Source of the DNA: Candidatus Omnitrophota bacterium
Lineage (GTDB): Bacteria > Omnitrophota > Gorgyraeia > Duberdicusellales > 4484-171
DNA length: 64,000 nt
Assembly: GCA_041652815.1 (NCBI GenBank)
Contig: JBAZGN010000003.1
Span: 1,530 to 65,529 of the forward strand
Reading direction: 5' to 3'
The notes beneath the pieces are model-generated. The model was not told the origin of the DNA and ran no database searches. It saw only the letters and a list, made by a program, of their open reading frames with translations. Of the stretch, positions 1 through 64,000 are shown piece after piece (position 1 is the first letter of the stretch; the number at the start of each line of letters is the position of its first letter). A program made the translations under genes and the position numbers.

Positions 1-84
1 TACGCTCCCGGAACCTATAAAAAAATTAGGCGTTTATAATTTAAAGGTTAAACTTCATCCCGCTGTAGAAGCTAACCTGCGTTT

Positions 85-1458
85 GTGGGTAATGAAGAAA
101 TGATTTCTGCAAATTCTTCTCAAACAATCGACAAACTTCCGCCGCAAAACATTGAAGCTGAAATGGCGACTCTGGGCGCAATGCTTATAAACGAGCCTGC
201 GATTGCGGAGGTTATGGAGATTGTAAATGAGGACTTTTTCTACAAAGACGAGCATAAGGTAATCTTTGAGACCATCATCTCGCTTTTTAATTCCAGAAAA
301 AAAGTTGATATATTAACAGTATCCGAAGATTTGAGCAAAAGAAAGCTGCTTGAAAGAATCGGCGGCGCAAGCTATTTGGCTTCGCTTGCAGATTTTGTTC
401 CTACCTCAGCAAACGTTGGCTACTATGCCCGCATCGTTAAAGAAAAGGGAGTTTTAAGGCTCCTTATTTCAAGCGCTACGCAAATTGTTTCTTTGGCATA
501 TAAAGAAGATGAAGAGATAAGTACTGTCCTGGATAAAGCGGAAAAACTTATTTTCGAAATAAGCGATAAGCGTATAGAAGGCGGTTACATACATATAAAA
601 GAGATTATAAAAGATGGAATAGAACTTATTGAATCTTTGTATCACAAAAAATCGCATATAACCGGAATACCCACGGGATTTAGCGATTTTGACGTAAAAA
701 CCGCGGGCCTTCAAAAAGGAGATTTGATAATTGTTGCCGGTAGGCCTTCGATGGGAAAAAGCGCCCTTGCTACTTCAATAGCGGAGTTCGCTGCGGTTGA
801 AGAAAAGATACCTATCGCATTTTTCAGCGTTGAAATGTCGAAAGAACAATTAATGCAAAGATTTTTATGTTCGCAGGCAAAAGTTGACATGCATAAATTG
901 CGTACTGGTTTTTTGGCTCCAAGCGAATGGCCTATTTTAACAAGCGCTGCCGGAAAACTTTCGGAAGCCCCTATTTATATTGATGATACTCCGGCAATAA
1001 ATGTTTTTGAATTAAGAGCAAAGGCCCGCAGGCTTCGTGCTCACTACAACATACAACTTGTCATAGTAGATTATTTACAAATGATTAGAGGCATGCGTAA
1101 AGGTGATAGCCGCCAGCAGGAAATATCAGAGATTTCGCAGGCATTGAAGGCCTTGGCAAAAGAACTTAATATTCCGGTGCTTGCGGTTAGCCAGTTGTCC
1201 CGCGCGGTTGAATCACGCACAGACCATCGCCCCCAGCTTTCTGATTTACGGGAATCAGGAGCTATAGAACAGGATGCAGACGTGGTTGTATTGTTGCTTA
1301 GAGAGGAATATTATAATCCCACCGCGGAAAATAAAGGCGTGGCTGAAGCCATTATAGCAAAACAGAGAAATGGCCCTGTGGGAAGCGTCAATCTTGGCTT
1401 TATCCGTGAATACATGAAGTTCGTAAACTTAGCAAAAAGCGCAAGCGAAGAATTTTGA
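85..1458 (+). CDS. dnaB: Replicative DNA helicase DnaB
   Basis: 457-aa ORF with the DnaB N-terminal domain and a RecA-like C-terminal domain (Walker A GRPSMGKSALA; DnaB-family motifs). The start may be the GTG at 85 or the in-frame ATG at 100. Confidence 0.9.
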   Translation: MGNEEMISANSSQTIDKLPPQNIEAEMATLGAMLINEPAIAEVMEIVNEDFFYKDEHKVIFETIISLFNSRKKVDILTVSEDLSKRKLLERIGGASYLASLADFVPTSANVGYYARIVKEKGVLRLLISSATQIVSLAYKEDEEISTVLDKAEKLIFEISDKRIEGGYIHIKEIIKDGIELIESLYHKKSHITGIPTGFSDFDVKTAGLQKGDLIIVAGRPSMGKSALATSIAEFAAVEEKIPIAFFSVEMSKEQLMQRFLCSQAKVDMHKLRTGFLAPSEWPILTSAAGKLSEAPIYIDDTPAINVFELRAKARRLRAHYNIQLVIVDYLQMIRGMRKGDSRQQEISEISQALKALAKELNIPVLAVSQLSRAVESRTDHRPQLSDLRESGAIEQDADVVVLLLREEYYNPTAENKGVAEAIIAKQRNGPVGSVNLGFIREYMKFVNLAKSASEEF

Positions 1459-1612
1459 TATGACACGTCCCGCCCTTAATGTAGTTATTTAGCGGGATCC
1501 CGCCGAGGCGGGAAATACCACGAATTTAGAACAAATGACCACGAATAAAAAATTAGTGCTTCACAAGCATTCGTGGCCATTCGTTTTTCATTTGCGATAA
1601 TCCGTGTTTTTA

Positions 1613-1641
1613 TTGACTTTGTGGCTAAAAATATTTATAAT
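1613..1641 (+). promoter_or_regulatory. Sigma70-like promoter (TTGACT-17-TATAAT) immediately upstream of bamA
   Basis: Perfect consensus hexamers with a 17-nt spacer. The -10 ends 6 nt before the ATG at 1648, which implies a leaderless or near-leaderless transcript. Confidence 0.4.
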
Positions 1642-1647
1642 ATATAA

Positions 1648-3921
1648 ATGCGTAAACTAATAATTTTATTTTTGTCTTATTTGTTTATTTTTTCCGCCTA
1701 CGGCGCCGATAGCGATGTAATTGCCCGGGTAGAAATTAAAGGGCAGAAAATCGTCAGCGACGCAACCATCATTTCAAAAATCAAGATTCGCGCAGGCCAA
1801 ACCTACAACGAAAATGTAGTGAATGAAGACATAAAAAACCTTTTGGCAACAGGCTTTTTCGAAAACGCTGATGCCGAAAAAGAAAAAACCGCGGAAGGCA
1901 TTGTTATAACTTTTAAGGTAAAAGAAAAACCCGTGCTTACAAAATTGGATATTGAAGGGGAACATTTTATAAGAAAGAAAAAGATAGAAGAAGTGATAGA
2001 CATAAAGGCCGGTTCATTTGTCGATGAATACAAGCTTAATGAAGTTGCCAGCAAAATAAAAGACCTCTATGCAAAAAAAGGGTTTACACAGACCAAAGTT
2101 ACTTATGATTTTAATGTAAAGAAAGATGCAAACGAGGCGGAAGTTAAATTTATAATAGAAGAAAAAGGCGTTTTAAAGGTCAGGCGCGTAAAAATACAAG
2201 GCAACAAGACAATATCAGCGGGACGAATACTTAAACTTATGAAAACGCGCAAAGCTTGGCTTTTTAATCCCGGCCTTTACAAAGAAGAGGCATTTAGAGA
2301 CGATATAAAACGAATAACCGATTTTTACCGCCAGGAAGGTTTCACTGATGTGAAAGTTGATACGGAACTTGATTTCAACGAAAAAGGTTTATATATTACG
2401 ATAAGCATAGTTGAAGGAAAGCGTTATTATTTAGGTACGATACAAATTGAAGGCTATAAAGATGTTTCATTGAATGAAATAAAGAAGGCAATGAAACTTA
2501 AAACAGATAGCGTATACAGCGACACCGTTTTATATGAAGAGTCTTCCAGGATACGTTCGGTATATGTTGACAAAGGGTATATTTTTGCACAAATCGAGCC
2601 TGTAACCATATTGAATCCTGAAACCCAAAAGGTTGATGTTACGTATAAAATTATAGAAAACCAGGTAGCTTACATCGAACGTATTGATATTAAAGGAAAT
2701 ATTAAAACGAAAGATAAAGTAATACGAAGGGAATTACGTGTTTATCCCGAGGAGCGATTCGATGGTAAAGCAGTAAGAAAAAGCAAAGAAAAACTGGAAA
2801 ATTTAGGATTTTTTGAAGAAGTCAGGTTTGATACTGAGCCAGGTACAAAACCGGACCAGGTAAATTTAGTAGTTGACGTTAAAGAGGCAAAGACAGGGCA
2901 TTTAAGCTTTGGCGGCGGTTATAGTTCAATTGAGGAATTCGTCGGTTTTGCTGAAATACGGCAAAAAAACTTTGACTATAAAAATTTCTCAACTTTTTCC
3001 GGAGCAGGCCAGGACTTAAGTCTTTATGCAAGCCTTGGAAGTTTAACCAGCCGCTACGAGTTAAGTTTCACGAATCCTTGGATATTCGACCGGCCATATT
3101 CTTTTGGTTTCGATGTCTACAAGAAAGGCCACGAACAAGATGAAGACGTGGGTTATGGTTATAGTGAAGATATTACCGGAGGAGATGTCCGCCTGGGAAA
3201 AGATTTCAATGATAGCCTTAAGGCCCAGATTGCTTACCGCTATGACAGGGTAAAAATTTCTGATGTCATAGATAGTGCGACCAGCGACTTAAAAGACGAG
3301 GCAGGAACCAACGATTTAAGCAGTGGTGAATTCGACTTGTCGTATGACACTCGCGATAACGTATTTTCTCCCTTAACCGGTATTTATTTTACTAATAATT
3401 TACAGGTTACAGGCGGACCGTTTGGAGGAAGTAAAGATTTTTTTAAATATTTTGCACGTTTTAGTTACTACTACCCGCTGATAAATAAATCTGTCTTAGA
3501 GGCGAGATTGCGTGCCGGCTGGGCTGACCCTTTTTCTGACACTAAAAACATTCCTATTTACGAAAGGTTCTTCGTCGGTGGAGCAAGTACCGTTAGAGGC
3601 TATCAAGAAAGAAAACTAGGCCCAGTTGACCCGGCAACTGACGACCCTCTTGGTGGAGAATCTATGTTTGTAGCAAACCTTGAATATACTTACCCTTTGA
3701 TAGACTTTTTAAAAGTTGCCACTTTCTTTGATGCCGGAAATGTCTGGAGTAAAAACAGCGATTTTTTTAGCGACAAATTATATAAAAGCGTAGGTTTGGG
3801 AGTGAGAGTAAAAACTCCGATAGGCCCGGTTAGTGTTGACTACGGCTGGCCGCTTGATTTAGGGCCAGGCGAGGAGCGTAAAGAGGGAAGGTTCCATTTT
3901 AATATAAGCAGAGGGTTTTAA
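1648..3921 (+). CDS. bamA: Outer membrane protein assembly factor BamA (Omp85)
   Basis: 757 aa with a signal peptide, POTRA-like repeats and a C-terminal beta-barrel. The bamA-skp-lpxD-fabZ-lpxA gene order is canonical. Confidence 0.9.
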   Translation: MRKLIILFLSYLFIFSAYGADSDVIARVEIKGQKIVSDATIISKIKIRAGQTYNENVVNEDIKNLLATGFFENADAEKEKTAEGIVITFKVKEKPVLTKLDIEGEHFIRKKKIEEVIDIKAGSFVDEYKLNEVASKIKDLYAKKGFTQTKVTYDFNVKKDANEAEVKFIIEEKGVLKVRRVKIQGNKTISAGRILKLMKTRKAWLFNPGLYKEEAFRDDIKRITDFYRQEGFTDVKVDTELDFNEKGLYITISIVEGKRYYLGTIQIEGYKDVSLNEIKKAMKLKTDSVYSDTVLYEESSRIRSVYVDKGYIFAQIEPVTILNPETQKVDVTYKIIENQVAYIERIDIKGNIKTKDKVIRRELRVYPEERFDGKAVRKSKEKLENLGFFEEVRFDTEPGTKPDQVNLVVDVKEAKTGHLSFGGGYSSIEEFVGFAEIRQKNFDYKNFSTFSGAGQDLSLYASLGSLTSRYELSFTNPWIFDRPYSFGFDVYKKGHEQDEDVGYGYSEDITGGDVRLGKDFNDSLKAQIAYRYDRVKISDVIDSATSDLKDEAGTNDLSSGEFDLSYDTRDNVFSPLTGIYFTNNLQVTGGPFGGSKDFFKYFARFSYYYPLINKSVLEARLRAGWADPFSDTKNIPIYERFFVGGASTVRGYQERKLGPVDPATDDPLGGESMFVANLEYTYPLIDFLKVATFFDAGNVWSKNSDFFSDKLYKSVGLGVRVKTPIGPVSVDYGWPLDLGPGEERKEGRFHFNISRGF

Positions 3922-3956
3922 CTGCCCGCGGAGTACTACCGGCAAGCAGGAAATAA

Positions 3957-3988
3957 ACCCCGTTAGAGAACTAGTTTTCTAACGGGGT
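3957..3988. repeat. Palindromic REP-like element with a CCCCGTTAGA core (copy 1)
   Basis: ACCCCGTTAGAGAA-CTAG-TTTTCTAACGGGGT, a stem of about 14 bp. Related copies lie at 30794-30829 and inside ligA at 55621-55674. Confidence 0.6.
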
Positions 3989-4031
3989 AAATATTAGGTT
4001 GTTATTGTAGTTAAAAAGAAGGAGGAGTGCA

Positions 4032-4538
4032 ATGAAAAAGAGTTTTATTTTTCTGGTAGCGTTTTTAGTGGCTTGTTCTTTTTGTTCGGTTTCTTTTGCC
4101 AAAGAATTAAAAATTGGCTATTTGAATTTTCTGGAAGTATTTAACGAATATAAAAAGACTAAAGATTATGACGAGACATTGAACAAAAAAGCCGAAGTAA
4201 AAGAGAAGGAGCTAAAAGATAAAGAGTCAGAGATAGAGAAAATGCAAAGTAAATTAAACGTACTTAAGGATAAGGAAAAAGAGAAAGAACAACAAAAGGT
4301 AGAAAAAGCAGCAAAGGAGTTTATGCAGCTTAAAAGACAATCGCTTATTGATCTTAAGAAGGAAAAGGACGAAAAAATGAAAGAAATAATAGAAGACATA
4401 GATAAGACTGTAAAAGACTATGCAAAAAAGAATAATTTTGATCTTTTAGTGCATGGAAGCGCTGTTTTGTACGGCAACAGTTCTATGGACGTCACCCAAG
4501 ATATTCTCAAAATTATAAACAGCTCCGCAAAGAAATAA
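4032..4538 (+). CDS. skp: Periplasmic chaperone Skp/OmpH family
   Basis: 168 aa with a signal peptide and a K/E-rich coiled-coil body. Its position between bamA and lpxD supports the call. Confidence 0.7.
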   Translation: MKKSFIFLVAFLVACSFCSVSFAKELKIGYLNFLEVFNEYKKTKDYDETLNKKAEVKEKELKDKESEIEKMQSKLNVLKDKEKEKEQQKVEKAAKEFMQLKRQSLIDLKKEKDEKMKEIIEDIDKTVKDYAKKNNFDLLVHGSAVLYGNSSMDVTQDILKIINSSAKK

Positions 4539-4603
4539 GATTTAGCAGTTATCCGCATGTGTTTAGCACAAAAAACCAGATTTAACTGGTTTATGGTTTT
4601 ACA

Positions 4604-5650
4604 ATGCTTAAGGTTACTCTTTTAGAAATAGCAAAACTGGTTGAAGGCGAGCTTGTAGGCAATAAAGATATTGTGATTACTGGAATTTCGGGTATAAAAG
4701 AAGCCAAGAAAGGTGACATTACTTTTTTGGCTAATTCAAAATACGAGTCATTACTTGAAACTACTGAAGCTTCGGCAATTATTACTTCTAACCTGCCGGT
4801 TAACTCGTCCAAACCTTTGATAAAGACAGAAAATCCTTCTTTTGCTTTTGCGAAAGTTATGGCTATGTTTGCTCCGGATGCAATACGCCATCCGCAAGGC
4901 ATAAGCGAACAGGCGTCTATTTCTCCTAAAGCAAAATTTGGCAAAAATGTTGCAATTGGCCCCTTTACGATTATAGAAGACAATGTAATTGTGGGGAATG
5001 ATACAATCATTTACGGTAATTGCTACGTCGGCCATGATACAAAAATAGGCGACAAATGTATAATTTATCCGAATGTTTCCATACGAGAAAGAATAATAAT
5101 TGGTAACCGTGTAATTATTCATTGCGGCACAGTTATAGGAAGCGATGGCTTTGGGTTTGCGCTGGTAAAAGGTATTCAGGAAAAAATTCCGCAAATAGGG
5201 ACAGTGCTTATAGAAGATGATGTTGAGATAGGCGCAAATGTCACAATAGACAGGGCAAGATTTGATAAAACTTTTATAGGAAAAGGTACGAAAATCGATA
5301 ATCTGGTTCAGATTGCGCACAACGTAATTATCGGGGAAAATTGTACAATCGTTGCCCAGGCAGGCATATCCGGAAGCACAATTCTCGGTAACGGCGTAAT
5401 TTTGGCAGGCCAGGCCGGTTTAGTAGGACATATTACAGTAGGTGACGGCGCGGTAGCGGCTGCACAGGCAGGGGTTACTAAGTCAATACCGGCACACACG
5501 GTTGTGTCGGGTTATCCTGCCAGGCCTCATGATGTTGCAAAACGTGTAAATGCCTGCGTGCAGAATTTACCGCAGCTCTATAAACGCATAAAGGAACTTG
5601 AGCAAAAAATTGAGAAATTGATAAACACGCACAAAGAAAAAAATGGATAA
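4604..5650 (+). CDS. lpxD: UDP-3-O-acylglucosamine N-acyltransferase LpxD
   Basis: 348 aa with left-handed beta-helix hexapeptide repeats and an LpxD-type N-terminal domain. Confidence 0.9.
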
Positions 5651-6950
5651 ACAAAAAACTTTAAAAAAGAAAATTTCATTCGAAGGTATAGGGCTTCACA
5701 GCGGGCAAAGTTCAAAAATAGAAATCCTGCCCGCGCCTATAAATACGGGTATAGTTTTTATAAGGCAGGATTTGGGAGGCCAGCTTATAAAGGCAGATTT
5801 TTATTCTATAGGTTCTACTGAAAAGTTTCCTCGGCGTACTTCTGTTTGCGCAAACGGAATTTATATACATACTGTAGAGCATTTAATGGCTGCCTTTAAT
5901 CTTTTACGTGTAGACAATGCCCAGATAAATATTTGGGGCGAAGAGGTGCCTGGATTAGACGGGAGTGCTAAGGAATTTGTCCAAAAAATACAGGAAATAG
6001 GTTTAGAAGCGCAGGATGCGCCGATAAATTATCTGGTTGTAAAAGAGCCTATCTGGGTTGAAGAAGGCCAAACAAGTATTGTAGCTCTCCCTTCTGATTG
6101 TTTACGTATGTCTTATGCTTTAAAATATGATAATCCCCTGATTGGTTCAGGCTGTGTCGATGTGGTGCTTGACGGAAATGTCCAGGAAAACATTTTTCAA
6201 GCCCGCACATTTTGCCTGGAAGATGAAGTTAAATCTTTGTTAGACATTGGCCTGGGTAAAGGAGCAAATTACGAAAATACGCTGGTAGTTTCCAAGGAGG
6301 GCGTAGTTAAGAATAAATTAAGATTTCCTGACGAGTTCGTTAAACATAAAGTCCTGGATTTAATAGGTGATTTGTATCTTGCTGGCCCGATTAAAGCCCA
6401 TATTATCGCCGTAAAAAGCGGGCACTCTCTGAATATAAAATTGCTTGAGAAACTGCGCCGCTATAAAGAAAAAACTGTGGGCGCCGGAGTAGGGTCGCAC
6501 ACTTCGTTTGTGCCTACCACTAATCAACTAAGTAGTGAAGAGATAATGAAGCTTTTACCGCACCGTTATCCTTTCTTGCTTGTTGACCGTATTATTGATA
6601 TGGAAAAACTTAAAAGGGCAGTAGGTATAAAGAATGTTACGATGAATGAGTATTTCTTTCAAGGGCACTTCCCGGGCCGTCCGGTTATGCCCGGAGTTTT
6701 GATCATAGAAGCAATGGCTCAAGTGGGTGGAGTGCTTATGCTATCAAGCGAAGAAAATAAAGGTAAACTCGCTTATTTCATGGCAGCAAATAATGCAAAA
6801 TTCCGCAGAACCGTCGTTCCGGGCGACCAGTTAGTAATAGAGGTCGTTGCCGGTAAAGTACGCAGTAAAACAGGGACAGTTCACGCAAAAGCTTTTGTTG
6901 ATGAAAAACTTGCCGCAGAGGCAGAGCTTATGTTTGCCCTTGTCGATTAA
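5643..6950 (+). CDS. lpxC-fabZ: Bifunctional LpxC deacetylase / FabZ dehydratase fusion
   Basis: 435 aa. The N-terminal ~280 aa are LpxC-like (HKxLDLIGDL motif); the C-terminal ~150 aa form a FabZ hot-dog fold ([25 protein letters not shown]). Confidence 0.9.
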
Positions 6951-7034
6951 CCAAAACAAAAATTTTATTCGTTTTTACCAATTTTACAGTTTTTTGTTCT
7001 GCGAATTGGTTTTATTAGAGCTTATCGAAATTAA

Positions 7035-7062
7035 TTGTCCTCAATATTTTTTCTGTTATAAT
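7035..7062 (+). promoter_or_regulatory. Sigma70-like promoter (TTGTCC-16-TATAAT) upstream of lpxA
   Basis: The hexamers are read directly from the sequence. The -10 ends 9 nt before the ATG at 7072, so the leader is very short. Confidence 0.35.
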
Positions 7063-7071
7063 AACTAAAAC

Positions 7072-7851
7072 ATGCCTATTAAAGTCGATAAAAAAGCTAT
7101 TATCAGCAAAAACGCAAAACTTGGCCCCGGAGTTATTGTCGGGCCATATGCTATAATCGGCCCTGATGCAGAAATCGGCGCCGGCACATCTATAGATGCG
7201 TTTGTCCAGGTAATCGGAAATACTAAAATCGGTAAAAACTGCCGTATTTTTTCTCACGCGGTGCTAGGGAATCCCCCTCAAGACTTAAAATATAAAGGCG
7301 AGAAAAGCTTCTTGATTGTGGGCGATAATAATATAGTACGCGAATTCGTTACAATGAATCTTGGCACAGAAAAAGATTCAAAAACAATAATCGGCAATAA
7401 CAATCTCATTATGGCTTATTCACATATTGCCCATGACTGCATAATCGGCAATCATAATGTATTAGCTAATTGCGCTACTTTAGCGGGGCATGTTACTATA
7501 GAAGATAAAGTAACGATAGGTGGCCTTGTTGCTGTGCACCAATTCTGCAGGCTTGGCGTGCTTTCTATAGTGGGAGGCTGTTCAAAAGTTGTGCAGGACG
7601 TTGCACCATTTTCAATGAGTGACGGGCATCCATCAGCTGTCTGCGGCCTTAATTTAATCGGCATGAAGCGGGCAAATTTTTCCGTAGAAGCCATACGAGT
7701 CTTAAAAAAAGCTTTCAAAATCCTTTTTTTCGAAAATCATACGTTTGATAAAGCAAAAGAACTGGTTAAAAGCGGACTGCCTTTAACTAAAGAGCTTAAT
7801 TATTTACTCTCATTTATTTCTTCTTCTAAGCGTGGCTTGGGTAGACAATAG
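7072..7851 (+). CDS. lpxA: UDP-N-acetylglucosamine O-acyltransferase LpxA
   Basis: 259 aa with hexapeptide repeats and an LpxA-like C-terminal helical domain. Confidence 0.9.
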   Translation: MPIKVDKKAIISKNAKLGPGVIVGPYAIIGPDAEIGAGTSIDAFVQVIGNTKIGKNCRIFSHAVLGNPPQDLKYKGEKSFLIVGDNNIVREFVTMNLGTEKDSKTIIGNNNLIMAYSHIAHDCIIGNHNVLANCATLAGHVTIEDKVTIGGLVAVHQFCRLGVLSIVGGCSKVVQDVAPFSMSDGHPSAVCGLNLIGMKRANFSVEAIRVLKKAFKILFFENHTFDKAKELVKSGLPLTKELNYLLSFISSSKRGLGRQ

Positions 7852-7868
7852 TTTCCACGAATAATCAA

Positions 7869-8684
7869 TTGCCTATGAAACTCGGAATCATTGCCGGAAA
7901 TCGCCTTCTTCCTATTATACTTTCCAAAGCTATAAAACAAAAAAATCCGCAAACTGAGCTTGTTGCTTTTTGCTTCCATCACGAAACTTCAAAGCTTATC
8001 AAAAAATACGCCGATAGGTGTTATTGGTTTTCCGTAGGTGACCTTGGCCGTCTACGGGATACGATTGAAAGCGAAGGCTTATCGGGATGCATTATGGCTG
8101 GGCAAATTACGCCGCTACGCATTTTCGACCGTAAAAACTGGGATGGAGAATTGCTCAGGCTTGTTAGTGAAACTAACGATATGCGGCCGCATACTATTTT
8201 TTTAAGCATTATCAGATATCTTGAACTGCATGGGGTTAAGTTTCTTGATTCAACGATATATTTAACGCAAAGTCTGGCTTCGTGCGGTTGCATGAATGGT
8301 TTAGTTTATTCGGATTATGTTAAGGAAGACATTAACTTTGGGGTCAACATGGTTTCCCGTTTCGTTGACCTGGATATTGGCCAAACCATGGTTATTAAGA
8401 ACAAAAGCGTAGTTTCTCTGGAGGCTCTGGAAGGGACCGACAATACAATAAAGCGCGGATTTAGACTAGCCGGAAATGGTTGTGTTATTGTTAAATTTAG
8501 CAAAACCAATCAGGACTTAAGGTTTGATGTTCCGGTTGTAGGCCCGCATACTTTAAAGCTTCTTAAAAGAATAAAAGCATCTGCGCTTGTGTTGGAGTCC
8601 GGCAAGGTTTTGATGTTGGAAAAAGAAAAATTTTTGCAACTTGCGTCACAGTATCAAGTACCGGTAATTGGCGTAAATAGGTGA
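7869..8684 (+). CDS. lpxI: LpxI-like UDP-2,3-diacylglucosamine hydrolase (DUF1009)
   Basis: 271 aa with an N-terminus of LGIIAGNRLLP type, typical of the LpxI family that replaces LpxH. It sits directly after lpxA. Confidence 0.65.
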   Translation: MPMKLGIIAGNRLLPIILSKAIKQKNPQTELVAFCFHHETSKLIKKYADRCYWFSVGDLGRLRDTIESEGLSGCIMAGQITPLRIFDRKNWDGELLRLVSETNDMRPHTIFLSIIRYLELHGVKFLDSTIYLTQSLASCGCMNGLVYSDYVKEDINFGVNMVSRFVDLDIGQTMVIKNKSVVSLEALEGTDNTIKRGFRLAGNGCVIVKFSKTNQDLRFDVPVVGPHTLKLLKRIKASALVLESGKVLMLEKEKFLQLASQYQVPVIGVNR

Positions 8685-10618
8685 GTGTGCAACTATTTAA
8701 AATACGCACAGATGTTAAATCTTTTCAAAAATCTACTCCAGGAATAGTTTTTTTTCTTTTACTGCCCATACTTCTTCTATCTATACCAAAAAGTTCTTTG
8801 TGTGAAGGGGAATTGTCTCGCAAGTTTCTTGATACTGCTGCTTCGTGCAAAGAAGCAATGAACTACAAAGAAGCTATCTCTGTAATAGAAAACAATAAAG
8901 GCTTGTTGAGTCAGGCTTCCGAAACAAATTTTTTGTGCCGGCTTTATTATTTAGATGGCCAAAGCAAAAAAGCAATAGAAACATTAAGTACGATTGAAGA
9001 CAAGGATTGGATTAGTTATCTTTATCTTGGCCTTTCCTACGAAGATATAGGCGAAACTACGCTCGCCGTAAAAAATTACCTTCAGTCGCTTAAGCTTAAC
9101 GAAAATTTTATCGCGCTGTACCGATTAGCTAAGATATATTATAAACGTAAATCATACGCAAAGGCCTCACGTTTTTTTTCCAAACTTATCGCGCTTGACT
9201 CAAGTACACGATTTGCCAACTACTATCTTGCGGAATGTTTCTTAAAAACAGGGGATTATAAACGCGCTTATACTTATTCCGCAAAAAGCATAAATTTTTA
9301 TCCGGACAACAAAGATATAAAAACCCAGCTTCTCGTAATTAAAGATAAAATAGGCAAGGCTTTTTTTGTTGAGGCAAAGCGGACAGTAGAACGTGCCAGA
9401 GATATTGTAAAACTTATGTTTTACAAACGTGAGAAAAACGTCCCTGCTATCAAAGTAGGGTTAGCTACCGACCTTAAAGATTTTACCTTTCGCTGCGGCG
9501 GTAATTTTACGGTTTCAGACGCTAAAAATTCATTTACGGGTGAAAAAAACAAGTTCTATAAAATCTTATTTCAAAACAAACGGTTATATTTAACTGACGA
9601 CAGAACAGGAACTGTTTACAAAAAATTTCACAACCAGGTTTCTATCAAAAGCCAAGGTTACCCTTTTTACATTTTGGACGTAAATTACGGCCGCAGCAAT
9701 TTTTGGCATAAAAAAGTAGACAGAATATACCGGGGAGATTTTAAGCTCATAGCCAATAAAGACATTACGCTTATTAATATTGTAAGTATAGAAGAGTATT
9801 TGTATGGAGTTTTACCAGCGGAAATTTTAGCTAGTTCCGATAAAGAGGCACTTTACGCGCAGGCCGTTGCAGCACGAACGATTGCATTTAGGAGCATAAA
9901 ACAGCAACGTCACTCAAGCGAAGATTTTGACGTTTGTGCAGATACCCATTGCCAGGTTTACCAGGGTATGTCTGTTGAAACTGCCGCAACGAATAAAGCA
10001 GTTGATGAAACAAAGGGGCAAATTGTTTTATATAAATCCGAGCCCATTGAGGCAATTTACCACTCAAATTGCGGCGGGTGCCTGCGGCCGGATGTCTTTA
10101 GTAAAAAAGAATATTATGCTAAAGGTTCTGATTCAATGAAAAACAATTGTCCTATGTCTTTCTATGAAGAAGAAGATTGGTTCACCAGTTTTCCCGAAAA
10201 CTTTTGCGCTCATTCTTATAAAACTAACTATCGCTGGCAAAGAGTTTACGATGAAGAAGACTTTTTGCTTGCGTTCGGATATCCCGTGAAAAACATAGTA
10301 TCAATAACTCCGCAAGAAAAAATTACCTGCGGGGCGTACAAATTGGTACGAATAGAAACATCTAAAGATAAAACAGACATCAAAGGAGATTTTAACATAC
10401 GTAACTATTTTGATAAATTACGCAGCAGCGCCTTTAAGGTTGATGTAAAGTTTTCATCGCAAGGCCAGGCAAAAATGATATTTTTCTGGGGAGCAGGTTT
10501 TGGCCATGGCGTCGGCATGTGCCAGGAAGGAGCGCAATTTATGGCAAAAAGCGGGTTTACTTACCAGGAGATAATAAGGCACTACTATCCATATACAGAA
10601 ATAGTAAAAAGATATTAA
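8681..10618 (+). CDS. TPR-repeat protein with C-terminal SpoIID/LytB domain
   Basis: 645 aa: N-terminal hydrophobic segment, TPR-like repeats, then a SpoIID/LytB region (EEYLYGVLPAEI..ALYAQAVAARTIA..HSNCGG). Confidence 0.65.
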   Translation: MSVQLFKIRTDVKSFQKSTPGIVFFLLLPILLLSIPKSSLCEGELSRKFLDTAASCKEAMNYKEAISVIENNKGLLSQASETNFLCRLYYLDGQSKKAIETLSTIEDKDWISYLYLGLSYEDIGETTLAVKNYLQSLKLNENFIALYRLAKIYYKRKSYAKASRFFSKLIALDSSTRFANYYLAECFLKTGDYKRAYTYSAKSINFYPDNKDIKTQLLVIKDKIGKAFFVEAKRTVERARDIVKLMFYKREKNVPAIKVGLATDLKDFTFRCGGNFTVSDAKNSFTGEKNKFYKILFQNKRLYLTDDRTGTVYKKFHNQVSIKSQGYPFYILDVNYGRSNFWHKKVDRIYRGDFKLIANKDITLINIVSIEEYLYGVLPAEILASSDKEALYAQAVAARTIAFRSIKQQRHSSEDFDVCADTHCQVYQGMSVETAATNKAVDETKGQIVLYKSEPIEAIYHSNCGGCLRPDVFSKKEYYAKGSDSMKNNCPMSFYEEEDWFTSFPENFCAHSYKTNYRWQRVYDEEDFLLAFGYPVKNIVSITPQEKITCGAYKLVRIETSKDKTDIKGDFNIRNYFDKLRSSAFKVDVKFSSQGQAKMIFFWGAGFGHGVGMCQEGAQFMAKSGFTYQEIIRHYYPYTEIVKRY

Positions 10619-10619
10619 A

Positions 10620-11006
10620 CTATTTAAATATAGCGATTATTTTAGGCAGGAAAATTACGCCGCCTACAATTGCCGCACCAAATGAAGATATTAATACCAT
10701 TCCGGCTGAGGTTTCTTTGAGTATTTTTATGTGATGGTCCTTGTATGGCTTGACTATATCCATTATATTTTCAACTACCGCATTAAAAATTTCTGCCACC
10801 AACACTACTGTAATAGTTATCACCAAAACCGCTATTTCAATCAAAGAAGCATTTAAAATAATGGCAAGAAGTATTATTGATACGCCATAGAAGCATACTA
10901 TTTTTACATACCTTTCATTTTTGAATATAATAATTACACCCTTAAATGCACCCATAAAACTTTCCTTCAGGCTATTATGCCGCCACGTTTGTCTAATCAT
11001 ATTTGT
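10620..11006 (-). CDS. dgkA: Diacylglycerol/undecaprenol kinase DgkA family
   Basis: Small three-TM protein with a DgkA-like N-terminal amphipathic helix (SFMGAFKGVIIIFKNERYVKI). The start was trimmed to the MIRQTW ATG, which overlaps the upstream stop. Confidence 0.65.
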   Translation of the reverse strand, partial: TNMIRQTWRHNSLKESFMGAFKGVIIIFKNERYVKIVCFYGVSIILLAIILNASLIEIAVLVITITVVLVAEIFNAVVENIMDIVKPYKDHHIKILKETSAGMVLISSFGAAIVGGVIFLPKIIAIFK

Positions 11007-12394
11007 AAGAGGTATTTTTCTATTTCCATAGAGGAACTTTTCTGTAAAATACTCCACATGTCTTTGTTCTCCATGCAAAGGTAAACAGGGCTTTGCCTGT
11101 CGTAAGCTTTTATCCATTTTACCATATTTTCGTAAATTTTTCTCCTTAAAAATGAAGGATACCTTAATTTTTTATCTTCACCTACAAAAAGCTCTCCGTA
11201 AAAAATATTGCTTTTTGGAAAGCGTAGTTCATTGATTGTTTTAAGGCGCCTGTTGGAACGTAGTGTCCCCAGGCTGATCCAGGCAAAGGGCGGCGTAAGT
11301 TGAGAATACAAGTCGCTGATTGTCTGGGTATAAATCTGCTGCCAGGCGTCACTGTAAAATATAGGGTCAAAATGAAATGCTATATTATAGCCTTTTTGTT
11401 GAATCTTGCGCGCCGCATCCAGCCTTTCCTTTAAACTTGCGGTTGCGATCTCTTCACGTTCGATGATAGATAGGGGATTAAGCGACCATGAAATTACGAT
11501 GTTTTTAGCAGGCGTAATTTTTAAGAGATTCGATATCTTATTGCTTTTAGTTTTTAGTTCAAAAAAAACATTCTTATCTTTAAAATAAGGTATCAATTTT
11601 GTTGAATATTCTGTTATTTCATCCAATGCCAGAGAATCGCAAAACTCACCAGTTCCGATTCTTATCGGTTTTTTTAATTTTTTCTCGAGTGTATCAAATT
11701 CCGTAAAGAAGTCTTCGATGTTAGCCGGAAGGACTATTCCCGGAAAATTAGCATAGCATTGCAGAAAACAATATGAGCAGTCAAACGGGCAACCAAAACC
11801 AAGATTAAGTACCCAGTATCCACAGCTTAAATGAACTTTCGTGCAGGGGCAGGGTTTAAGAAAATCCCATTTTTCCTTGACGAGAAAAACAATCGGTTCT
11901 TTGAGCCTTGAGATATGAAATCTACTGGTATTTAAGTAATCACTGTAAAGATTTATTTCTTCAATCTTAATGTCGGGAAATTTTCTGGAAAAGTTTCTAA
12001 CGAGATAGCTATTCTTTACTTCTTTTTCAACGAAAATTTTGGAAGGTTTAAAATCTTCATGCACGGTATAATTATCTTTAAGGGGCTGTTGTATTTGATT
12101 GAGGAATATTCGTTTGGTATCTATTTTTTCTTTTTCTGCAGTCAAAGGGAACCGGCGCCGGATTAGCGCGTTCTTAAGTGCAAAAAATTTATTTCTGCCG
12201 TTGTATTTTTCGCTGTCAGAATTGGTTTTAAGATAAGAGATTATTCCATCCAATGAACAATTTTCTCGGCGGATAATTTCAAAAATAAGGCGTTCCAAAT
12301 CGCGCAATTGATTTTTATTCGGGCGAAACAGAAAGCTTTTTTCAATTTTTTCTTTTAAACTATCAATCATAGAATTAAGTAGAAAATTTTTCAA
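10997..12394 (-). CDS. SPL/COG1533-family radical SAM protein with ~190-aa N-terminal extension
   Basis: 465 aa. It carries a CPFDCSYC (CX3CX2C) cluster preceded by CGYWVLNLGFG, the signature of the spore-photoproduct-lyase-like radical SAM family. Confidence 0.7.
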   Translation of the reverse strand: MKNFLLNSMIDSLKEKIEKSFLFRPNKNQLRDLERLIFEIIRRENCSLDGIISYLKTNSDSEKYNGRNKFFALKNALIRRRFPLTAEKEKIDTKRIFLNQIQQPLKDNYTVHEDFKPSKIFVEKEVKNSYLVRNFSRKFPDIKIEEINLYSDYLNTSRFHISRLKEPIVFLVKEKWDFLKPCPCTKVHLSCGYWVLNLGFGCPFDCSYCFLQCYANFPGIVLPANIEDFFTEFDTLEKKLKKPIRIGTGEFCDSLALDEITEYSTKLIPYFKDKNVFFELKTKSNKISNLLKITPAKNIVISWSLNPLSIIEREEIATASLKERLDAARKIQQKGYNIAFHFDPIFYSDAWQQIYTQTISDLYSQLTPPFAWISLGTLRSNRRLKTINELRFPKSNIFYGELFVGEDKKLRYPSFLRRKIYENMVKWIKAYDRQSPVYLCMENKDMWSILQKSSSMEIEKYLLQI

Positions 12395-13256
12395 TAAGCG
12401 TTCGATGATACTTTGCTTCTTTGATTTTTCCCCGTTTTAATGCGCCCTTTATGAATATTTCACATTTTTTTCTTAGTTCGCCTGCGGCAATTTTAAAATT
12501 ATCTCCGGAAAGTGTTTTTGTTTCAAGCATTTTCTTAAGGGCGTAAATTCTAAAAGTGTCCATTGCCGGATATTTAAATGATTGCTGGTCGGGGTGCCCG
12601 CCTTCTTTTATTGTAAGGTAGTAGGGGATAAGTAAAACCTTATATTTGTTTGTTACACGAAGCCAAAAATCGTAATCTTCACAAGCCGGCATACTTTCGT
12701 CAAAAAGCCCGACTTCGTTAAAGATATTTTTTTCTATAGCTGCTGTAGATATGCTTATCGAACACATTCTTACCGCATTTTCAAATACCCATCCGGTTGG
12801 TTTTTTATGATAGATTTTCTGGGTAAGTAATGAGCCTTTTCTATACCATATTTCTTCTGTGTGAAATATTTTATATTGTGGGTGGTTTTTTATGTAATCA
12901 TAAGTTACTTTAAGTTTATCTTCTCTAAACCTGTCATCGGTATCTAAAAAACAGATGAATTTACCTTTCGCATTTTTTATTCCTAAATTACGCGCCGCTG
13001 CCGGGCCTTTATTTTCCTGATAAATATACTTTATTTTTTCTCCACGCCCCACGCCTGTCCTTTGTAGCCTTGGCGAAGGAGGATTCCACGCTCCACGCCC
13101 TTCAAGCATCTCCCTGGTTCCATCGCTTGACCCGTCATCTATGACAATAACTTCATAATCGTTGAAAGTTTGCGCAAGAATCGAGGCGAGCGCAATTTTA
13201 AGAAATTGCTTGCGATTGTAAGTGGGTATAATTACGCTAAAAAACGGGTGTTGCAT
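12375..13256 (-). CDS. Family 2 glycosyltransferase
   Basis: SVIIPTYNR..VIVIDDGSSDGT..ENKGPAAARN, a GT-A fold with a DxD motif. It carries a GC-rich in-frame insertion (see findings). Confidence 0.8.
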   Translation of the reverse strand: MQHPFFSVIIPTYNRKQFLKIALASILAQTFNDYEVIVIDDGSSDGTREMLEGRGAWNPPSPRLQRTGVGRGEKIKYIYQENKGPAAARNLGIKNAKGKFICFLDTDDRFREDKLKVTYDYIKNHPQYKIFHTEEIWYRKGSLLTQKIYHKKPTGWVFENAVRMCSISISTAAIEKNIFNEVGLFDESMPACEDYDFWLRVTNKYKVLLIPYYLTIKEGGHPDQQSFKYPAMDTFRIYALKKMLETKTLSGDNFKIAAGELRKKCEIFIKGALKRGKIKEAKYHRTLIEKFST

Positions 13257-13262
13257 CTGAAT

Positions 13263-14114
13263 TTATTTCACTTTATTATTGTAGTCGATTTTTTTATTGT
13301 AAAACATATTGAAGCCAGGAACAAGGCAAAAAAATGAAATATCCGGATAGCTGTTTTTAAGAACAACTAAATCATTTTTCAACTGTTGTGAAAATTCCAG
13401 GTATGCAGCTTCAGTTGCATAAACCGAAGATATTTTTCTTTCTGTTTCTTTCCCGAGGGTTTTTGCAATAATTTTTAAAATTTCCTCGTAATTTCCCATT
13501 CTATGGTGATAAAGCTCTATATCAACTTCTTTTACGCCTGATGGAAGTATTTCTAATAAATCTTTCAAGATGGAAATATGAGGAATAAATGGGCCCACAT
13601 GGATTCTCAAGCCAATATTTCTTTTTATGATTTGCGCAATTGCTTCTAGTCGCTGTTCTTGAGCGGGAGTTTTTCTTTCTAAAAGGCTTATTGGCGCGCT
13701 GTTTAAGGTAAAATAAATTTTATTTTTTGCATTTTCAGCAATAAGCGAAAGGTAATTTTTTATTAAATTAGATTTGGTTAAAATGGTATAAGGAACTTTA
13801 AATTCATTAAGTGTTTTTAATATTTTTTCAGTAAGGTGGTATTTTGTTTCCACGTATTGGAAACATTCGGTGGTAGAGCCAAGAAGCACCCGTTTTGGAT
13901 TGATAAATTTAAGTTGGCGCCTCAAAATTTCGTCAATGTTAATTTTTACGCCAATTTCACGGAAGGGGTTAATGTTTTTAATATTTTTATTTTCCATGGA
14001 ATAACAATAAAGGCAGCCGAATTCGCAGCCGCGATAAGGATTGAGGCAGTAATCAGCAAGAGTTATTTGAGTAGGGGAAAGAGCTTTTTGGGTGGTTATA
14101 AGTTTAATATTCAT
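13263..14114 (-). CDS. SPL/COG1533-family radical SAM protein (paralog 2)
   Basis: NPYRGCEFGCLYCY cluster. The start is set at the MNIKLI ATG at 14114; the ORF extends to a TTG at 14147. Confidence 0.7.
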   Translation of the reverse strand: MNIKLITTQKALSPTQITLADYCLNPYRGCEFGCLYCYSMENKNIKNINPFREIGVKINIDEILRRQLKFINPKRVLLGSTTECFQYVETKYHLTEKILKTLNEFKVPYTILTKSNLIKNYLSLIAENAKNKIYFTLNSAPISLLERKTPAQEQRLEAIAQIIKRNIGLRIHVGPFIPHISILKDLLEILPSGVKEVDIELYHHRMGNYEEILKIIAKTLGKETERKISSVYATEAAYLEFSQQLKNDLVVLKNSYPDISFFCLVPGFNMFYNKKIDYNNKVK

Positions 14115-14191
14115 TAAAGTATCACGTAACACGTAGCCTCGCCACAATATAAAAATATTCAGGCGAGTCCACTTGGAGTGAAGGTAACGCG

Positions 14192-15442
14192 TTAATATAC
14201 AAGATTATTAATAAAATTTTTAGTATATTTGATTTTTTCTGCCTCAATAGCGCGTAAAAATAATTTAATTCGTTCATTTGACGATACGTCGGGGAAAGTT
14301 CCATCCGGAAAATTACCCATATAATCGACAAAAGGGTTAGCTTGGGCAATTTTAGGAATAATTTTTTTGTTTTGTATAATAAAATCAAGAGTTTCTTTAA
14401 AATCAGTTTCGCTTTCGCCGGGATAACCGAATATAAGGCTTACTTCGAATTGCAAATCTGACTCCGATAGCGTTTTGAAAAAACTCAATGCCGCCTTAGG
14501 GCTAAAGCCTTTGTTCATATTTTTTAGCGTATTAGCAGAAGCGCTCTCTAGTCCGACAAAAAGATTGTAACAGCCGCTATTTTTCATCAATTTGCCAAGA
14601 TTTTTGTCGAATTTTTCATCTACCCGCATTTGGGCCTCCCATTTTATCTTCAGCTTGCTTTTCAATAAACCCAAACAAAATTCTTCGAGCCATTGATTGC
14701 TGTAATTTATCAAAGAATCGCAAAAAACAAAAGTATTTATTTTGTGTTTTTCAGTTAGGCATTTTATCAAATCACAGATATACCTTGGGCTATGCTGCCT
14801 GAATTTTTTATACAATTTCCTTTCTGAACAAAAATTGCAGCTGAACCTACAGCCTCGCGAACTTAACAGGGGGATAGCGTTTGAATAACTTTTCATATCA
14901 AGACAGCTAAAATCAAGAAAAGAAAGCTTATCAAGGTTTTCTATCTCTTCAAAATGCTGAATCCTTTCAGAAGTACCGTTAAGTATTTTAAGTGTTGCAT
15001 ATTCACCTTCGCCGATTATCCAGAACGACTGATTATCCAGCTTATTTTTGTGTTCCAGAAAAAGAGTATGCGGGCCACCAAAGATTATTTTTTTTAAAGG
15101 AAACATTTCTCTGATTTTCTGCGCGAGCGCAAACGAAAAACTGCTGTTTCTTTTTAAGAGAGAAAAACCTATATATTCATAATCCTTGATATCTTCATAT
15201 AAGGCATTGAAGAAAGAGGGGAAATGTTCAATCTGAGTGAATAAATTTTCTTCGAAACTTTCGTTTAGGCTTAGCCACTCTTTAGGCGATAATTTTAGTA
15301 ATCTGAAAAATTCAACATTTAAATCCCGCACCTTAACCGAAATTCCATTATTTTTAAGATAATTCTCCAGATAGACAAGCGAAAGCGGGGCAATCTTAAG
15401 CCATGACGGCGGGCATTGAATTATATAGACACTTTTTTTCAT
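14192..15442 (-). CDS. B12-binding domain radical SAM protein
   Basis: N-terminal cobalamin-binding-like domain followed by a SSRGCRFSCNFCSE radical SAM cluster. The start was trimmed to the MKKSVYI ATG at 15442. Confidence 0.75.
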   Translation of the reverse strand: MKKSVYIIQCPPSWLKIAPLSLVYLENYLKNNGISVKVRDLNVEFFRLLKLSPKEWLSLNESFEENLFTQIEHFPSFFNALYEDIKDYEYIGFSLLKRNSSFSFALAQKIREMFPLKKIIFGGPHTLFLEHKNKLDNQSFWIIGEGEYATLKILNGTSERIQHFEEIENLDKLSFLDFSCLDMKSYSNAIPLLSSRGCRFSCNFCSERKLYKKFRQHSPRYICDLIKCLTEKHKINTFVFCDSLINYSNQWLEEFCLGLLKSKLKIKWEAQMRVDEKFDKNLGKLMKNSGCYNLFVGLESASANTLKNMNKGFSPKAALSFFKTLSESDLQFEVSLIFGYPGESETDFKETLDFIIQNKKIIPKIAQANPFVDYMGNFPDGTFPDVSSNERIKLFLRAIEAEKIKYTKNFINNLVY

Positions 15443-15635
15443 TATATTATAATTATAGCACAAATGTTTTATAAAATAACCAATAACCAAGGTACAATAA
15501 CCAAATAAATTATAATTCTCAATAACCAATAATCAAAAAATTAAATTTTTTCGTTTGATCATTGGGATTTGATTATTGGTCATTATTTGGTTATTGGAAA
15601 TTGGAACTTGGTTATTCAATAGTCTAGGTAGCAAT
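15443..15635. promoter_or_regulatory. Divergent promoter region with a symmetric array of AATAACCAA / TTGGTTATT motifs
   Basis: At least five direct AATAACCAA-like repeats followed by three or four inverted TTGGTTATT copies. The shared core ACCAATAATCAAA / TTTGATTATTGGT flanks an A/T-rich centre. Confidence 0.5.
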
Positions 15636-16757
15636 ATGACTTCACTATACATTCACATTCCGTTTTGCGCTAAAAAATGCCTATATTGCGATTTCTATAG
15701 CATCGGTTACGAAAAAGAATTAGCACAGGCTTACATTAAAACTATTAGCAGGCAAATTAAGCTTTTAAATGAAAAATTCTATACTATTTATATAGGCGGG
15801 GGAACACCAACCAGCCTGGATATCCCATTGCTTCATGAGTTGCTTAAAGCGTTAAGCAGCATTTCAAAAAAGTGCAACGAGTTTACAATAGAAGCAAACC
15901 CTGAAACTCTGTCACAGGAAAAGATAAAACTTTTACGAGGAAGCGGCGTAAATCGTATAAGCATAGGCGTCCAATCCCTAAACGATAAAAAACTAAAAGC
16001 TCTTGGTAGAATTCACAACTCCGGCCGCGCCCTTGAATCTATTCGTCTTGCAGAAAAAAACGGGTTTAGTAACATAAACATTGATTTAATTTTTGGTGTT
16101 TGGAGCGAAACAGTAGCCGATTGGCGAGATGAACTTAGAGCGGCGGTCAAACTGCCGGTTAAGCATATTTCATGTTATTCATTAACCTATGAACGCCATA
16201 CTCAGCTCTTTAAAAATGTAAAAAACAAAGTTGTCGTTCCGTTACCCGATAGTATCTGCGCCAGAATGTATAAATTAACTATGGATTATCTGCCTAAGCA
16301 AAAATTCCGGCAGTACGAAATATCAAATTTTGCCAAAAGAGGCTTTGAATGCAAGCATAATCTGAATTATTGGGAGAATAATTCCTATATGGGAGTAGGT
16401 GTGTCTGCGGTATCCTTTATAAATGGGGTTAGAGAAAAAAACATTTCTGGAATCAAGGAGTATATACGAAAGATGCAAAAAGGAAAATCTGTAGTTTGTT
16501 CGACAGAAAAACTATCTGCAAAGAAAGCTGCGCTCGAAACAGCAGCAATAAAAATACGCACCATAGACGGTATTGATTTTGGCTGGTTTAGAAAAAGAAC
16601 CGGTTTTGATTTTATGGCTCTGGAAAAGGGCGCTATAAAAATGCTTGTTAAAGAAAAACTTTTAAAATACCGCATTACCAATAAACAACCAAAGGCTGTT
16701 AGCGTAACTGAGAAAGGGCTTCTATTTTGCGACTCCATTTCGTCTCAGTTATTATAA
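15636..16757 (+). CDS. hemW: Radical SAM heme chaperone HemW (HemN-like, oxygen-independent coproporphyrinogen oxidase family)
   Basis: HIPFCAKKCLYCDF cluster plus a HemN C-terminal domain. The start was trimmed to the MTSLYI ATG at 15636, because the upstream ORF extension only translates the repeat array. Confidence 0.8.
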   Translation: MTSLYIHIPFCAKKCLYCDFYSIGYEKELAQAYIKTISRQIKLLNEKFYTIYIGGGTPTSLDIPLLHELLKALSSISKKCNEFTIEANPETLSQEKIKLLRGSGVNRISIGVQSLNDKKLKALGRIHNSGRALESIRLAEKNGFSNINIDLIFGVWSETVADWRDELRAAVKLPVKHISCYSLTYERHTQLFKNVKNKVVVPLPDSICARMYKLTMDYLPKQKFRQYEISNFAKRGFECKHNLNYWENNSYMGVGVSAVSFINGVREKNISGIKEYIRKMQKGKSVVCSTEKLSAKKAALETAAIKIRTIDGIDFGWFRKRTGFDFMALEKGAIKMLVKEKLLKYRITNKQPKAVSVTEKGLLFCDSISSQLL

Positions 16758-16885
16758 TTTTTCTACACAGATTAGCACGGGCAGAAAATTATAGGTGGCT
16801 GACAAATCTGTAATCATCTGCGGTTAAAAAGTGTTGCAGATTGCTTGAGTATACGTATAATACATATAGTAAAGGGGGTATATGT

Positions 16886-17290
16886 ATGTGCAAAAATATA
16901 ATATTAGTAACACTTACTTTTTTATGTATTTTCCCTTCCTATGCGGCTTTAAAAAAAGAATTATCAAAGTATGAAATCGTAGAAGCAGCGACTAAAGCAT
17001 TGAATAAAGACGGATTTGATCTTTATAGAGTTGAAATAATTTACGATCAAAATAATAAAATGTGGCGCGAAAAAGTGAACAAGATGGCAGATTTGCAAAA
17101 TTCGCCTAATTTTAAGCTTTTCGAAAGGGGTTTTATGAAAAATTACCGGGCTGTACTTTTTAATTTTAAAAATCCTCCCGGAGAAGTTTGGGTTTTTGTC
17201 GATAAGGATACAGGCGAAGTGCTTGAAATATACAGGCCAGAATTTGGAGTAGAAAAGAAAAATAAAGGGTTATCGCCGGTTTTCTATTAA
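16886..17290 (+). CDS. Small secreted PepSY-like protein
   Basis: Signal peptide MCKNIILVTLTFLCIFPSYA, with RBS AAAGGGGG 7 nt upstream. It ends in a PepSY-like segment (VWVFVDKDTGEVLEI). Confidence 0.45.
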   Translation: MCKNIILVTLTFLCIFPSYAALKKELSKYEIVEAATKALNKDGFDLYRVEIIYDQNNKMWREKVNKMADLQNSPNFKLFERGFMKNYRAVLFNFKNPPGEVWVFVDKDTGEVLEIYRPEFGVEKKNKGLSPVFY

Positions 17291-17381
17291 AGATCAAGAA
17301 ATCATTATAAAGAAACCACGGCCTTGCCGAAGGCGTGCCCGTAGAAGTTAATTTTTTTTCGCCAAGAGCGGATAAATAATT

Positions 17382-17495
17382 TACCCCTTGCACCCATATA
17401 TCTGGAAATTTTCCTGGTCGCAAAGCGAGCGTGAAAATTTCCAGAAGTGCTGCGGGGTTAGTTATCCGCCTACGGCGGAGAACTAAGGAGGCAAT
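17382..17495 (+). promoter_or_regulatory. Conserved leader element, copy A (IR CTGGAAATTTTC-N19-GAAAATTTCCAG, CGGGGTTA box, hairpin, AAGGAGG)
   Basis: It is homologous to 35179-35299, which lies upstream of the pyrophosphatase gene. Confidence 0.55.
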
Positions 17496-17999
17496 ATGGA
17501 TATTTCCCGCTTGAGAAACTTAATCGTAGAATATAAAAAGGCCCAAAAGAAACTGGACGAAATAAAAGGCGAATATGAGAGAACGAAGACTTCTTATGAA
17601 CTAAGAATAGATTTGGAGAAAGAACTGGAAGATGAAATAAGGATGGCAAAGGAAGGCAATAAAGAAGATCTTATCCGCTATTGGCAGGATATTTTAAAGG
17701 AGCTTTTTCCAAACGATAAAGACCTGGCAGACAAGGGCGTTTACGAAAAATGTGAAAAAGAAATTTTGGTAAAAAACCAAAAATTAATATCTTATTACGA
17801 GAAAAAATTAAAAACCATTAAAAAGCATTTAGGCGCAAGATTATCGCAGTTGCTTGAAAATTACGAGGAGAGAAATACTTTAATGGGTGAAGATTCTTCA
17901 TCGAAACGTGCATCTCATACAATTTTCGAAGATGACGAAAAGGAATTGGAGAGAAAAGAGAAAGAACGTAAAACAAGCACGACATTCGATAAAATGTAA
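17496..17999 (+). CDS. Hypothetical acidic coiled-coil protein
   Basis: 167 aa, K/E-rich, with no recognisable domain. It is preceded by a strong RBS and leader element A. Confidence 0.5.
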   Translation: MDISRLRNLIVEYKKAQKKLDEIKGEYERTKTSYELRIDLEKELEDEIRMAKEGNKEDLIRYWQDILKELFPNDKDLADKGVYEKCEKEILVKNQKLISYYEKKLKTIKKHLGARLSQLLENYEERNTLMGEDSSSKRASHTIFEDDEKELERKEKERKTSTTFDKM

Positions 18000-18090
18000 C
18001 CAAACTAAACAGAATATTTGCTTATTATGGCCGGTAGCTAGCAATCTTATAGCTGCGCGTTTTATAAAATCCTTCCTTATTTAAATTACT

Positions 18091-19011
18091 ATGATAGCCA
18101 TCTCTACAACCTGGAATTATTCTGAAGGATGCAACTTACCTGACATGCTGACAGGAATAAGCAAGCTTGGCATAAAATCAATTGAACTGGGTTATAATTT
18201 TACCGCCAGTCGTTTAAATAAAATTGCTTCACTTCTTGCTGATTTCAATATAAATGTCATCAGTGTGCATAATTTTTGCCCTTTACCGCCACAGAATATT
18301 TTCCACCGCTTTTTTACCAACTATTACTTTCTTTCATCTCTTACGGAAAATGAGAGAGAGTGCGCCGTCAAATACACAAAACAAACAATCAATACCGCGG
18401 AAAATCTGAATGCAAAAATTGTAGTAATACATGCTGGAACAATTGAGATGGATACTGAATACATAAAAGCCCTTATTAATTTGTATAACCTAGGGAAAAT
18501 ACATTCTGAAGAAGCGAATAGTTTACGAGAAAAAATATTACAGCTGCGTGAAGAAAAAAAAGAGCCGTATCTTCGTGCTACCCTGAAAAGTTTAGATGAA
18601 ATAACCGAATACGCACTTAAAAAGGGCATAAAAATAGGCCTTGAAAACCGTTATTACCCTAATGAAATACCAAACAACGAAGAAGCAGCCTTTTTCTTAA
18701 AAGAATTAAATAGCAAAGGGCTTGTCTATTGGCACGATGTAGGCCACGCCCAGGCACAGGAACGTTTAAGCATTATAAAGAAAGATAGTTTGCTGGATAG
18801 CCTTAATGGTTACTTATTCGGATTTCATCTCCACGGCATAAACGGGCTTAAGGATCATATTTCTCCTTTAAGCGGAGATTTTGACTTTTCGCAAATTTCT
18901 ACGTATCTTACGCGGGCTAATCTGTTAAAAGTAATAGAGGCACATCAGCCGGCAAGCAGCGATGAATTAAAAGAAACACTACGGTATTTTGCCTCTTGTG
19001 GTTGGCTTTAA
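18091..19011 (+). CDS. Sugar phosphate isomerase/epimerase (xylose-isomerase-like TIM barrel) family protein
   Basis: 306 aa with conserved E/H/D positions of the TIM-barrel AP-endonuclease-2/isomerase family. The family assignment is approximate. Confidence 0.5.
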   Translation: MIAISTTWNYSEGCNLPDMLTGISKLGIKSIELGYNFTASRLNKIASLLADFNINVISVHNFCPLPPQNIFHRFFTNYYFLSSLTENERECAVKYTKQTINTAENLNAKIVVIHAGTIEMDTEYIKALINLYNLGKIHSEEANSLREKILQLREEKKEPYLRATLKSLDEITEYALKKGIKIGLENRYYPNEIPNNEEAAFFLKELNSKGLVYWHDVGHAQAQERLSIIKKDSLLDSLNGYLFGFHLHGINGLKDHISPLSGDFDFSQISTYLTRANLLKVIEAHQPASSDELKETLRYFASCGWL

Positions 19012-19053
19012 AACAGTAGATTTTTTCCGTTTGCATGATATAATTAACCCTTA

Positions 19054-19080
19054 AAAAGGGTTTTTATACAAGGGCCATTG
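19054..19080 (+). terminator. Rho-independent terminator
   Basis: AACCCTT-AAAA-AGGGTT followed by TTTAT. Confidence 0.5.
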
Positions 19081-19111
19081 AAGCCCGAAGGGCTGAAGGA
19101 TCTATATAACA

Positions 19112-20104
19112 TTGGAATTTATGCATATCGATAAAAATAAACTTACTAAGGTAATTTCACGTTTTAAGAACAAGAATATTATGGTTGTGGGAGACCTTGT
19201 CCTTGACCATTATATTTTTGGAAAAGTTGAAAGAGTTTCTCCTGAAGCTCCGGTTCCGGTTGTCTGGGCAAACCGGGAGAATTTTGTTTGTGGAGGCGCA
19301 GCTAACGTAGGCTTGAATCTTGTTTCTTTGGGCGCAAACGTAAGCCTTTGCGGCTGCCTGGGGCGCGACCACTTCGGAAATGTTTTATCTTCGTTGATTA
19401 AGAAAGGGGGAATTGGCAGCGAGTTGATTGTTAATGATAAAAACAGGCCCACAACGCTTAAGACTCGTATCATCGCACAGCATCAGCAGATTGTCCGGCT
19501 TGACTGGGAATCAGTAGAATTCCTTTCTTATGAAACCAGCAAGATGCTGTACAGAAGAATATCGCAAAATATAGATAAGTTTGATGCGGTTATTATCGAA
19601 GATTATGGTAAAGGTGTAGTTAACCCTAACCTGGTAGGGGATTTGGTTGAGCTTTGCACGCGTAAGAAAAAAATCGTGACAGTTGACCCCAAAGAAGAAC
19701 ACATAGATTATTATACTAATGTAACCTCTCTTACTCCAAACCTGAAAGAAGCGCAGGCTGCAGCGAATATGAAAATACGCAGTAAAGAAGAAATTCCGCT
19801 TTTAGGAAAAACGATAATGCAGAAACTCAATCCCAAATCTTTGCTTATTACCTTAGGCGAAGACGGTATGATGCTTTTTGCGGACGCCTCGCATTATCAT
19901 ATACCGACAATGGCTGCGGAGGTATATGATGTAACCGGAGCAGGAGATACTGTGATTTCTGCGTTTACCCTGGCGCTTGCCGCGCATGCAAGTTTTTATG
20001 AAGCTGCTTTAATTTCTAATTTTGCTGCAGGTATCGTAGTGGAAAAACTAGGAGCGGCAACCACTGACAGAAAAGAATTATTACAAAGAATTAATGCAAA
20101 ATAA
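19112..20104 (+). CDS. hldE: D-glycero-beta-D-manno-heptose-7-phosphate kinase (HldE/RfaE domain I, PfkB family)
   Basis: IMVVGDLVLDHYIFGKVERVSPEAPVPVV plus C-terminal GAGDT. This is the kinase domain only. Confidence 0.8.
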   Translation: MEFMHIDKNKLTKVISRFKNKNIMVVGDLVLDHYIFGKVERVSPEAPVPVVWANRENFVCGGAANVGLNLVSLGANVSLCGCLGRDHFGNVLSSLIKKGGIGSELIVNDKNRPTTLKTRIIAQHQQIVRLDWESVEFLSYETSKMLYRRISQNIDKFDAVIIEDYGKGVVNPNLVGDLVELCTRKKKIVTVDPKEEHIDYYTNVTSLTPNLKEAQAAANMKIRSKEEIPLLGKTIMQKLNPKSLLITLGEDGMMLFADASHYHIPTMAAEVYDVTGAGDTVISAFTLALAAHASFYEAALISNFAAGIVVEKLGAATTDRKELLQRINAK

Positions 20105-20852
20105 TATAGACGTAATTGGGGTTATTCCTGCGCGTTATGAATCTACCAGGCTGTCGCATAAGTTATTACGGCAAGTTTTAGGCAAACCGCTAATTCAGTG
20201 GGTCTGGGAAAATGCATCTAAAGCAAGCCTTCTTGATGATTTGATAATTGCCTGTGATGATATAAAAGTAAAGGAAGCTGCTGAAAGTTTTGGTGCCAAG
20301 GCCGTTATGACTTCGACAAAACATCAATCAGGCACCGATAGGATAGCGGAAGCAGTAAGAGATATCGATGCAAAAATAGTCATAAATATCCAGGCAGACG
20401 AGCCTATTATGCATCAATCAACTATTGATAGCCTTGCCAGAGAAATGGTTAACAATCCAACTACACTTATGGCTACGGTTAGAAAAAAGATTGAGGCGAA
20501 TGAAGACGTAAATAATCCGAACGTAGTAAAGTTAATCTGCGATAAAAACGGCTTTGCAATTTATTTTTCGCGTTATCCGATACCATATTATAGAGATGGC
20601 GCAATTGAGAAAAAGCACTATAAGCATTTAGGCATTTATGCTTACACTAAGGATTTTCTTTATACTTTTAAAAATTTGCCTTCTTCATTTCTGGAAAACG
20701 CCGAGCGTCTTGAACAGTTGCGGGCAATTGAAGCTGGTTATAAGATAAAAGTAATTGAAACAAAATTTGAATCTATCGGAGTAGATACAGAGGAAGACTT
20801 GCAAAAAATAGAAACCGTTTTAAACGAAAGGAAGGCCAAGGATGCCAAATAA
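20094..20852 (+). CDS. kdsB: 3-deoxy-manno-octulosonate cytidylyltransferase KdsB
   Basis: [11 protein letters not shown]-terminus and overall KdsB similarity. Confidence 0.9.
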
Positions 20853-22395
20853 GGTAAATTTACCGGAGAAAACTATAATAGCGGAGCGATTAGGTTTTGA
20901 TAATGAAAAATATTTGAAAGAGCAAACTGCATCTATTCTTGAACGGGTAAAAAGGTTTAATAATAAGCTTTATCTTGAATTCGGAGGAAAGCTTTTATTT
21001 GATTACCACGCAGCAAGGGTCCTTCCTGGCTACGATCCAAATGTTAAGATACGCCTGCTGCAACAATTAAAAGATAAAGCTGAAATTATACTTTGCATTT
21101 ATGCCGGCGATATTGAGAGAAGAAAAATAAGGGCTGATTTCGGAATTACCTACGATGTAGATGCCCTTAAGCTTATAGATAACTTAAGAAGCCGCGACAT
21201 AGATGTTTTGGCGGTAGTAATAACCCGTTTCGAAGGCCAGCCGGCAGCAAAAATATTTAAAAACAAACTTGAGCGTAGGAATATAAAAGTATACACGCAC
21301 AGATTCACTAAAGGTTACCCTACAGATATCGATTTAATTGTAAGCGAAAAAGGTTATGGCGCGAATGAATACATTGAAACAAAAAAGCCGCTCATCGTAG
21401 TTACCGGCCCTGGCCCTGGTAGCGGGAAACTGGCAACCTGCCTTTCTCAGTTGTACCATGACCATCAAAAAGGCCTAAAATCAGGCTACGCTAAGTTTGA
21501 AACTTTTCCTATTTGGAACATACCGCTTAAACATCCGGTTAACGTCGCTTATGAGGCGGCGACGGCAGATATAAAAGATTTTAACCTGATTGACCCTTTC
21601 CATCTGGAAAGATATAAAGAAACAAGCGTAAACTACAATAGGGACGTTGAGATATTCCCGGTAGTTAAAAGAATTCTTACCAAAATAACCGGCAAAGAAT
21701 CAATTTATCAATCCCCAACAGATATGGGAGTTAATAAGGCTGGTTTTGGTATTATTAACGATACAGTCGTGCAAGAGGCAGCCAAACAAGAAATCGTAAG
21801 AAGGTATTTCCGGTATACCTGCGAATATATCATGGGCCTTGCGGATAAAGAGGCTGTGCAGAGGATAGAACTCCTCATGGAGGAATTTGCTCTTACTCCG
21901 GAGAATAGAAAGGTAGTTGAGCCGGCACGCAAGGCTGCCTTGGAGGCCCAGCAAAAGAATAAAGGCAACGAAAATATATTCTGCGGAGCGGCCATTGAGC
22001 TCTCAACCGGCAAAATAATTACCGGAAAAAATTCCGGGCTCATGCATTCTGCTTCAAGTGTTGTCTTAAACGCCATTAAAGATTTAGCCGAGATACCGGA
22101 TAAAATACATTTATTAGCTCCGAACATACTTGAATCCATACAAAACATGAAGAAGAACACTCTCAATGAAAAAACAGTTAATTTAGACCTTGAAGAAACT
22201 TTAATTGCCTTGTCCATAAGCGTTGCCGCGAATCCTGCGGCGCAAATTGCGATGGAAAAACTTACGGAATTACAAAATTGCGAGATACACCTTACGCACA
22301 TTCCAACTCCGGGCGATGAGGCAGGCCTGCGACGGCTGGGGTTAAATATAACTGCTGATCCGAATTTTTCCAGCAAAAATCTTTTTGTGGTGTAA
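20842..22395 (+). CDS. UPF0371/DUF1846 family protein (uncharacterized, P-loop-like GPGPGSGK)
   Basis: 517 aa. It is embedded between kdsB and kdsA and overlaps both neighbours. The family assignment is from memory of UPF0371 proteins. Confidence 0.55.
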
Positions 22396-22397
22396 AG

Positions 22398-23195
22398 ATG
22401 ATTGAATACAAAAACAAATTTATTTTTATCGCCGGGCCTTGTGTGGTTGAAGACAGACGCAAAACCTACGATATTGCTGCCTACCTCAAAGATTTGACGG
22501 CTGACTACCCGTTAACATTCATCTTTAAAGCGAGCTTTGATAAGGCTAACCGGACTTCCTTAAAATCATTTAGAGGCCCAGGTTTGAGTTTAGGAATAAA
22601 AATACTTGAAGATATTAAAAAACGGCTGGATATCCCTATACTAAGCGATATCCATTGCCGGCACCAGATAAAATACGTAAAAGACATTTTGGACGTGATA
22701 CAAATACCTGCATATCTCTGCCGGCAGACAGATTTGATAATTGAAGCTGCAAAAACAAAGAAAATAATAAACATCAAAAAAGGGCAATTTCTTTCGCCGC
22801 ATGATGTTAAATATATAGTTGAAAAGGTGGAATCCTGTAAAAATAAAAATATATTTATTACCGAAAGAGGGGCTTGTTTTGGTTACAATAATCTTGTAGT
22901 TGATTTCCGTTCCTTTCCAATAATGAAAAAATTGGGCTATCCTGTAATTTTTGACGTAACTCATTCTTTACAAAAACCTTCTGCGGCAGGTGGAATTTCC
23001 GGCGGAGACAGCGAGTTTGTAGATTCGCTCAGCCTGGCAGCAGCAGCATGCCGCGTGGATGGCCTGTTTATGGAGGTTCATCCGGACCCTAAAAAAGCAT
23101 TGTCCGATAAACATACTTCATACGATATTCATAAACTGAATAATCTTATCTCCAAACTAGTTAAGGTAAGGAGGGTAATTAATGGACAGGTTTAA
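22398..23195 (+). CDS. kdsA: 2-dehydro-3-deoxyphosphooctonate aldolase KdsA
   Basis: FIFIAGPCVVE..KASFDKANRTS motifs of KDO8P synthase. Confidence 0.9.
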   Translation: MIEYKNKFIFIAGPCVVEDRRKTYDIAAYLKDLTADYPLTFIFKASFDKANRTSLKSFRGPGLSLGIKILEDIKKRLDIPILSDIHCRHQIKYVKDILDVIQIPAYLCRQTDLIIEAAKTKKIINIKKGQFLSPHDVKYIVEKVESCKNKNIFITERGACFGYNNLVVDFRSFPIMKKLGYPVIFDVTHSLQKPSAAGGISGGDSEFVDSLSLAAAACRVDGLFMEVHPDPKKALSDKHTSYDIHKLNNLISKLVKVRRVINGQV

Positions 23196-24162
23196 ACCTA
23201 AGGAAATAATCAGCTGGGCAAGAGAGGTGCTTTCCATAGAAGCAGAAGGTATTGCCAGCCTTGAGAGTAGTTTAGATGATAATTTTCTTAATGTCATACA
23301 GATACTTTCTACCTGCCGCGGTAAAATAGTTGTAACCGGTATGGGTAAGGCCGGAATAATCGGGCAAAAATTTTCGGCAACCCTTTCATCAACCGGAACA
23401 TCAAGCTTCTGGCTGCATGCCGCGGAAGCAGTGCATGGAGACTTAGGAAGAATTGAAGAAAAAGACGTAGTCGTTGTTTTATCTTACAGCGGCGAAACCG
23501 AAGAAATCAAAAATCTCATTCCTTTTATCCGCCAAATTGGCGCAAGGATAATCGCAATTACAGGAAACTTACGTTCGAGCCTGAATCGCTACGTTGATGG
23601 CGCTATAAATGTAAGAATCGACAAAGAAGCCTGTCCGCTTGGGCTTGCGCCTACAACTTCAACTACGGCGATGCTTGCGGCGTGCGATGCTATATCGGTT
23701 GTGCTTCAAAAAATAAAAGGTTTTAAAGAAAAAGATTTTGCATTTTTTCATCCCAGAGGTTCTTTGGGGAGAAAACTTCTTCTTACGGTAAAAGACATTA
23801 TGCGCAAAAAAAGGTTTAATCCCATAGTCAGGGAAGATACATTAGTCAAAGATGTACTTGTTAAAATAACCTCTGCCCACGCGGGAGCAGCTTCGGTTGT
23901 TGATTCTTCCGGCAGGCTGATTGGTATCTTTACCGACGGCGACCTTCGCCGGAACCTTGAGCGTTATTCAAATCTGTTGCGAAAAAAAGTAAAAGATGTA
24001 ATGACGAAAGGGCCTATAGTTGTTGAAGATGGCGATTTAGCTTCCCGTGCGCTAAAAATTCTTGAAACAAAAAAGATTGATGAAGTGCCGGTTGTAGATA
24101 AAAATTATCGCCCGGTTGGCATGTTGGACGTCCAGGATTTAATTGCCGCAGGAATACTATAA
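23182..24162 (+). CDS. kdsD: Arabinose-5-phosphate isomerase KdsD/GutQ (SIS + tandem CBS)
   Basis: SIS domain (VTGMGKAGIIG) followed by two CBS domains. Confidence 0.85.
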   Translation: MDRFKPKEIISWAREVLSIEAEGIASLESSLDDNFLNVIQILSTCRGKIVVTGMGKAGIIGQKFSATLSSTGTSSFWLHAAEAVHGDLGRIEEKDVVVVLSYSGETEEIKNLIPFIRQIGARIIAITGNLRSSLNRYVDGAINVRIDKEACPLGLAPTTSTTAMLAACDAISVVLQKIKGFKEKDFAFFHPRGSLGRKLLLTVKDIMRKKRFNPIVREDTLVKDVLVKITSAHAGAASVVDSSGRLIGIFTDGDLRRNLERYSNLLRKKVKDVMTKGPIVVEDGDLASRALKILETKKIDEVPVVDKNYRPVGMLDVQDLIAAGIL

Positions 24163-24257
24163 ACAGATAACAGAATACAGAGAACAGAAAAAATTATGTT
24201 TTATTTATCTTTTCTGATTTCGGGTCAGTATCTTCTGTAATCTGTACTCTAATAACT

Positions 24258-24797
24258 ATGAAAAAGAATCAACTCGCGAAATTATTCAAAAAAGTCAAAC
24301 TATTGATACTTGATGTCGACGGCGTATTAACCAAGGGAGAAATTATTTACGATGACAGGGGAAGGGAACTCAAAATCTTCAACGTTAAGGATGGGCTTGG
24401 AATTTTCCTCTTATGGAAAGCAGGAATTAAAACTATTTTCCTAACTGCCAAGAATTCTCCCGTCGTACACCGGCGTGCGCGCGATATGCATGTTGAAGAA
24501 GTTATAGGAGGAATTTTGCCTAAGGAAAGTGCGTTGCTAAAAATTTCTTCAAAATACAAAGTAAAACCAGAAAATATCTGCTTTATGGGTGATGACCTCG
24601 TAGATATCGGGCTTATGGAGCATGTAGGGGTTGCGGTTGCGGTTTGCGATGCAGAAGATGTGGTAAAAAATAAAGCTGTTTACATAACTTGTAAAAACGG
24701 CGGAGAAGGCGCGGTAAGAGAAGTAATTGATCTTATATTTAAATCCCAAAAGCTGGAAGATAAAATCTATAAATTCATAAAAAATCCTGAAAAATAG
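24258..24797 (+). CDS. kdsC: KDO-8-phosphate phosphatase KdsC (HAD)
   Basis: LLILDVDGVLT HAD motif I, a C-terminal GDDLVD motif, and the right size for KdsC. Confidence 0.8.
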   Translation: MKKNQLAKLFKKVKLLILDVDGVLTKGEIIYDDRGRELKIFNVKDGLGIFLLWKAGIKTIFLTAKNSPVVHRRARDMHVEEVIGGILPKESALLKISSKYKVKPENICFMGDDLVDIGLMEHVGVAVAVCDAEDVVKNKAVYITCKNGGEGAVREVIDLIFKSQKLEDKIYKFIKNPEK

Positions 24798-24807
24798 GGT
24801 TTAATAG

Positions 24808-24835
24808 TTGACTTTGAATTGTAATCTGGTATAGT
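24808..24835 (+). promoter_or_regulatory. Sigma70-like promoter (TTGACT-16-TATAGT) upstream of the lptA-like gene
   Basis: The hexamers are read directly from the sequence. Confidence 0.3.
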
Positions 24836-24870
24836 AAATGGTCTTCATGTTTTCTATGAGGAAATAAACA

Positions 24871-25527
24871 ATGCTAACGAAAATAATCTACATATTATTG
24901 GTTTGTTTATGTTTGTCTTTTTCTCTTTTTGCAGAAACTACCACACCCGCAAGCATAGAAGCCGGTTCAGAGCAAAAAATAAAGGATTTCTATCTTTCTA
25001 ATGTCAAAGAAGATGGTTCAAAGGATTGGGAAGTGAAAGGAACAGAAGCGGTATTGCATAATAATTACGTTGACATCAATAACATGGAAGCAAAATATTA
25101 TTCAGATAAAGATACAATTTTCGTAAAATCCGAAAAGGCAAAAGTAAACAAAGAAAATATGAATGCCGACTTACAGGATAACGTCGAGCTTAAAATACCC
25201 AATAAAGATGGTACCTTTGTTACTGTAACCTGCACGGGGCCACTTGAAATGAGATATAACGACGGTATAGCTATTTTTAACAACAATGTTGTTGTCGATA
25301 ATGCACAAGGGAAGCTTTTTTCCGACAAAGCCACGGTTTATTTTGATACAAAAGACAAAACCAAAATGAAAATAGTAGCTGAAGGGCATGTCAAAATAGT
25401 AAAGGATAATAATGTCGCTTTCGCGGATAAAGCTACATATATGGGCGAGAGTAAAAATGTTGTCCTGGAGGGTAGCCCCCGTTTGATTTATTTTTCCAAA
25501 AAAGATGAAACTACTGGAGATAAATAA
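24871..25527 (+). CDS. lptA: LptA/LptC (OstA-like) periplasmic LPS transport protein
   Basis: 218 aa with a signal peptide and OstA-like beta-jellyroll repeats. It is the only ORF between kdsC and lptB, so it may cover both LptC and LptA roles. Confidence 0.6.
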   Translation: MLTKIIYILLVCLCLSFSLFAETTTPASIEAGSEQKIKDFYLSNVKEDGSKDWEVKGTEAVLHNNYVDINNMEAKYYSDKDTIFVKSEKAKVNKENMNADLQDNVELKIPNKDGTFVTVTCTGPLEMRYNDGIAIFNNNVVVDNAQGKLFSDKATVYFDTKDKTKMKIVAEGHVKIVKDNNVAFADKATYMGESKNVVLEGSPRLIYFSKKDETTGDK

Positions 25528-26227
25528 CCTTTCTAAATCATACGGAACAAAAACCGTTGTGCGAGGAGTTTCGCTTTCGGTAAAACGAGGCGAAATCGTA
25601 GGGTTGCTTGGCCCAAATGGTGCCGGCAAAACTACCAGTTTCTATATGGTTGTTGGAATAATTGCGCCGGATGAAGGAAATATTCTTTTTGACAACCAGG
25701 ATATTACTAATCTACCTATACACATACGGGCGCGTTATGGTATGGGTTATCTATCACAGGAACCCTCAATTTTCAGGAAACTTACGGTTGAAGAAAACAT
25801 AATGGCAATTCTGGAAATGCTGCCGCTTAATAAAATAGAGCGCATTAAAAGGCTTGAAGAATTGTTACGTGAATTAAACATTTCGCATCTGCGTAAAAAT
25901 AAAGCTTACACTCTAAGCGGTGGTGAAATGCGGCGCTTGGAAATTACAAGAGCATTGGTAACTAATCCTTCATTTCTGCTTTTGGATGAGCCTTTCTCGG
26001 GAATAGACCCTATAGTTGTAGGTGAAGCAAAAGAAATAATCGTTGAGCTTAAACGAAAAGGCATAGGTATACTGCTCACAGACCACAATGTAAGAGAAAC
26101 TCTTTCCATAACCGACAGGGCTTATCTTATAGCCGAAGGAAGAATACTTATTTCCGGCACATCCAATGATCTGATAAGCGATCCAAAATCAAGAGAAATT
26201 TATTTAGGCAAAGATTTTAGCATGTAG
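25505..26227 (+). CDS. lptB: LPS export ABC transporter ATPase LptB
   Basis: Walker A GPNGAGKTT, ABC signature LSGGEMRR and Walker B LLLDEP. The N-terminus is LptB-like. Confidence 0.85.
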   Translation: MKLLEINNLSKSYGTKTVVRGVSLSVKRGEIVGLLGPNGAGKTTSFYMVVGIIAPDEGNILFDNQDITNLPIHIRARYGMGYLSQEPSIFRKLTVEENIMAILEMLPLNKIERIKRLEELLRELNISHLRKNKAYTLSGGEMRRLEITRALVTNPSFLLLDEPFSGIDPIVVGEAKEIIVELKRKGIGILLTDHNVRETLSITDRAYLIAEGRILISGTSNDLISDPKSREIYLGKDFSM

Positions 26228-26240
26228 CAACGGGGGTATA

Positions 26241-27128
26241 ATGAAAGTAGAAGTCAAAAAAATCGATAAGATAAAAAGAATAATCAAAGCAGAATTAAGC
26301 GGGGAAGATTTTATAAACGAAAGAAAAGAAGCCTACAAAGAAATAGGAAAAAATATTAAAATGGCAGGTTTTCGGCCGGGCACTGCCCCTCTGGATCTCT
26401 TAGAAAAACACCATTTAAAGACATTAAAGGAAGAATTCTTACGAAAGATGCTCCCGGTTTATTATGAAAAAGCGTTGAACGAGGTTAATTTGCATCCTGC
26501 AGGGCTTCCGCGTATTTATGATGTTGAGCTTTCTGAAACAACTCTTGCGTTTTCGGCAGAATTCGATATAAAACCTGAAATTGAATTAAAAGACGGCGAT
26601 TATCAAGGCATAAAGATAAAAGAAAAGAAAATCGAGGTAAAGGAAGAAGAAATAGAAAAAGTAATTACTAATCTTAAGGAAGGGATTAAAAAAACTTTGA
26701 AAAAAGATTTAGCTGATAATGAATTGTGCAGATGGGCCGGGTATGCAGATATGGCTGGTTTTAAGGATGCAGTCAGAGTTGAGATATCCGTAGAAAAACT
26801 TCGCGAGCGGCGAAAAAGAATAGATAGCCAAATCAGCCAACATCTTCTAAAAAATATTAATGTTACTCTTCCGCAAAATGAGGTAGAGCATTATCACAAG
26901 GAACTGGTCAACCGGGAAATACACAATTTGAGGCTTCGCAATGTCCCCGATAGTGATATAGAAAAGTATAAAAAAGAGATAGAAGAGAAATTAAAACCTC
27001 TTGCGCAGGATGAAATAAAGTTATACTACATCCTTGAGGCAATCGCCAAAAAGGAAGGCCTTACAATAGAAAATAATTTAGGAGAGGTTGTGCTTGGGTT
27101 TTTGCTAAGTATAGCAAAATACGATTAA
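26241..27128 (+). CDS. tig: Trigger factor lacking the FKBP PPIase domain
   Basis: The N-terminal ribosome-binding domain carries the GFRPGTAP signature and is joined directly to the C-terminal arm domain. The protein is 295 aa against ~430 for canonical Tig. Confidence 0.65.
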   Translation: MKVEVKKIDKIKRIIKAELSGEDFINERKEAYKEIGKNIKMAGFRPGTAPLDLLEKHHLKTLKEEFLRKMLPVYYEKALNEVNLHPAGLPRIYDVELSETTLAFSAEFDIKPEIELKDGDYQGIKIKEKKIEVKEEEIEKVITNLKEGIKKTLKKDLADNELCRWAGYADMAGFKDAVRVEISVEKLRERRKRIDSQISQHLLKNINVTLPQNEVEHYHKELVNREIHNLRLRNVPDSDIEKYKKEIEEKLKPLAQDEIKLYYILEAIAKKEGLTIENNLGEVVLGFLLSIAKYD

Positions 27129-27272
27129 CGCGAATATTCTCAAATTTAAACCTTTATGGTTTCATTAAAGTTTAAACGCGAATATACGCGAATGGAAAAC
27201 AGGGCAAATAAGATTATTCGCGGCCATTCGCGTTAGATTAGCGTTTATTCGTGTTCTAAAAAAGGAGTTACC

Positions 27273-27878
27273 ATGAAAAATCAGATGTATGTTCCGATGG
27301 TAATTGAACAATCAGGAAGAATGGAAAGGGCATACGATATCTACTCGCGGCTTCTTAAAGATAGGATAGTTTTTGTAGGAACCCCCATTGATGATGCTAT
27401 AGCAAATGTTATCATAGCACAAATGTTATTTTTACAGATGGAAGATGTAAGCAAAGACATAAATTTGTACATAAATACTCCCGGCGGAGTTATTACATCC
27501 GGCCTCGCTATCTATGACACAATGCAATTTGTAAAATGTGAAGTAGCAACTTATTGTATCGGCCAGGCTTCTTCAATGGGTGCGCTTTTACTTTGTGCAG
27601 GTACAAAAGGAAAAAGATTTACTCTTCCTAACTCACGGATTATGATTCACCAACCATGGGGTGGAGTCCAGGGCAGCGCCGAAGATATTTCCCGTCAGAC
27701 CAAAGAAATTCTTCGCTTAAGGGAAAAGGTAAATGAAATTTTATCTGCTCATACGGGTAAAACTCTTGAGAAGGTAAGAGAGGATACTGATAGAGATTAT
27801 TTTATGAGCGCAGCCGAAGCAAAAGAATACGGCATTGTTGATGAAGTAATTGTTTCAACAAAACAAGGGAATAAATAA
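27273..27878 (+). CDS. clpP: ATP-dependent Clp protease proteolytic subunit ClpP
   Basis: Catalytic triad context ([14 protein letters not shown]) and high similarity to ClpP. Confidence 0.9.
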
Positions 27879-28071
27879 ACTAAGCCGCAAATTTTAGGTA
27901 AAAAGCCTAAAAAATGGATATGTCTGGAAAAATAAGGTGTTTATTGGACGATACTTCGGACGCTCTTATGCATCGCGTCCTCAGTATCAATTCACACTAT
28001 CATTTTTTCTGCGCCCTGCCACCGAAGGTAGCGAGGCTTGAAAAAATGATGTGTTCATTGAAGGAGGAACA

Positions 28072-29208
28072 ATGAAGCGTAGATATTTGATGACTCCGGG
28101 CCCTTCTCCTGTACCATCGGTAGTCCGTGAAGCTTTGGCTTGTGAGATAATGCACCACAGGACTGATGAATTTATTGAAATACTTAAAGAAATAAATGAA
28201 GGCCTAAAATATGTTTTTTGTACAAAAAATCCTGTCTTAACATTTGCCTCTTCCGGCACCGGAGCGATGGAGGCAGCAGTAACCAATCTTTTTTCGGTAA
28301 AAGATAAAGTCCTTGTGATTGTCGGAGGAAAATTCGGAGAACGTTGGGTTGAGATAGCGAAAAGTTACGGCCTGGACATAGTTCAGATGAATGTTGAATT
28401 AGGCAACAGTCCAACGGCTGCAGAAGTAAAGAAAATATTGGATGAAAATAAAGACATTAAGGGCGTATTTACAACTCTAAGCGAAACATCAACTGCAACA
28501 GTTTTCGATATTAAAGGAATAGGTTCCTTAACTAAAGATAAAAATATTTTACTTATAGTGGACGCCATAAGCGGATTAGGGCAAGATGCTCTTTTAACCG
28601 ATGAATGGGGCATTGACGTTGTTGTGAGCGGTTCCCAGAAAGGCTTTATGCTTCCCCCGGGGCTTTCTTTCATGAGCGTTAGCGAAAAGGCGAAAAGTTT
28701 TATGAAGAATTCAACCCTTCCTAAATATTACTTTAGCTTAGCCAAAGCTTTAAAGTCATACGAGAAGAACGATACGCCCTTTACGCCGGCAGTATCCTTA
28801 ATTGTAGGCTTAAAGACAAGTATAAACCTGATTAAAAACGATGGCATTGAAAATATGTGGGCAAATTTTAAAAAAATGTCACAAGCTGCACAACAGGCAG
28901 CTTTAGCGCTAGGCCTTAAGGTTTTTTCAAAATGCCCTTCGTCATCGCTTACCGCGATAGTTTCTCCGGCAGGCATAAATGCTAAAGATATCGTCAAGAA
29001 AATGCGTAAAGAGTATGGGGTAAGCATTGCCGCTGGCCAGGGCGAACTTGAACAGAAAATTTTTAGAATTGCACATATGGGCTGGATAAATGAGCAAGAC
29101 CTTATAATGTGTTTTTCCTTGCTTGAAAAAGTGCTTCGCGATTGTGGTTATACTAACTTTAAAATAGGTGCTTCGGTTGCAAGGCTTCAGGAGGTTATTT
29201 ATGGTTAA
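28072..29208 (+). CDS. serC: Class V aminotransferase, probable phosphoserine aminotransferase
   Basis: PLP fold class V with an SGSQKGFM lysine motif. It is adjacent to serA and translationally coupled to it. The start was trimmed to MKRRYLMTPGP behind a GAAGGAGG RBS. Confidence 0.7.
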   Translation: MKRRYLMTPGPSPVPSVVREALACEIMHHRTDEFIEILKEINEGLKYVFCTKNPVLTFASSGTGAMEAAVTNLFSVKDKVLVIVGGKFGERWVEIAKSYGLDIVQMNVELGNSPTAAEVKKILDENKDIKGVFTTLSETSTATVFDIKGIGSLTKDKNILLIVDAISGLGQDALLTDEWGIDVVVSGSQKGFMLPPGLSFMSVSEKAKSFMKNSTLPKYYFSLAKALKSYEKNDTPFTPAVSLIVGLKTSINLIKNDGIENMWANFKKMSQAAQQAALALGLKVFSKCPSSSLTAIVSPAGINAKDIVKKMRKEYGVSIAAGQGELEQKIFRIAHMGWINEQDLIMCFSLLEKVLRDCGYTNFKIGASVARLQEVIYG

Positions 29209-30781
29209 AGTCATAGTCTGCGATAAGTTATCCGAGGAAGGCGTAAAGATACTTAGGGATGCGGGCTTTAGCGTTGATTGTAAATATAAGTTGCCTCCGG
29301 AAGAGCTTAAAAAGATAATCGGAGAATACAATGCGGCAATTGTGCGAAGTGATACGAAATTTACCAAAGATATAATCGAACATGGGCACAATCTTAAGGT
29401 TATAGGCCGCGCCGGAGTGGGGCTTGATAATGTAGACCTCGAAGCTGCTACAAAAAAAGGCATAATTGTAATGAACTCGCCCGGCGGAAATACCATTTCC
29501 ACTTGTGAGCATGCATTTGCGATGATGCTGGCTATCGCCAGAAATATTCCGCTCGCCAACATTTCGCTTAAAAGTAAGGCGTGGGAACGTTCAAAGTTCA
29601 AAGGCGTTGAATTGTATTCCAAAACTATAGGTATAATCGGCTTGGGCAGAATCGGAAAGGAATTTGCAAAACGTGCCCAGGCATTCGGCATGGAAGTTAT
29701 TGCCATGGACCCGTTTGTTTCAGAAGAAGTAGCGAAAGCTTTAGGCATTAAAATGGTTTCACTTTCCGAACTTTTGAAAAATTCAGATTTTATCACCATA
29801 CATACACCAGTTACCGATGAAACAAAAAAAATGATTTCCCATAAAGAATTTGCCTCTATGAAACCAAAAGCTTTTATAATCAACTGCGCCAGAGGTGAGG
29901 TTATAGACGAAGAAGCATTATATGAGGTGCTTAAAGACAAAAAAATTGCCGGCGCAGCGCTTGATGTTTTCTCGAAAGAGCCGCCTTTTGAGTCTAAATT
30001 GCTTGAGCTTGATAATGTTGTAACTACCCCTCACTTAGGAGCCTCAACCGAGGAAGCTCAATTAAACGTTGCCATTGAAATAGCTTACTGCATTAAAGAT
30101 GCTTTGCTCGGCAAGGCTATACGTAATGCTGCAAATTATGTGCAGCTTGATCCTGAAACGTACAAAATCATACAGCCATACTTTGAGCTTTCAGAAAAAA
30201 TGGGTAAGTTTATAGCTCAAACAGTCGAAGGCGGCACAAAGGAAATAAAACTTTATTATTTGGGAGCTGTTTCTGCGTATAAAGTTGATGTGCTTACTTT
30301 GGCTTTTATGAAAGGATTTTTTTCGGGTCAGCTTATTCAGGATGTAAACTATATTAATGCCCTTGAGATTGCAAAGAGCCGTGGAATTAAAATCGAGCAG
30401 ATAAAAATTGCGGAAGAAGAGGAATATGTAAGCTCCATACGTGCAAAAGTTAAAACTGACAAATCAGAGCAGGTTTTGGAAGGGACTCTTTTTGCAAATA
30501 AAGAAGCAAGATTCGTTAAGATGGATGATATTTATACAGAAGTTTATCCTTCACAGTTTATGCTTGTCATAAACAATTGGGATAAACCGGGAACTATCGG
30601 ATTTATTGGAACAACTTTGGGTAATCACAAAATAAATATTGCCGGTATGAGTTTGGGCCGGCGAGCACAAGACAATACGGCCCTTACAATATTTAATCTG
30701 GATAATCCCCTAAACGACGAAGTCATAAAGGCGATTTCTTCTAATAAAAACATTGTATCGCTGAAATTCGTAAAATTATAA
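29201..30781 (+). CDS. serA: D-3-phosphoglycerate dehydrogenase SerA (with C-terminal ACT)
   Basis: NAD-binding GLGRIGKEFA, a catalytic histidine context, and C-terminal ASB/ACT domains. Confidence 0.85.
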   Translation: MVKVIVCDKLSEEGVKILRDAGFSVDCKYKLPPEELKKIIGEYNAAIVRSDTKFTKDIIEHGHNLKVIGRAGVGLDNVDLEAATKKGIIVMNSPGGNTISTCEHAFAMMLAIARNIPLANISLKSKAWERSKFKGVELYSKTIGIIGLGRIGKEFAKRAQAFGMEVIAMDPFVSEEVAKALGIKMVSLSELLKNSDFITIHTPVTDETKKMISHKEFASMKPKAFIINCARGEVIDEEALYEVLKDKKIAGAALDVFSKEPPFESKLLELDNVVTTPHLGASTEEAQLNVAIEIAYCIKDALLGKAIRNAANYVQLDPETYKIIQPYFELSEKMGKFIAQTVEGGTKEIKLYYLGAVSAYKVDVLTLAFMKGFFSGQLIQDVNYINALEIAKSRGIKIEQIKIAEEEEYVSSIRAKVKTDKSEQVLEGTLFANKEARFVKMDDIYTEVYPSQFMLVINNWDKPGTIGFIGTTLGNHKINIAGMSLGRRAQDNTALTIFNLDNPLNDEVIKAISSNKNIVSLKFVKL

Positions 30782-30793
30782 TTGCCTGAAAGT

Positions 30794-30829
30794 AAACCCC
30801 CGTTAGAAAACAAAGTTCTCTAACGGGGT
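30794..30829. repeat. Palindromic REP-like element with a CCCCGTTAGA core (copy 2)
   Basis: CCCCCGTTAGAAAAC-AAA-GTTCTCTAACGGGG. It is roughly the reverse complement of copy 1. Confidence 0.6.
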
Positions 30830-30848
30830 AAATAAAGGAGATAGGAAA

Positions 30849-32573
30849 ATGAAAAAGATAATCCTTTTAATGTGTTTTTTTATTTTGCCTTTAACATCTT
30901 ACGCTCACAAGCTTACAATAATTTATACAGGTAATTCATATTCTTCATTATACCCTTGCGGGCACTGCCCGGCATCTGTCGGCGGGGGAGTTGCACGAAG
31001 GGCATCTGTAATAAATGATGTTAAATCTAAGGCGAAAAACACAATTGTCATAGATGCCGGAGAATTTACCGCAGGCGGCGCATTAGATGAAGCGAGCAAG
31101 GACGTTACGACGGATAAAAATCGAGCCATTTATAATTATAAAGCGCTGCAAGCAATGGGTTACGAAATTGTAGGCGTGGGAGATGCAGAATTTAATTTCG
31201 GAGTAGATTTCCTAAAAGATAATATCAAGAAATTCAAGCTAAACGCAATAAGCGCAAATTTAGTCCTGGAAGGAGTGCGGCCATATTATATAAAAGAATT
31301 TTCCGGATTTAAAGTCGGAATAATCGGCCTCTCTCCTCAATCGATTTCAAAAAAGTCTTCTTCTGCTGATATAACGGATTACGATGCAGCGCTAACCAAT
31401 ACCATAAACAAAATAAAAAATAAGGTAGATTTTATTATTCTGGTTTCTCCGCTTGGAGATGAGGTTAACAAAGCAATTGCCAATAAATTCACTGACGTAA
31501 AGTTGATATTATCCAGTGGAAATATGCTGGATTCCAAAGAATACGAGAAAGTAAATGATACAATAATAATGAAACCATCGTATCTGGCAAAAGAAGTAAG
31601 AATTATAAATATAGAGATTAAAGCTAACAAGATATTGACCTTTGATTTGAAACAGGAAAAACTAGCCTTATCCGTGAAAGAAAATCCTGAAATAAAAAAG
31701 ATTATTCCTGCTTGCTTTAAGGATGGCGACTGCCAAAGGAGAGAAGGATTACTCGCAACTTGCCAAAAACAAGGTTCAAGCAAGGCAGCTTGCGTTTATT
31801 TTGAGCCAAATAGAATAGAAGCTATTTTAATTACTGATACTGCTTGCTCATTCTGCGTAACCGAACCTACCCAGAACTTGCTTCGGGAAATATTTCTGGG
31901 TATAAATTTTAAGGTTGTTGACTACAACACGCCTTACGCAAAAGAGCTTATAAAGAAATACAGCCTGATTAGCCTCCCGGCATTTATTATGCCTCAGGAG
32001 ATAAAAACAGAAAAAGAATTTCCACGGATTGCTAAATTTATCGACGAGAAAGATGGTAAATTATTATTAAAGCCGCAACTTTCCGGATTATTCCTGCTGT
32101 TAAATAGAAAAGAAATCCCGCGCCGGCTTGATTACTTTGTTGATCTCTATGAGCCTTCCGCACTTACAGTGTTTAATGATTTGAGTTCTTTTTGTAAGAA
32201 GGAAAAGATAAAACTTGATGTTCATTTCCTTCTTAGCGAAAAGAATGTTTACGGATATCCCAAAGAAGAAATACAGATAGCTTTAGCAGTAAAAAAAGTT
32301 GCCCCGGATAAATTTTTAGAATATCTTGCTAAAAGATTAAGTGATATTAAAAATACCTCATGGACAGATTCTCTGGAGGCGGTGGGTATCGATTATAAGA
32401 AGATAAAAGGAACTGCAAAATCTAAGGTGGTCGATAGAATGATTGAAGATAATAATAGATTGATTTCGGAATTAAATGTAAATTATGGAAACGTTATCCT
32501 TGTAAATAATAACAAAATTTTTACAGTGCTTAAGATTAAAACGGAAGATTTAGAAAAAATATTCGGGAGGTAA
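30849..32573 (+). CDS. Secreted protein: degenerate 5'-nucleotidase/metallophosphatase-like N-domain (with CGHC motif) + thioredoxin-like C-terminal domains
   Basis: Signal peptide present. The UshA-like fold has lost its DxH metal ligands (YTGNSYSS). The C-terminus has CSFC and further Cys pairs in a thioredoxin-like context. Confidence 0.45.
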   Translation: MKKIILLMCFFILPLTSYAHKLTIIYTGNSYSSLYPCGHCPASVGGGVARRASVINDVKSKAKNTIVIDAGEFTAGGALDEASKDVTTDKNRAIYNYKALQAMGYEIVGVGDAEFNFGVDFLKDNIKKFKLNAISANLVLEGVRPYYIKEFSGFKVGIIGLSPQSISKKSSSADITDYDAALTNTINKIKNKVDFIILVSPLGDEVNKAIANKFTDVKLILSSGNMLDSKEYEKVNDTIIMKPSYLAKEVRIINIEIKANKILTFDLKQEKLALSVKENPEIKKIIPACFKDGDCQRREGLLATCQKQGSSKAACVYFEPNRIEAILITDTACSFCVTEPTQNLLREIFLGINFKVVDYNTPYAKELIKKYSLISLPAFIMPQEIKTEKEFPRIAKFIDEKDGKLLLKPQLSGLFLLLNRKEIPRRLDYFVDLYEPSALTVFNDLSSFCKKEKIKLDVHFLLSEKNVYGYPKEEIQIALAVKKVAPDKFLEYLAKRLSDIKNTSWTDSLEAVGIDYKKIKGTAKSKVVDRMIEDNNRLISELNVNYGNVILVNNNKIFTVLKIKTEDLEKIFGR

Positions 32574-32575
32574 TT

Positions 32576-33811
32576 ATGGCAAAAATTTATATAGTGGATG
32601 TTACTAACAGAGACGGCGTTCAAACCTCGAGGATATGCCTTTCTAAGCTTCAGAAGACAATGATAAATATCTATCTTGATGAAATGGGTATTTTCCAGAG
32701 CGAATTTGGGTTTCCTACTACAAACCATGAAATAAATTATCTTAATGCTAATTTAGAACTTGCAAAAAATAAGGTAATAAAAAGGCTTCGGCTTTCAGGA
32801 TGGCTACGTGCGATAACAAGTGACGTTGAGTTGGCTATTAATAATGTGCCTGATTTAAAATATGTAAATCTCTCAATTTCCACATCCGACCAGATGATAA
32901 AACACAAATTTCAGGGTAAACTTAATTATGAAGAAATTATAAAAAGCGCGGTAGCATCAATTAAACTTGCAAAAAAACTTGGGCTTAAAGCTGTAGGTGT
33001 AAATGCTGAGGATGCTTCCCGTTCAAAGGTTGAATATTTAGCAGAATTTATGCACGCCGCGAAAGAAGCAGGAGCGGACAGGTTCAGGTACTGCGATACG
33101 CTTGGCTATGATACTCCTTTTTCGATATACGAAAGGATGTGCAAAGTCCTAAAAAAGGTAAAAATGCCTATTGAAATCCATTGCCATAATGATTTAGGCC
33201 TGGTTGTCGCTACATCTATTGCTGGAGCGAAAGCGGCGCTCGATTGCGGAGTTGATGCTTATATCAATACTTGCGTAAATGGTGTGGGTGAACGTGCCGG
33301 AAATGCCGACCTTTTAAGCGTAATTTTAGCTATTAGATACGGGAGTGGCATGGAAAAATATAAACTCGATGAAAAAATAAATTTAAAATCAGTTTGGAAA
33401 ATAAGTAAATATGCGTCTTATGCTTTCGGCATACCGATACCTATAAACCAACCGGGCGTTGGCGCAAATGCTTTTGCTCATGAATCAGGAATACATGCCG
33501 ATGGCGCACTCAAAGATAGAAGAAATTATGAACTTTATGACTATGAAGAACTGGGCAGGGGCGAACCGGAAGTTATAGATACCGGAAGAAAAATTACCGT
33601 GGGCGAATATTCCGGCATAAAAGGTTTCGGCAATGTTTATGACCAGATGGAAATTAAATTTAAAAATGACGCCGAGGCGCGGGAAATTCTTGAACTTGTC
33701 CGATATGCTAACGTTCATAATCAGAAGCCATTAGTTGAAGATGAGCTTAAATTTGTTGCAAAATATCCGGATATAGCCAAGAAAATTTTTACGATGCAAC
33801 CAGCCGTGTGA
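32576..33811 (+). CDS. HMGL-like (homocitrate/isopropylmalate synthase family) protein, atypical RDGVQ motif
   Basis: DRE-TIM barrel IVDVTNRDGVQ, with the HxH (CHND) metal site present. The family normally has Glu in RDGEQ; here it is Val. Confidence 0.55.
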   Translation: MAKIYIVDVTNRDGVQTSRICLSKLQKTMINIYLDEMGIFQSEFGFPTTNHEINYLNANLELAKNKVIKRLRLSGWLRAITSDVELAINNVPDLKYVNLSISTSDQMIKHKFQGKLNYEEIIKSAVASIKLAKKLGLKAVGVNAEDASRSKVEYLAEFMHAAKEAGADRFRYCDTLGYDTPFSIYERMCKVLKKVKMPIEIHCHNDLGLVVATSIAGAKAALDCGVDAYINTCVNGVGERAGNADLLSVILAIRYGSGMEKYKLDEKINLKSVWKISKYASYAFGIPIPINQPGVGANAFAHESGIHADGALKDRRNYELYDYEELGRGEPEVIDTGRKITVGEYSGIKGFGNVYDQMEIKFKNDAEAREILELVRYANVHNQKPLVEDELKFVAKYPDIAKKIFTMQPAV

Positions 33812-33871
33812 CAGAAAACAGAGTACAGAGAACAGAAGACAGACAACAGATGATAGATTTCTGACTTCTGA

Positions 33872-35149
<1,278 letters not shown>

Positions 35150-35178
35150 AACAATATAAGCTGCACTTTTTATTATAT

Positions 35179-35299
35179 ACCCCTCGCGCCTACATATCCT
35201 GTAAATTTTCTCGGCCTACGGCCAGGAAAATTTACAGGAAGCGTTTCGGGGTTAATTCGCCCCGACGTAGCGTCGGGAGCTCATTAAGGAGGGTTTTGT
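35179..35299 (+). promoter_or_regulatory. Conserved leader element, copy B (IR CCTGTAAATTTTC-N15-GAAAATTTACAGG, CGGGGTTA box, hairpins, AAGGAGG)
   Basis: It aligns along its length with element A at 17382-17495. Confidence 0.55.
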
Positions 35300-37402
35300 A
35301 TGCCGAGTTTTGACTTCTTGATACTTGCGCCAGCAGGCTCGATATTCGCTCTTACTTTTGCCGCGTATTTAGCCGTTAAAATTTTAAAAAGCGACCCGGG
35401 AAATGATACCATGCAGGAAATCGCTCAAGCTGTACGTGTAGGGGCAAAAGCATATCTTAAACGCCAATATATCGGAGTTTCAATATTTTTTGCAGTTGTC
35501 TTTTGCATCCTTTTATTCCTTGCTCTAAAAAATTATCTGGTAATATTTGTACCTTTTGCTTTTTTAACCGGGGGTTTATTTAGCGGTCTGTCGGGCTTTA
35601 TCGGTATGAGTATTGCAACTCAATCGTCTAACCGAACTGCAGCCGCAGCAATGAAGAGTTTAAATTCAGGCCTTCGAATTGCTTTTTCAAGCGGCGCTGT
35701 TATGGGGCTTACCGTTGTAGGGCTTGGCCTCTTGGACTTAAGTATCTGGTATTATTTTCTTAACTGGTATTATTCAAATAATCCTATACCGCAAAATATA
35801 GATAAAATCGGTGCAATTACTTCAACTATGCTTTGCTTTGGTATGGGCGCAAGCTCACAGGCTCTATTTGCAAGAGTTGGCGGCGGAATTTTTACAAAAG
35901 CCGCTGATGTCGGCGCTGACTTAGTAGGAAAAGTCGAGGCAGGTATTCCTGAAGATGACCCGCGTAATCCAGCTGTAATTGCTGATAATGTCGGCGATAA
36001 TGTCGGTGACGTTGCTGGCATGGGCGCTGATTTATATGAGTCATATGTTGGCTCAATAGTTGCGACTTCTGCTTTAGGTGTTGCGGCAGGTTTAGGTATC
36101 AAAGGGGTAACTGTCCCTATGGTTATGGCAGCAGTAGGGGTAGTTGCGTCAATTATAGGAACCTTTTTTGTAAAAAGCAGGGAAGAAGCAAGTCAAAAAG
36201 TGCTGCTGGCAGCGCTTCGCAAGGGGGTATTTACCAGTTCTTTTATCGTAGCTATTATTTCATATTTTCTTATACGGTTTACTCTCGGCGCTGAACATAT
36301 TGGTGTATACTGGTCGGTTATATCCGGATTAATTGCAGGTGTACTTATAGGCATAATAACCGAATATTATACATCAAGCGGTTTTAAACCAACCCGTTTT
36401 ATCGCGGACCAGTCTCTCACTGGCCCGGCAACAGTAATTATAGGCGGTATAGCAGTGGGCATGATGTCAACAGCACTTCCGGTTATTATTGTAAGCGCTG
36501 CGATTATGGCAAGTTTTATCTTTGCCGGCGGCCTTCAGCATTTTGAAATAGGCCTTTATGGAATTGCCATTTCTGCTGTGGGAATGCTTTCTACATTAGG
36601 TATCACTTTAGCAACTGACGCATATGGGCCGGTTGCTGATAACGCCGGTGGAAACGCAGAAATGTCACATTTACCTCCTGAAGTGAGAAAGCGCACAGAC
36701 GCGCTTGACTCTCTAGGTAATACTACGGCAGCAACCGGTAAAGGCTTTGCAATTGGCTCAGCCGCTCTTACCGCACTTGCACTTATTGCGGCGTTTAAAG
36801 ATGAGGTAGTTAGATTTGGTTCTACTATGCAATTAGATATTATGAAACCGGCGGTTTTAGTCGGCTTGTTCATTGGAGGAATGCTACCGTTTCTTTTTTG
36901 TTCAATGACCATGCGCGCGGTAGGCCGTGCCGCATCAAAGATTGTGGTTGAAGTGCGCAGGCAGTTTAAGGAAATTAAAGGCCTCATGGAAGGCAAAGCT
37001 AAACCTGATTATGCACGTTGTGTAGACATTGCTACCTCTGCTGCCCAACATGAAATGGTTTTACCGTCACTTCTTGCAATTACTGCTCCTATAATAATCG
37101 GAATAGTTTTAGGAGTTGAAGCTGTAGGCGGATTGCTCGCAGGATCTCTCGTTACCGGTTTTGTTTTGGCAGTTATGATGGCAAACGCAGGTGGAGCCTG
37201 GGATAATGCTAAAAAATACATCGAAGAAGGCCATCACGGCGGCAAAGGCTCATTCGCTCATAAGGCAGGTGTAGTTGGAGATACAGTAGGAGACCCGTTT
37301 AAAGATACATCCGGGCCTTCCTTAAACATTCTAATTAAACTTATGTCTATGGTGTCAATAGTTTTTGCTTCGTTTATTATACGCCACACCTTATTCAAAT
37401 AA
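35300..37402 (+). CDS. hppA: Membrane-bound proton-translocating pyrophosphatase (V-PPase) HppA
   Basis: 700-aa polytopic protein with DVGADLVGK and GDNVGD motifs. Confidence 0.9.
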
Positions 37403-37424
37403 TCGTAAATAGGGGATTTTTTAA

Positions 37425-37457
37425 AAAAGGCAGGGTTTAAAACGCCCTGCCTTTTTG
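37425..37457 (+). terminator. Rho-independent terminator after hppA
   Basis: GGCAGGGT-TTAAAAC-GCCCTGCC followed by TTTTT. Confidence 0.7.
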
Positions 37458-37588
37458 CTATCCGCCTTCGCCCTTTGTTGAGACAGAATAGCTTTGACGG
37501 GCTTCGGCGGGATGTCACTATATTAGCAATCAGTTTGTGTTCCATCATTTTCGTGATTTTAGCCATAAATTTGATATAATGATACATT

Positions 37589-37861
37589 ATGCTGGATGAA
37601 CATTTAAAACAGAAGGAAGAGCAATGGGAGCATCTCTGCAGGCGTTGTGGAGGCTGTTGCGGTAGCTTTGATGACCCCTGTAAGCATCTTAAAAAAGGCG
37701 GAAATGACATTTATTTTTGTGAAATATATCTAAACAGGCTGGGTACGAGAGAAACCATTGCCGGAGAGAAGTTTAATTGCGTCAATATACGCGAAGTCAT
37801 CAATACTTCATGGAAAAATGATTGGCTATGCAGCTATAAAAACCATTTCATAAAAGTATGA
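37589..37861 (+). CDS. YkgJ-family CxxCxxCC cysteine-cluster protein
   Basis: CRRCGGCC motif. An extended -10 (TGATATAAT) ends 9 nt before the ATG. Confidence 0.55.
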   Translation: MLDEHLKQKEEQWEHLCRRCGGCCGSFDDPCKHLKKGGNDIYFCEIYLNRLGTRETIAGEKFNCVNIREVINTSWKNDWLCSYKNHFIKV

Positions 37862-38997
37862 GGCTAAAAGGCGTAAATTTAGGAAGCTGGCTTTTGATGG
37901 AAGGTTATATTCTTGGCGGAAGGAATATAGCTGAAAGTATTTTTAAGCAAAATTTTAAAAAAACTAACGGCACAGCTGCACTTTGTGAATTTGAACGCCT
38001 TTTTAGAGATAACTTTATCAAGGAAGAAGATTTTAAAAACATTGCTCAAATGGGCGCAAATTGCATAAGGCTTCCCTTTAACTACCGCCTTATCAAAACC
38101 AACGGTTTATCTTATCTTAAAAAAGCACTTATGCTGGCAGATAAATACGATATCGGTATTATCCTGGATTTACATGCCGCCCCTGGCGCACAAAATTGCG
38201 ATTGGCATAGCGATTCAACCGGAAAAGCTCTTTTTTGGGAAAAAGAAAAGTTCCGCAAAGAAACATTGCAGTTATGGGAAGAAATAGTAAGTAAAGTTAA
38301 GGAAGAGCCGGCATTAATCGGCTTCGACGTTATTAATGAACCGGTTCTTGATCAGAAGCCAACAAGTATTTTGACTAAATTCTACAAAGAGGCCATAGAA
38401 TGCATTAAGGCAATAGATAAAAAACATACCATATTTCTTGAAGGAAGCCTCTGGGCTCAACGCATAGATTTTCTTCGTGACTTGATAGAAGAAAATGTTT
38501 CGATAAGTATTCATACTTATCAGCCGCTTGATTTTACGTTTAATTTTGTGCCTTTTTATAAGTTTCCCGGAAAAATTAATAATGAACATTGGGACGCAGA
38601 TAAGATGCGAAAATACCTTGAACCCTATTTCTTATTTTCTAAAGATAATAAAGTCCCCATCTTTGTAGGGGAATTTGGCATAAATTGGAGAGGAGGGTTT
38701 TGGGGTGAACTCAATTGGCTGGAAGATATTTTGAAAGCATTTGACGATTTTGGATTTAACTATACCTATTGGACATATAAGGCAGTTTCCGGTTATGTAT
38801 TTCCGGATGGATTATACCAGTATATACAAAACAGTAAATACATCCTAAGAGAAGGCCCGATTCACGGGTGGGAAAATTATATAACCAACTTCCAAAAAGA
38901 AAAAAATAATATTTTAGATTTCTGGCAGACAAAAAATTTTACACCAAATAATGCAATTATTTCTAAATTAAAGGAGCATTTCAAAAATGAAAACTGA
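37858..38997 (+). CDS. Glycoside hydrolase family 5 protein (no signal peptide)
   Basis: GVNLGSWLLME N-terminus and a (beta/alpha)8 GH5 pattern with an NEP catalytic acid context. Confidence 0.75.
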   Translation: MRLKGVNLGSWLLMEGYILGGRNIAESIFKQNFKKTNGTAALCEFERLFRDNFIKEEDFKNIAQMGANCIRLPFNYRLIKTNGLSYLKKALMLADKYDIGIILDLHAAPGAQNCDWHSDSTGKALFWEKEKFRKETLQLWEEIVSKVKEEPALIGFDVINEPVLDQKPTSILTKFYKEAIECIKAIDKKHTIFLEGSLWAQRIDFLRDLIEENVSISIHTYQPLDFTFNFVPFYKFPGKINNEHWDADKMRKYLEPYFLFSKDNKVPIFVGEFGINWRGGFWGELNWLEDILKAFDDFGFNYTYWTYKAVSGYVFPDGLYQYIQNSKYILREGPIHGWENYITNFQKEKNNILDFWQTKNFTPNNAIISKLKEHFKNEN

Positions 38998-39631
38998 GAA
39001 AAATGTAGTACCGGCAATCCTTACCGATAAAAAAGAAAAGTTACTCGATATGGTGGATAACTGTTCTCAATTTTGCAATTATGTTCAAATAGATATAATG
39101 GACGGCGTGTTTGTTCCTTCAAAAAGCATAAGCGTAGCTGACCTTAAAGGTGTGCGTTTTCCCGTAAAAAGTGAAGCGCATTTAATGGTTGCTAAACCCC
39201 TTGAGTGGATAGAAGCATTTAAAAATGCCGGTTCACACAGGATAATTTATCATTTTGAAATACCTAATGAGCACTTACGAATAATAGAGGCAATAAAAAA
39301 ACTGAATCTCGAAGTAGGGCTTGCGATAAATCCCTCAACCAAGATAAAAGATTTTAGTTTTTTAGTTGACAAACTGGACTCTGTGCTTTTTATGTCGGTT
39401 ATACCCGGTTTTTATGGCTCGAAATTTATTCCCGAGGTATTGGATAAAATAAAAGAATTTAAAAAAATATATCCCGGCAAATGCACAGGCATAGACGGAG
39501 GAGTAAAAGCTGAAAACACGTCAACCATTGCTCAAAGCGGCGTAGATTATGTATGTGTAGGAAGCGCTATACTTAATGCCGCAAACCCAAAGAATGCCTA
39601 TTTAGAAATAAAGGATTTATTAAATGAATAA
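38987..39631 (+). CDS. rpe: Ribulose-phosphate 3-epimerase
   Basis: Rpe-like TIM barrel (IDIMDGVFVP, a C-terminal GxDGG-type motif). Confidence 0.8.
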   Translation: MKTEKNVVPAILTDKKEKLLDMVDNCSQFCNYVQIDIMDGVFVPSKSISVADLKGVRFPVKSEAHLMVAKPLEWIEAFKNAGSHRIIYHFEIPNEHLRIIEAIKKLNLEVGLAINPSTKIKDFSFLVDKLDSVLFMSVIPGFYGSKFIPEVLDKIKEFKKIYPGKCTGIDGGVKAENTSTIAQSGVDYVCVGSAILNAANPKNAYLEIKDLLNE

Positions 39632-40418
39632 GCTTACCAAGATACTTGTATTTATCCTTGTAATATCTGCCCCCCTGGTCTTTTACAAATATTTTTACAA
39701 ACCTAAAGCCAGGCCAGTAATAAAAAAGATTATCCCGGGCGAAGTTGTCAAAAAACCTAAAATCGCTTTAATCTTCGATGATTTAGGAGAAAACCCGAAG
39801 GATTTAAAAGAAATTCATTCCCTGGGCATACCGGTAACTGTCTCTGTAGTACCAGGGCTCAAATTTTCAAAAAGCATTGCGCAAACGTCTCAATTTTACG
39901 GATTTAGCGTCATGACCCATATGCCTCTTGAGCCGAAAGAAGCACAAAAGTACCGGACGAATAAATATAAATTTATAAGCAGTTCCCTGTCAAGAAGCGA
40001 ACGTGCGGCTTTACTTCGTTATTATCTCAACTGCATACGCGTATCTATCGGAGTAAATAACCATATGGGCTCTGCAGCAACTGAAGATAGTAAATTAATG
40101 AAAGAAGTTATTCTTGCAGTTAAAAATAGCGGGCTATTTTTCGTTGACAGCCATACGTCTTTAAATTCTGTAGCTTGCGAAGTAGCAAGGAAAGAAAAGG
40201 TGCTTTGCGGCTATAATGAGGGGTTTTTTGACAGCGTAGACGATATAAATGTTATGCAGAACAAATTTTTAGAGCTAATTAAAAAAGCTAAAGAAAAAGG
40301 GAAAATAATTGTTATAGCCCACCCCAAAAAGAAAACTTTCCTTTTGCTTCATAAATTATTGCCTAAGGTTAAAAGCCAGGTGCAGTTTATCACTACAAAA
40401 GATTATTTTGGTTTATAA
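39624..40418 (+). CDS. Divergent polysaccharide deacetylase (YibQ family)
   Basis: N-terminal TM, then a YibQ-like domain (IALIFDDLG..HMP). Confidence 0.6.
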   Translation: MNKLTKILVFILVISAPLVFYKYFYKPKARPVIKKIIPGEVVKKPKIALIFDDLGENPKDLKEIHSLGIPVTVSVVPGLKFSKSIAQTSQFYGFSVMTHMPLEPKEAQKYRTNKYKFISSSLSRSERAALLRYYLNCIRVSIGVNNHMGSAATEDSKLMKEVILAVKNSGLFFVDSHTSLNSVACEVARKEKVLCGYNEGFFDSVDDINVMQNKFLELIKKAKEKGKIIVIAHPKKKTFLLLHKLLPKVKSQVQFITTKDYFGL

Positions 40419-40458
40419 AAGCTGGCCTTCCGTCAGCAATTTTATTTCCATTCAAAAT

Positions 40459-40983
40459 ATGAAAAAAGTACTTTTACATATCTGTTGCGGAGTATGCGCA
40501 TTTGCCTGTATTAATTATCTTAAAGAGGCAGGATTCTACGTAGAAGGATTCTTCTGCAATCCCAATATAATGCCGAACGAAGAGTATATAAAAAGAAAAG
40601 ACGCAGCAGAAAAAGTATGCGGAATAACTTCGGTAAAGCTAAACGCGCCCATCTATGCGCCTGGCAACTGGGATACTGTTTGTTCAATCTATTCAAATGA
40701 ACCGGAAGGCGGCAGGCGCTGCGATTTATGCTACGAGTTTCGCCTTAAAGAAACTTTTCATAAGGCCATGGAATTGGGTTTTGATTTTTTTACAACAACA
40801 TTATCTGTAAGCCCGCATAAGAAAAGTAAGATAATTAATGAGATTGGTATAAAAATTGCACCGGCGTATTTTATGGCCATAGATTTTAAGAAGAATGACG
40901 GCTTCAAAAAAACTATGGAATTTGCAAAAACAAACAATATCTATAGGCAGAATTATTGCGGATGCGCGTATAGCATAAGATAA
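40459..40983 (+). CDS. queH: Epoxyqueuosine reductase QueH (DUF208)
   Basis: LLHICCGVCA N-terminal cysteine motif and a C-terminal CGCAYS motif. The start was trimmed to MKKVLL. Confidence 0.7.
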   Translation: MKKVLLHICCGVCAFACINYLKEAGFYVEGFFCNPNIMPNEEYIKRKDAAEKVCGITSVKLNAPIYAPGNWDTVCSIYSNEPEGGRRCDLCYEFRLKETFHKAMELGFDFFTTTLSVSPHKKSKIINEIGIKIAPAYFMAIDFKKNDGFKKTMEFAKTNNIYRQNYCGCAYSIR

Positions 40984-41074
40984 CAGGTGACAGAGGACAG
41001 AAGGGAAGAAATAAAAATATTCTGTACTCTGTTTTCTGTACTCTGTAAACTAACCGAGTGAAACGAGGTTAAGC
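40984..41074. repeat. ACAGA-rich palindromic element + CTAACCGAGTGAAACGAGGTTAA pre-start motif
   Basis: ACAGAGGACAGAAGG ... TTCTGTACTCTGT arms. The 3' motif is shared with 52157-52183. Confidence 0.55.
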
Positions 41075-41986
41075 ATGGCTGAACCGTATTATTCGTTTAA
41101 TAGATACTTGAGAGAAAAATTCGGCGAAAGAGTACAACGCATAAGCATAGACGCGGGGTTTAGTTGCCCTAATTGTGATGGCCGAATAAGTAAAGACGGA
41201 TGTATTTATTGCGACAATAAGGGTTTTAGCATCTATGCCGGAAAAGCCAAAGACATTAAAACACAAATAACCGAATCAATAGAATATTATAAGAAAAAAT
41301 CTGGCATTAAAAAATTTATTGCATATTTTCAAGCGTTTAGCAGTACTTACGCGGATATCAAATCTTTAAAGGAAAAATACGATACTATACGGCAGTTTCC
41401 TGAAATTATTGGGCTTTTCATTTCTACACGTCCAGATTGTATCGATGAAGAAAAGTTAGAACTAATTGCCGCTTATAAAAAAGATTATCTGGTTTGGATA
41501 GAATATGGCCTTCAAACCACCCATAACCATGCGCTACAAACTTTAAACCGAAATCATACCTATGAAGATTTTACTAATGCTGTTGCACTTACAAGAAAGT
41601 ATGGCATAAACGTGGGGGTTCATTTGATTTTAGGATTACCCTGGTTAACACATGAAGATACAATGCAAGATGCCGTTTTACTGTCAAAACTGGATATCCA
41701 GGGAATAAAATTGCACGTTTTACACATTTTTAAAGATACGAAATTGTGTGAAATGCATAAAGAGAAACAAATAAGTCTTGTAACCCGGGAAGAATACGTA
41801 AAAATGGTGTGTGATTTTCTTGAACGCATCCCGGATAATATGGTAATATTACGTTTAATTTCCAGCAGTAATCCTAAATTGCTGGTTGCACCATTATGGA
41901 TGAATGATAAAAATTCTGTGATTGAAAGTATTAAAAATGAATTCATAACCCGGAAAACTAAACAAGGATATTACGCAAAACATTAA
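41075..41986 (+). CDS. Radical SAM protein, TIGR01212-like family
   Basis: CPNCDGRISKDGCIYC cluster with a TIM-barrel radical SAM core. Confidence 0.75.
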   Translation: MAEPYYSFNRYLREKFGERVQRISIDAGFSCPNCDGRISKDGCIYCDNKGFSIYAGKAKDIKTQITESIEYYKKKSGIKKFIAYFQAFSSTYADIKSLKEKYDTIRQFPEIIGLFISTRPDCIDEEKLELIAAYKKDYLVWIEYGLQTTHNHALQTLNRNHTYEDFTNAVALTRKYGINVGVHLILGLPWLTHEDTMQDAVLLSKLDIQGIKLHVLHIFKDTKLCEMHKEKQISLVTREEYVKMVCDFLERIPDNMVILRLISSSNPKLLVAPLWMNDKNSVIESIKNEFITRKTKQGYYAKH

Positions 41987-41992
41987 AAAAAT

Positions 41993-42436
41993 ATGAAAGC
42001 CGTAATTTTACGCGTCGCAAAAGCCAGCTTAAGTATTCCTAATGAGACCAAGGAATCTATTTCCATAGGTAGGGGGCTTGTGATTTTTGTGGGAATAGAT
42101 AAGAAAGATAATGATGCTACGCTTGAAGACTTTGCGGAAAAAGTTACAAATTTAAGAATTTTCGATGACGAAAATGGAAAACTTGATTTTTCGCTCAAAG
42201 ATAAAAATTATGAAATTTTATGCGTGCCGAATTTTACTCTTTGTGCTAATATTAACAAAGGGAGAAGGCCTTCATTCGAAAACGTAATGCCACAGGATGC
42301 AGCCAGAAAATTATTTGAAAATTTAATTATTCTTCTGGGAGCGCGGGGATTATCGGTAAAATCAGGGAAATTTGGCAAAACCATGGTTATAAATACTGAA
42401 TGCATCGGGCCGGTTAATCTCGTTGTAGAAATCTAA
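41993..42436 (+). CDS. dtd: D-aminoacyl-tRNA deacylase
   Basis: The NFTL and GPVN motifs match the DTD SQFTL/GPVT signatures. Confidence 0.8.
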   Translation: MKAVILRVAKASLSIPNETKESISIGRGLVIFVGIDKKDNDATLEDFAEKVTNLRIFDDENGKLDFSLKDKNYEILCVPNFTLCANINKGRRPSFENVMPQDAARKLFENLIILLGARGLSVKSGKFGKTMVINTECIGPVNLVVEI

Positions 42437-42443
42437 TATTTCT

Positions 42444-43007
42444 ATGTTTAAAAATCGCACCTTATTAGTTTGTTTAATAATTTCGATATCTTTGCATGTT
42501 TTTCTGTTTACGTATTTTTCTTTTTACATTAAAACCTCCAATACTCCTTTTATACTTTCGTGGCCGGCAATATTAACCCAAGAAGACCTTTTAATTACGG
42601 ATAAACCGTTTAAATTCGACACCGCAATAAATTTTGCACGGACATCAAGTATTGATAAATCTTATTTTTTGCCCACCCTGGAAAAGCCTTTGTTTGAAGT
42701 TAAAAAAGAACGCTCTTTACAAAACGTACAGAAATTGCCCGAAAGCCGCTCAATAGGTACCTATAATCTTAAGGAAACTGATTATCTATACCTCTGGGAA
42801 AAACCCAAGAGTTTTATCGACTGGGATAAAGAAACAATACAATACAAAGCATTTATCTCTCCATACGGAAAGGTTATCCTATCGTTTCCAACGAAGCTCC
42901 CTGTCAACTCTACCGGCAATATGTCATCTCAGGATTATATGAGACAGGCTGCATTGTTTTTGAAGAATAAATTTCTCTGGACAAAGATAGAGGCAGTGGT
43001 AAGATAA
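42444..43007 (+). CDS. Hypothetical membrane-anchored protein
   Basis: 187 aa with an N-terminal TM and no recognised domain. Confidence 0.4.
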   Translation: MFKNRTLLVCLIISISLHVFLFTYFSFYIKTSNTPFILSWPAILTQEDLLITDKPFKFDTAINFARTSSIDKSYFLPTLEKPLFEVKKERSLQNVQKLPESRSIGTYNLKETDYLYLWEKPKSFIDWDKETIQYKAFISPYGKVILSFPTKLPVNSTGNMSSQDYMRQAALFLKNKFLWTKIEAVVR

Positions 43008-43009
43008 AT

Positions 43010-43225
43010 ATGAAAATAGAGTTATCGGTTTTTTTGGCAATAATATCCAGTGTTTTGATCGTTGGTGTCATGGTTATTGAGCTTATTGAAGAAAGAAAAA
43101 AAACCATGGCGAGAAAAGATACGCACCTTAGAAAAGAAAAGTGCGAAGTGTGCACTTCGCTATATTTTATCTCATCGGCATTAAAATATTGGCGTTGCCC
43201 ATATTGTAACAGCTTAAACAAATAA
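43010..43225 (+). CDS. Small TM protein with C-terminal zinc-ribbon (CxxC-N16-CxxC)
   Basis: 71 aa: a TM helix, then CEVC...CPYC. Confidence 0.35.
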   Translation: MKIELSVFLAIISSVLIVGVMVIELIEERKKTMARKDTHLRKEKCEVCTSLYFISSALKYWRCPYCNSLNK

Positions 43226-43226
43226 A

Positions 43227-43433
43227 ATGATTACCGAAATTGGAATAGGAGCTGGCGAAATCTGGCATTTCCTTGATAAACACGGGGAAGTGACCCTAAC
43301 TAGCCTTTTTAACGGTATAGAAAAACCTAAAGAACTTATATTAATGAGCTTGGGTTGGCTTGCCAGAGAAGGGCATGTGCTTGTCCGGTTTGAAAATAAC
43401 GAGTATAGAATGACTTTGCGTAAAGGCTCTTAA
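43227..43433 (+). CDS. Small winged-helix-like protein
   Basis: 68 aa with a wHTH-like pattern. The family is uncertain. Confidence 0.35.
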   Translation: MITEIGIGAGEIWHFLDKHGEVTLTSLFNGIEKPKELILMSLGWLAREGHVLVRFENNEYRMTLRKGS

Positions 43434-43449
43434 TCAAAAGGAGAACGCA

Positions 43450-43818
43450 ATGAAAAAAGGTATAGTTTTAATAACTGTCTCAGGGATAATGCTTGTTGTT
43501 ACTATTTTGGCTGTAGTTGCATTAAATTTGATGACGGCTGAGTCACGGACAGCAGAGCATAAACTTAGAAGAATACGGGGTTACTTTGCCGCACAAGGAG
43601 CAATAGTGCATGCCTTGGAAAGGCTAAGAAGAGAGGGTACCGCCAATGCAACAATAACCGCCATCAATGGTGACCATCCAATTTTTACCGGTCAAGACCC
43701 CACAGGCGCCACGCAATACTCTATAACTACAGATATAAATGTTGTAGCCAGGGGTACTGGTAACTGCGCTTCCACAAGCCCTTCGCCGTTTTGTGTTAGT
43801 GCCACTGCCCCTTATTAA
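43450..43818 (+). CDS. PilX-N-like pseudopilin (type IV pilus minor-pilin-like) protein
   Basis: N-terminus GIVLITVSGIMLVVTILAVVALNLMTAESRTAEH matches the PilX_N pattern. Confidence 0.45.
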   Translation: MKKGIVLITVSGIMLVVTILAVVALNLMTAESRTAEHKLRRIRGYFAAQGAIVHALERLRREGTANATITAINGDHPIFTGQDPTGATQYSITTDINVVARGTGNCASTSPSPFCVSATAPY

Positions 43819-43982
43819 AATCTTGGCATTAATCTTTCCTGCCTTTCTTGACAGAAAAGGGTTTCTCTGTCAAAATATTTATTAAACTGTTAATTTCTAT
43901 AAATTTTCTGATTTCGATTGAGATTTAGAAATTTGTCGAAATTGATGGAAATTTATTGTATCTCTTTACTTTCTATTTTTTC

Positions 43983-44037
43983 GGGCCTGTAGCTCAGTTG
44001 GGAGAGCACTTCGTTCGCAACGAAGGGGTCAGGCCCG
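43983..44037 (+). ncRNA. tRNA-like element lacking a T-arm (acceptor + D-arm + anticodon arm, anticodon CGC)
   Basis: GGGCCTG/CAGGCCC acceptor, a canonical D-arm (TAGCTCAGTTGGGAGAGCA), a CTTCG-TTCGCAA-CGAAG anticodon arm, then directly the 3' acceptor strand and a T-run. Confidence 0.4.
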
Positions 44038-44053
44038 CCTTTTTAAATCTTGC

Positions 44054-44126
44054 GGGCCGGTAGTTCAGTTGGGAGAACGCCTCGTTCGCAACGAGGAGGT
44101 CGGCGGTTCGAATCCGCTCCGGTCCA
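44054..44126 (+). tRNA. tRNA-Ala (anticodon CGC)
   Basis: Folded cloverleaf with a G3:U70 pair, T-arm GGCGGTTCGAATCCGCT and discriminator A. No CCA is encoded. Confidence 0.85.
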
Positions 44127-44404
44127 TTTTTATATTTTGGTGGCGGGCAACTCTCCTCAGGTCCATATTCTTGCTTCTATGTTACGTTTGTCAGCTTAAA
44201 GGCCTGTGGCAGTTTGGTGGCAATCGTTGGATGCACTACAAAGAAGGTTTCGACTTCGTCGAAGAGTACATACAACTTTCTTCAGGTCCATATTAAACAG
44301 ATTGCAGATAACAGTCTAACAGGCTTTCAGCCTGTTGAGCAGATAGGCAGATATCTAATTCCAATCTGTCATCTGCTATCTACAACAAAAACTATAAACA
44401 AACT

Positions 44405-45880
44405 ATGCGTATAAAAATATATTTTCTTTTAATGATAACTGTTTCAGCTTGTTTTATAAATGTATATTCTAACGAAATTAAAAGCCCTGAATTTAACGGT
44501 ACATTTTACCCGGCCAAGGCGAGTGCGTTAAATAAGTTTATCAATAATGCCATGGAAGAAGCAGGTAATTCGACAATCAATGGAGAAATTATAGGCATTT
44601 TAGTGCCGCATGCAGGATATGTTTATTCCGGAAAAATTGCCGCAGTTGCGTACAAAGCAATAGCGGGTAAGCGATTCGATACGGTTGTTATTATTTCATC
44701 AGCTCATCAGCATTATTTAGAGGGAGCGGCCATTTATCCCGAGGGTATTTTTATAACGCCCTTGGGAAATCTTGAAGTCGACCGCGAAGCAGCCCAGGCT
44801 CTTAAGCCGCTTGATTTTTGCGTTCTTAATACCCAATATTTCGCACGGGAACACCCGATAGAAGTACAGCTTCCGTTTATAATAAAAACTGTAAAAAATG
44901 CAAAAATACTGCCGATAATCCTTGGAAAAAATAGCCTCGAAAATTTACAAAAGCTGGCAGGCGCACTTACGGAAATTTCTCAAAAAAAACAAATCCTTGT
45001 TGTTGTTTCTTCAGACCTTTCTCATTTCCACGCTTACGATGAAGCAGTGGCAATGGATAAAGAAACAACAGAACTTATCAAAAATAAGGATATTGATTAC
45101 CTCTGGACCTCCGAAGAATATGCGCAGAATCTTGCCTGTGGAATATATCCGATAATTGCGCTGCTTTATTATTCAAACCTAAAAGATGCCCAAATAGATA
45201 TTTTAAAATATGCAAATTCCGGTGATGCCACCGGCGACAAAGAAAAGGTTGTGGGCTACGCTGCGGCTGTAAGTTACATTACGGAGAAGATGAAGGAACC
45301 CGCTAAAGAGGAGGAAAAGACAATGACGGAATTTAGATTAAACGATGCAGAAAAAAAAGAGTTATTAAAGATAGCGCGTTCGACTCTGGAAGGCTATTTA
45401 AAAACCGGTAAAGCTCCAAAGATCAAAGCTGAATACCCCATACTTAACGAAAAAAGAGGCGCATTTGTTACATTAAAAAAACATGGCCAGCTTCGCGGCT
45501 GTATCGGTAGAATTGTTGCAGATACGCCTTTGCGTGAAGTTATATCGAGCGTTTCAATCGAATCCGCAACCGAAGACCCGCGCTTTACACCAGTTACATA
45601 CAACGAATTAAAAGATATCGAGATTGAAATATCTGTATTGACGCCGTTTGAAAAAGTAAATGACATAGGGGAAATCGAAGTAGGAAAACATGGGCTTTTA
45701 ATTAGTAAAGGTTATTACTCCGGGCTTCTTCTCCCCCAAGTACCGCTTGAGTATGGATGGGACAGGCAAACCTTCCTTGAGCACACCTGTCTTAAAGCAG
45801 GCTTACCAAAAGATACCTACAAGGAAAAGGGGATTATGCTTTATAAATTTAGTGCCATCGTATTTAATGAAAAAGATTAA
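44405..45880 (+). CDS. Memo-like (AmmeMemoRadiSam protein B) / AMMECR1 fusion protein with N-terminal hydrophobic leader
   Basis: N-half: FYP..VPHAGYVYSG Memo motifs. C-half: AMMECR1 LRGCIGRI motif. The first ~25 aa are hydrophobic with a lipobox-like VSAC. Confidence 0.7.
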   Translation: MRIKIYFLLMITVSACFINVYSNEIKSPEFNGTFYPAKASALNKFINNAMEEAGNSTINGEIIGILVPHAGYVYSGKIAAVAYKAIAGKRFDTVVIISSAHQHYLEGAAIYPEGIFITPLGNLEVDREAAQALKPLDFCVLNTQYFAREHPIEVQLPFIIKTVKNAKILPIILGKNSLENLQKLAGALTEISQKKQILVVVSSDLSHFHAYDEAVAMDKETTELIKNKDIDYLWTSEEYAQNLACGIYPIIALLYYSNLKDAQIDILKYANSGDATGDKEKVVGYAAAVSYITEKMKEPAKEEEKTMTEFRLNDAEKKELLKIARSTLEGYLKTGKAPKIKAEYPILNEKRGAFVTLKKHGQLRGCIGRIVADTPLREVISSVSIESATEDPRFTPVTYNELKDIEIEISVLTPFEKVNDIGEIEVGKHGLLISKGYYSGLLLPQVPLEYGWDRQTFLEHTCLKAGLPKDTYKEKGIMLYKFSAIVFNEKD

Positions 45881-45890
45881 TCTAAATAAT

Positions 45891-46604
45891 ATGTCTAAGG
45901 TAAGATTATTTCTTCCTAAAAATGAAATTTGCGACGTTGTCACGGTTAAGGATAAAGATATTTTGCATAAAGCCAATGACGTATTAGCCTTAAAGAAGGG
46001 GCAACATGTTTATCTGTTTGACGGCGAAGGTATGGAATATCGTTATCAAATAACTGAAACAAGCCGTAGATGTATTTCTTTAAAAAAAGAGGCCGTAGAG
46101 TGCACCAGTAACGCGCCTTTAGAAAAAATTACACTGGGTTTACCGCTACTTAAGGAACAGAAAATAGAGTTGATTTTGCAAAGAGCCACCGAGCTCGGTG
46201 TTTGGGCGTATCAGCCGTTTATCTGCGAAAGAAGCATACGAGAACATCCTTCATCCGGCAAAAAAGAAAGATGGATAAAGATTGTGCAGGAAGCAACACG
46301 GCAATCAAGCAGGTTATGGCTTGCGCAAATAAATGAAATTATTGATTTCGAAACATTAATTAAACAGGATTTTAGCCTGAAAATAGCTGCTTCAATTGAG
46401 GGGCAAAAAATAATCGATATCACAAAAGAAAAATATCGTAAAATTCTCCTGATGATAGGCCCTGAAGGCGATTTTTCACCGCAAGAATACGAAAAGTTAA
46501 AAGCTAACGGCTTTATTTTCCTTAAACTTTCCGAAAATATTCTGCGTGTAGAAACTGCAGCAATCATGGCCAGCGGAATCATTAATTATTTTCTTATGCG
46601 TTAG
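45891..46604 (+). CDS. rsmE: 16S rRNA m3U1498 methyltransferase RsmE
   Basis: PUA-like N-domain plus SPOUT C-domain (IGPEGDFS). An alternative start at 45867 would overlap the upstream stop. Confidence 0.75.
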   Translation: MSKVRLFLPKNEICDVVTVKDKDILHKANDVLALKKGQHVYLFDGEGMEYRYQITETSRRCISLKKEAVECTSNAPLEKITLGLPLLKEQKIELILQRATELGVWAYQPFICERSIREHPSSGKKERWIKIVQEATRQSSRLWLAQINEIIDFETLIKQDFSLKIAASIEGQKIIDITKEKYRKILLMIGPEGDFSPQEYEKLKANGFIFLKLSENILRVETAAIMASGIINYFLMR

Positions 46605-46606
46605 AG

Positions 46607-47848
46607 ATGAAAGTTAAATTCTACACCTTAGGTTGCAAAGTTAACCAATACGAAAGCCAGGCTTTACAGGAAGAATTTAGCGCTTGCGGTTTTACTGTAA
46701 CGGAAGAATTGGCTGATATATATGTAATAAATTCCTGTTCAGTCACTGCGAAAGCGGATTCAGATTCAAGGCGCCTTGTGCTTAAGGCTAAAAAAGAAAA
46801 TCCTAAAGCAAAAATTGCGGTATGCGGTTGCTGGCCGCAGTTAAACGCTGATGCAGCTAAAAAAATAGGCGCAGATTATGTTGTAGGCCAGGACAGAAAA
46901 CAATCATTAGTTGATATAATAAAAGGAATTACAGCTAAACCAAAAGACATCTGGTCGTTAAAAATAAATGGTTTTACTAACCAACGCACCTTTGTTAAAA
47001 TCCAGGATGGTTGTAATAATTTTTGTTCGTTTTGTAAAGTGCCTTTTTTAAGGGGCGGTTCAATCAGTAGGCCCGGCAATGACGTCATAAAGGAAATAGA
47101 AAGGCTGGAAATCCGGCATAAAGAAATTGTCCTTTGCGGTGTTAATCTCGGGGCTTACGGAAAAGACTTACTACCCGAAACTAGCCTCTATGACTTGTTA
47201 AAAACCATATTGCACAGAAATTCACTTACCCGCCTGCGTTTAAGTTCACTTGAGCCTAATTCGGTAGATGAAAGAATAATCGGGCTTTTTGCGCATCCTA
47301 AAATGTGCCCGCACATACATCTTCCTTTCCAAAACGGCGATAACCGCGTCTTAAAAGAAATGAACAAAAAAGAGACCGTTGAGATGTATGAACAAATCGC
47401 CGCGTGCCTGCGTAAATTAAATCCGAAAATTGCCATAAGCTGTGATATTATTGTTGGTTTTCCGGGAGAGGATGAAGCCAGTTTTAACAACACCGTAAAT
47501 TTTTTAAATAAGATTAAACCGATGCGCACGCATATTTTTACTTTTTCCAGCCGTGAAAAAACCAGGTTTTACGGACAAAAAATAAATCCCGTTAAGGCCA
47601 AAGCGCGTTTTAGGCATCTGAAGAATATTACGGATTCATTAGCTATGGAGTATAAAATGGCGTTTCTGGGAAAAACCCTCAACCTGGTTGTCGAAGAAAA
47701 AAAATCCGGCTATCTTTGCGGTTATACCGAAAACTATATAAAACTTCATGCAAAAGGCGAGGCTCGCCCGGGAGAAATCATTACTGTACAAATAAATAAA
47801 GTAGATAAAGATAAGGCCTTTGGGATAATTGTCGAAGGAAAAAATTAA
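46607..47848 (+). CDS. mtaB: MiaB-family radical SAM methylthiotransferase (MtaB-like)
   Basis: N-terminal MTTase Cys triad, radical SAM CNNFCSFC cluster, C-terminal TRAM. At 413 aa it fits MtaB. Confidence 0.75.
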   Translation: MKVKFYTLGCKVNQYESQALQEEFSACGFTVTEELADIYVINSCSVTAKADSDSRRLVLKAKKENPKAKIAVCGCWPQLNADAAKKIGADYVVGQDRKQSLVDIIKGITAKPKDIWSLKINGFTNQRTFVKIQDGCNNFCSFCKVPFLRGGSISRPGNDVIKEIERLEIRHKEIVLCGVNLGAYGKDLLPETSLYDLLKTILHRNSLTRLRLSSLEPNSVDERIIGLFAHPKMCPHIHLPFQNGDNRVLKEMNKKETVEMYEQIAACLRKLNPKIAISCDIIVGFPGEDEASFNNTVNFLNKIKPMRTHIFTFSSREKTRFYGQKINPVKAKARFRHLKNITDSLAMEYKMAFLGKTLNLVVEEKKSGYLCGYTENYIKLHAKGEARPGEIITVQINKVDKDKAFGIIVEGKN

Positions 47849-48565
47849 ATGCGTCTTAACGTTTACATAAGCAAAAGTGGCTATTGTTCGCGAAGAAAAG
47901 CTGATTTGTTAATTAAAGAAAGTAAAGTGACTGTGAACGGCGCAATTATCGACAAACCGTTCTATGAAGTAGATAAGAATTCGAATGTTTGCGTAGGCGG
48001 AAATAATATAAGCATAAAGGATTATGTTTATATAGTGTTTAATAAGCCAAAAGGAGTTACCACTACCTGTCATGATAAATTCGCGGATAAAAAAATTGTG
48101 GATTTTTTTCCTGAAAAATTCAGAGGAATCTTTCCCGTGGGCAGGCTTGATAAAGATACCTCCGGATTAATTATCTTAACCAACGATGGCAAACTTTGTT
48201 ACCAAGTAACGCATCCAAAATTTCAGATTGAAAAAGAGTATAAAATAATTTTGGATAAAGTTTTATCCAAAAACGATATACAAAAAGCAATAAAAGGAAT
48301 AAGCGATACCGGAGAACTGCTTAAAGTTAAAAAAATAAACTTGTTCAAAGAAAGCCCTTTTCAATCCAGTTATGGTGTCGTTATATCTGAAGGCAAAAAG
48401 CGGCATTTACGCAGGCTTTTTAACGCCTTGGGTTATTATGTAATTGATCTAAAAAGGATAAGGATAGGGGATCTTTCGATTGGTAACCTTAAATCCGGTG
48501 ACTATATTTTTCTTGAGAAAGAAAAGATTTATCATTTACTTTTTGCGAATCCGAAGCTAAAATGA
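47849..48565 (+). CDS. rRNA pseudouridine synthase (RsuA/RluB family)
   Basis: S4 domain followed by the catalytic motif GRLDKDTSGL. Confidence 0.8.
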   Translation: MRLNVYISKSGYCSRRKADLLIKESKVTVNGAIIDKPFYEVDKNSNVCVGGNNISIKDYVYIVFNKPKGVTTTCHDKFADKKIVDFFPEKFRGIFPVGRLDKDTSGLIILTNDGKLCYQVTHPKFQIEKEYKIILDKVLSKNDIQKAIKGISDTGELLKVKKINLFKESPFQSSYGVVISEGKKRHLRRLFNALGYYVIDLKRIRIGDLSIGNLKSGDYIFLEKEKIYHLLFANPKLK

Positions 48566-48682
48566 ACTTTCCCACTATAAATGATGGGGTTTTTTGAAAA
48601 ATTTGACAAAAGTTCATTCCTCCGAAGCCGCACCGGAGATTAACCGCGAACGGCGAAGGAGAATAATTCTCTAAACAAAACC

Positions 48683-49231
48683 ATGAAAGTAATATTTTTA
48701 GACAGAGACGGCGTTATAAATGAGTATCCTGGGGACAGAAATTACATAACAAGCCATAAAGAATTTAAGTTTATAGCCGGCAGCATCCAGGGGATTAAAA
48801 AGCTAAAAGAAAAAGGCTTTAAGCTTTTTGTTATCTCCAATCAGGCAGGCATTTCAAAAGGCCTCTACAGCGAAAAGGTTTTAAGCCAAATTACGAAAAA
48901 AATGGTAGACGGTTTAAAGAAACATAAAGCTGAAGTTGACGGAATATATTACTGCAAGCATAAAGAAGGGGATAATTGCGCTTGCCGGAAGCCAAATACC
49001 GGCTTAATGCATGAAGCATTAAAAAATTTAGGTAAACCGGTTACAGTTTCTTTTTTTATCGGCGATTCCTTCCGTGATATGAATGCCGCAAAAAAATTCG
49101 GAGCAAAACCGGTCCTGGTTCTTTCCGGAAAAGAAAAAATCTCAAACCGCGATAATTGGGATTTCGAACCGGACTATATTTTTGACAATCTGCTTATAGC
49201 AGCCTATTATATATGTTCGCACTATGGATAA
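48683..49231 (+). CDS. gmhB: D,D-heptose 1,7-bisphosphate phosphatase GmhB (HAD IIIA)
   Basis: FLDRDGVIN motif and the C-x-C zinc motif (CACRKP) typical of GmhB. Confidence 0.8.
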   Translation: MKVIFLDRDGVINEYPGDRNYITSHKEFKFIAGSIQGIKKLKEKGFKLFVISNQAGISKGLYSEKVLSQITKKMVDGLKKHKAEVDGIYYCKHKEGDNCACRKPNTGLMHEALKNLGKPVTVSFFIGDSFRDMNAAKKFGAKPVLVLSGKEKISNRDNWDFEPDYIFDNLLIAAYYICSHYG

Positions 49232-50294
49232 AATTCTGCTTGTATATGCAAGTTTTGGTGAGGGCCATAAAAGATGCGCTCATTCGCTTAAGGATTACCT
49301 TAATGCGCCCTGCGTAGATCTTTTAGATTTTTCTTATCCTTTCATAAAAAAACTCTACATTTTTCTTTATTTAAGTGTAACCGAACGCCTGCCTTATTTT
49401 TGGAATTTTATATACTCTTCAACAAGAAGCGCACATTTGCGTTTCCTTGCAAATCAAATCCAGCAATTCCTATTTTTTCCTTTTTTTGAATATTTGCGCA
49501 AAACCCATCCTAAAATAATAATCACTACCCATTTTTTTCCGCTAGGTTTTATCGATAAAGTAAAAAAAGAACTGGATATAAAAATAATGACAATAGTAAC
49601 CGATATACGGGCACATCCTATCTGGGCAAACAATTGCGTTGATATGTATTTTGTGGCGCATGAAGAAACCAAAAAAGATTTAATTAAACTGGGCATAGAA
49701 CCATCTAAAATTACCAGCGGCTATATTTCACTGCGGCAAGGTTTTTTAAATATGCCCCAGCATATAAGCATAAGGAAGAAGTTCTTACTGGATGAAAAGC
49801 CGGTTATACTTTTCATGTCCTCGCTTAGAGGAAACTTTCCCTATGTTGATGAGATAATTTCTACGATTAAAGATAAATTCAATATTTTTTTTATTTACGG
49901 AAGGAATTTAAAGCTTAAAAATTACCTTGAAAACCTTAAACTTCCAAACCTTAAGTTTTTTCCTTCTTATGAAGAAATTTGGGAACTTTTTAGTATAAGC
50001 TCAATCATAGTTACGAAACCGGGCGGGCTTACCATTTTTGAAGGAATATACGCAAAGAAATTGTTTATTTTTATGCGTTATATTCCCGGGCAGGAAAAAG
50101 AAAATATGGATTTTTTGGAAAAATACGGCATAGGGAAATTTGCCGAAAGTAAATTGGAATTCTTAAATGCCTTGAATTATTTTAACGAAAAGAAGGAAGA
50201 ACTTGTAAATAACTATCCGATTAATTTTTCGGATATACGGCCCATCATAAGAGAAACCATAAATTCGCTTATCTCTTTGGATATAAAGGAATGA
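49224..50294 (+). CDS. MGDG-synthase-like (GT28) glycosyltransferase
   Basis: N-terminus LLVYASFGEGHKRCAHSL resembles the MGDG_synth domain. The C-terminal half is GT-B. Confidence 0.55.
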   Translation: MDKILLVYASFGEGHKRCAHSLKDYLNAPCVDLLDFSYPFIKKLYIFLYLSVTERLPYFWNFIYSSTRSAHLRFLANQIQQFLFFPFFEYLRKTHPKIIITTHFFPLGFIDKVKKELDIKIMTIVTDIRAHPIWANNCVDMYFVAHEETKKDLIKLGIEPSKITSGYISLRQGFLNMPQHISIRKKFLLDEKPVILFMSSLRGNFPYVDEIISTIKDKFNIFFIYGRNLKLKNYLENLKLPNLKFFPSYEEIWELFSISSIIVTKPGGLTIFEGIYAKKLFIFMRYIPGQEKENMDFLEKYGIGKFAESKLEFLNALNYFNEKKEELVNNYPINFSDIRPIIRETINSLISLDIKE

Positions 50295-52078
50295 AAAAAC
50301 TACGGATTGCAAAAGTAATACTGCCTATTGCCCTGGAGAGAGAATTCGATTATTCAATTCCTGATTCGTTTAATGTAAAATTGGGTTCACGACTGCTTGT
50401 TGATTTTAGAGGCATTAAAACAGTTGGAATACTTAGCGAAATAGTGCATAATTCTGCGATAGAAAAGATAAAACCGGTTATAGAAGTTTTGGATACTAAT
50501 CCTGCATTATCACAAGATGCCATAAAATTTGCCAAACAACTAAGTGAATATTACCCTTATCCGCTAGGTGAATTTTTATTTATGATGTTGCCTGGTTATC
50601 TAAAAAAACCTCGGCCAACCGATTTACCATCGTTTGAAAAAGAAACAAACGTAAATATTCCTCAAAACCTATTCGTGAAAGCCGAAACATTCGAAAAACG
50701 TTATGGAATATGGAAAAAGTTTGTCATAAATAAACTAAAATTGGGTTCGGTTTTAATAATACTTCCTCAAATTTCTTATCTAAATGAAGCTAAAAAAATA
50801 ATCGAAAAAGATTTCCCCGATTTGAAAGTAATGCATGGCTATCAAACTGAGAAAGAACTATTTCAGGGCTGGCTTTCCACAAGGAAGAATTCACTTATTT
50901 TAGGCAGCCGAATGGCTCTTTTTTACTATCCTTACGACCTTGAATTAGTTATTATCGAGGAAGAAAACAGCTCGTATTATTTTCAGGAAGAAAAGCCTTT
51001 TTACCATCTTTTCGATGTTGTATCCATGCTTTCGAAAGCAAAAAAAATAGATATTATATTTGGTGCAGGCTATCCAAGCATCAGCGCATATAATCTAATA
51101 AGTCAAAAACGGCTTAAGCTGGATGAAAACGACGAACATCAGAAAGAAATCAAGATAGTAAACATCGGGGAATATAAGCGGCAATTGATAAGCCCACTAC
51201 TTGTAGAATTGTTGAATAAGAGTTTATCCTCGGGGCAACGCAATGTGATAATGTGGAATAAAACAGGATTTGGTTCGTATCTTGCGTGTTCTTCGTGCGG
51301 CTATATATTCAAATGCGAAAGATGTTCTACTTTTCTTAAGCAATCGCTTACAAGAAATAAAGGCATATGCCCATCATGCGGGTTACAGCGCGATTTATCA
51401 AAAATATGTAAGTTATGTAACAGCGGTTATATACGCAGCGCAGGCTGCGGCATAGAGCGGATAGAATCGAGTTTAAAAAAAATATTTCCTGACATAAAAA
51501 TAGATGAGTGGGAAAAGAAAGCCCCGGATACACAAATCATCCTTGCTACATCAAAAATTTTAAGTACTATATATGGCAGCGAGAAGTTTGATAACGGATT
51601 CTTTCTGGATGCCGATTACCAGATGTCACGGCTTGATTACGACGCTACTTTCGATACTTATACATACTTAAAAAAACTTAACTGTTTATTCAGGGAAAAT
51701 ATATATGTGTTTACGCGCAACAAAAATCATTATTTGTTTAAAACCATAAATGAACCATGGAAACACTTCTACGACAAGGAACTTTTGTCACGAAAAGAGC
51801 TAAAACTTCCTCCCTACGGGGCTCTTGTGCAGATTACTTTAAGAGCACGTTCTGCCGAACGAGTATTCGAGCGTTCAAATCGTCTCTTTAGGGAATTAAC
51901 TGACAAGGGTTTTGATGTGTATGGCCCGCTCAAAGAACAACCTTTTAAACTCAGAGGTAAATTCCGCTATTATATTATAATGAAATCAAAAGACGGATAT
52001 CGGTTACGTAAGGAAATAAAACAGATAGCTAAAGGTGTGCGTAGCCAGGGAATACAAATGGCAATTGCGATACATTGA
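50291..52078 (+). CDS. priA: Primosomal protein N' (PriA) with degenerate helicase ATPase motifs
   Basis: 3'BD/WH N-domain, a cysteine-rich region (CSSCG...CERC...CPSCG) and a PriA-like helicase scaffold. Walker A is absent, the Walker B DEEH position reads EEEN, and the QxxGRAGR motif is absent. Confidence 0.75.
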   Translation: MKKLRIAKVILPIALEREFDYSIPDSFNVKLGSRLLVDFRGIKTVGILSEIVHNSAIEKIKPVIEVLDTNPALSQDAIKFAKQLSEYYPYPLGEFLFMMLPGYLKKPRPTDLPSFEKETNVNIPQNLFVKAETFEKRYGIWKKFVINKLKLGSVLIILPQISYLNEAKKIIEKDFPDLKVMHGYQTEKELFQGWLSTRKNSLILGSRMALFYYPYDLELVIIEEENSSYYFQEEKPFYHLFDVVSMLSKAKKIDIIFGAGYPSISAYNLISQKRLKLDENDEHQKEIKIVNIGEYKRQLISPLLVELLNKSLSSGQRNVIMWNKTGFGSYLACSSCGYIFKCERCSTFLKQSLTRNKGICPSCGLQRDLSKICKLCNSGYIRSAGCGIERIESSLKKIFPDIKIDEWEKKAPDTQIILATSKILSTIYGSEKFDNGFFLDADYQMSRLDYDATFDTYTYLKKLNCLFRENIYVFTRNKNHYLFKTINEPWKHFYDKELLSRKELKLPPYGALVQITLRARSAERVFERSNRLFRELTDKGFDVYGPLKEQPFKLRGKFRYYIIMKSKDGYRLRKEIKQIAKGVRSQGIQMAIAIH

Positions 52079-52184
52079 ATACAGAGAACAGATAACAGAA
52101 GAATCTGCCTTCTGTTTTCTGTGCTCTGTTATCTGTTCTCTGTATTCTGTCATCTGAACCCTAACCGAGCGAAGCGAGGTTAAT
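52079..52184. repeat. ACAGA-rich long inverted repeat + CTAACCGAGCGAAGCGAGGTTAA pre-start motif
   Basis: TACAGAGAACAGATAACAGAAG ... CTTCTGT..CTGTTATCTGTTCTCTGTA arms of about 22 bp. Confidence 0.6.
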
Positions 52185-53114
52185 ATGAATATAATCTATT
52201 TTGGAAGCTCTAAATTTTCGCTAATAATTCTTGAGAATCTTTGCCTTTCGGGATTTATCCCAAAACTTGTTGTTAGCCAGCCCGATAGGCCAAAGGGGAG
52301 GGGGCTTAAACCGCAACCAACTGAAATAAGCCTATTCGCCAAAAAAACAAATATTCCCATAATTACGCCGCAATCGCTTAAAACCAGTGAGATAAAGGAA
52401 GCGCTATCTGGCAAATCCCCCGACTTATTCATAATCGTTGATTATGGAAAAATTCTTCCGTCATCTTTGCTATCTATTCCAAGGATAGCTGCTCTTGGAG
52501 TGCACCCCTCGCTGCTGCCGCTTTATCGTGGCCCTGCACCTATAAATTGGGCCCTGCTTAAAGGGGACAAAGAAACCGGAGTCACCATATTTAAAGTGGC
52601 TGAAGGCTTGGATACCGGGGATATAATTTTGCAAAAAAAAATTGCAATATCTGACAATGACAACGCATATACTCTTCATGAAAAGCTGTCACCTGAGGGC
52701 GCAAAACTATTAATAGAGTCATTAAACATGCTTAAAAAGGGCAATTGGACACCTACTGCCCAAAATGAAGCTTTTTCATCATTTGCTCCTAAGCTTCAAA
52801 AAGAAGACGGCAGGATAAAGTGGCAAGATAATGCCGCAGATATCCGTAACAAAATTAGGGCAATGTCCGGTTGGCCTAGTGCCTATACTTTTTATAAAGG
52901 AAAAATAATTAAAATAATAGAGGCTGACATAATTCTTGTTACCACAGAAGCAGGACCTTCAACAATAGAAACAGTCAAAAAAGATGGCATATATGTTTCA
53001 ACCGGAAATGGAATATTAAAAATAAAACGCCTTAAGCCCGAAGGAAAAGGTGAAATGGATGCATATTCTTTTGTGCTGGGGCACGGTGTAAAAGCCGGGG
53101 ATAAATTTGAATAA
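52185..53114 (+). CDS. fmt: Methionyl-tRNA formyltransferase
   Basis: Formyltransferase N-domain (SLLPLYRGPAPINWA) plus a C-terminal domain. Confidence 0.9.
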   Translation: MNIIYFGSSKFSLIILENLCLSGFIPKLVVSQPDRPKGRGLKPQPTEISLFAKKTNIPIITPQSLKTSEIKEALSGKSPDLFIIVDYGKILPSSLLSIPRIAALGVHPSLLPLYRGPAPINWALLKGDKETGVTIFKVAEGLDTGDIILQKKIAISDNDNAYTLHEKLSPEGAKLLIESLNMLKKGNWTPTAQNEAFSSFAPKLQKEDGRIKWQDNAADIRNKIRAMSGWPSAYTFYKGKIIKIIEADIILVTTEAGPSTIETVKKDGIYVSTGNGILKIKRLKPEGKGEMDAYSFVLGHGVKAGDKFE

Positions 53115-53401
53115 TGAAAAAAAATGCAACCAAACATTACCGCGTATTCTTTTCGGGAATGGTACAAGGGGTAGGATTTCGTTACACCACGCAAGCAATC
53201 GCCGATAAGTATGCAATTTATGGATGGGTAGCTAATCGCGGTAACGGCACAGTTGAGCTTGATATAGAAGGCGCGTCTTACAATTTGGATAATTTCTTAA
53301 AAGATCTTAAGGAAGAATTCAAAACATACATCAAAGATGTTCAAATAGAAGAGCTGCCGATTGGTGAAAAGTATAATGATTTTCAGATACGATTCTATTG
53401 A
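53114..53401 (+). CDS. acyP: Acylphosphatase
   Basis: VQGVGFRYTT and GWVANRGNGTVE motifs. The TAATG overlaps the fmt stop. Confidence 0.8.
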   Translation: MKKNATKHYRVFFSGMVQGVGFRYTTQAIADKYAIYGWVANRGNGTVELDIEGASYNLDNFLKDLKEEFKTYIKDVQIEELPIGEKYNDFQIRFY

Positions 53402-53509
53402 TGTAGTTCTAGTTAAATGATGCTCGATACTCGTTAAAAGTAGCTATAAAATATTGACGGGCATCTAGCATCCAGTATCTAGTATCCAATTTACTTTTTA
53501 AACCCAAAC

Positions 53510-54232
53510 ATGCGTTACGGTATTTTTTCTGATGTGCACAGTAACATCGAAGCGTTTACCGCAGCCATAGAGTATTATAAAAAGGAGAAAATAGATACCT
53601 TTATCTTTCTAGGTGATATAGTTGGTTACGGTGCAAACCCAAAAGAAGCAATTTCCTTATTGCATGACTTAAACCCAATCTGTATAGCTGGTAACCACGA
53701 TTGGGCGGTAATTGATAAATTAACTACTGATTGCTTTAATGAATATGCAAAAGAAGCAATTATCTGGACAAAAACTCAAGTTTCGTTGGAAAACGACTAT
53801 TTGCGGGAATTCCCGCTTACTTATCAAAACGAAAATTTCTTTTGTGTCCATGGTAGCCTGAATAACCCGGAAGATTTCAATTATATCTGGGGGATCAATG
53901 ATGCGAGAGAAAATTTAGAGTTACTTAAAACTAAAATTTTATTCGTAGGCCACTCCCATCGCGCCCAGATATATTACAAGAATGTAAAAGGCATTTTTTT
54001 TCACTCTGAAGCAAGTATTTCTATAAAAACAGATGAAAAATACATTGTAAATGTAGGCTCAATCGGCCAACCTAGGGATAGGGATAGCCGGCTTTCTCTC
54101 TGTATTTATGATAGTGAAGAAGGCATAGTCAGCATCAAACGTATGCAGTATAATATTAAGCTTGCAGCAGAAAAAATTATAAACGCCGGACTGCCTCAAA
54201 TACTTGCTTCAAGGCTTTTTGTGGGGTGGTAG
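53510..54232 (+). CDS. Metallophosphoesterase (YfcE/MJ0936-like)
   Basis: FSDVHSN, GDIVGYG and GNHD motifs. Confidence 0.7.
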   Translation: MRYGIFSDVHSNIEAFTAAIEYYKKEKIDTFIFLGDIVGYGANPKEAISLLHDLNPICIAGNHDWAVIDKLTTDCFNEYAKEAIIWTKTQVSLENDYLREFPLTYQNENFFCVHGSLNNPEDFNYIWGINDARENLELLKTKILFVGHSHRAQIYYKNVKGIFFHSEASISIKTDEKYIVNVGSIGQPRDRDSRLSLCIYDSEEGIVSIKRMQYNIKLAAEKIINAGLPQILASRLFVGW

Positions 54233-54351
54233 ACGCAGAGGACAGATGACAGAAAATAGAGGACAGAAAGACGGGGAATGAAAAACGAAGGGTGAAGGGC
54301 GAAAATAGAGGGACGATAAAGAGGGAAAAGTATCGCGTAAACGAACTTATT

Positions 54352-56412
54352 ATGGGTGAGTTGGATAAAATAAAAAAAGAAATCGAAAAGTTGCGTGAGC
54401 AAATCCGCGACGCCGACTATAAATATTACGTTTTAAGCGAGCCGGAAATTTCCGATAAAGAATATGACGACATCTTGAAACAACTCAAAGGCCTTGAAGA
54501 AAAATACCCGCAGCTTATTACTCCGGATTCTCCTACTCAGCGCGTTTCCGGCGGCCTCCTCGAAGGCTTTCCTACTGTAGAACATAAAATAAAAATGATT
54601 TCTCTGGATAACACTTATTCAATAGAAGAACTTAAAGACTGGGAAAATAAAATCAAACGGATACTGAAACGCGATGTCTATATTGATTATGTGGTTGAAC
54701 TTAAGATAGACGGCGTAAGCTGCGCATTAACTTACGAAAAGGGAATGCTTCTAACCGGGGCAACAAGAGGCGACGGAACTATCGGCGAAGACATCACGAC
54801 AAACGTAAAAACAATAAAATCAGTGCCTCTTAGATTAAGGGGGGACGCTCCAGAGGTGCTCGAAGTCCGGGGCGAAATTTACATGGATAAAAAAGACCTG
54901 GAAAACATAAATAAAATGCGCCTTAAACTGGATGAGCAGCCTTTTGCCAATCCACGCAATGCTGCAAGTGGTTCGTTAAAATTATTAGACCCTTCAATAG
55001 TTAAAGAACGCAACTTGAAATGCTTTATACATTCATCTGGCCTGGCAAAAGGAGTTGAATTTAAAAATCATTATGAATTTTTTGAAAAAATTAAGGCTCT
55101 GGGCTTACGAATAAATCCTTACAATAAATTATGCAAAGATTTGGATGAAGTAATTGAATACTGTCTTTCCTGGCAGTCCAAGCGCGATAGTTTGGAATAT
55201 GAAATTGACGGAATCGTAGTAAAGGTGAATGATTATAGGTTACGTAAAGAACTGGCTGAAACCTTAAAATCTCCTCGTTGGGCAGTTGCCTATAAATTTC
55301 CGGCACATCAGGCAACAACTACTGTGCAAAAAATTGAGTTTGGTGTAGGTAGAACCGGTATAATTACCCCCGTAGCCATACTTAAACCGGTTGAATGTGC
55401 TGGAGTAACCATTTCAAGGTCAACCTTGCATAATTTTGATGAAATTGAGCGTCTTGACGTAAGAGAAGGTGATACTGTTTTAATCGAGCGGGCCGGAGAA
55501 GTTATTCCTAAAATAGTCAAAGTTATAACTACAAAACGCAAAGACGCCTCAAAAAAAATAAAAGTACCAATGGTGTGTCCGGTATGCAGGCAAAAGTTAG
55601 CCAAGGAAAAGGAAGAAGAAGTTTACCCCGTTAGAAGCAAAACTTTCAAAAAGAAAGCTTCTAACGGGGTTTACTGGTATTGCATAAACCCTGATTGCCC
55701 GGCAAAAATAAAACAATCCCTATTGCATTTTGCTTCCCGTGGCGCCATGGATATTGAAGGCATGGGCGAAAGTGTAGTTGAAGAACTGGTTAATCGAAAC
55801 CTGGTTAAAAGCCTTGCAGATATTTACAAAATAACAAAAGAAGATTTGCTTAAACTGCCTCTTTTTGCTCAAAAGAAGGCCGATAACCTTATCCTGGCTA
55901 TTGCAGTCAGTAAAAAACGGCAGGTGTCGCGGCTGCTTTATGCTTTAGGCATGCACCACATTGGAGAAAAAGCAGCAAGCCTTTTGGCTGATAAATTTAA
56001 AAAAATAGATATGTTTTTCAAATTGAAGAAAGAAGACCTCGAAAGAATCAGCGAAATCGGGCCGGTAATGGCTTCGTCGGTTATCAAATTTTTTGCATCC
56101 GCTAAAGCAAAAAAGCTTATAGAGGAATTTAAAAAAAGTGGGCTTAATTTAAGCCAGGAAGAAAAAACGATTAAGCAAAGCTCTATAAGCGGAAAAGTAT
56201 TTATTTTTACAGGAGAACTTAAAAGTTTCTCGCGTAGCCAAGCTAAAGAGTCTGCCGAAGCGCTTGGCGCTAAATGCGCCTTCTCAATAAGCAAGAATAT
56301 AGACTATGTAGTTGTAGGAGAAAACCCCGGCTCTAAATATGAAAAAGCCAAGAAACTACATCTCAATATAATCACTGAACAGGATTTTAAAAAACTAATC
56401 AATCTAGGCTGA
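54352..56412 (+). CDS. ligA: NAD-dependent DNA ligase LigA
   Basis: KxDG adenylation motif (ELKIDGVS), OB fold, Zn finger, HhH and BRCT. The start was trimmed to MGELDKIKKEI, because the ORF from 54292 translates repeat sequence. The Zn-finger loop carries an extra ~17-aa insertion. Confidence 0.85.
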   Translation: MGELDKIKKEIEKLREQIRDADYKYYVLSEPEISDKEYDDILKQLKGLEEKYPQLITPDSPTQRVSGGLLEGFPTVEHKIKMISLDNTYSIEELKDWENKIKRILKRDVYIDYVVELKIDGVSCALTYEKGMLLTGATRGDGTIGEDITTNVKTIKSVPLRLRGDAPEVLEVRGEIYMDKKDLENINKMRLKLDEQPFANPRNAASGSLKLLDPSIVKERNLKCFIHSSGLAKGVEFKNHYEFFEKIKALGLRINPYNKLCKDLDEVIEYCLSWQSKRDSLEYEIDGIVVKVNDYRLRKELAETLKSPRWAVAYKFPAHQATTTVQKIEFGVGRTGIITPVAILKPVECAGVTISRSTLHNFDEIERLDVREGDTVLIERAGEVIPKIVKVITTKRKDASKKIKVPMVCPVCRQKLAKEKEEEVYPVRSKTFKKKASNGVYWYCINPDCPAKIKQSLLHFASRGAMDIEGMGESVVEELVNRNLVKSLADIYKITKEDLLKLPLFAQKKADNLILAIAVSKKRQVSRLLYALGMHHIGEKAASLLADKFKKIDMFFKLKKEDLERISEIGPVMASSVIKFFASAKAKKLIEEFKKSGLNLSQEEKTIKQSSISGKVFIFTGELKSFSRSQAKESAEALGAKCAFSISKNIDYVVVGENPGSKYEKAKKLHLNIITEQDFKKLINLG
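55621..55674. repeat. CCCCGTTAGA-core palindromic element (copy 3) inserted in-frame within ligA
   Basis: TACCCCGTTAGAAGC-N18-GCTTCTAACGGGGTTTAC. It encodes VYPVRSKTFKKKASNGVYWY between the Cys pairs of the LigA zinc finger. Confidence 0.55.
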
Positions 56413-56464
56413 AAACCCTTGTTATTTACTAGATTTTTTAGCGTAAATACCCTCAAAAAATGCT

Positions 56465-56493
56465 TGATATGGCTTATATAAATTGTTATAATC
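56465..56493 (+). promoter_or_regulatory. Sigma70-like promoter (TTGATA-17-TATAAT) for the tRNA-Met/tRNA-Val locus
   Basis: Consensus hexamers. The GC palindrome CCTGCCGGCAGG follows at 56506-56517. Confidence 0.4.
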
Positions 56494-56571
56494 AATGTTA
56501 CTTTCCTGCCGGCAGGCAGGAATCCTGAGCCTAAGCGAAGGATCTTTGTAAGCCTGGATGTGTTTTTTGTT

Positions 56572-56645
56572 GGGCCCGTAGCTCAGCTGGTTAGAGCAGT
56601 TGACTCATAATCAATTGGTCCGGGGTTCGAATCCCTGCGGGCCCA
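56572..56645 (+). tRNA. tRNA-Met (anticodon CAT; elongator or tRNA-Ile2 type)
   Basis: Cloverleaf GGGCCCG..CTCATAA..GGGGTTCGAATCCCTG..CGGGCCC-A. The anticodon stem is not initiator-type. Confidence 0.85.
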
Positions 56646-56763
56646 TGTCTGTACTATTGACAAGAGTGATTGCGGGTAACAATGATAGTTACGGGTCAAA
56701 AGGTAATATTCGGATGCAATGAGTGCCTTCGGCACGTTTCGCCTCAGGCAGAAGATTGCATAT

Positions 56764-56780
56764 GAATCCCTGCGGGCCAT
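56764..56780 (+). repeat. Direct repeat of the tRNA-Met 3' end (GAATCCCTGCGGGCC)
   Basis: 15/15 identity with 56630-56644; the two copies are separated by a 118-nt insert. Confidence 0.6.
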
Positions 56781-56848
56781 TGAATAGCGCATAGTGGATA
56801 GCGTGGAGCAAACTATCCTACCACGAGCTATCTGTCGTATGCTATTTA

Positions 56849-56920
56849 GGGCACTTAGTTCAGTAGTAGAACGTTCGCTTCACATGCGAAAGGTCGCAGG
56901 TTCAATTCCTGCAGTGCCCA
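56849..56920 (+). tRNA. tRNA-Val (anticodon CAC)
   Basis: GGGCACT..TTCACAT..GCAGGTTCAATTCCTGC..AGTGCCC-A. Confidence 0.85.
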
Positions 56921-56933
56921 TGTAGAATAAATT

Positions 56934-56960
56934 CTGCAGGAATTGAACCTGCAGTGCCCA
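56934..56960 (+). repeat. Inverted/direct copy of the tRNA-Val T-arm + 3' acceptor (CTGCAGGAATTGAACCTGCAG-TGCCCA)
   Basis: 7-bp perfect hairpin followed by TGCCCATTTG. It may double as a terminator. Confidence 0.5.
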
Positions 56961-57031
56961 TTTGAAAATATGAAAACAGAACTTACTAATACACTTAGTT
57001 TTTTTGCAAAATACAAGGGAGGTTTAGCCTA

Positions 57032-57763
57032 GTGGCCCTAAAAGACGAAATCTATAAACTCATTCAACTGCAAAATGTCGATTCAGAAATTTACAATCTT
57101 AGGTCAAGGAAAGACAGCGAAATACCTAAAGAGCTGGGGAATCTAAAAAACGATTTTGAACGCAGAAAAAAGGATTTTGAAACATTTTCAGAGAAATTAA
57201 AACAATTACAGGTGAAGAAAAAAGAAAAGGAGCTTGACCTGGCAACAAAAGAAGAAAGCGTAAAGAAAGCACAAGGACAGCTCTTTCAGCTTAAAAGCAA
57301 TAAAGAATACCAGGCGAAACTCACCGAAATAGCCTCCCTTAAGGCGGATGTTTCATTATTGGAAGAAGATGTTATAAAAGCACTTGATGAGATAGATTGC
57401 GCCGACAAAAAATCCAAAGAAGAAAAACAGGCACTTTCGGCTGAAGAAAAAAAATACAAAGAAACAGAGGCGCAATTAAATAACCAGCTTGCTGAAATCG
57501 ACACCAAGATAAAAATTCTCGAAGAAAAAAAGAGCAATTTGGTAAAAGATGTCGATAAGCATATTTTAGCTAAATACGAAAGATTAATAAGGATTCGCTA
57601 CGGGCGTGCTATGGCAGCAGTAAATATCGAAACTGAAAATTGTGGTGCATGCAACATGCGGATGACTGCCCAAAAAATAAATGAAATAAAAATGTACGAC
57701 CAACTTGTTCTTTGCGAAAACTGCGTAAGGATTCTTTATCTTCCGGAGGACTTCAGCCTATGA
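57032..57763 (+). CDS. Coiled-coil protein with C-terminal C4 zinc ribbon (COG1579/DUF164-like)
   Basis: Long K/E coiled coil, then CGACNMRM..CENC. GTG start 9 nt after a GGGAGG RBS. Confidence 0.65.
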   Translation: MALKDEIYKLIQLQNVDSEIYNLRSRKDSEIPKELGNLKNDFERRKKDFETFSEKLKQLQVKKKEKELDLATKEESVKKAQGQLFQLKSNKEYQAKLTEIASLKADVSLLEEDVIKALDEIDCADKKSKEEKQALSAEEKKYKETEAQLNNQLAEIDTKIKILEEKKSNLVKDVDKHILAKYERLIRIRYGRAMAAVNIETENCGACNMRMTAQKINEIKMYDQLVLCENCVRILYLPEDFSL

Positions 57764-58155
57764 TTAAGGTTTACATAGATGGAGCTTCCGCCGGTAATCC
57801 CGGGAATGTCGGAATAGGCTATTTAATCTACAAAGATAATGACCTTGTTAAAAAAAACGGTATTTATCTAGGCGTACAAACCAACAATTTCGCAGAATAT
57901 ATGGCTTTTATTTTTTCTCTTATCGAAGTTCTTGGTATGGGCGAAAAAAAAGTAGAAGTTTTTTCAGATAGCAAACTTCTCTGCGAACAATTAAATGGTA
58001 ACTTCAAGGTAAAAAATAAAAACATTTATCCGCTTTTCGTACTTTCGAAAAATATTATTTCCAAATTGGAAAAATTCAGCATAACCCATATAGAAAGAGA
58101 AAAAAACGTAGAAGCCGATAAGCTGGCAACAGAAGCAGTTGGCTTTTTAATCTAA
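57760..58155 (+). CDS. RNase H-like protein (RNase HI fold)
   Basis: VYIDGAS..NNFAEY..FSDSKL..VEADKLA places the DEDD residues. The start is MIKVY, with ATGA overlap of the upstream stop. Confidence 0.65.
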   Translation: MIKVYIDGASAGNPGNVGIGYLIYKDNDLVKKNGIYLGVQTNNFAEYMAFIFSLIEVLGMGEKKVEVFSDSKLLCEQLNGNFKVKNKNIYPLFVLSKNIISKLEKFSITHIEREKNVEADKLATEAVGFLI

Positions 58156-58179
58156 TTAGTAAATTCATAGGAGGTAATT

Positions 58180-58944
58180 ATGAGCGGTCATTCAAAGTGG
58201 GCAAGTATTAAGCATAAAAAGGGAGCTGCTGATGCAAAGCGCGGCCAACTTTTTACGAAGCTAATAAGAGAAATTACGGTTGCAGCGCGTGAAGGCGGAG
58301 GAAAACCAGACACAAACGCCAGGCTTCGCACGGCAATAGACAGGGCTCGAACCGCAAATATGCCTTCAGATAATATTGAAAAGGCCATAAAGAAAGGAAC
58401 CGGGGAACTTGAGGGCGTAACATACGAAAGCTGCATATTCGAAGCCTACGGCCCGGGAGGTGTTGCATTGATAGTTGAAACCCTTACCGACAATAAAAAC
58501 AGGACTTCCGCAGAGGTACGTAATATTTTTTCTAAAAAAAGCGGCAACATGGCTGGCAGCGGAAGCGTTTCCTGGATGTTTAAGAAAAAAGGCTACATTC
58601 TTATAGATAAAAGCCAGATTAAAAATGAAGACGAGCTTTATACTATCAGCCTTGATGCAGGAGCAGACGATGTTCAGGTCGGAGAAAAGAATTATGAAAT
58701 TTTTTCAGACCCCAAAGATTTCGAACAATTAAAGGAGGCTCTGCGCGCCAAGAATATAAAAATGGAAGAAGCAGAAATAACCATGATACCGAGCTCCAAA
58801 GTAAAAGTATCAGTCGCCTCCGATGCCAAACAATTGCTTTCGCTTATCGAAGCATTGGAAGAGCAGGAAGATGTTCAAAAGGTGCATGCTAATTTTGATA
58901 TCTCTGACGAGCTGCTTGAGCAGATTGCAGCTGAAATGCCTTAA
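58180..58944 (+). CDS. yebC: YebC/PmpR family transcriptional regulator
   Basis: MSGHSKWASIKHKKG N-terminus, conserved throughout. Confidence 0.9.
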   Translation: MSGHSKWASIKHKKGAADAKRGQLFTKLIREITVAAREGGGKPDTNARLRTAIDRARTANMPSDNIEKAIKKGTGELEGVTYESCIFEAYGPGGVALIVETLTDNKNRTSAEVRNIFSKKSGNMAGSGSVSWMFKKKGYILIDKSQIKNEDELYTISLDAGADDVQVGEKNYEIFSDPKDFEQLKEALRAKNIKMEEAEITMIPSSKVKVSVASDAKQLLSLIEALEEQEDVQKVHANFDISDELLEQIAAEMP

Positions 58945-58950
58945 ATAAAA

Positions 58951-59445
58951 ATGGTAGTTTGCGCTGTTGATGTTGGCCTTCAAGTGAGCGGGTATGTTAT
59001 CTGCGAAACGAAAAATACTCAGGTTAAATTAATAAAAGAAGGCGAGATAAAAACATCAAAAAAACAGAACTTTTCGCAAAAACTTAAGCTTATTTATGAA
59101 GCGCTTGAAAAAGAAATTAAGAAATATAAGCCTGAAGTCCTGGCTCTTGAAAAACTTTATTCGCACTATAAGCACCCTTTAACTTTAGGGATACTTGCGC
59201 AGGTAAGAGGTGTAGTTGTCGTACTCGCCGAGCGCATGGGGCTTACGCTTTTTGAATACTCGCCTACACGGGCAAGAAAAGCATTCTTAGGCAAAGGTAG
59301 CGCTGATTCTTTTCGCGTTAAGCGAATGGCTGAAAATATGACAGGTAAAAGTTTTATTTCAAACCATACGGCCGATGCGTTTTCTCTGGTTGTAGCTTTT
59401 TCACATGAAGAAAAAGTAAGAAATCTGGATATGATTATACAATGA
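58951..59445 (+). CDS. ruvC: Holliday junction resolvase RuvC
   Basis: N-terminal D7 (AVDVG) and the LALEKLY glutamate. It sits in a ruvC-ruvA arrangement. Confidence 0.75.
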   Translation: MVVCAVDVGLQVSGYVICETKNTQVKLIKEGEIKTSKKQNFSQKLKLIYEALEKEIKKYKPEVLALEKLYSHYKHPLTLGILAQVRGVVVVLAERMGLTLFEYSPTRARKAFLGKGSADSFRVKRMAENMTGKSFISNHTADAFSLVVAFSHEEKVRNLDMIIQ

Positions 59446-60053
59446 TAGCAAAGATACGCGGGCAATTAATAAAAAAAGAAGAAACTAAGGCAATTATTGA
59501 TGTAGGCGGCATATGTTACGAGATTAACACTCCACGAACGGTTTCAAGCCGCCTATTGCAAAATAATAACGGTGCAGTCGAGCTTGTAATTTATTATTAC
59601 TTCAATATGGATAAGAACCGAGGAATTCCGGTTATGATTGGTTTTGTAGATGAGCTGGAAAAGGAGTTTTTCGAAAAATTCATCGGTATCTCAGGAATAG
59701 GGCCTAAAGTAGCGCTTAAGGCATTCGATAAGCCGATTTCGCAAATCGCGCAAGCAATAGAAGATGGTGACCTTAATTTCTTAAAAAGCCTTGAAGGAAT
59801 AGGCATGCAAAAAGCAAAACAAATTATAGCAACTTTGCAAGGCAAAGTAGGCAGGTTTGCTTTAATGCGCGGTGATGAATGCAAAAAAACTCCTGTCAAA
59901 AAAGAAATAGTTGAAGAAGCATCTAATATTTTAAAGCGGCTTCAATATAACGGTAAAGAAATAGAAGATATGGTAAAAAAAGCGTTAAGCATGCGGCCTG
60001 AAATAGATAATACGGAAGACCTCCTAAACGAGATCTACCGCCAGCGTAAATAG
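59442..60053 (+). CDS. ruvA: Holliday junction DNA helicase RuvA
   Basis: OB domain, HhH pairs (GISGIGPKVA, GIGMQKAKQI) and a C-terminal domain. Confidence 0.85.
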   Translation: MIAKIRGQLIKKEETKAIIDVGGICYEINTPRTVSSRLLQNNNGAVELVIYYYFNMDKNRGIPVMIGFVDELEKEFFEKFIGISGIGPKVALKAFDKPISQIAQAIEDGDLNFLKSLEGIGMQKAKQIIATLQGKVGRFALMRGDECKKTPVKKEIVEEASNILKRLQYNGKEIEDMVKKALSMRPEIDNTEDLLNEIYRQRK

Positions 60054-60066
60054 AAACAGGTTTATT

Positions 60067-60717
60067 ATGGAAAGACAAGAAAGCTTGCCTTTGGATAAGA
60101 ATAAGATAAAATCTATTGCTGAATCTTTGCTCTTTGTAAATGAAAAACCTATTGAAATTGATGAATTAAGCGAAATACTCAGCGTTGATAAAAAAGCAAT
60201 CGAAGAAGCACTTGAGGAATTGGTAACCGATTACACAAACAAATCGTGCGGTATTTCAATAGTAAAGGTTGCCGGTGGGTTTCAGATGTGTTCTTCTCCG
60301 GAAAGTGAAATGTGGATTAAGAAGATGTACCACGAAAGGGGAAAACAAAAACTTTCTGTGGCTTCCCTGGAAACACTGGCGATTATTTCTTATAAGCAGC
60401 CCATAACCAGAATGGAAATAGAATCAATACGCGGAGTAAATATTGACGGGGTAATGAAACACCTTAATGATTTAGGGCTTATAAAAATTGAAGGCCGCAA
60501 GGAAGTCCCGGGCAGGCCGTTTCTTTATGTCACTACAAGAAAATTTCTGGAATATTTCGGCCTTAACGCGCTAAAAGACTTGCCGAAACTTGAAGAATTC
60601 ATGATTCTGGCATCAAAAGAAGAAATAACTCAGGTTAACCCTGAAATGGAGAGCAATACCTCTGTCACGGATAACAAAAACGTTTTGGATGAAAATGCTT
60701 TGGAAAAACAACAATAA
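60067..60717 (+). CDS. scpB: Segregation and condensation protein ScpB
   Basis: Tandem winged helices ([17 protein letters not shown]). Confidence 0.7.
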
Positions 60718-60752
60718 GCTTTAAACATTTAATTTTAAAAGGAGGTACAGTA

Positions 60753-61919
60753 ATGAAGTTCTATTTTACTTCTGAGTCAGTTGCGGAAGGCCATCCGGAT
60801 AAGTTGTGCGACCAAATTTCTGACGGGGTGCTGGATGAAGTGCTTAAGCACGACCCTAGCGGCAGAGTTGCATGTGAAACATTTGTCACCATGGGCCTTC
60901 TTATGGTAGGGGGAGAAATCACAACTACTGCCTATGTCGATATACATAGATTAGCCCGTGAAATTATCAAACAGATAGGTTATGATGACCCGAAGTACGG
61001 TTTTGATTATCATACTTGCGCTATTATAAATACAATCAACAGCCAATCTCCTGATATCGCGCAAGGCGTAAATACAGGAGGAGCCGGAGACCAGGGCATG
61101 ATGGTAGGCTACGCATGTAAAGAAACAGAAGAACTTATGCCGCTTCCGATTATGCTGGCACATAAGCTCGTAAAACGCATGGCTGATGTGCGCCACGAAG
61201 GCATCTTAAAATACCTTGGCCCTGATGGAAAATCACAAGTAACCGTTGAGTACCATGACGGCCACCCTAAAAGGGTTGACTCGGTAGTCCTTGCCTGCCA
61301 ACATACAGAAAGTATATTGGACCCAAAGAAAGATAAAAAAATAATTACCGAACATGCGCGCCAGGAAATCATAGAAACTATTGCTAAACCTATACTTAAG
61401 GGCTACGTCGATAAAAATACCAAATATTACATTAACGAGACCGGAAAATTTGTAATCGGAGGTCCTCAGTCAGATACCGGAATGACCGGACGCAAAATCG
61501 TAGTTGATACCTACGGAGGTATGGTTGCTTCCGGCGGAGGGGCGTTTAGCGGAAAAGACCCTACAAAAGTTGACCGCTCAGCTGCCTACATGGCAAGGTA
61601 TGTAGCAAAAAATATCGTTGCAGCCCAAATAGCAAATAAATGCTTGATACATGTTGCTTATGTAATCGGAAAAGCAGAACCTCTCTCGATATTCGTCGAC
61701 ACTTTTGGCACAGGTAAAATTTCAGATAGCGCAATCGTTAAACTTATAACCGAAAATTTCGATTTAACGCCAAAAGGCATGATTAAAACACTGGATTTAC
61801 TAAGGCCGATTTATCGCAAAACCGCCTGTTACGGCCATTTTGGTAGACAAGAGCCAGAATTCAGCTGGGAATGTACCGATAAGGCGAGCATACTTAAAAA
61901 AGCAGCTGCAAAATTATGA
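60753..61919 (+). CDS. metK: S-adenosylmethionine synthetase
   Basis: [20 protein letters not shown] and GGGAFSGKD motifs. Confidence 0.9.
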
Positions 61920-61959
61920 AATGAAGCCAACATTTTTTCTACGCCGTCTCGCGGCTTGA

Positions 61960-63246
<1,287 letters not shown>

Positions 63247-63372
63247 AAATCGGTTGCGTTAAACGGTTGCGCAACTCGTATCGGTTGCGTTTAGTGTAAG
63301 ACGTTTGACGATTGACGAAACGAGCCGCGTAACCGTAGCCGATTAGACGAAAAACGTTGGGAGAATGATTTT

Positions 63373-64000
63373 ATGAAAAGGATAGGCATATTAACAAGAG
63401 ATTGTGCTGGCATAAACGCTTGTATACGAGCTATCGTAAGAACTGCTGATTCTTACGGGATCGAAACAGTAGGTATATTCCGGGGGTATGAAGGCCTGAT
63501 AAACGGGGAAACAAAAATTTTTGATAGGCGTTCTGTTTCCGGAATAATAAATACCGGCGGAACTATTTTAAAAACTGCCCGTTCAAAACGGTTTATGACC
63601 GAGGAAGGGCAACTTAAGGCCCTTCAAACGATAAAAAATAATAACTTAGACGGATTGATAGTTGTCGGCGGCAACGGGTCGCTTGCTGCCGCTCATCTTT
63701 TGGCTTCGAAATACGGAGTAAAAGTCATAGGGGTACCGGCAACAATAGATAACGACCTAAATGGTGTTGATTTATGCATCGGCGCAGATACTGCCGTTAA
63801 TGTCGCTTTGGATGCTCTTGATAAAATACGTGACACAGCAGATTCCTTAGAAAGAATATTTGTTGTCGAGGTTATGGGTAGAGACTGCGGCTATATTGCT
63901 TTAAGAGTTGCTTTAGCGGGAGGGTGCGAAGAAGTCTTAGTTCCAGAACGCAATTTCGAAATTGAAGAAATATGCGAAGCCATAACTGAAGGCAACATCC
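63373..64000 (+). CDS. pfkA: ATP-dependent 6-phosphofructokinase (5' partial, runs off window)
   Basis: GILTRDCAGINA..GGNGS..GVPATIDNDL..MGRDCG. It has no stop in the window and is absent from the ORF track. Confidence 0.85.
   Translation, partial: MKRIGILTRDCAGINACIRAIVRTADSYGIETVGIFRGYEGLINGETKIFDRRSVSGIINTGGTILKTARSKRFMTEEGQLKALQTIKNNNLDGLIVVGGNGSLAAAHLLASKYGVKVIGVPATIDNDLNGVDLCIGADTAVNVALDALDKIRDTADSLERIFVVEVMGRDCGYIALRVALAGGCEEVLVPERNFEIEEICEAITEGNI

Follow-up and report, generated by a model that had tools for sequence, protein, structure and literature searches.

An ultra-small palindromic hairpin element, probably a strand-specific non-autonomous transposon, with an in-frame copy in the DNA ligase gene of an Omnitrophota bacterium

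Elhai and colleagues reportedly described, in 2008, cyanobacterial 'very small mobile repeated elements' of ~20-30 nt, a precedent for mobility at such a size. The palindromes of the REP family are defined by a conserved GTAG or CGTC tag at the palindrome end and are occasionally found within genes, notably those of replication and repair (PMC3733652). IS608 is strand-specific, inserting 3' of TTAC, leaving a seamless donor joint and using a 4-nt guide at the foot of its hairpin (PMC3201880). PATEs are hairpin-ended miniature derivatives of the IS200/IS605 group. The lower size of prokaryotic MITEs (miniature transposable elements with inverted repeats) is put at ~50 bp in a recent survey (PMC11602168), and most copies of the element described here are smaller.

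The window, that is, the whole stretch of DNA analyzed, comprises 64,000 nucleotides from a Candidatus Omnitrophota bacterium (GCA_041652815.1 JBAZGN010000003.1:1530-65529). A motif scan of the window finds three exact pairs of CCCCGTTAGA and its reverse complement TCTAACGGGG. Copy 1 is a 30-nt hairpin element with exact 10-bp termini (3958-3987, arms at 3958-3967 and 3978-3987) in the spacer between bamA and ompH, as the neighbors are identified by Pfam, and is bounded by the 4-nt direct repeat TAAA on the left (3954-3957) and on the right (3988-3991). Copy 2, a 31-nt element (30798-30828, arms at 30798-30807 and 30819-30828), lies between serA and the next open reading frame, with TAAA at 30793-30796 and 30829-30832 and an extra C at 30797, giving five C against four G. 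Copy 3, of 44 nt (55626-55669, plus strand, arms at 55626-55635 and 55660-55669), lies inside ligA between two copies of TTTA (55622-55625 and 55670-55673). These units replace the spans first drawn for the three palindromes (3957-3988, 30794-30829, and 55621-55674), and the AAA...TAAATA flanks in the original prediction are present but are better read as a 4-nt direct repeat of the target-site type (TAAA). Exact matches to the 10-mer number six in the window, all within these three pairs; with up to one mismatch there are nine against 2.1 expected, a count reached by none of 100 shuffles. The proposal that the three palindromes form one repeat family, mobile in the manner of a MITE or REP, is supported. 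Folded as single-stranded DNA, copies 1 and 2 reach -11.8 kcal/mol (z = -5.0) and -10.6 kcal/mol (z = -4.3), and the ligA copy -18.3 kcal/mol (z = -7.0).

On the plus strand TAAATA follows each intergenic copy, and both copies end near the ribosome-binding site of the next gene, ~30 nt upstream of it for copy 1 and 5 nt for copy 2. Such positions, together with stable hairpins, would be expected of host functional motifs under selection, for example a protein-binding site, an RNA stabilizer, or a terminator, in which case the copy in ligA would be an ancestral loop. Neither intergenic copy, however, has on the transcribed strand the signature of an intrinsic terminator, a G+C-rich hairpin with a U-run: the intrinsic terminator test returns nothing for copy 1, and copy 2 is terminator-like on the minus strand only, which is not the strand of its flanking genes. 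Searched against Rfam at the gathering threshold, the window yields tRNAs only and the palindromes match no family.

The host gene of copy 3, ligA (54292-56412, plus strand), encodes an NAD-dependent DNA ligase with Pfam adenylation, OB, zinc-finger, HhH, and BRCT domains, and its product is 100% identical to the LigA of an Omnitrophica MAG. The insertion splits the coding region of the Cys4 zinc finger (55576-55698, plus strand; C429, C432, C464, and C469) between Cys 2 and Cys 3, hence between the two Cys pairs. The corresponding empty site, with a single TTTA, is found in an 85%-identical ortholog (L120), which reads GAAG-TTTA-CTGG where the filled site of the window reads GAAG-TTTA-[44 nt]-TTTA-CTGG. 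The left TTTA falls within codons V444-Y445, and the element, in the PVR...SNG frame, makes with the right TTTA a 48-nt insertion of 16 codons (...EEEVY-[PVRSKTFKKKASNGVY]-WYC in the protein). The original prediction of a true in-frame insertion between the two Cys pairs therefore holds at the DNA level, with the number of extra residues corrected from about 17 to 16. The protein data agree: a short 15-residue loop is present in 100 of 120 Omnitrophota LigA, the Pfam zinc-finger model has 26 profile positions stretched over 43 residues of the window LigA, and alignment to the solved LigA (1V9P/1DGS) leaves a 19-residue gap where the insertion sits. An AlphaFold2 model keeps the ligase fold (mean pLDDT 86) and renders the insert as a low-confidence loop, pLDDT falling below 50 only at residues 442-457. 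What the ligA copy adds to the zinc finger is thus shown to be a Lys-rich loop of 16 residues, placed between its Cys pairs.

The same ligA codon carries the element in 11 scattered Omnitrophota lineages, and in the LigA tree each of the 11 filled orthologs is a single tip with empty sisters. Between the window and one of the other loci (L122) the ligA element is 95.5% identical and the gene 70% identical (p = 7e-5), and this stronger conservation of the element than of the gene around it is the remaining point in favor of a selected host motif. The same difference in identity also counts in favor of the mobile-element reading. Such a motif would account neither for the direct repeats, the empty sites, the nested insertions, and the scattered distribution on the LigA tree, nor for the presence of the element in unrelated genes and phyla. 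The occurrence of both empty and filled sites among orthologs already contradicts it, and we rate it as very improbable. The palindromes are almost certainly copies of a mobile insertion element, one of them residing in frame in ligA.

The element had been predicted to be genome-specific, and this proved wrong. Identical 10-bp ends were recovered from at least 119 genome loci, against ~17 expected by chance in 596 Gb; the MAGs concerned are labeled as more than 10 bacterial phyla, including Omnitrophota, Patescibacteria, Planctomycetota, Nitrospirota, Desulfobacterota, and Bacteroidota, with a host GC of 30 to 63%, and 21 viral contigs carry the palindrome as well. Archaeal hosts were considered and rejected: the two archaeon-labeled contigs concerned carry a Che operon and a TonB-like gene and may be mis-binned, so no distribution across domains is claimed. 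In the literature the two 10-mers turn up in unrelated papers only, mostly as primers. Element sizes range from 24 to ~100 nt and peak at 29 and 53, most copies measuring 24-53 nt, and some elements are inserted into one another. The perfect stem is 13 bp long in 43 of 79 copies and its top is variable; the sole conserved part is the 10-bp stem foot (CCCCGTTAGA/TCTAACGGGG), whose exactness is given by the design of the search. On inspection, GTTAGA/TCTAAC in the stem resembles the core and inverse-core sites of integron attC, but in the opposite 5'-3' order, and this candidate was dismissed. All sources are metagenome assemblies, in which chimeric reads can yield palindromes, but a chance similarity or an assembly artifact has only a negligible probability: the ligA insertion recurs in independent assemblies from NCBI, JGI, ENA, and Logan, and the target duplication, in-frame length bias, and orientation statistics lie far above chance.

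That length bias concerns the total of element and repeat, since length plus 4 is divisible by 3 in 81 of 144 copies (56%; p = 2e-8). Elements of this length class are shown to sit in frame in genes. Under strict calling there are 21 intragenic copies, and every one of them stays open, with PVR…SNG or PLE…LTG as its reading; stops are absent from two of the three frames that run through the element ends. The few apparent frame-breaking insertions, which might have hinted at ribosomal bypass or splicing (L044, L025, L036, L097, and L053), turned out to lie at gene ends, within spurious ORFs, or within duplications, and this idea was dropped.

A perfect 4-nt flanking direct repeat accompanies 77 of 144 copies (p = 3e-144), while a direct repeat of 3 nt is seen in five copies and one of 5 nt in a single copy. 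Insertion sites follow the pattern Y-T-N-R^Y, in most cases TTTA^C; their logo reads T/C-T-N-A/G, with a C or a T next in 74 of the 78 sites. Within a pair the tetranucleotides co-vary (CGAG/CGAG, TCAA/TCAA, TTCA/TTCA, and others, 19 different sequences in all), as if the target were truly duplicated or homology were required. The target lacks palindromic symmetry, since TTAA is seldom used and the pyrimidine 3' of the repeat has no matching purine 5' of it. Orientation bias is not significant in the first 140 loci alone and emerged from a metagenome scan, which provided 114 independent sites of a 40-nt subfamily. In this subfamily orientation relative to TTTA is 89:1, with TTTA in 86 of 90 sites, C after the 3' repeat in 82 of 90, and 106 of 111 copies intergenic. 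Among copies in which just one of the repeats departs from TTTA, the departure is in the 3' repeat in 20 cases and in the 5' repeat in two (p = 1e-4), so that the tetranucleotide 5' of the hairpin is shown to be the better conserved of the two. Most neighboring genes lie on the strand that does not carry TTTA (103:47; in the multi-phylum set, 49:23), which fits a strand-specific process. The flanking repeat does not co-vary with stem positions 11-14, and no internal guide was identified there. There are also minor flank classes, TTTA-element-TAAA and 2-nt CA/TG repeats, which the reading preferred below does not explain.

In ~1 Mb of genome and viral flanks and 0.6 Mb of metagenome flanks, neither a transposase, HUH or otherwise, nor an autonomous copy was found; no Y1 HUH transposase (TnpA) was seen near the copies, and none of the small ORFs of the window is a transposase. 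Long-range end pairs with matching repeats did not reveal an autonomous parent, and two 1.7-kb candidates (L034 and L039) were discarded, as they contain efflux and prepilin-type genes and no transposase. Nor did a recurrent neighbor protein appear: when 1142 and 1120 flank ORFs were compared all-against-all by BLAST, only housekeeping families came back, and the multi-copy loci L054, L118, L105, and L004 carry chemotaxis, ribosomal, and Clp genes. A half-site 14-mer scan of viral contigs gave 101 matches, nearly all of them chance singletons, so a scan of this kind cannot reveal a parent element.

Terminal inverted repeats with co-varying 4-nt flanking direct repeats, a defined stem of ~13 bp, and seamless-looking empty sites, as in piggyBac excision, are features that a classical MITE would display. 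Its mobility would come from the DDE transposase of an unseen parent IS (IS1380/piggyBac-like, IS5-like, or IS701-like) acting by 4-bp staggered cuts and duplex cut-and-paste. The ends of piggyBac, TTAA-CCCTAGAAAGATA, may resemble the TTTA-CCCCGTTAGAAAT of this element. A relationship between IS1380 and piggyBac is present in the literature. The 89:1 orientation on an asymmetric, non-palindromic target is nevertheless not the use of a two-fold symmetric target, and the two repeats decay unequally (20:2). A length of 24-53 bp would probably be too short for synapsis of duplex ends, every unpaired end or half-site found has a (sometimes degenerate) partner within ~370 nt, and no parent appears in ~1.6 Mb of flanks. 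A classical MITE is accordingly considered unlikely.

The palindromes are probably best explained as an ultra-small non-autonomous hairpin transposon with strand-specific, seamless insertion, working in the manner of IS200/IS605 or REP elements. On physical reasoning, which is what speaks against a duplex intermediate, a duplex of 24-53 bp would be unable to juxtapose its ends, whereas in a folded single strand both ends would lie together at the stem foot. Because the ends would meet there, and because insertion is strand- and orientation-specific at a T-rich tetra- or pentanucleotide, the element is most likely mobile in the form of a single-stranded hairpin, one strand being cut and rejoined seamlessly. 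The route would resemble the peel-and-paste of IS200/IS605 and that proposed for REP/RAYT, with an enzyme supplied in trans that would recognize the foot of the stem and cut at TTTA^C. A single-strand mechanism specifically of the HUH type is a tentative assignment, to which we give a little less than even weight.

Fixed orientation, matching tetranucleotides, the preference for C (junction TTTAC), and seamless excision could also be explained jointly if a tyrosine or serine recombinase, or some enzyme like them, moved the element by conservative site-specific recombination. The excised junction, TCTAACGGGG-TTTA-CCCCGTTAGA, would then recombine with pseudo-sites sharing a 4-5-nt overlap, TTTA(C). 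In this junction a 4-nt spacer separates two inverted 10-bp arms, and recombinase core sites are usually built as arm-spacer-arm. A duplex circle of 33-57 bp is, however, physically implausible, and a folded single strand would still be required. The 4-nt overlap matches neither tyrosine (6-8 nt) nor serine (2 nt) recombinases, none of the copies has a linked recombinase gene, and the arms are absent from the targets. Site-specific recombination of this kind is improbable.

Under the hairpin-transposon reading, neither DDE nor IS200/IS605 chemistry predicts that strict orientation should go together with an asymmetric target and a 4-nt repeat that co-varies, and this combination would point to a variant enzyme or reaction. 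More tentatively still, the element may represent a previously unrecognized class of micro-transposon, a joint claim that we think somewhat doubtful as a whole: a single hairpin with a 10-bp foot shared across phyla, inserted seamlessly into one strand at TTTA^C by an enzyme acting in trans. A member of this class would need or copy the matching tetranucleotide and would excise seamlessly too, and its lengths and frames would have evolved for residence in essential genes. Its mobilizing enzyme, of HUH type or a new kind, would not be encoded beside it, and ligA codon 444/445 would be a recurrent hot spot and not an inherited insertion.

If the hairpin-transposon reading is true, the element is among the smallest mobile DNAs described, and the size of most copies, below the ~50-bp bound of the MITE survey, may explain why it was overlooked. 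It would also be a selfish element shaped to be harmless in essential genes, through a length class of 3n-4, two stop-free frames, and insertion in loops and leader peptides, and could recurrently supply new protein loops across uncultured phyla. In practice the element is a source of 'odd' indels in MAG marker genes and might serve to trace horizontal exchange among phyla that occur together, and a seamless, sequence-targeted single-strand inserter would be of practical interest.

On the features tested, the hairpin element belongs to none of the families considered. It shares with the REP/REPIN-RAYT system palindromic hairpins of 20-40 nt, a conserved tetranucleotide beside the stem foot, and a non-autonomous, mostly intergenic existence with movement thought to occur as single strands. 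REPs, however, carry the GTAG/CGTC tag in place of TTTA, TAAA, or another Y-T-N-R, and are species-specific and usually arranged as inverted pairs, whereas here single copies share a 10-bp foot across phyla; the 4-nt flanking repeat has no counterpart described for REPs, and neither a nearby RAYT gene nor an element-flanked gene was found. Hairpin recognition, oriented strand-specific insertion by a T-rich tetra- or pentanucleotide, seamless excision, and a functionally important tetranucleotide directly 5' of the hairpin foot recall IS200/IS605 and PATEs (PMC3201880). IS200/IS605 elements have two unlike, imperfect subterminal hairpins, as in IS608, and no terminal inverted repeats, whereas here one perfect palindrome is the whole element; they also produce no target duplication, whereas co-varying 4-nt repeats flank the element, and both differences count against an IS200/IS605-like reading. 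Prokaryotic MITEs, including the piggyBac/IS1380 type with its 4-bp duplications, are similar in their terminal inverted repeats, short duplication, non-coding nature, and nesting, but differ from this element in its asymmetric target, fixed orientation, and lack of a parent IS among the sequences searched. The cyanobacterial small dispersed repeats, as they are said to be described, are confined to cyanobacteria, with other sequences and insertion contexts and no reported in-frame bias. The Rickettsia palindromic elements (RPEs) are ~100-150 bp long, restricted to Rickettsia, and unrelated in sequence, whereas this element is mostly 24-53 nt, crosses phyla, and was met in an Omnitrophota host; the two are nonetheless alike as palindromic mobile DNAs repeatedly inserted in frame into unrelated housekeeping genes and translated there as loops (PMC10969869).

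Three copies of an ultra-small palindromic hairpin element, each an exact pair of the 10-mer CCCCGTTAGA and its reverse complement, are found in the window: copy 1 at 3958-3987 in the spacer between bamA and ompH, copy 2 at 30798-30828 between serA and a 574-aa ORF (30849-32573, directly 3' of the element) that matches no Pfam family, and copy 3 at 55626-55669 within ligA. The original prediction of a three-copy palindrome family is upheld by these exact pairs and by the abundance of the 10-mer, which with at most one mismatch occurs nine times in the window against 2.1 expected, a count reached in no shuffle. Folded as single-stranded DNA, every copy is predicted to form a stable hairpin (-10.6 to -18.3 kcal/mol, z -4.3 to -7.0). 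An Rfam search of the window returned tRNAs only and matched none of the palindromes, and the transcribed strand of the intergenic copies 1 and 2 carries no terminator-like signature.

Copy 3 had been proposed to be an in-frame insertion of about 17 residues in the zinc finger of LigA, and the insertion itself is confirmed. Between zinc-finger cysteines 2 and 3, 100 of 120 orthologs have 15 residues (...KEKEEEVYWYC) versus 31 in the window LigA, a protein 100% identical to P0001, the ortholog from an Omnitrophota MAG. The empty site is preserved at the DNA level in P0003, an 85% identical ortholog, which reads GAAGAAG-TTTA-CTGGTAT where the window ligA reads GAAGAAG-TTTA-[44-nt element]-TTTA-CTGGTAT. 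The event therefore added 44 + 4 = 48 nt, which is exactly 16 codons (PVRSKTFKKKASNGVY) and corrects the proposed size. The Pfam zinc-finger model spreads its 26 positions over 43 residues of the window LigA, solved LigA structures show a 19-residue gap at the insert, and an AlphaFold2 model of residues 340-620 (mean pLDDT 86) is confident except at 442-457, the insert alone. These results concur in marking the Lys-rich insert as additional and tolerated, and the model fits a surface loop.

Several other structures were observed in the window. Between the end of a priA-like ORF (52078) and fmt (52185) lies a complex perfect palindrome (52077-52147) with 23-nt arms (GAATACAGAGAACAGATAACAGA) and a nested 21-nt pair, unrelated to the CCCCGTTAGA family. 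Look-alike inverted structures of CGAAT repeats are located at 1516-1599 upstream of bamA and at 27175-27234 upstream of clpP (ACCACGAAT..ACCACGAAT // ATTCGTGGCCATTCGT, and ACGCGAATATACGCGAAT // ATTCGCGGCCATTCGCG), and may be either an operator or another family of hairpin repeats. Two copies of the 3' end of tRNA-Val (56849-56920), one inverted and one direct, follow the gene, with CCTGCAGTGCCCAT recurring at 56948-56961; the region 56849-56961 resembles the leftover attachment site of an integrative element. Directly upstream of tRNA-Ala (44054-44126), a partial tRNA-like Rfam match (43983-44037; 40 bits, 55 nt) received no ARAGORN call.

The element was also expected to be genome-specific, which its distribution contradicts. 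Searching 185,579 species genomes for both ends at a spacing of 3-33 nt identified at least 119 loci, where about 17 are expected by chance, and the palindrome is also present on 21 viral contigs. One locus, L028, belongs to the complete genome of Ca. Velamenicoccus archaeovorus (CP019384). MAG labels among the listed loci include Omnitrophota, many Patescibacteria, Planctomycetota, Nitrospirota, Desulfobacterota, Bacteroidota, and others, with host GC contents of 30-63%. Two archaeal-labeled loci have bacterial-looking gene content, namely a full Che operon on L054 (Aenigmatarchaeota bin) and a TonB-like gene on L064 (Methanosarcinales bin); these bins may be contaminated, and a cross-domain range is therefore not claimed. 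On the related large viral contigs L124, L126, L129, L131, and L139, a 29-nt copy lies inside ORFs of up to ~2,400 codons, with extended palindromic flanks (AAGC...GCTT), here an inverted repeat in place of the direct one.

Across the 144-154 copies covered by the anatomy statistics, element length ranges from 24 to 98 nt and peaks at 29 nt (33 copies) and 53 nt (11 copies). The stem usually comprises 13 perfect base pairs, 10 of them invariant and three variable but complementary, and the interior is variable with recognizable subfamilies of 40, 47, and 50 nt; nested copies are also present. A perfect 4-nt direct repeat flanks 77 of 144 copies (five others have a 3-nt and one a 5-nt repeat), and these 4-nt repeats include 19 different sequences and therefore either come from the target or rely on homology. 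When sites are oriented by their pyrimidine content, the target takes the form T/C-T-N-A/G, with C or T as the next base in 74 of 78 cases; TTTA^C is typical. Minor flank classes, represented among loci L013, L029, L111, L142, and L055 and with [el] denoting the element, are TTCA[el]CAAG or TGCA[el]CAAG, a 2-nt CA..CA repeat, and TTTA[el]TAAA, the converse of which, TAAA[el]TTTA, is almost absent.

The 40-nt subfamily, collected from metagenomes at 114 distinct sites, 92 of which share one interior, can be oriented by that interior. This subfamily has undergone a burst in sediment Desulfobacterota. Its perfect repeats, once oriented, are TTTA 86 times, TTCA twice, TTTG once, and TAAA once, which puts the orientation at 89:1 (p = 1e-25), and the repeat is followed by C at 82 of the 90 sites. 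Where a single repeat departs from TTTA, the departure is on the 3' side in 20 cases and on the 5' side in two (p = 1e-4), yet in the rare variants both sides change together (TTCA/TTCA in two cases, TTTG/TTTG in one). Neighboring genes mostly lie opposite the TTTA strand, by 103:47 in this subfamily and 49:23 in the multi-phylum set, a rule obeyed by window copies 1 and 2, which have TAAA on the sense strand. Mobilization as a DDE-type MITE accounts for the flanking repeat but leaves orientation, target asymmetry, and element size unexplained, and we consider it unlikely. Repeat matching and orientation would both follow from a recombinase with a 4-nt overlap, although such an enzyme working at 4-nt spacing is without precedent and this explanation is less likely still.

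An insert is found at the identical ligA codon in 11 orthologs, eight of which retain recognizable PVR/PIR...SNG ends; the other three look decayed or shortened. In a neighbor-joining LigA tree every filled ortholog stands alone as a tip among empty sisters. The inserts are of two interior types (44 and 53 nt), and that of locus L121 has TCTA flanks on both sides versus TTTA in the window. Between the window and locus L122, the elements share 95.5% identity versus 70% for the ligA genes (p = 7e-5). Repeated independent insertion is more parsimonious than repeated precise loss, and either one requires a site-precise, seamless process. A single-copy ligA insertion had to be small and in-frame on arrival, so the small elements themselves appear to be the mobile units, not scars of larger ones.

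Compatibility with reading frames extends beyond ligA. For 81 of the 144 copies (p = 2e-8), and for all 21 copies deep in long ORFs, element length plus 4 is divisible by three; in those 21 the frame remains open. Stop codons occur at the element ends in one frame only (CCC CGT TAG on the left, xTC TAA on the right), and the two stop-free frames encode PVR...SNG and PLE...LTG. Among the genes that host the element are ligA, a radical-SAM enzyme gene, ATPase genes, and many prepilin-type genes, which are hit at the N-terminus; there the target is GGN TTT ACN and the GFT motif is duplicated directly 5' of the cleavage motif; the extra residues might be removed by leader-peptide cleavage. Planctomycetota prepilin-type (GFTLIELLVV) genes are repeatedly filled in the PLE...LTG frame (L039 1815-4235, L089 6029-6650). 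The 40-nt subfamily with its repeat amounts to 44 nt, not a multiple of three, and 106 of 111 sites are intergenic.

Sequence-specific recognition of the stem foot is shown for the element, together with a 4-nt repeat on its flanks, insertion in one orientation at an asymmetric target, empty sites that are seamless, and nesting. A duplex of 24-53 bp would be unable to join its ends for 4-bp staggered integration, whereas in a folded single strand both ends would meet at the foot of the stem. On one strand, TTTA^C is the sequence at the two junctions and at the target alike, in keeping with the 'peel and paste' logic of IS200/IS605, which is strand-specific, inserts 3' of TTAC, leaves a seamless donor joint, and gives a key role to the tetranucleotide on the 5' side of the hairpin foot (PMC3201880). 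It is also in keeping with the route proposed for REP/RAYT (PMC3733652). Movement by a single-strand HUH-like route is the likeliest of the mechanisms considered, though at somewhat less than even odds; a co-varying repeat falls outside what IS200/IS605-type chemistry predicts. That the reaction is new is a genuine, though less than even, possibility. No enzyme for mobility was found in the element flank regions or among the small ORFs of the window.

The two 10-mer ends are absent from relevant papers in the searchable literature. REP/REPIN sequences are similar in working, but the element has neither their GTAG or CGTC tag nor their species specificity. IS200/IS605-derived hairpin elements also work similarly, but the element is without their two imperfect hairpins and, unlike that family, has a flanking duplication. 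The Rickettsia RPE (PMC10969869) behaves similarly in genes and differs in size and host. Prokaryotic MITEs were given a size range of 50-800 bp in a recent survey (PMC11602168), and the symmetric target use of classical MITEs is not shared by the element, which is best placed, as a distinct form, among the small palindromic non-autonomous mobile elements.

Follow-up and report, generated by a model that had tools for sequence, protein, structure and literature searches.

The Correia elements of Neisseria (CREE or NEMIS) are high-copy, non-coding repeats of ~100-155 bp that are inserted at TA. They are often found right upstream of genes, where they are co-transcribed and form long hairpins in the mRNA. 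In the 64,000-nt stretch of DNA analyzed here (the window), which comes from a Candidatus Omnitrophota MAG, two gene leaders carry blocks of a similar kind, referred to below as copy A and copy B. Like the Correia elements, the Omnitrophota blocks are short, non-coding, and adjacent to genes, occur in many copies, form strong hairpins, and possibly duplicate a TA. Correia copies, however, are nearly identical within a single genus and are bounded by terminal inverted repeats of 26 bp. Copies A and B lack such repeats, and their family is modular, has hypervariable stems, and is spread over many Omnitrophota genomes.

Several other described systems can be compared with these blocks. The BOX elements of Streptococcus pneumoniae (boxA, n boxB, boxC) are also modular intergenic repeats with stable RNA structures near genes, but they belong to another taxon and show no sequence similarity to the Omnitrophota elements, which lie much nearer to stop and start codons. 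The REP, BIME, and REPIN sequences, which are mobilized by RAYTs, are likewise palindromic intergenic repeats with many copies per genome, compensatory change in their hairpins, long persistence, and an orientation bias. However, REPs are mostly found at the 3' ends of genes, whereas the Omnitrophota elements are located at the 5' ends and extend as far as the Shine-Dalgarno sequence or start codon. The Rickettsia palindromic elements (RPE) can be inserted in frame into protein-coding genes, as is a palindrome of ~20 codons in the ligA gene of the window, but this is the single in-frame case seen here, most copies are intergenic, and there is no sequence relation between the two. Lastly, the ompA-type 5' stem-loop stabilizers and the RNase III sites of T7 early genes are stable hairpins upstream of ribosome-binding sites, a likeness that suggests what the effect on the mRNA may be. 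Those are single, gene-specific structures, whereas the Omnitrophota element forms a repeat family in which copies show presence/absence polymorphism.

The Omnitrophota are bacteria that remain uncultured and are for the most part ultra-small; to our knowledge, the control of their gene expression has not been described. Copies A and B probably belong to a non-coding hairpin repeat that is modular and high in copy number, is comparable to MITE, REP, and BOX elements, and is found in the 5' leaders and intercistronic spacers of Candidatus Omnitrophota. This repeat is of a known kind, to which the Correia, BOX, REP/REPIN, ERIC, and RPE elements belong. It is set apart from them by its predicted three-hairpin, four-way-junction design with modules that also occur independently, by the closeness with which it fills the space from stop to start codon, and by the combination of conserved junctions and hypervariable stems across many genomes of one phylum. 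The family is apparently previously undescribed. The Omnitrophota papers examined, which were searched for RNA motifs, leaders, hairpin structures, and repeats, describe no such element, and the sole RNA topic among them was a group I intron in the 23S rRNA.

Two homologous hairpin leaders

The initial annotation had described two leaders that resemble each other along their length and share a long inverted repeat, and the two were found to be homologous. Positions 17383-17491 and 35179-35292 of the forward strand were identical in 82 of the 119 columns of a global alignment. The local alignment score was 45, compared to 14.5 ± 2.3 (maximum 29) for 1000 dinucleotide shuffles. Both leaders lie where they had been placed, but the starts of the elements had to be corrected to A17383 and A35179. 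The homologous blocks cover 17383-17484 (copy A, 102 nt) and 35179-35285 (copy B, 107 nt), and each of them is located on the forward strand directly 5' of a Shine-Dalgarno sequence and oriented with the gene. Copy A precedes a gene for a hypothetical protein of 167 aa (ATG at 17496), which has no Pfam match and is known only from Omnitrophota-labelled or unnamed metagenomic records. Copy B precedes the gene for a membrane pyrophosphatase (PF03030; ATG at 35300). A 20-nt box, GAAGYGYTKCGGGGTTARTT, occurs in the window only in these two copies, with a chance expectation of 0.02.

For each copy, the predicted fold consists of two strong stem-loops reaching up to AAGGAGG. The folding energy was -50.8 kcal/mol for copy A and -56.0 kcal/mol for copy B, with z = -5.1 against shuffles in each case, and the opposite strand of the leaders folded equally strongly. 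The inverted repeats are real: the arms are 86% complementary in copy A (17401-17421 and 17425-17445) and 90% complementary in copy B (35197-35216 and 35220-35239). What had been read as a loop of variable length between them actually extends the stem and forms a small GC hairpin at its tip, with a loop of 3 nt.

Hairpin 1 is predicted at 17383-17458 of the forward strand in copy A and at 35179-35252 in copy B, where the fold is joined by the subfamily alignment and pair counts given below. In both copies it is built from an ACCCC/GGGGU base, a GCRC/GYGC helix, an internal loop, and a long AAAUUUU stem. In copy A, the second of these helices is GCAC/GUGC, the internal loop has CCAUAUAU facing a shorter 3' side, and the stem ends in the GC tip. 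Hairpin 2 is GC-rich, and its final paired base is the first A of AAGGAGG. It is predicted at 17459-17485 in copy A (UAGUU-A-UCCGCC UAC GGCGGA-G-AACUA), where the last base doubles as the first A of the Shine-Dalgarno sequence, and at 35253-35287 in copy B (UAAU-UC-GCCCCGACG UAG CGUCGGGAGC-UC-AUUA), both on the forward strand. Short GC-rich second hairpins like that of copy A were also seen at the loci L164, L165, L198, L215, L227, and L235. Pairing was retained in all three helices despite the differences between copies A and B. An A-U pair is exchanged for G-C in GCAC/GUGC, a G-C pair for U-A in the long stem, and a G-C pair for A-U at the base of hairpin 2.

Filled and empty sites in close relatives

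Both blocks were found to be missing at the same sites in close relatives. At site A, the locus L125, which encodes a 167-aa protein 89% identical to that of the window, has an empty site in which ...CGGATAAATAATTT is directly followed by AAGGAGGTCGTATGGATATTTCCCGC. In the window, ...CGGATAAATAATTT is followed by 102 nt and then by AAGGAGGCAATATGGATATTTCCCGC. The junction of the empty site joins GGATAAATAATTT to AAGGAGG, so that the Shine-Dalgarno sequence, located at 17485-17491 of the forward strand in the window, adjoins the left flank. The copy A block is also absent from L126, L127, and L003 (86%, 83%, and 81% protein identity), where the spacers are 24, 12, and 95 nt long, compared to 205 nt in the window. 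It is present in L001 and L002, which encode an identical 167-aa protein.

At site B, the copy B block is absent from L128, L129, and L130, whose pyrophosphatases are 93-95% identical to that of the window. The purA-hppA spacer of these three loci is 44-52 nt long and reads ...TTTTTATTC directly followed by AAAGGAGGGTTTTGTATG, while the spacer of the window is 150 nt long. The junction of the empty site is ...TTTTTATT(C) next to AAAGGAGGGTTTTGTATG, and the copy in the window is inserted between TTTTTATT(ATAT) and AAGGAGGGTTTTGTATG. The Shine-Dalgarno sequence of the pyrophosphatase gene (AAGGAGG, 35286-35292 of the forward strand) is kept in the empty sites of all three relatives.

The flanks of the empty sites match exactly, and the readable duplication is no longer than 2 nt, at most TA. 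For copy A, a TA duplication is possible (TTTA next to CCCC at the 5' end, and AAC, TA, and AGG in succession at the 3' end), while divergence of the flanks hampers the reading at copy B. No terminal inverted repeats were found in copies A and B, which run from TACCCC to ...AACTA or ...CTCATTA.

These empty sites indicate that each copy is present or absent as one block of ~100 nt located 5' of the Shine-Dalgarno sequence. Since the Shine-Dalgarno sequences are retained in the empty sites, they belong to the target site. AAGGAGG, which the initial annotation had counted as part of the shared element, is therefore present at both leaders without being part of the block. The polymorphism at sites A and B is the presence or absence of a repeat, not of a conserved regulatory leader, and the idea that the two elements are orthologous regulatory leaders is not supported. 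The presence/absence pattern might instead reflect the precise loss of a palindrome in the relatives, but a gain in the lineage of the window would be more parsimonious.

Size, distribution, and anatomy of the family

A scan of one genome per species was conducted using the pattern GGGGTTAATTCGCN{16,46}GCTCATT, which describes the junction of copy B. This junction motif (GGGGTTAATTCGC..GCTCATT) was found at 117 or more genome loci. The named matches among those listed came nearly all from Omnitrophota MAGs and SAGs or from MAGs labelled 'uncultured Planctomycetales/Planctomycetia'. There were several copies per genome, with at least 11 in the MAG JBAZGZ01. By our own estimate, about 30 chance matches to this pattern are expected, scattered over all phyla. 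The family pattern had no matches in viral contigs. In metagenomes, the hairpin-1 pattern of copies A and B (ACCCCTYGC..GYTKCGGGGTTAR) was found at a minimum of 108 loci, and ~14 of the 101 distinct matches were judged by eye to be GC-rich chance matches.

No Rfam 15 family reached the gathering threshold anywhere in the window. With the E value limit raised to 10 for both leaders, and set to 1 for L003, L005, and L006, the searches returned only chance-level matches to microRNA families and Moco-II. The best of these was Moco-II on the opposite strand, with 20 bits against a gathering score of 35. Thus, the suspicion that the two leaders represent a recurring class beyond the existing annotation was correct. 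Conservation among relatives, which had been proposed as a check, was seen at the level of the family, as it occurs in many Omnitrophota genomes, but not at the two sites themselves, where the blocks are absent from close relatives.

The family is composed of hairpin modules 0, 1, and 2, which occur singly, in pairs, in threes, or repeated. A full element has the 5' end TAAGTGAGG followed by hairpins 0, 1, and 2. Full elements start with T-AAGTGAGG. In the full element, hairpin 1 is preceded by the linker GAACUU and combines an ACCCC...GGGGU base with a stem that varies greatly, and hairpin 2 is framed by UUAAUUCGC ... GCUCAUUAA. The ends of full elements form weak terminal inverted repeats, with 6-7 of 9 bases matching between TAAGTGAG and the reverse complement of CTCATTAA.

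Copies A and B consist of hairpins 1 and 2 only and have neither hairpin 0 nor the closing helix of the full element. The ACCCC ... GGGGT base of hairpin 1 was found in both copies, in the 124 genome copies listed, and in the metagenome subfamily. Hairpin 2 of copy B bears the family ends TTAATTCGC ... GCTCATT and is an exact match to GGGGTTAATTCGCN{16,46}GCTCATT. Copy A has the junction GGGGTTAGTT and a divergent hairpin 2 that ends in AACTA, and this type of ending recurs as ...AAAATTTAAGGAG in L164, L198, and L235. Copy A was counted as having the family junction and 3' end because of its homology to copy B and the subfamily, and not because of the pattern itself.

Throughout the family, the lengths of stems and loops vary freely, and the conserved bases are located in the helices and junction linkers. 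Different but related leaders precede the distant orthologues of the 167-aa gene. The leader of L005 reads ACCCCCACACCAATTG..CAATTGGTGTGGGGGTTAATTCGCAC..GTGCTCATTAAAAAGGAGG, and L006 and L007 each contain several such modules in tandem. One hairpin-1 sequence (ACCCCTTGCTTAAACGCCGGGAAAATCTCATACGACATTTTCCCGGCAAGCTGCGGGGTTAA) was found nearly unchanged before different second hairpins and different genes.

Consensus structure and covariation

Alignment of 22 full elements yielded a predicted consensus with the shape of a four-way junction that has no unpaired junction bases. It comprises the closing helix AGUGA/UCAUU and hairpins 0, 1, and 2, with hairpin 1 seated on a GAA/UUC base with a CUU/UAA internal loop. 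Standard pairs made up 93.1% of the cells of this alignment, compared to 78.9% in shuffled alignments and 29-40% in slid controls. Changes on both sides were observed for 28 of the 47 pairs (18.7 in shuffled alignments and 9-15 in slid controls), and the covariation score was 0.382 (0.139 when shuffled, and at most 0.085 when slid). The stems are variable with many compensatory changes, and the junctions are conserved.

The subfamily of copies A and B was represented by 11 sequences from different sites. In this set, RNAalifold found 26 pairs in hairpin 1, 11 of which had changes on both sides. Along with the pair swaps between copies A and B, this bears out the earlier proposal of long hairpins whose stems are kept while their sequence changes, and it answers the call for a covariation check within the stems. 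For the closing helix, no covariation was detected over 87 sites, and an A-C mismatch was present in 8 of the 87. The lack of covariation in this helix is explained by its 3' strand, which is nearly invariant.

A covariance model, R1, was built from the 22 full elements. It produced 248 matches over both strands in 100 loci of the genome scan (0.7 Mb), and these included elements that had been overlooked by the search pattern. A covariance-model search had been suggested by the initial annotation, and the R1 search did recover further copies, both in the window and at loci of the genome scan. At most sites R1 matched both strands, with the sense strand scoring ~30-60 bits higher at the best-scoring sites listed. 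The matching of both strands indicates that the element is pseudo-palindromic. The arms are palindromes that are nearly perfect. The fold energies for 69 elements were -50.6 kcal/mol for the sense strand and -51.0 kcal/mol for the antisense strand, and G-U pairs were 1.7 times commoner on the sense strand (174/2763 vs 104/2840). With equal fold energies and a G-U excess of only 1.7-fold, the hairpins may be kept either for RNA or for single-stranded DNA. The clear strand-specific features are limited to position, orientation, and the asymmetric ends.

Position relative to genes and a possible function in RNA

Most of the elements were found shortly before a gene. An open reading frame of at least 60 aa started within 80 nt downstream in 97 of the 124 genome copies listed, and in 81 of these 97 it started within 20 nt. 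At least 23 full elements contain the stop codon of the upstream gene (TAA or TGA) inside TAAGTGAGG, and these elements fill the intergenic space exactly, from stop codon to start codon. In about 28 of the 124 copies listed, the ATG is located 1-7 nt after GCTCATT, which leaves no room for a Shine-Dalgarno sequence. Both flanking genes run along the direction of the element in 60 cases and against it in 8. In the genomes sampled, the repeats occupy the space from the promoter or stop codon to the ribosome-binding site before many types of housekeeping genes.

A sigma-70-type promoter is located directly upstream of the element in L005, L056, and L102, and the transcript would therefore begin at or inside the 5' end of the element. 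Some copies have a -10-like box at their 5' edge. A start from this box would fall inside ACCCC, and such an RNA would be unable to form the outer stem. A promoter scan at both leaders of the window gave nothing useful.

A purely selfish repeat would not need to lie so tightly against start codons, to be so strongly biased in orientation, or to keep its junction sequences throughout the phylum. Together with the ATGs that have no Shine-Dalgarno sequence, these features fit a selected RNA function. A possible explanation, although a clearly less likely one than the repeat described above, is that the element is a selected structured RNA module involved in the processing, stabilizing, or translation coupling of many housekeeping mRNAs, and that mobility merely spreads this module. 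In such an RNA, the junction would pair the 5' AGUGA with the 3' UCAUU and thereby bring the stop codon or the 5' end of the transcript near the next start codon. This would account for the elements that span exactly the distance from stop codon to start codon, for the copies with a start codon 1-7 nt after GCUCAUU, for the 60 to 8 orientation bias, and for the promoters directly upstream of three elements. The conservation of junction nucleotides across many genomes while the stems vary, and the excess of G-U pairs on the sense strand, also point in this direction.

Other results do not agree with such a module. The closing helix on which it depends has no compensatory changes and carries the A-C mismatch in 8 of 87 sites, and the fold energies of the sense and antisense strands are equal. 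Elements come and go between close relatives at both sites of the window, and copies A and B do not possess hairpin 0 or the closing helix at all. In addition, the presence of the GUGAGG 5' module was not associated with a missing Shine-Dalgarno sequence (28/20 vs 22/10, odds ratio 0.64, p = 0.48). A split ribosome-binding site, in which the GAGG of the 5' motif would serve the copies without a Shine-Dalgarno sequence, was also considered and was rejected because of this lack of association (p = 0.48).

A more doubtful proposal is that the full element is a portable expression device. It would allow initiation at an AUG without a Shine-Dalgarno sequence, via termination-reinitiation or via cleavage to a near-leaderless mRNA, and would have been copied around Omnitrophota genomes, possibly through an RNA intermediate. 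A stop-to-start four-way junction with a function would represent a novel type of intercistronic element in bacteria. In terms of evolution, the family suggests that large structured insertions are tolerated, or exploited, at translation start sites.

Downstream genes and regulatory explanations

The 79 downstream proteins matched 124 Pfam families, none of which was found more than twice. The downstream genes include those for RNA polymerase beta-prime (rpoC), EF-Tu/G-type GTPases, S2 (rpsB), RecA, DnaB, GlnA, GAPDH (gap), IlvC, PheS, TopA, Amt, and OmpH. The lack of a functional theme among these genes argues against a regulon or a ligand-specific riboswitch. The initial annotation had favored a regulon or a cis-regulatory RNA, and a riboswitch, or a ligand- or protein-responsive leader of a regulon joining the 167-aa and pyrophosphatase genes, would be in keeping with the leader position, the strong fold, and the pairing kept between copies A and B. 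We consider it very unlikely, given the diversity of the downstream genes, the several copies per genome, and the lack of an Rfam match. Furthermore, the stems and loops vary freely, with the conserved bases in the helices and junction linkers, and both copies are absent before the orthologues in close relatives. The shared element is, therefore, no ground for treating the 167-aa and pyrophosphatase genes as co-regulated.

It is even less probable that the 12-13 bp inverted repeat is an operator bound by a dimeric DNA-binding regulator, which had been offered as the other explanation of the palindrome. The palindrome is perfect and its AAATTT core is kept in the 11-member subfamily, but the outer positions of the arms vary between copies, always on both sides, so that the pairing is kept while the sequence is not. 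The distance between the arms ranges from a few to more than 40 nt, and wholly different palindromes are found at the same place in other members of the family. The palindrome is also nested in a larger helix (ACCCC/GGGGU and GCRC/GYGC), which would be needless for an operator. A transcription attenuator or terminator ahead of the genes, as the GC-rich hairpins upstream of them might suggest, is just as improbable, since there is no U-tract (GGGGUUAAUUCG follows hairpin 1 and AAGGAGG follows hairpin 2); a terminator scan at both elements found nothing.

Signs of recent insertion

The sequences next to the copies at other loci were compared with controls. At six loci, the ends of a copy adjoin direct repeats, which range from 11 to 38 nt. 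They are 21 nt long at L033, 20 nt at L015, 17 nt at L022, 12 nt at L039, and 11 nt at L110, and the one at L014 is a tandem repeat. In the controls, direct repeats were mostly 10 nt or shorter, with a maximum of 14 nt. At L014 and L017, the copies are located in the T-loop of partial tRNA duplicates that lie beside intact tRNA genes. Near-identical copies of hairpin 1 were found ahead of different genes among the metagenome matches listed. The abutting repeats, the tRNA duplicates, these hairpin-1 copies, and the ligA palindrome of the window are signs of recent insertion or duplication.

The family shares with MITEs that it is short, non-coding, and multi-copy, and that its members are present or absent at orthologous sites with intact flanks. 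The classical cut-and-paste mechanism of MITEs is unsupported, since terminal inverted repeats are missing from copies A and B and the duplication there is at most 1-2 nt. We propose that the DNA block would enter or leave as a whole at T/A-rich sites directly 5' of a Shine-Dalgarno sequence or at a stop codon. The inserted block would presumably be transcribed within the 5' leader or intercistronic spacer, and a transcribed copy A or B would add about -50 kcal/mol of structure 5' of a mostly unpaired Shine-Dalgarno sequence. Since the stem-loops leave most of the Shine-Dalgarno sequence unpaired, the effect on the gene is probably neutral, or mildly stabilizing or insulating for the mRNA, as for 5' stem-loops, and not that of a switch.

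The orientation bias, the variable lengths of the flanking duplications, and the GUGAG...AU ends are compatible with copying through an RNA intermediate. Two known types of mobile sequence were considered and rejected. Integron attC sites have different core sites, and the genes downstream of the Omnitrophota elements are housekeeping genes; as for group II and IIC introns, an element of this size falls far short of a group II intron.

Further copies inside the window

When R1 was run on the window with default filters, there were no matches, and weak matches were obtained with the filters off. Under the latter setting, copy B scored 13.3 bits (E = 0.33) and copy A was unmatched. Most of the weight of the model lies on hairpin 0 and the closing helix, and both copies lack these parts. 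A third related leader was found on the forward strand at 27958-28059 with 18.3 bits (E = 0.026, filters off). It begins with a hairpin (GGACGC..GCGTCC), which is followed by TCAATTCACAC, a second hairpin, GTGTTCATT, GAAGGAGG, and the ATG at 28072 of a gene assigned by Pfam to the class-V aminotransferases. Nearly the same module is present at 2890-2988 of L006.

Three copies in the window consist of hairpin 1 only, all on the forward strand, and two of them lie between genes. The copy at 3956-3989 (ACCCCGTTAGA..TCTAACGGGGT) is located between a bamA-like and an ompH-like gene, just 5' of the ribosome-binding site of the ompH-like gene, and in L024 its hairpin is joined to TTAATTCGC. The copy at 30797-30829 follows the stop codon of a serA-like gene (30781) and precedes the AAAGGAG of the adjoining gene, whose ATG is at 30849.

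When genomes are annotated, the family can account for many palindromes and 'conserved leaders', and for one or more in-frame insertions into a gene. The insertion seen here, the third of the hairpin-1 copies, is a hairpin-1-type palindrome at 55620-55675 of the forward strand, which scored 20.1 bits with R1 and lies in frame in ligA. The ligA open reading frame (54292-56412) is unbroken despite the palindrome, and the 20 LigA residues at this position have no counterpart in solved LigA structures.

Family-related sequences elsewhere in the window

Palindromes of the hairpin-1 type, lacking the rest of the modular hairpin repeat, were found at three places in the window. One of them, GTTTACCCCGTTAGAAGC..GCTTCTAACGGGGTTTAC (55620-55675), lies in frame within ligA (ORF 54292-56412). 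In the zinc-finger region, some 20 residues are without an equivalent in solved LigA structures. The case is similar to that of Rickettsia palindromic elements inserted in frame into genes. The same palindrome as in ligA, with arms ACCCCGTTAGA..TCTAACGGGGT, occurs at 3956-3989, between the stop codon of a bamA-like gene and the Shine-Dalgarno sequence of an ompH-like gene, and at 30797-30829, after the stop codon of a serA-like gene and ahead of the following gene's Shine-Dalgarno sequence. Among the matches listed, OmpH-family genes also lie downstream of two family copies in other genomes.

A third family-related leader was found at 27958-28059, upstream of a class-V aminotransferase gene (ATG at 28072). 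It consists of a differing first hairpin, TCAATTCACAC, a second hairpin and GTGTTCATTGAAGGAGG, in that order. This module is nearly identical to the gene-proximal portion of the leader at L006, a locus carrying a more distant orthologue of the 167-aa gene that follows copy A.

Transcription and translation signals next to the element

Three metagenome loci with a hairpin 1 of the copy A/B type share a promoter-like module, TAGAAATTTGGTA..TGTATTTACTTATAAT (TTGnnn-17-TATAAT), immediately 5' of that hairpin (L186 8440-8480; L198 2039-2080 and L235 985-1025, both on the minus strand). The gene downstream differs among the three loci, and some elements of the family may therefore have their own promoter. 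Transcription from this module would start within the ACCCC of the hairpin base. At the other end of the element, a start codon follows GCTCATT after just 1-7 nt (GCTCATTAAAATG), without a Shine-Dalgarno sequence, at about 28 loci among the matches listed from the genome scan (L008-L124); examples are L047, L057, L078 (7743) and L105.

Duplications around family copies, and partial tRNA-Ala sequences

At two scanned loci, partial tRNA duplicates adjoined by an intact tRNA gene carry family copies inside their T-loop (L014 6523-6830; L017 1855-2080, minus strand). The intact genes are tRNA-Lys and tRNA-Met, and at L014 a 157-nt unit, made up of the tRNA 3' part and the element, is tandemly repeated. 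At L033 (1620-1830, minus strand), a 21-nt stretch, AAGGAGTTGAAYAAGTGAAGC, containing a Shine-Dalgarno sequence as well as a stop codon that overlaps a start codon, is present on either side of the element. The arrangement reads as though insertion split the GTGA stop/start overlap and the duplication restored it.

In the window, a 55-nt tRNA-Ala(CGC)-like sequence without a T arm (43983-44037; Rfam tRNA, 40 bits; no ARAGORN call) is followed 16 nt downstream by an intact tRNA-Ala(CGC) (44054-44126). The 3' end of the tRNA-Ala, CCGGTCCATTTT, is repeated twice downstream as CAGGTCCATATT, at about 44159 and 44285 (region 44113-44296). These echoes look like remnant attachment sites of integrated elements.

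Other inverted repeats

A perfect 23-bp inverted repeat, GAATACAGAGAACAGATAACAGA, with arms 25 nt apart (52077-52147), directly follows the gene ending at 52078; its sequence is not related to the hairpin repeat family. The divergent spacer of two radical-SAM genes contains an imperfect 68-nt inverted repeat with AATAACCAATAA-type sub-repeats (15470-15621). In the corresponding places of L005, another locus of the more distant orthologues, there are long perfect hairpins at 139-218 and 1527-1666.
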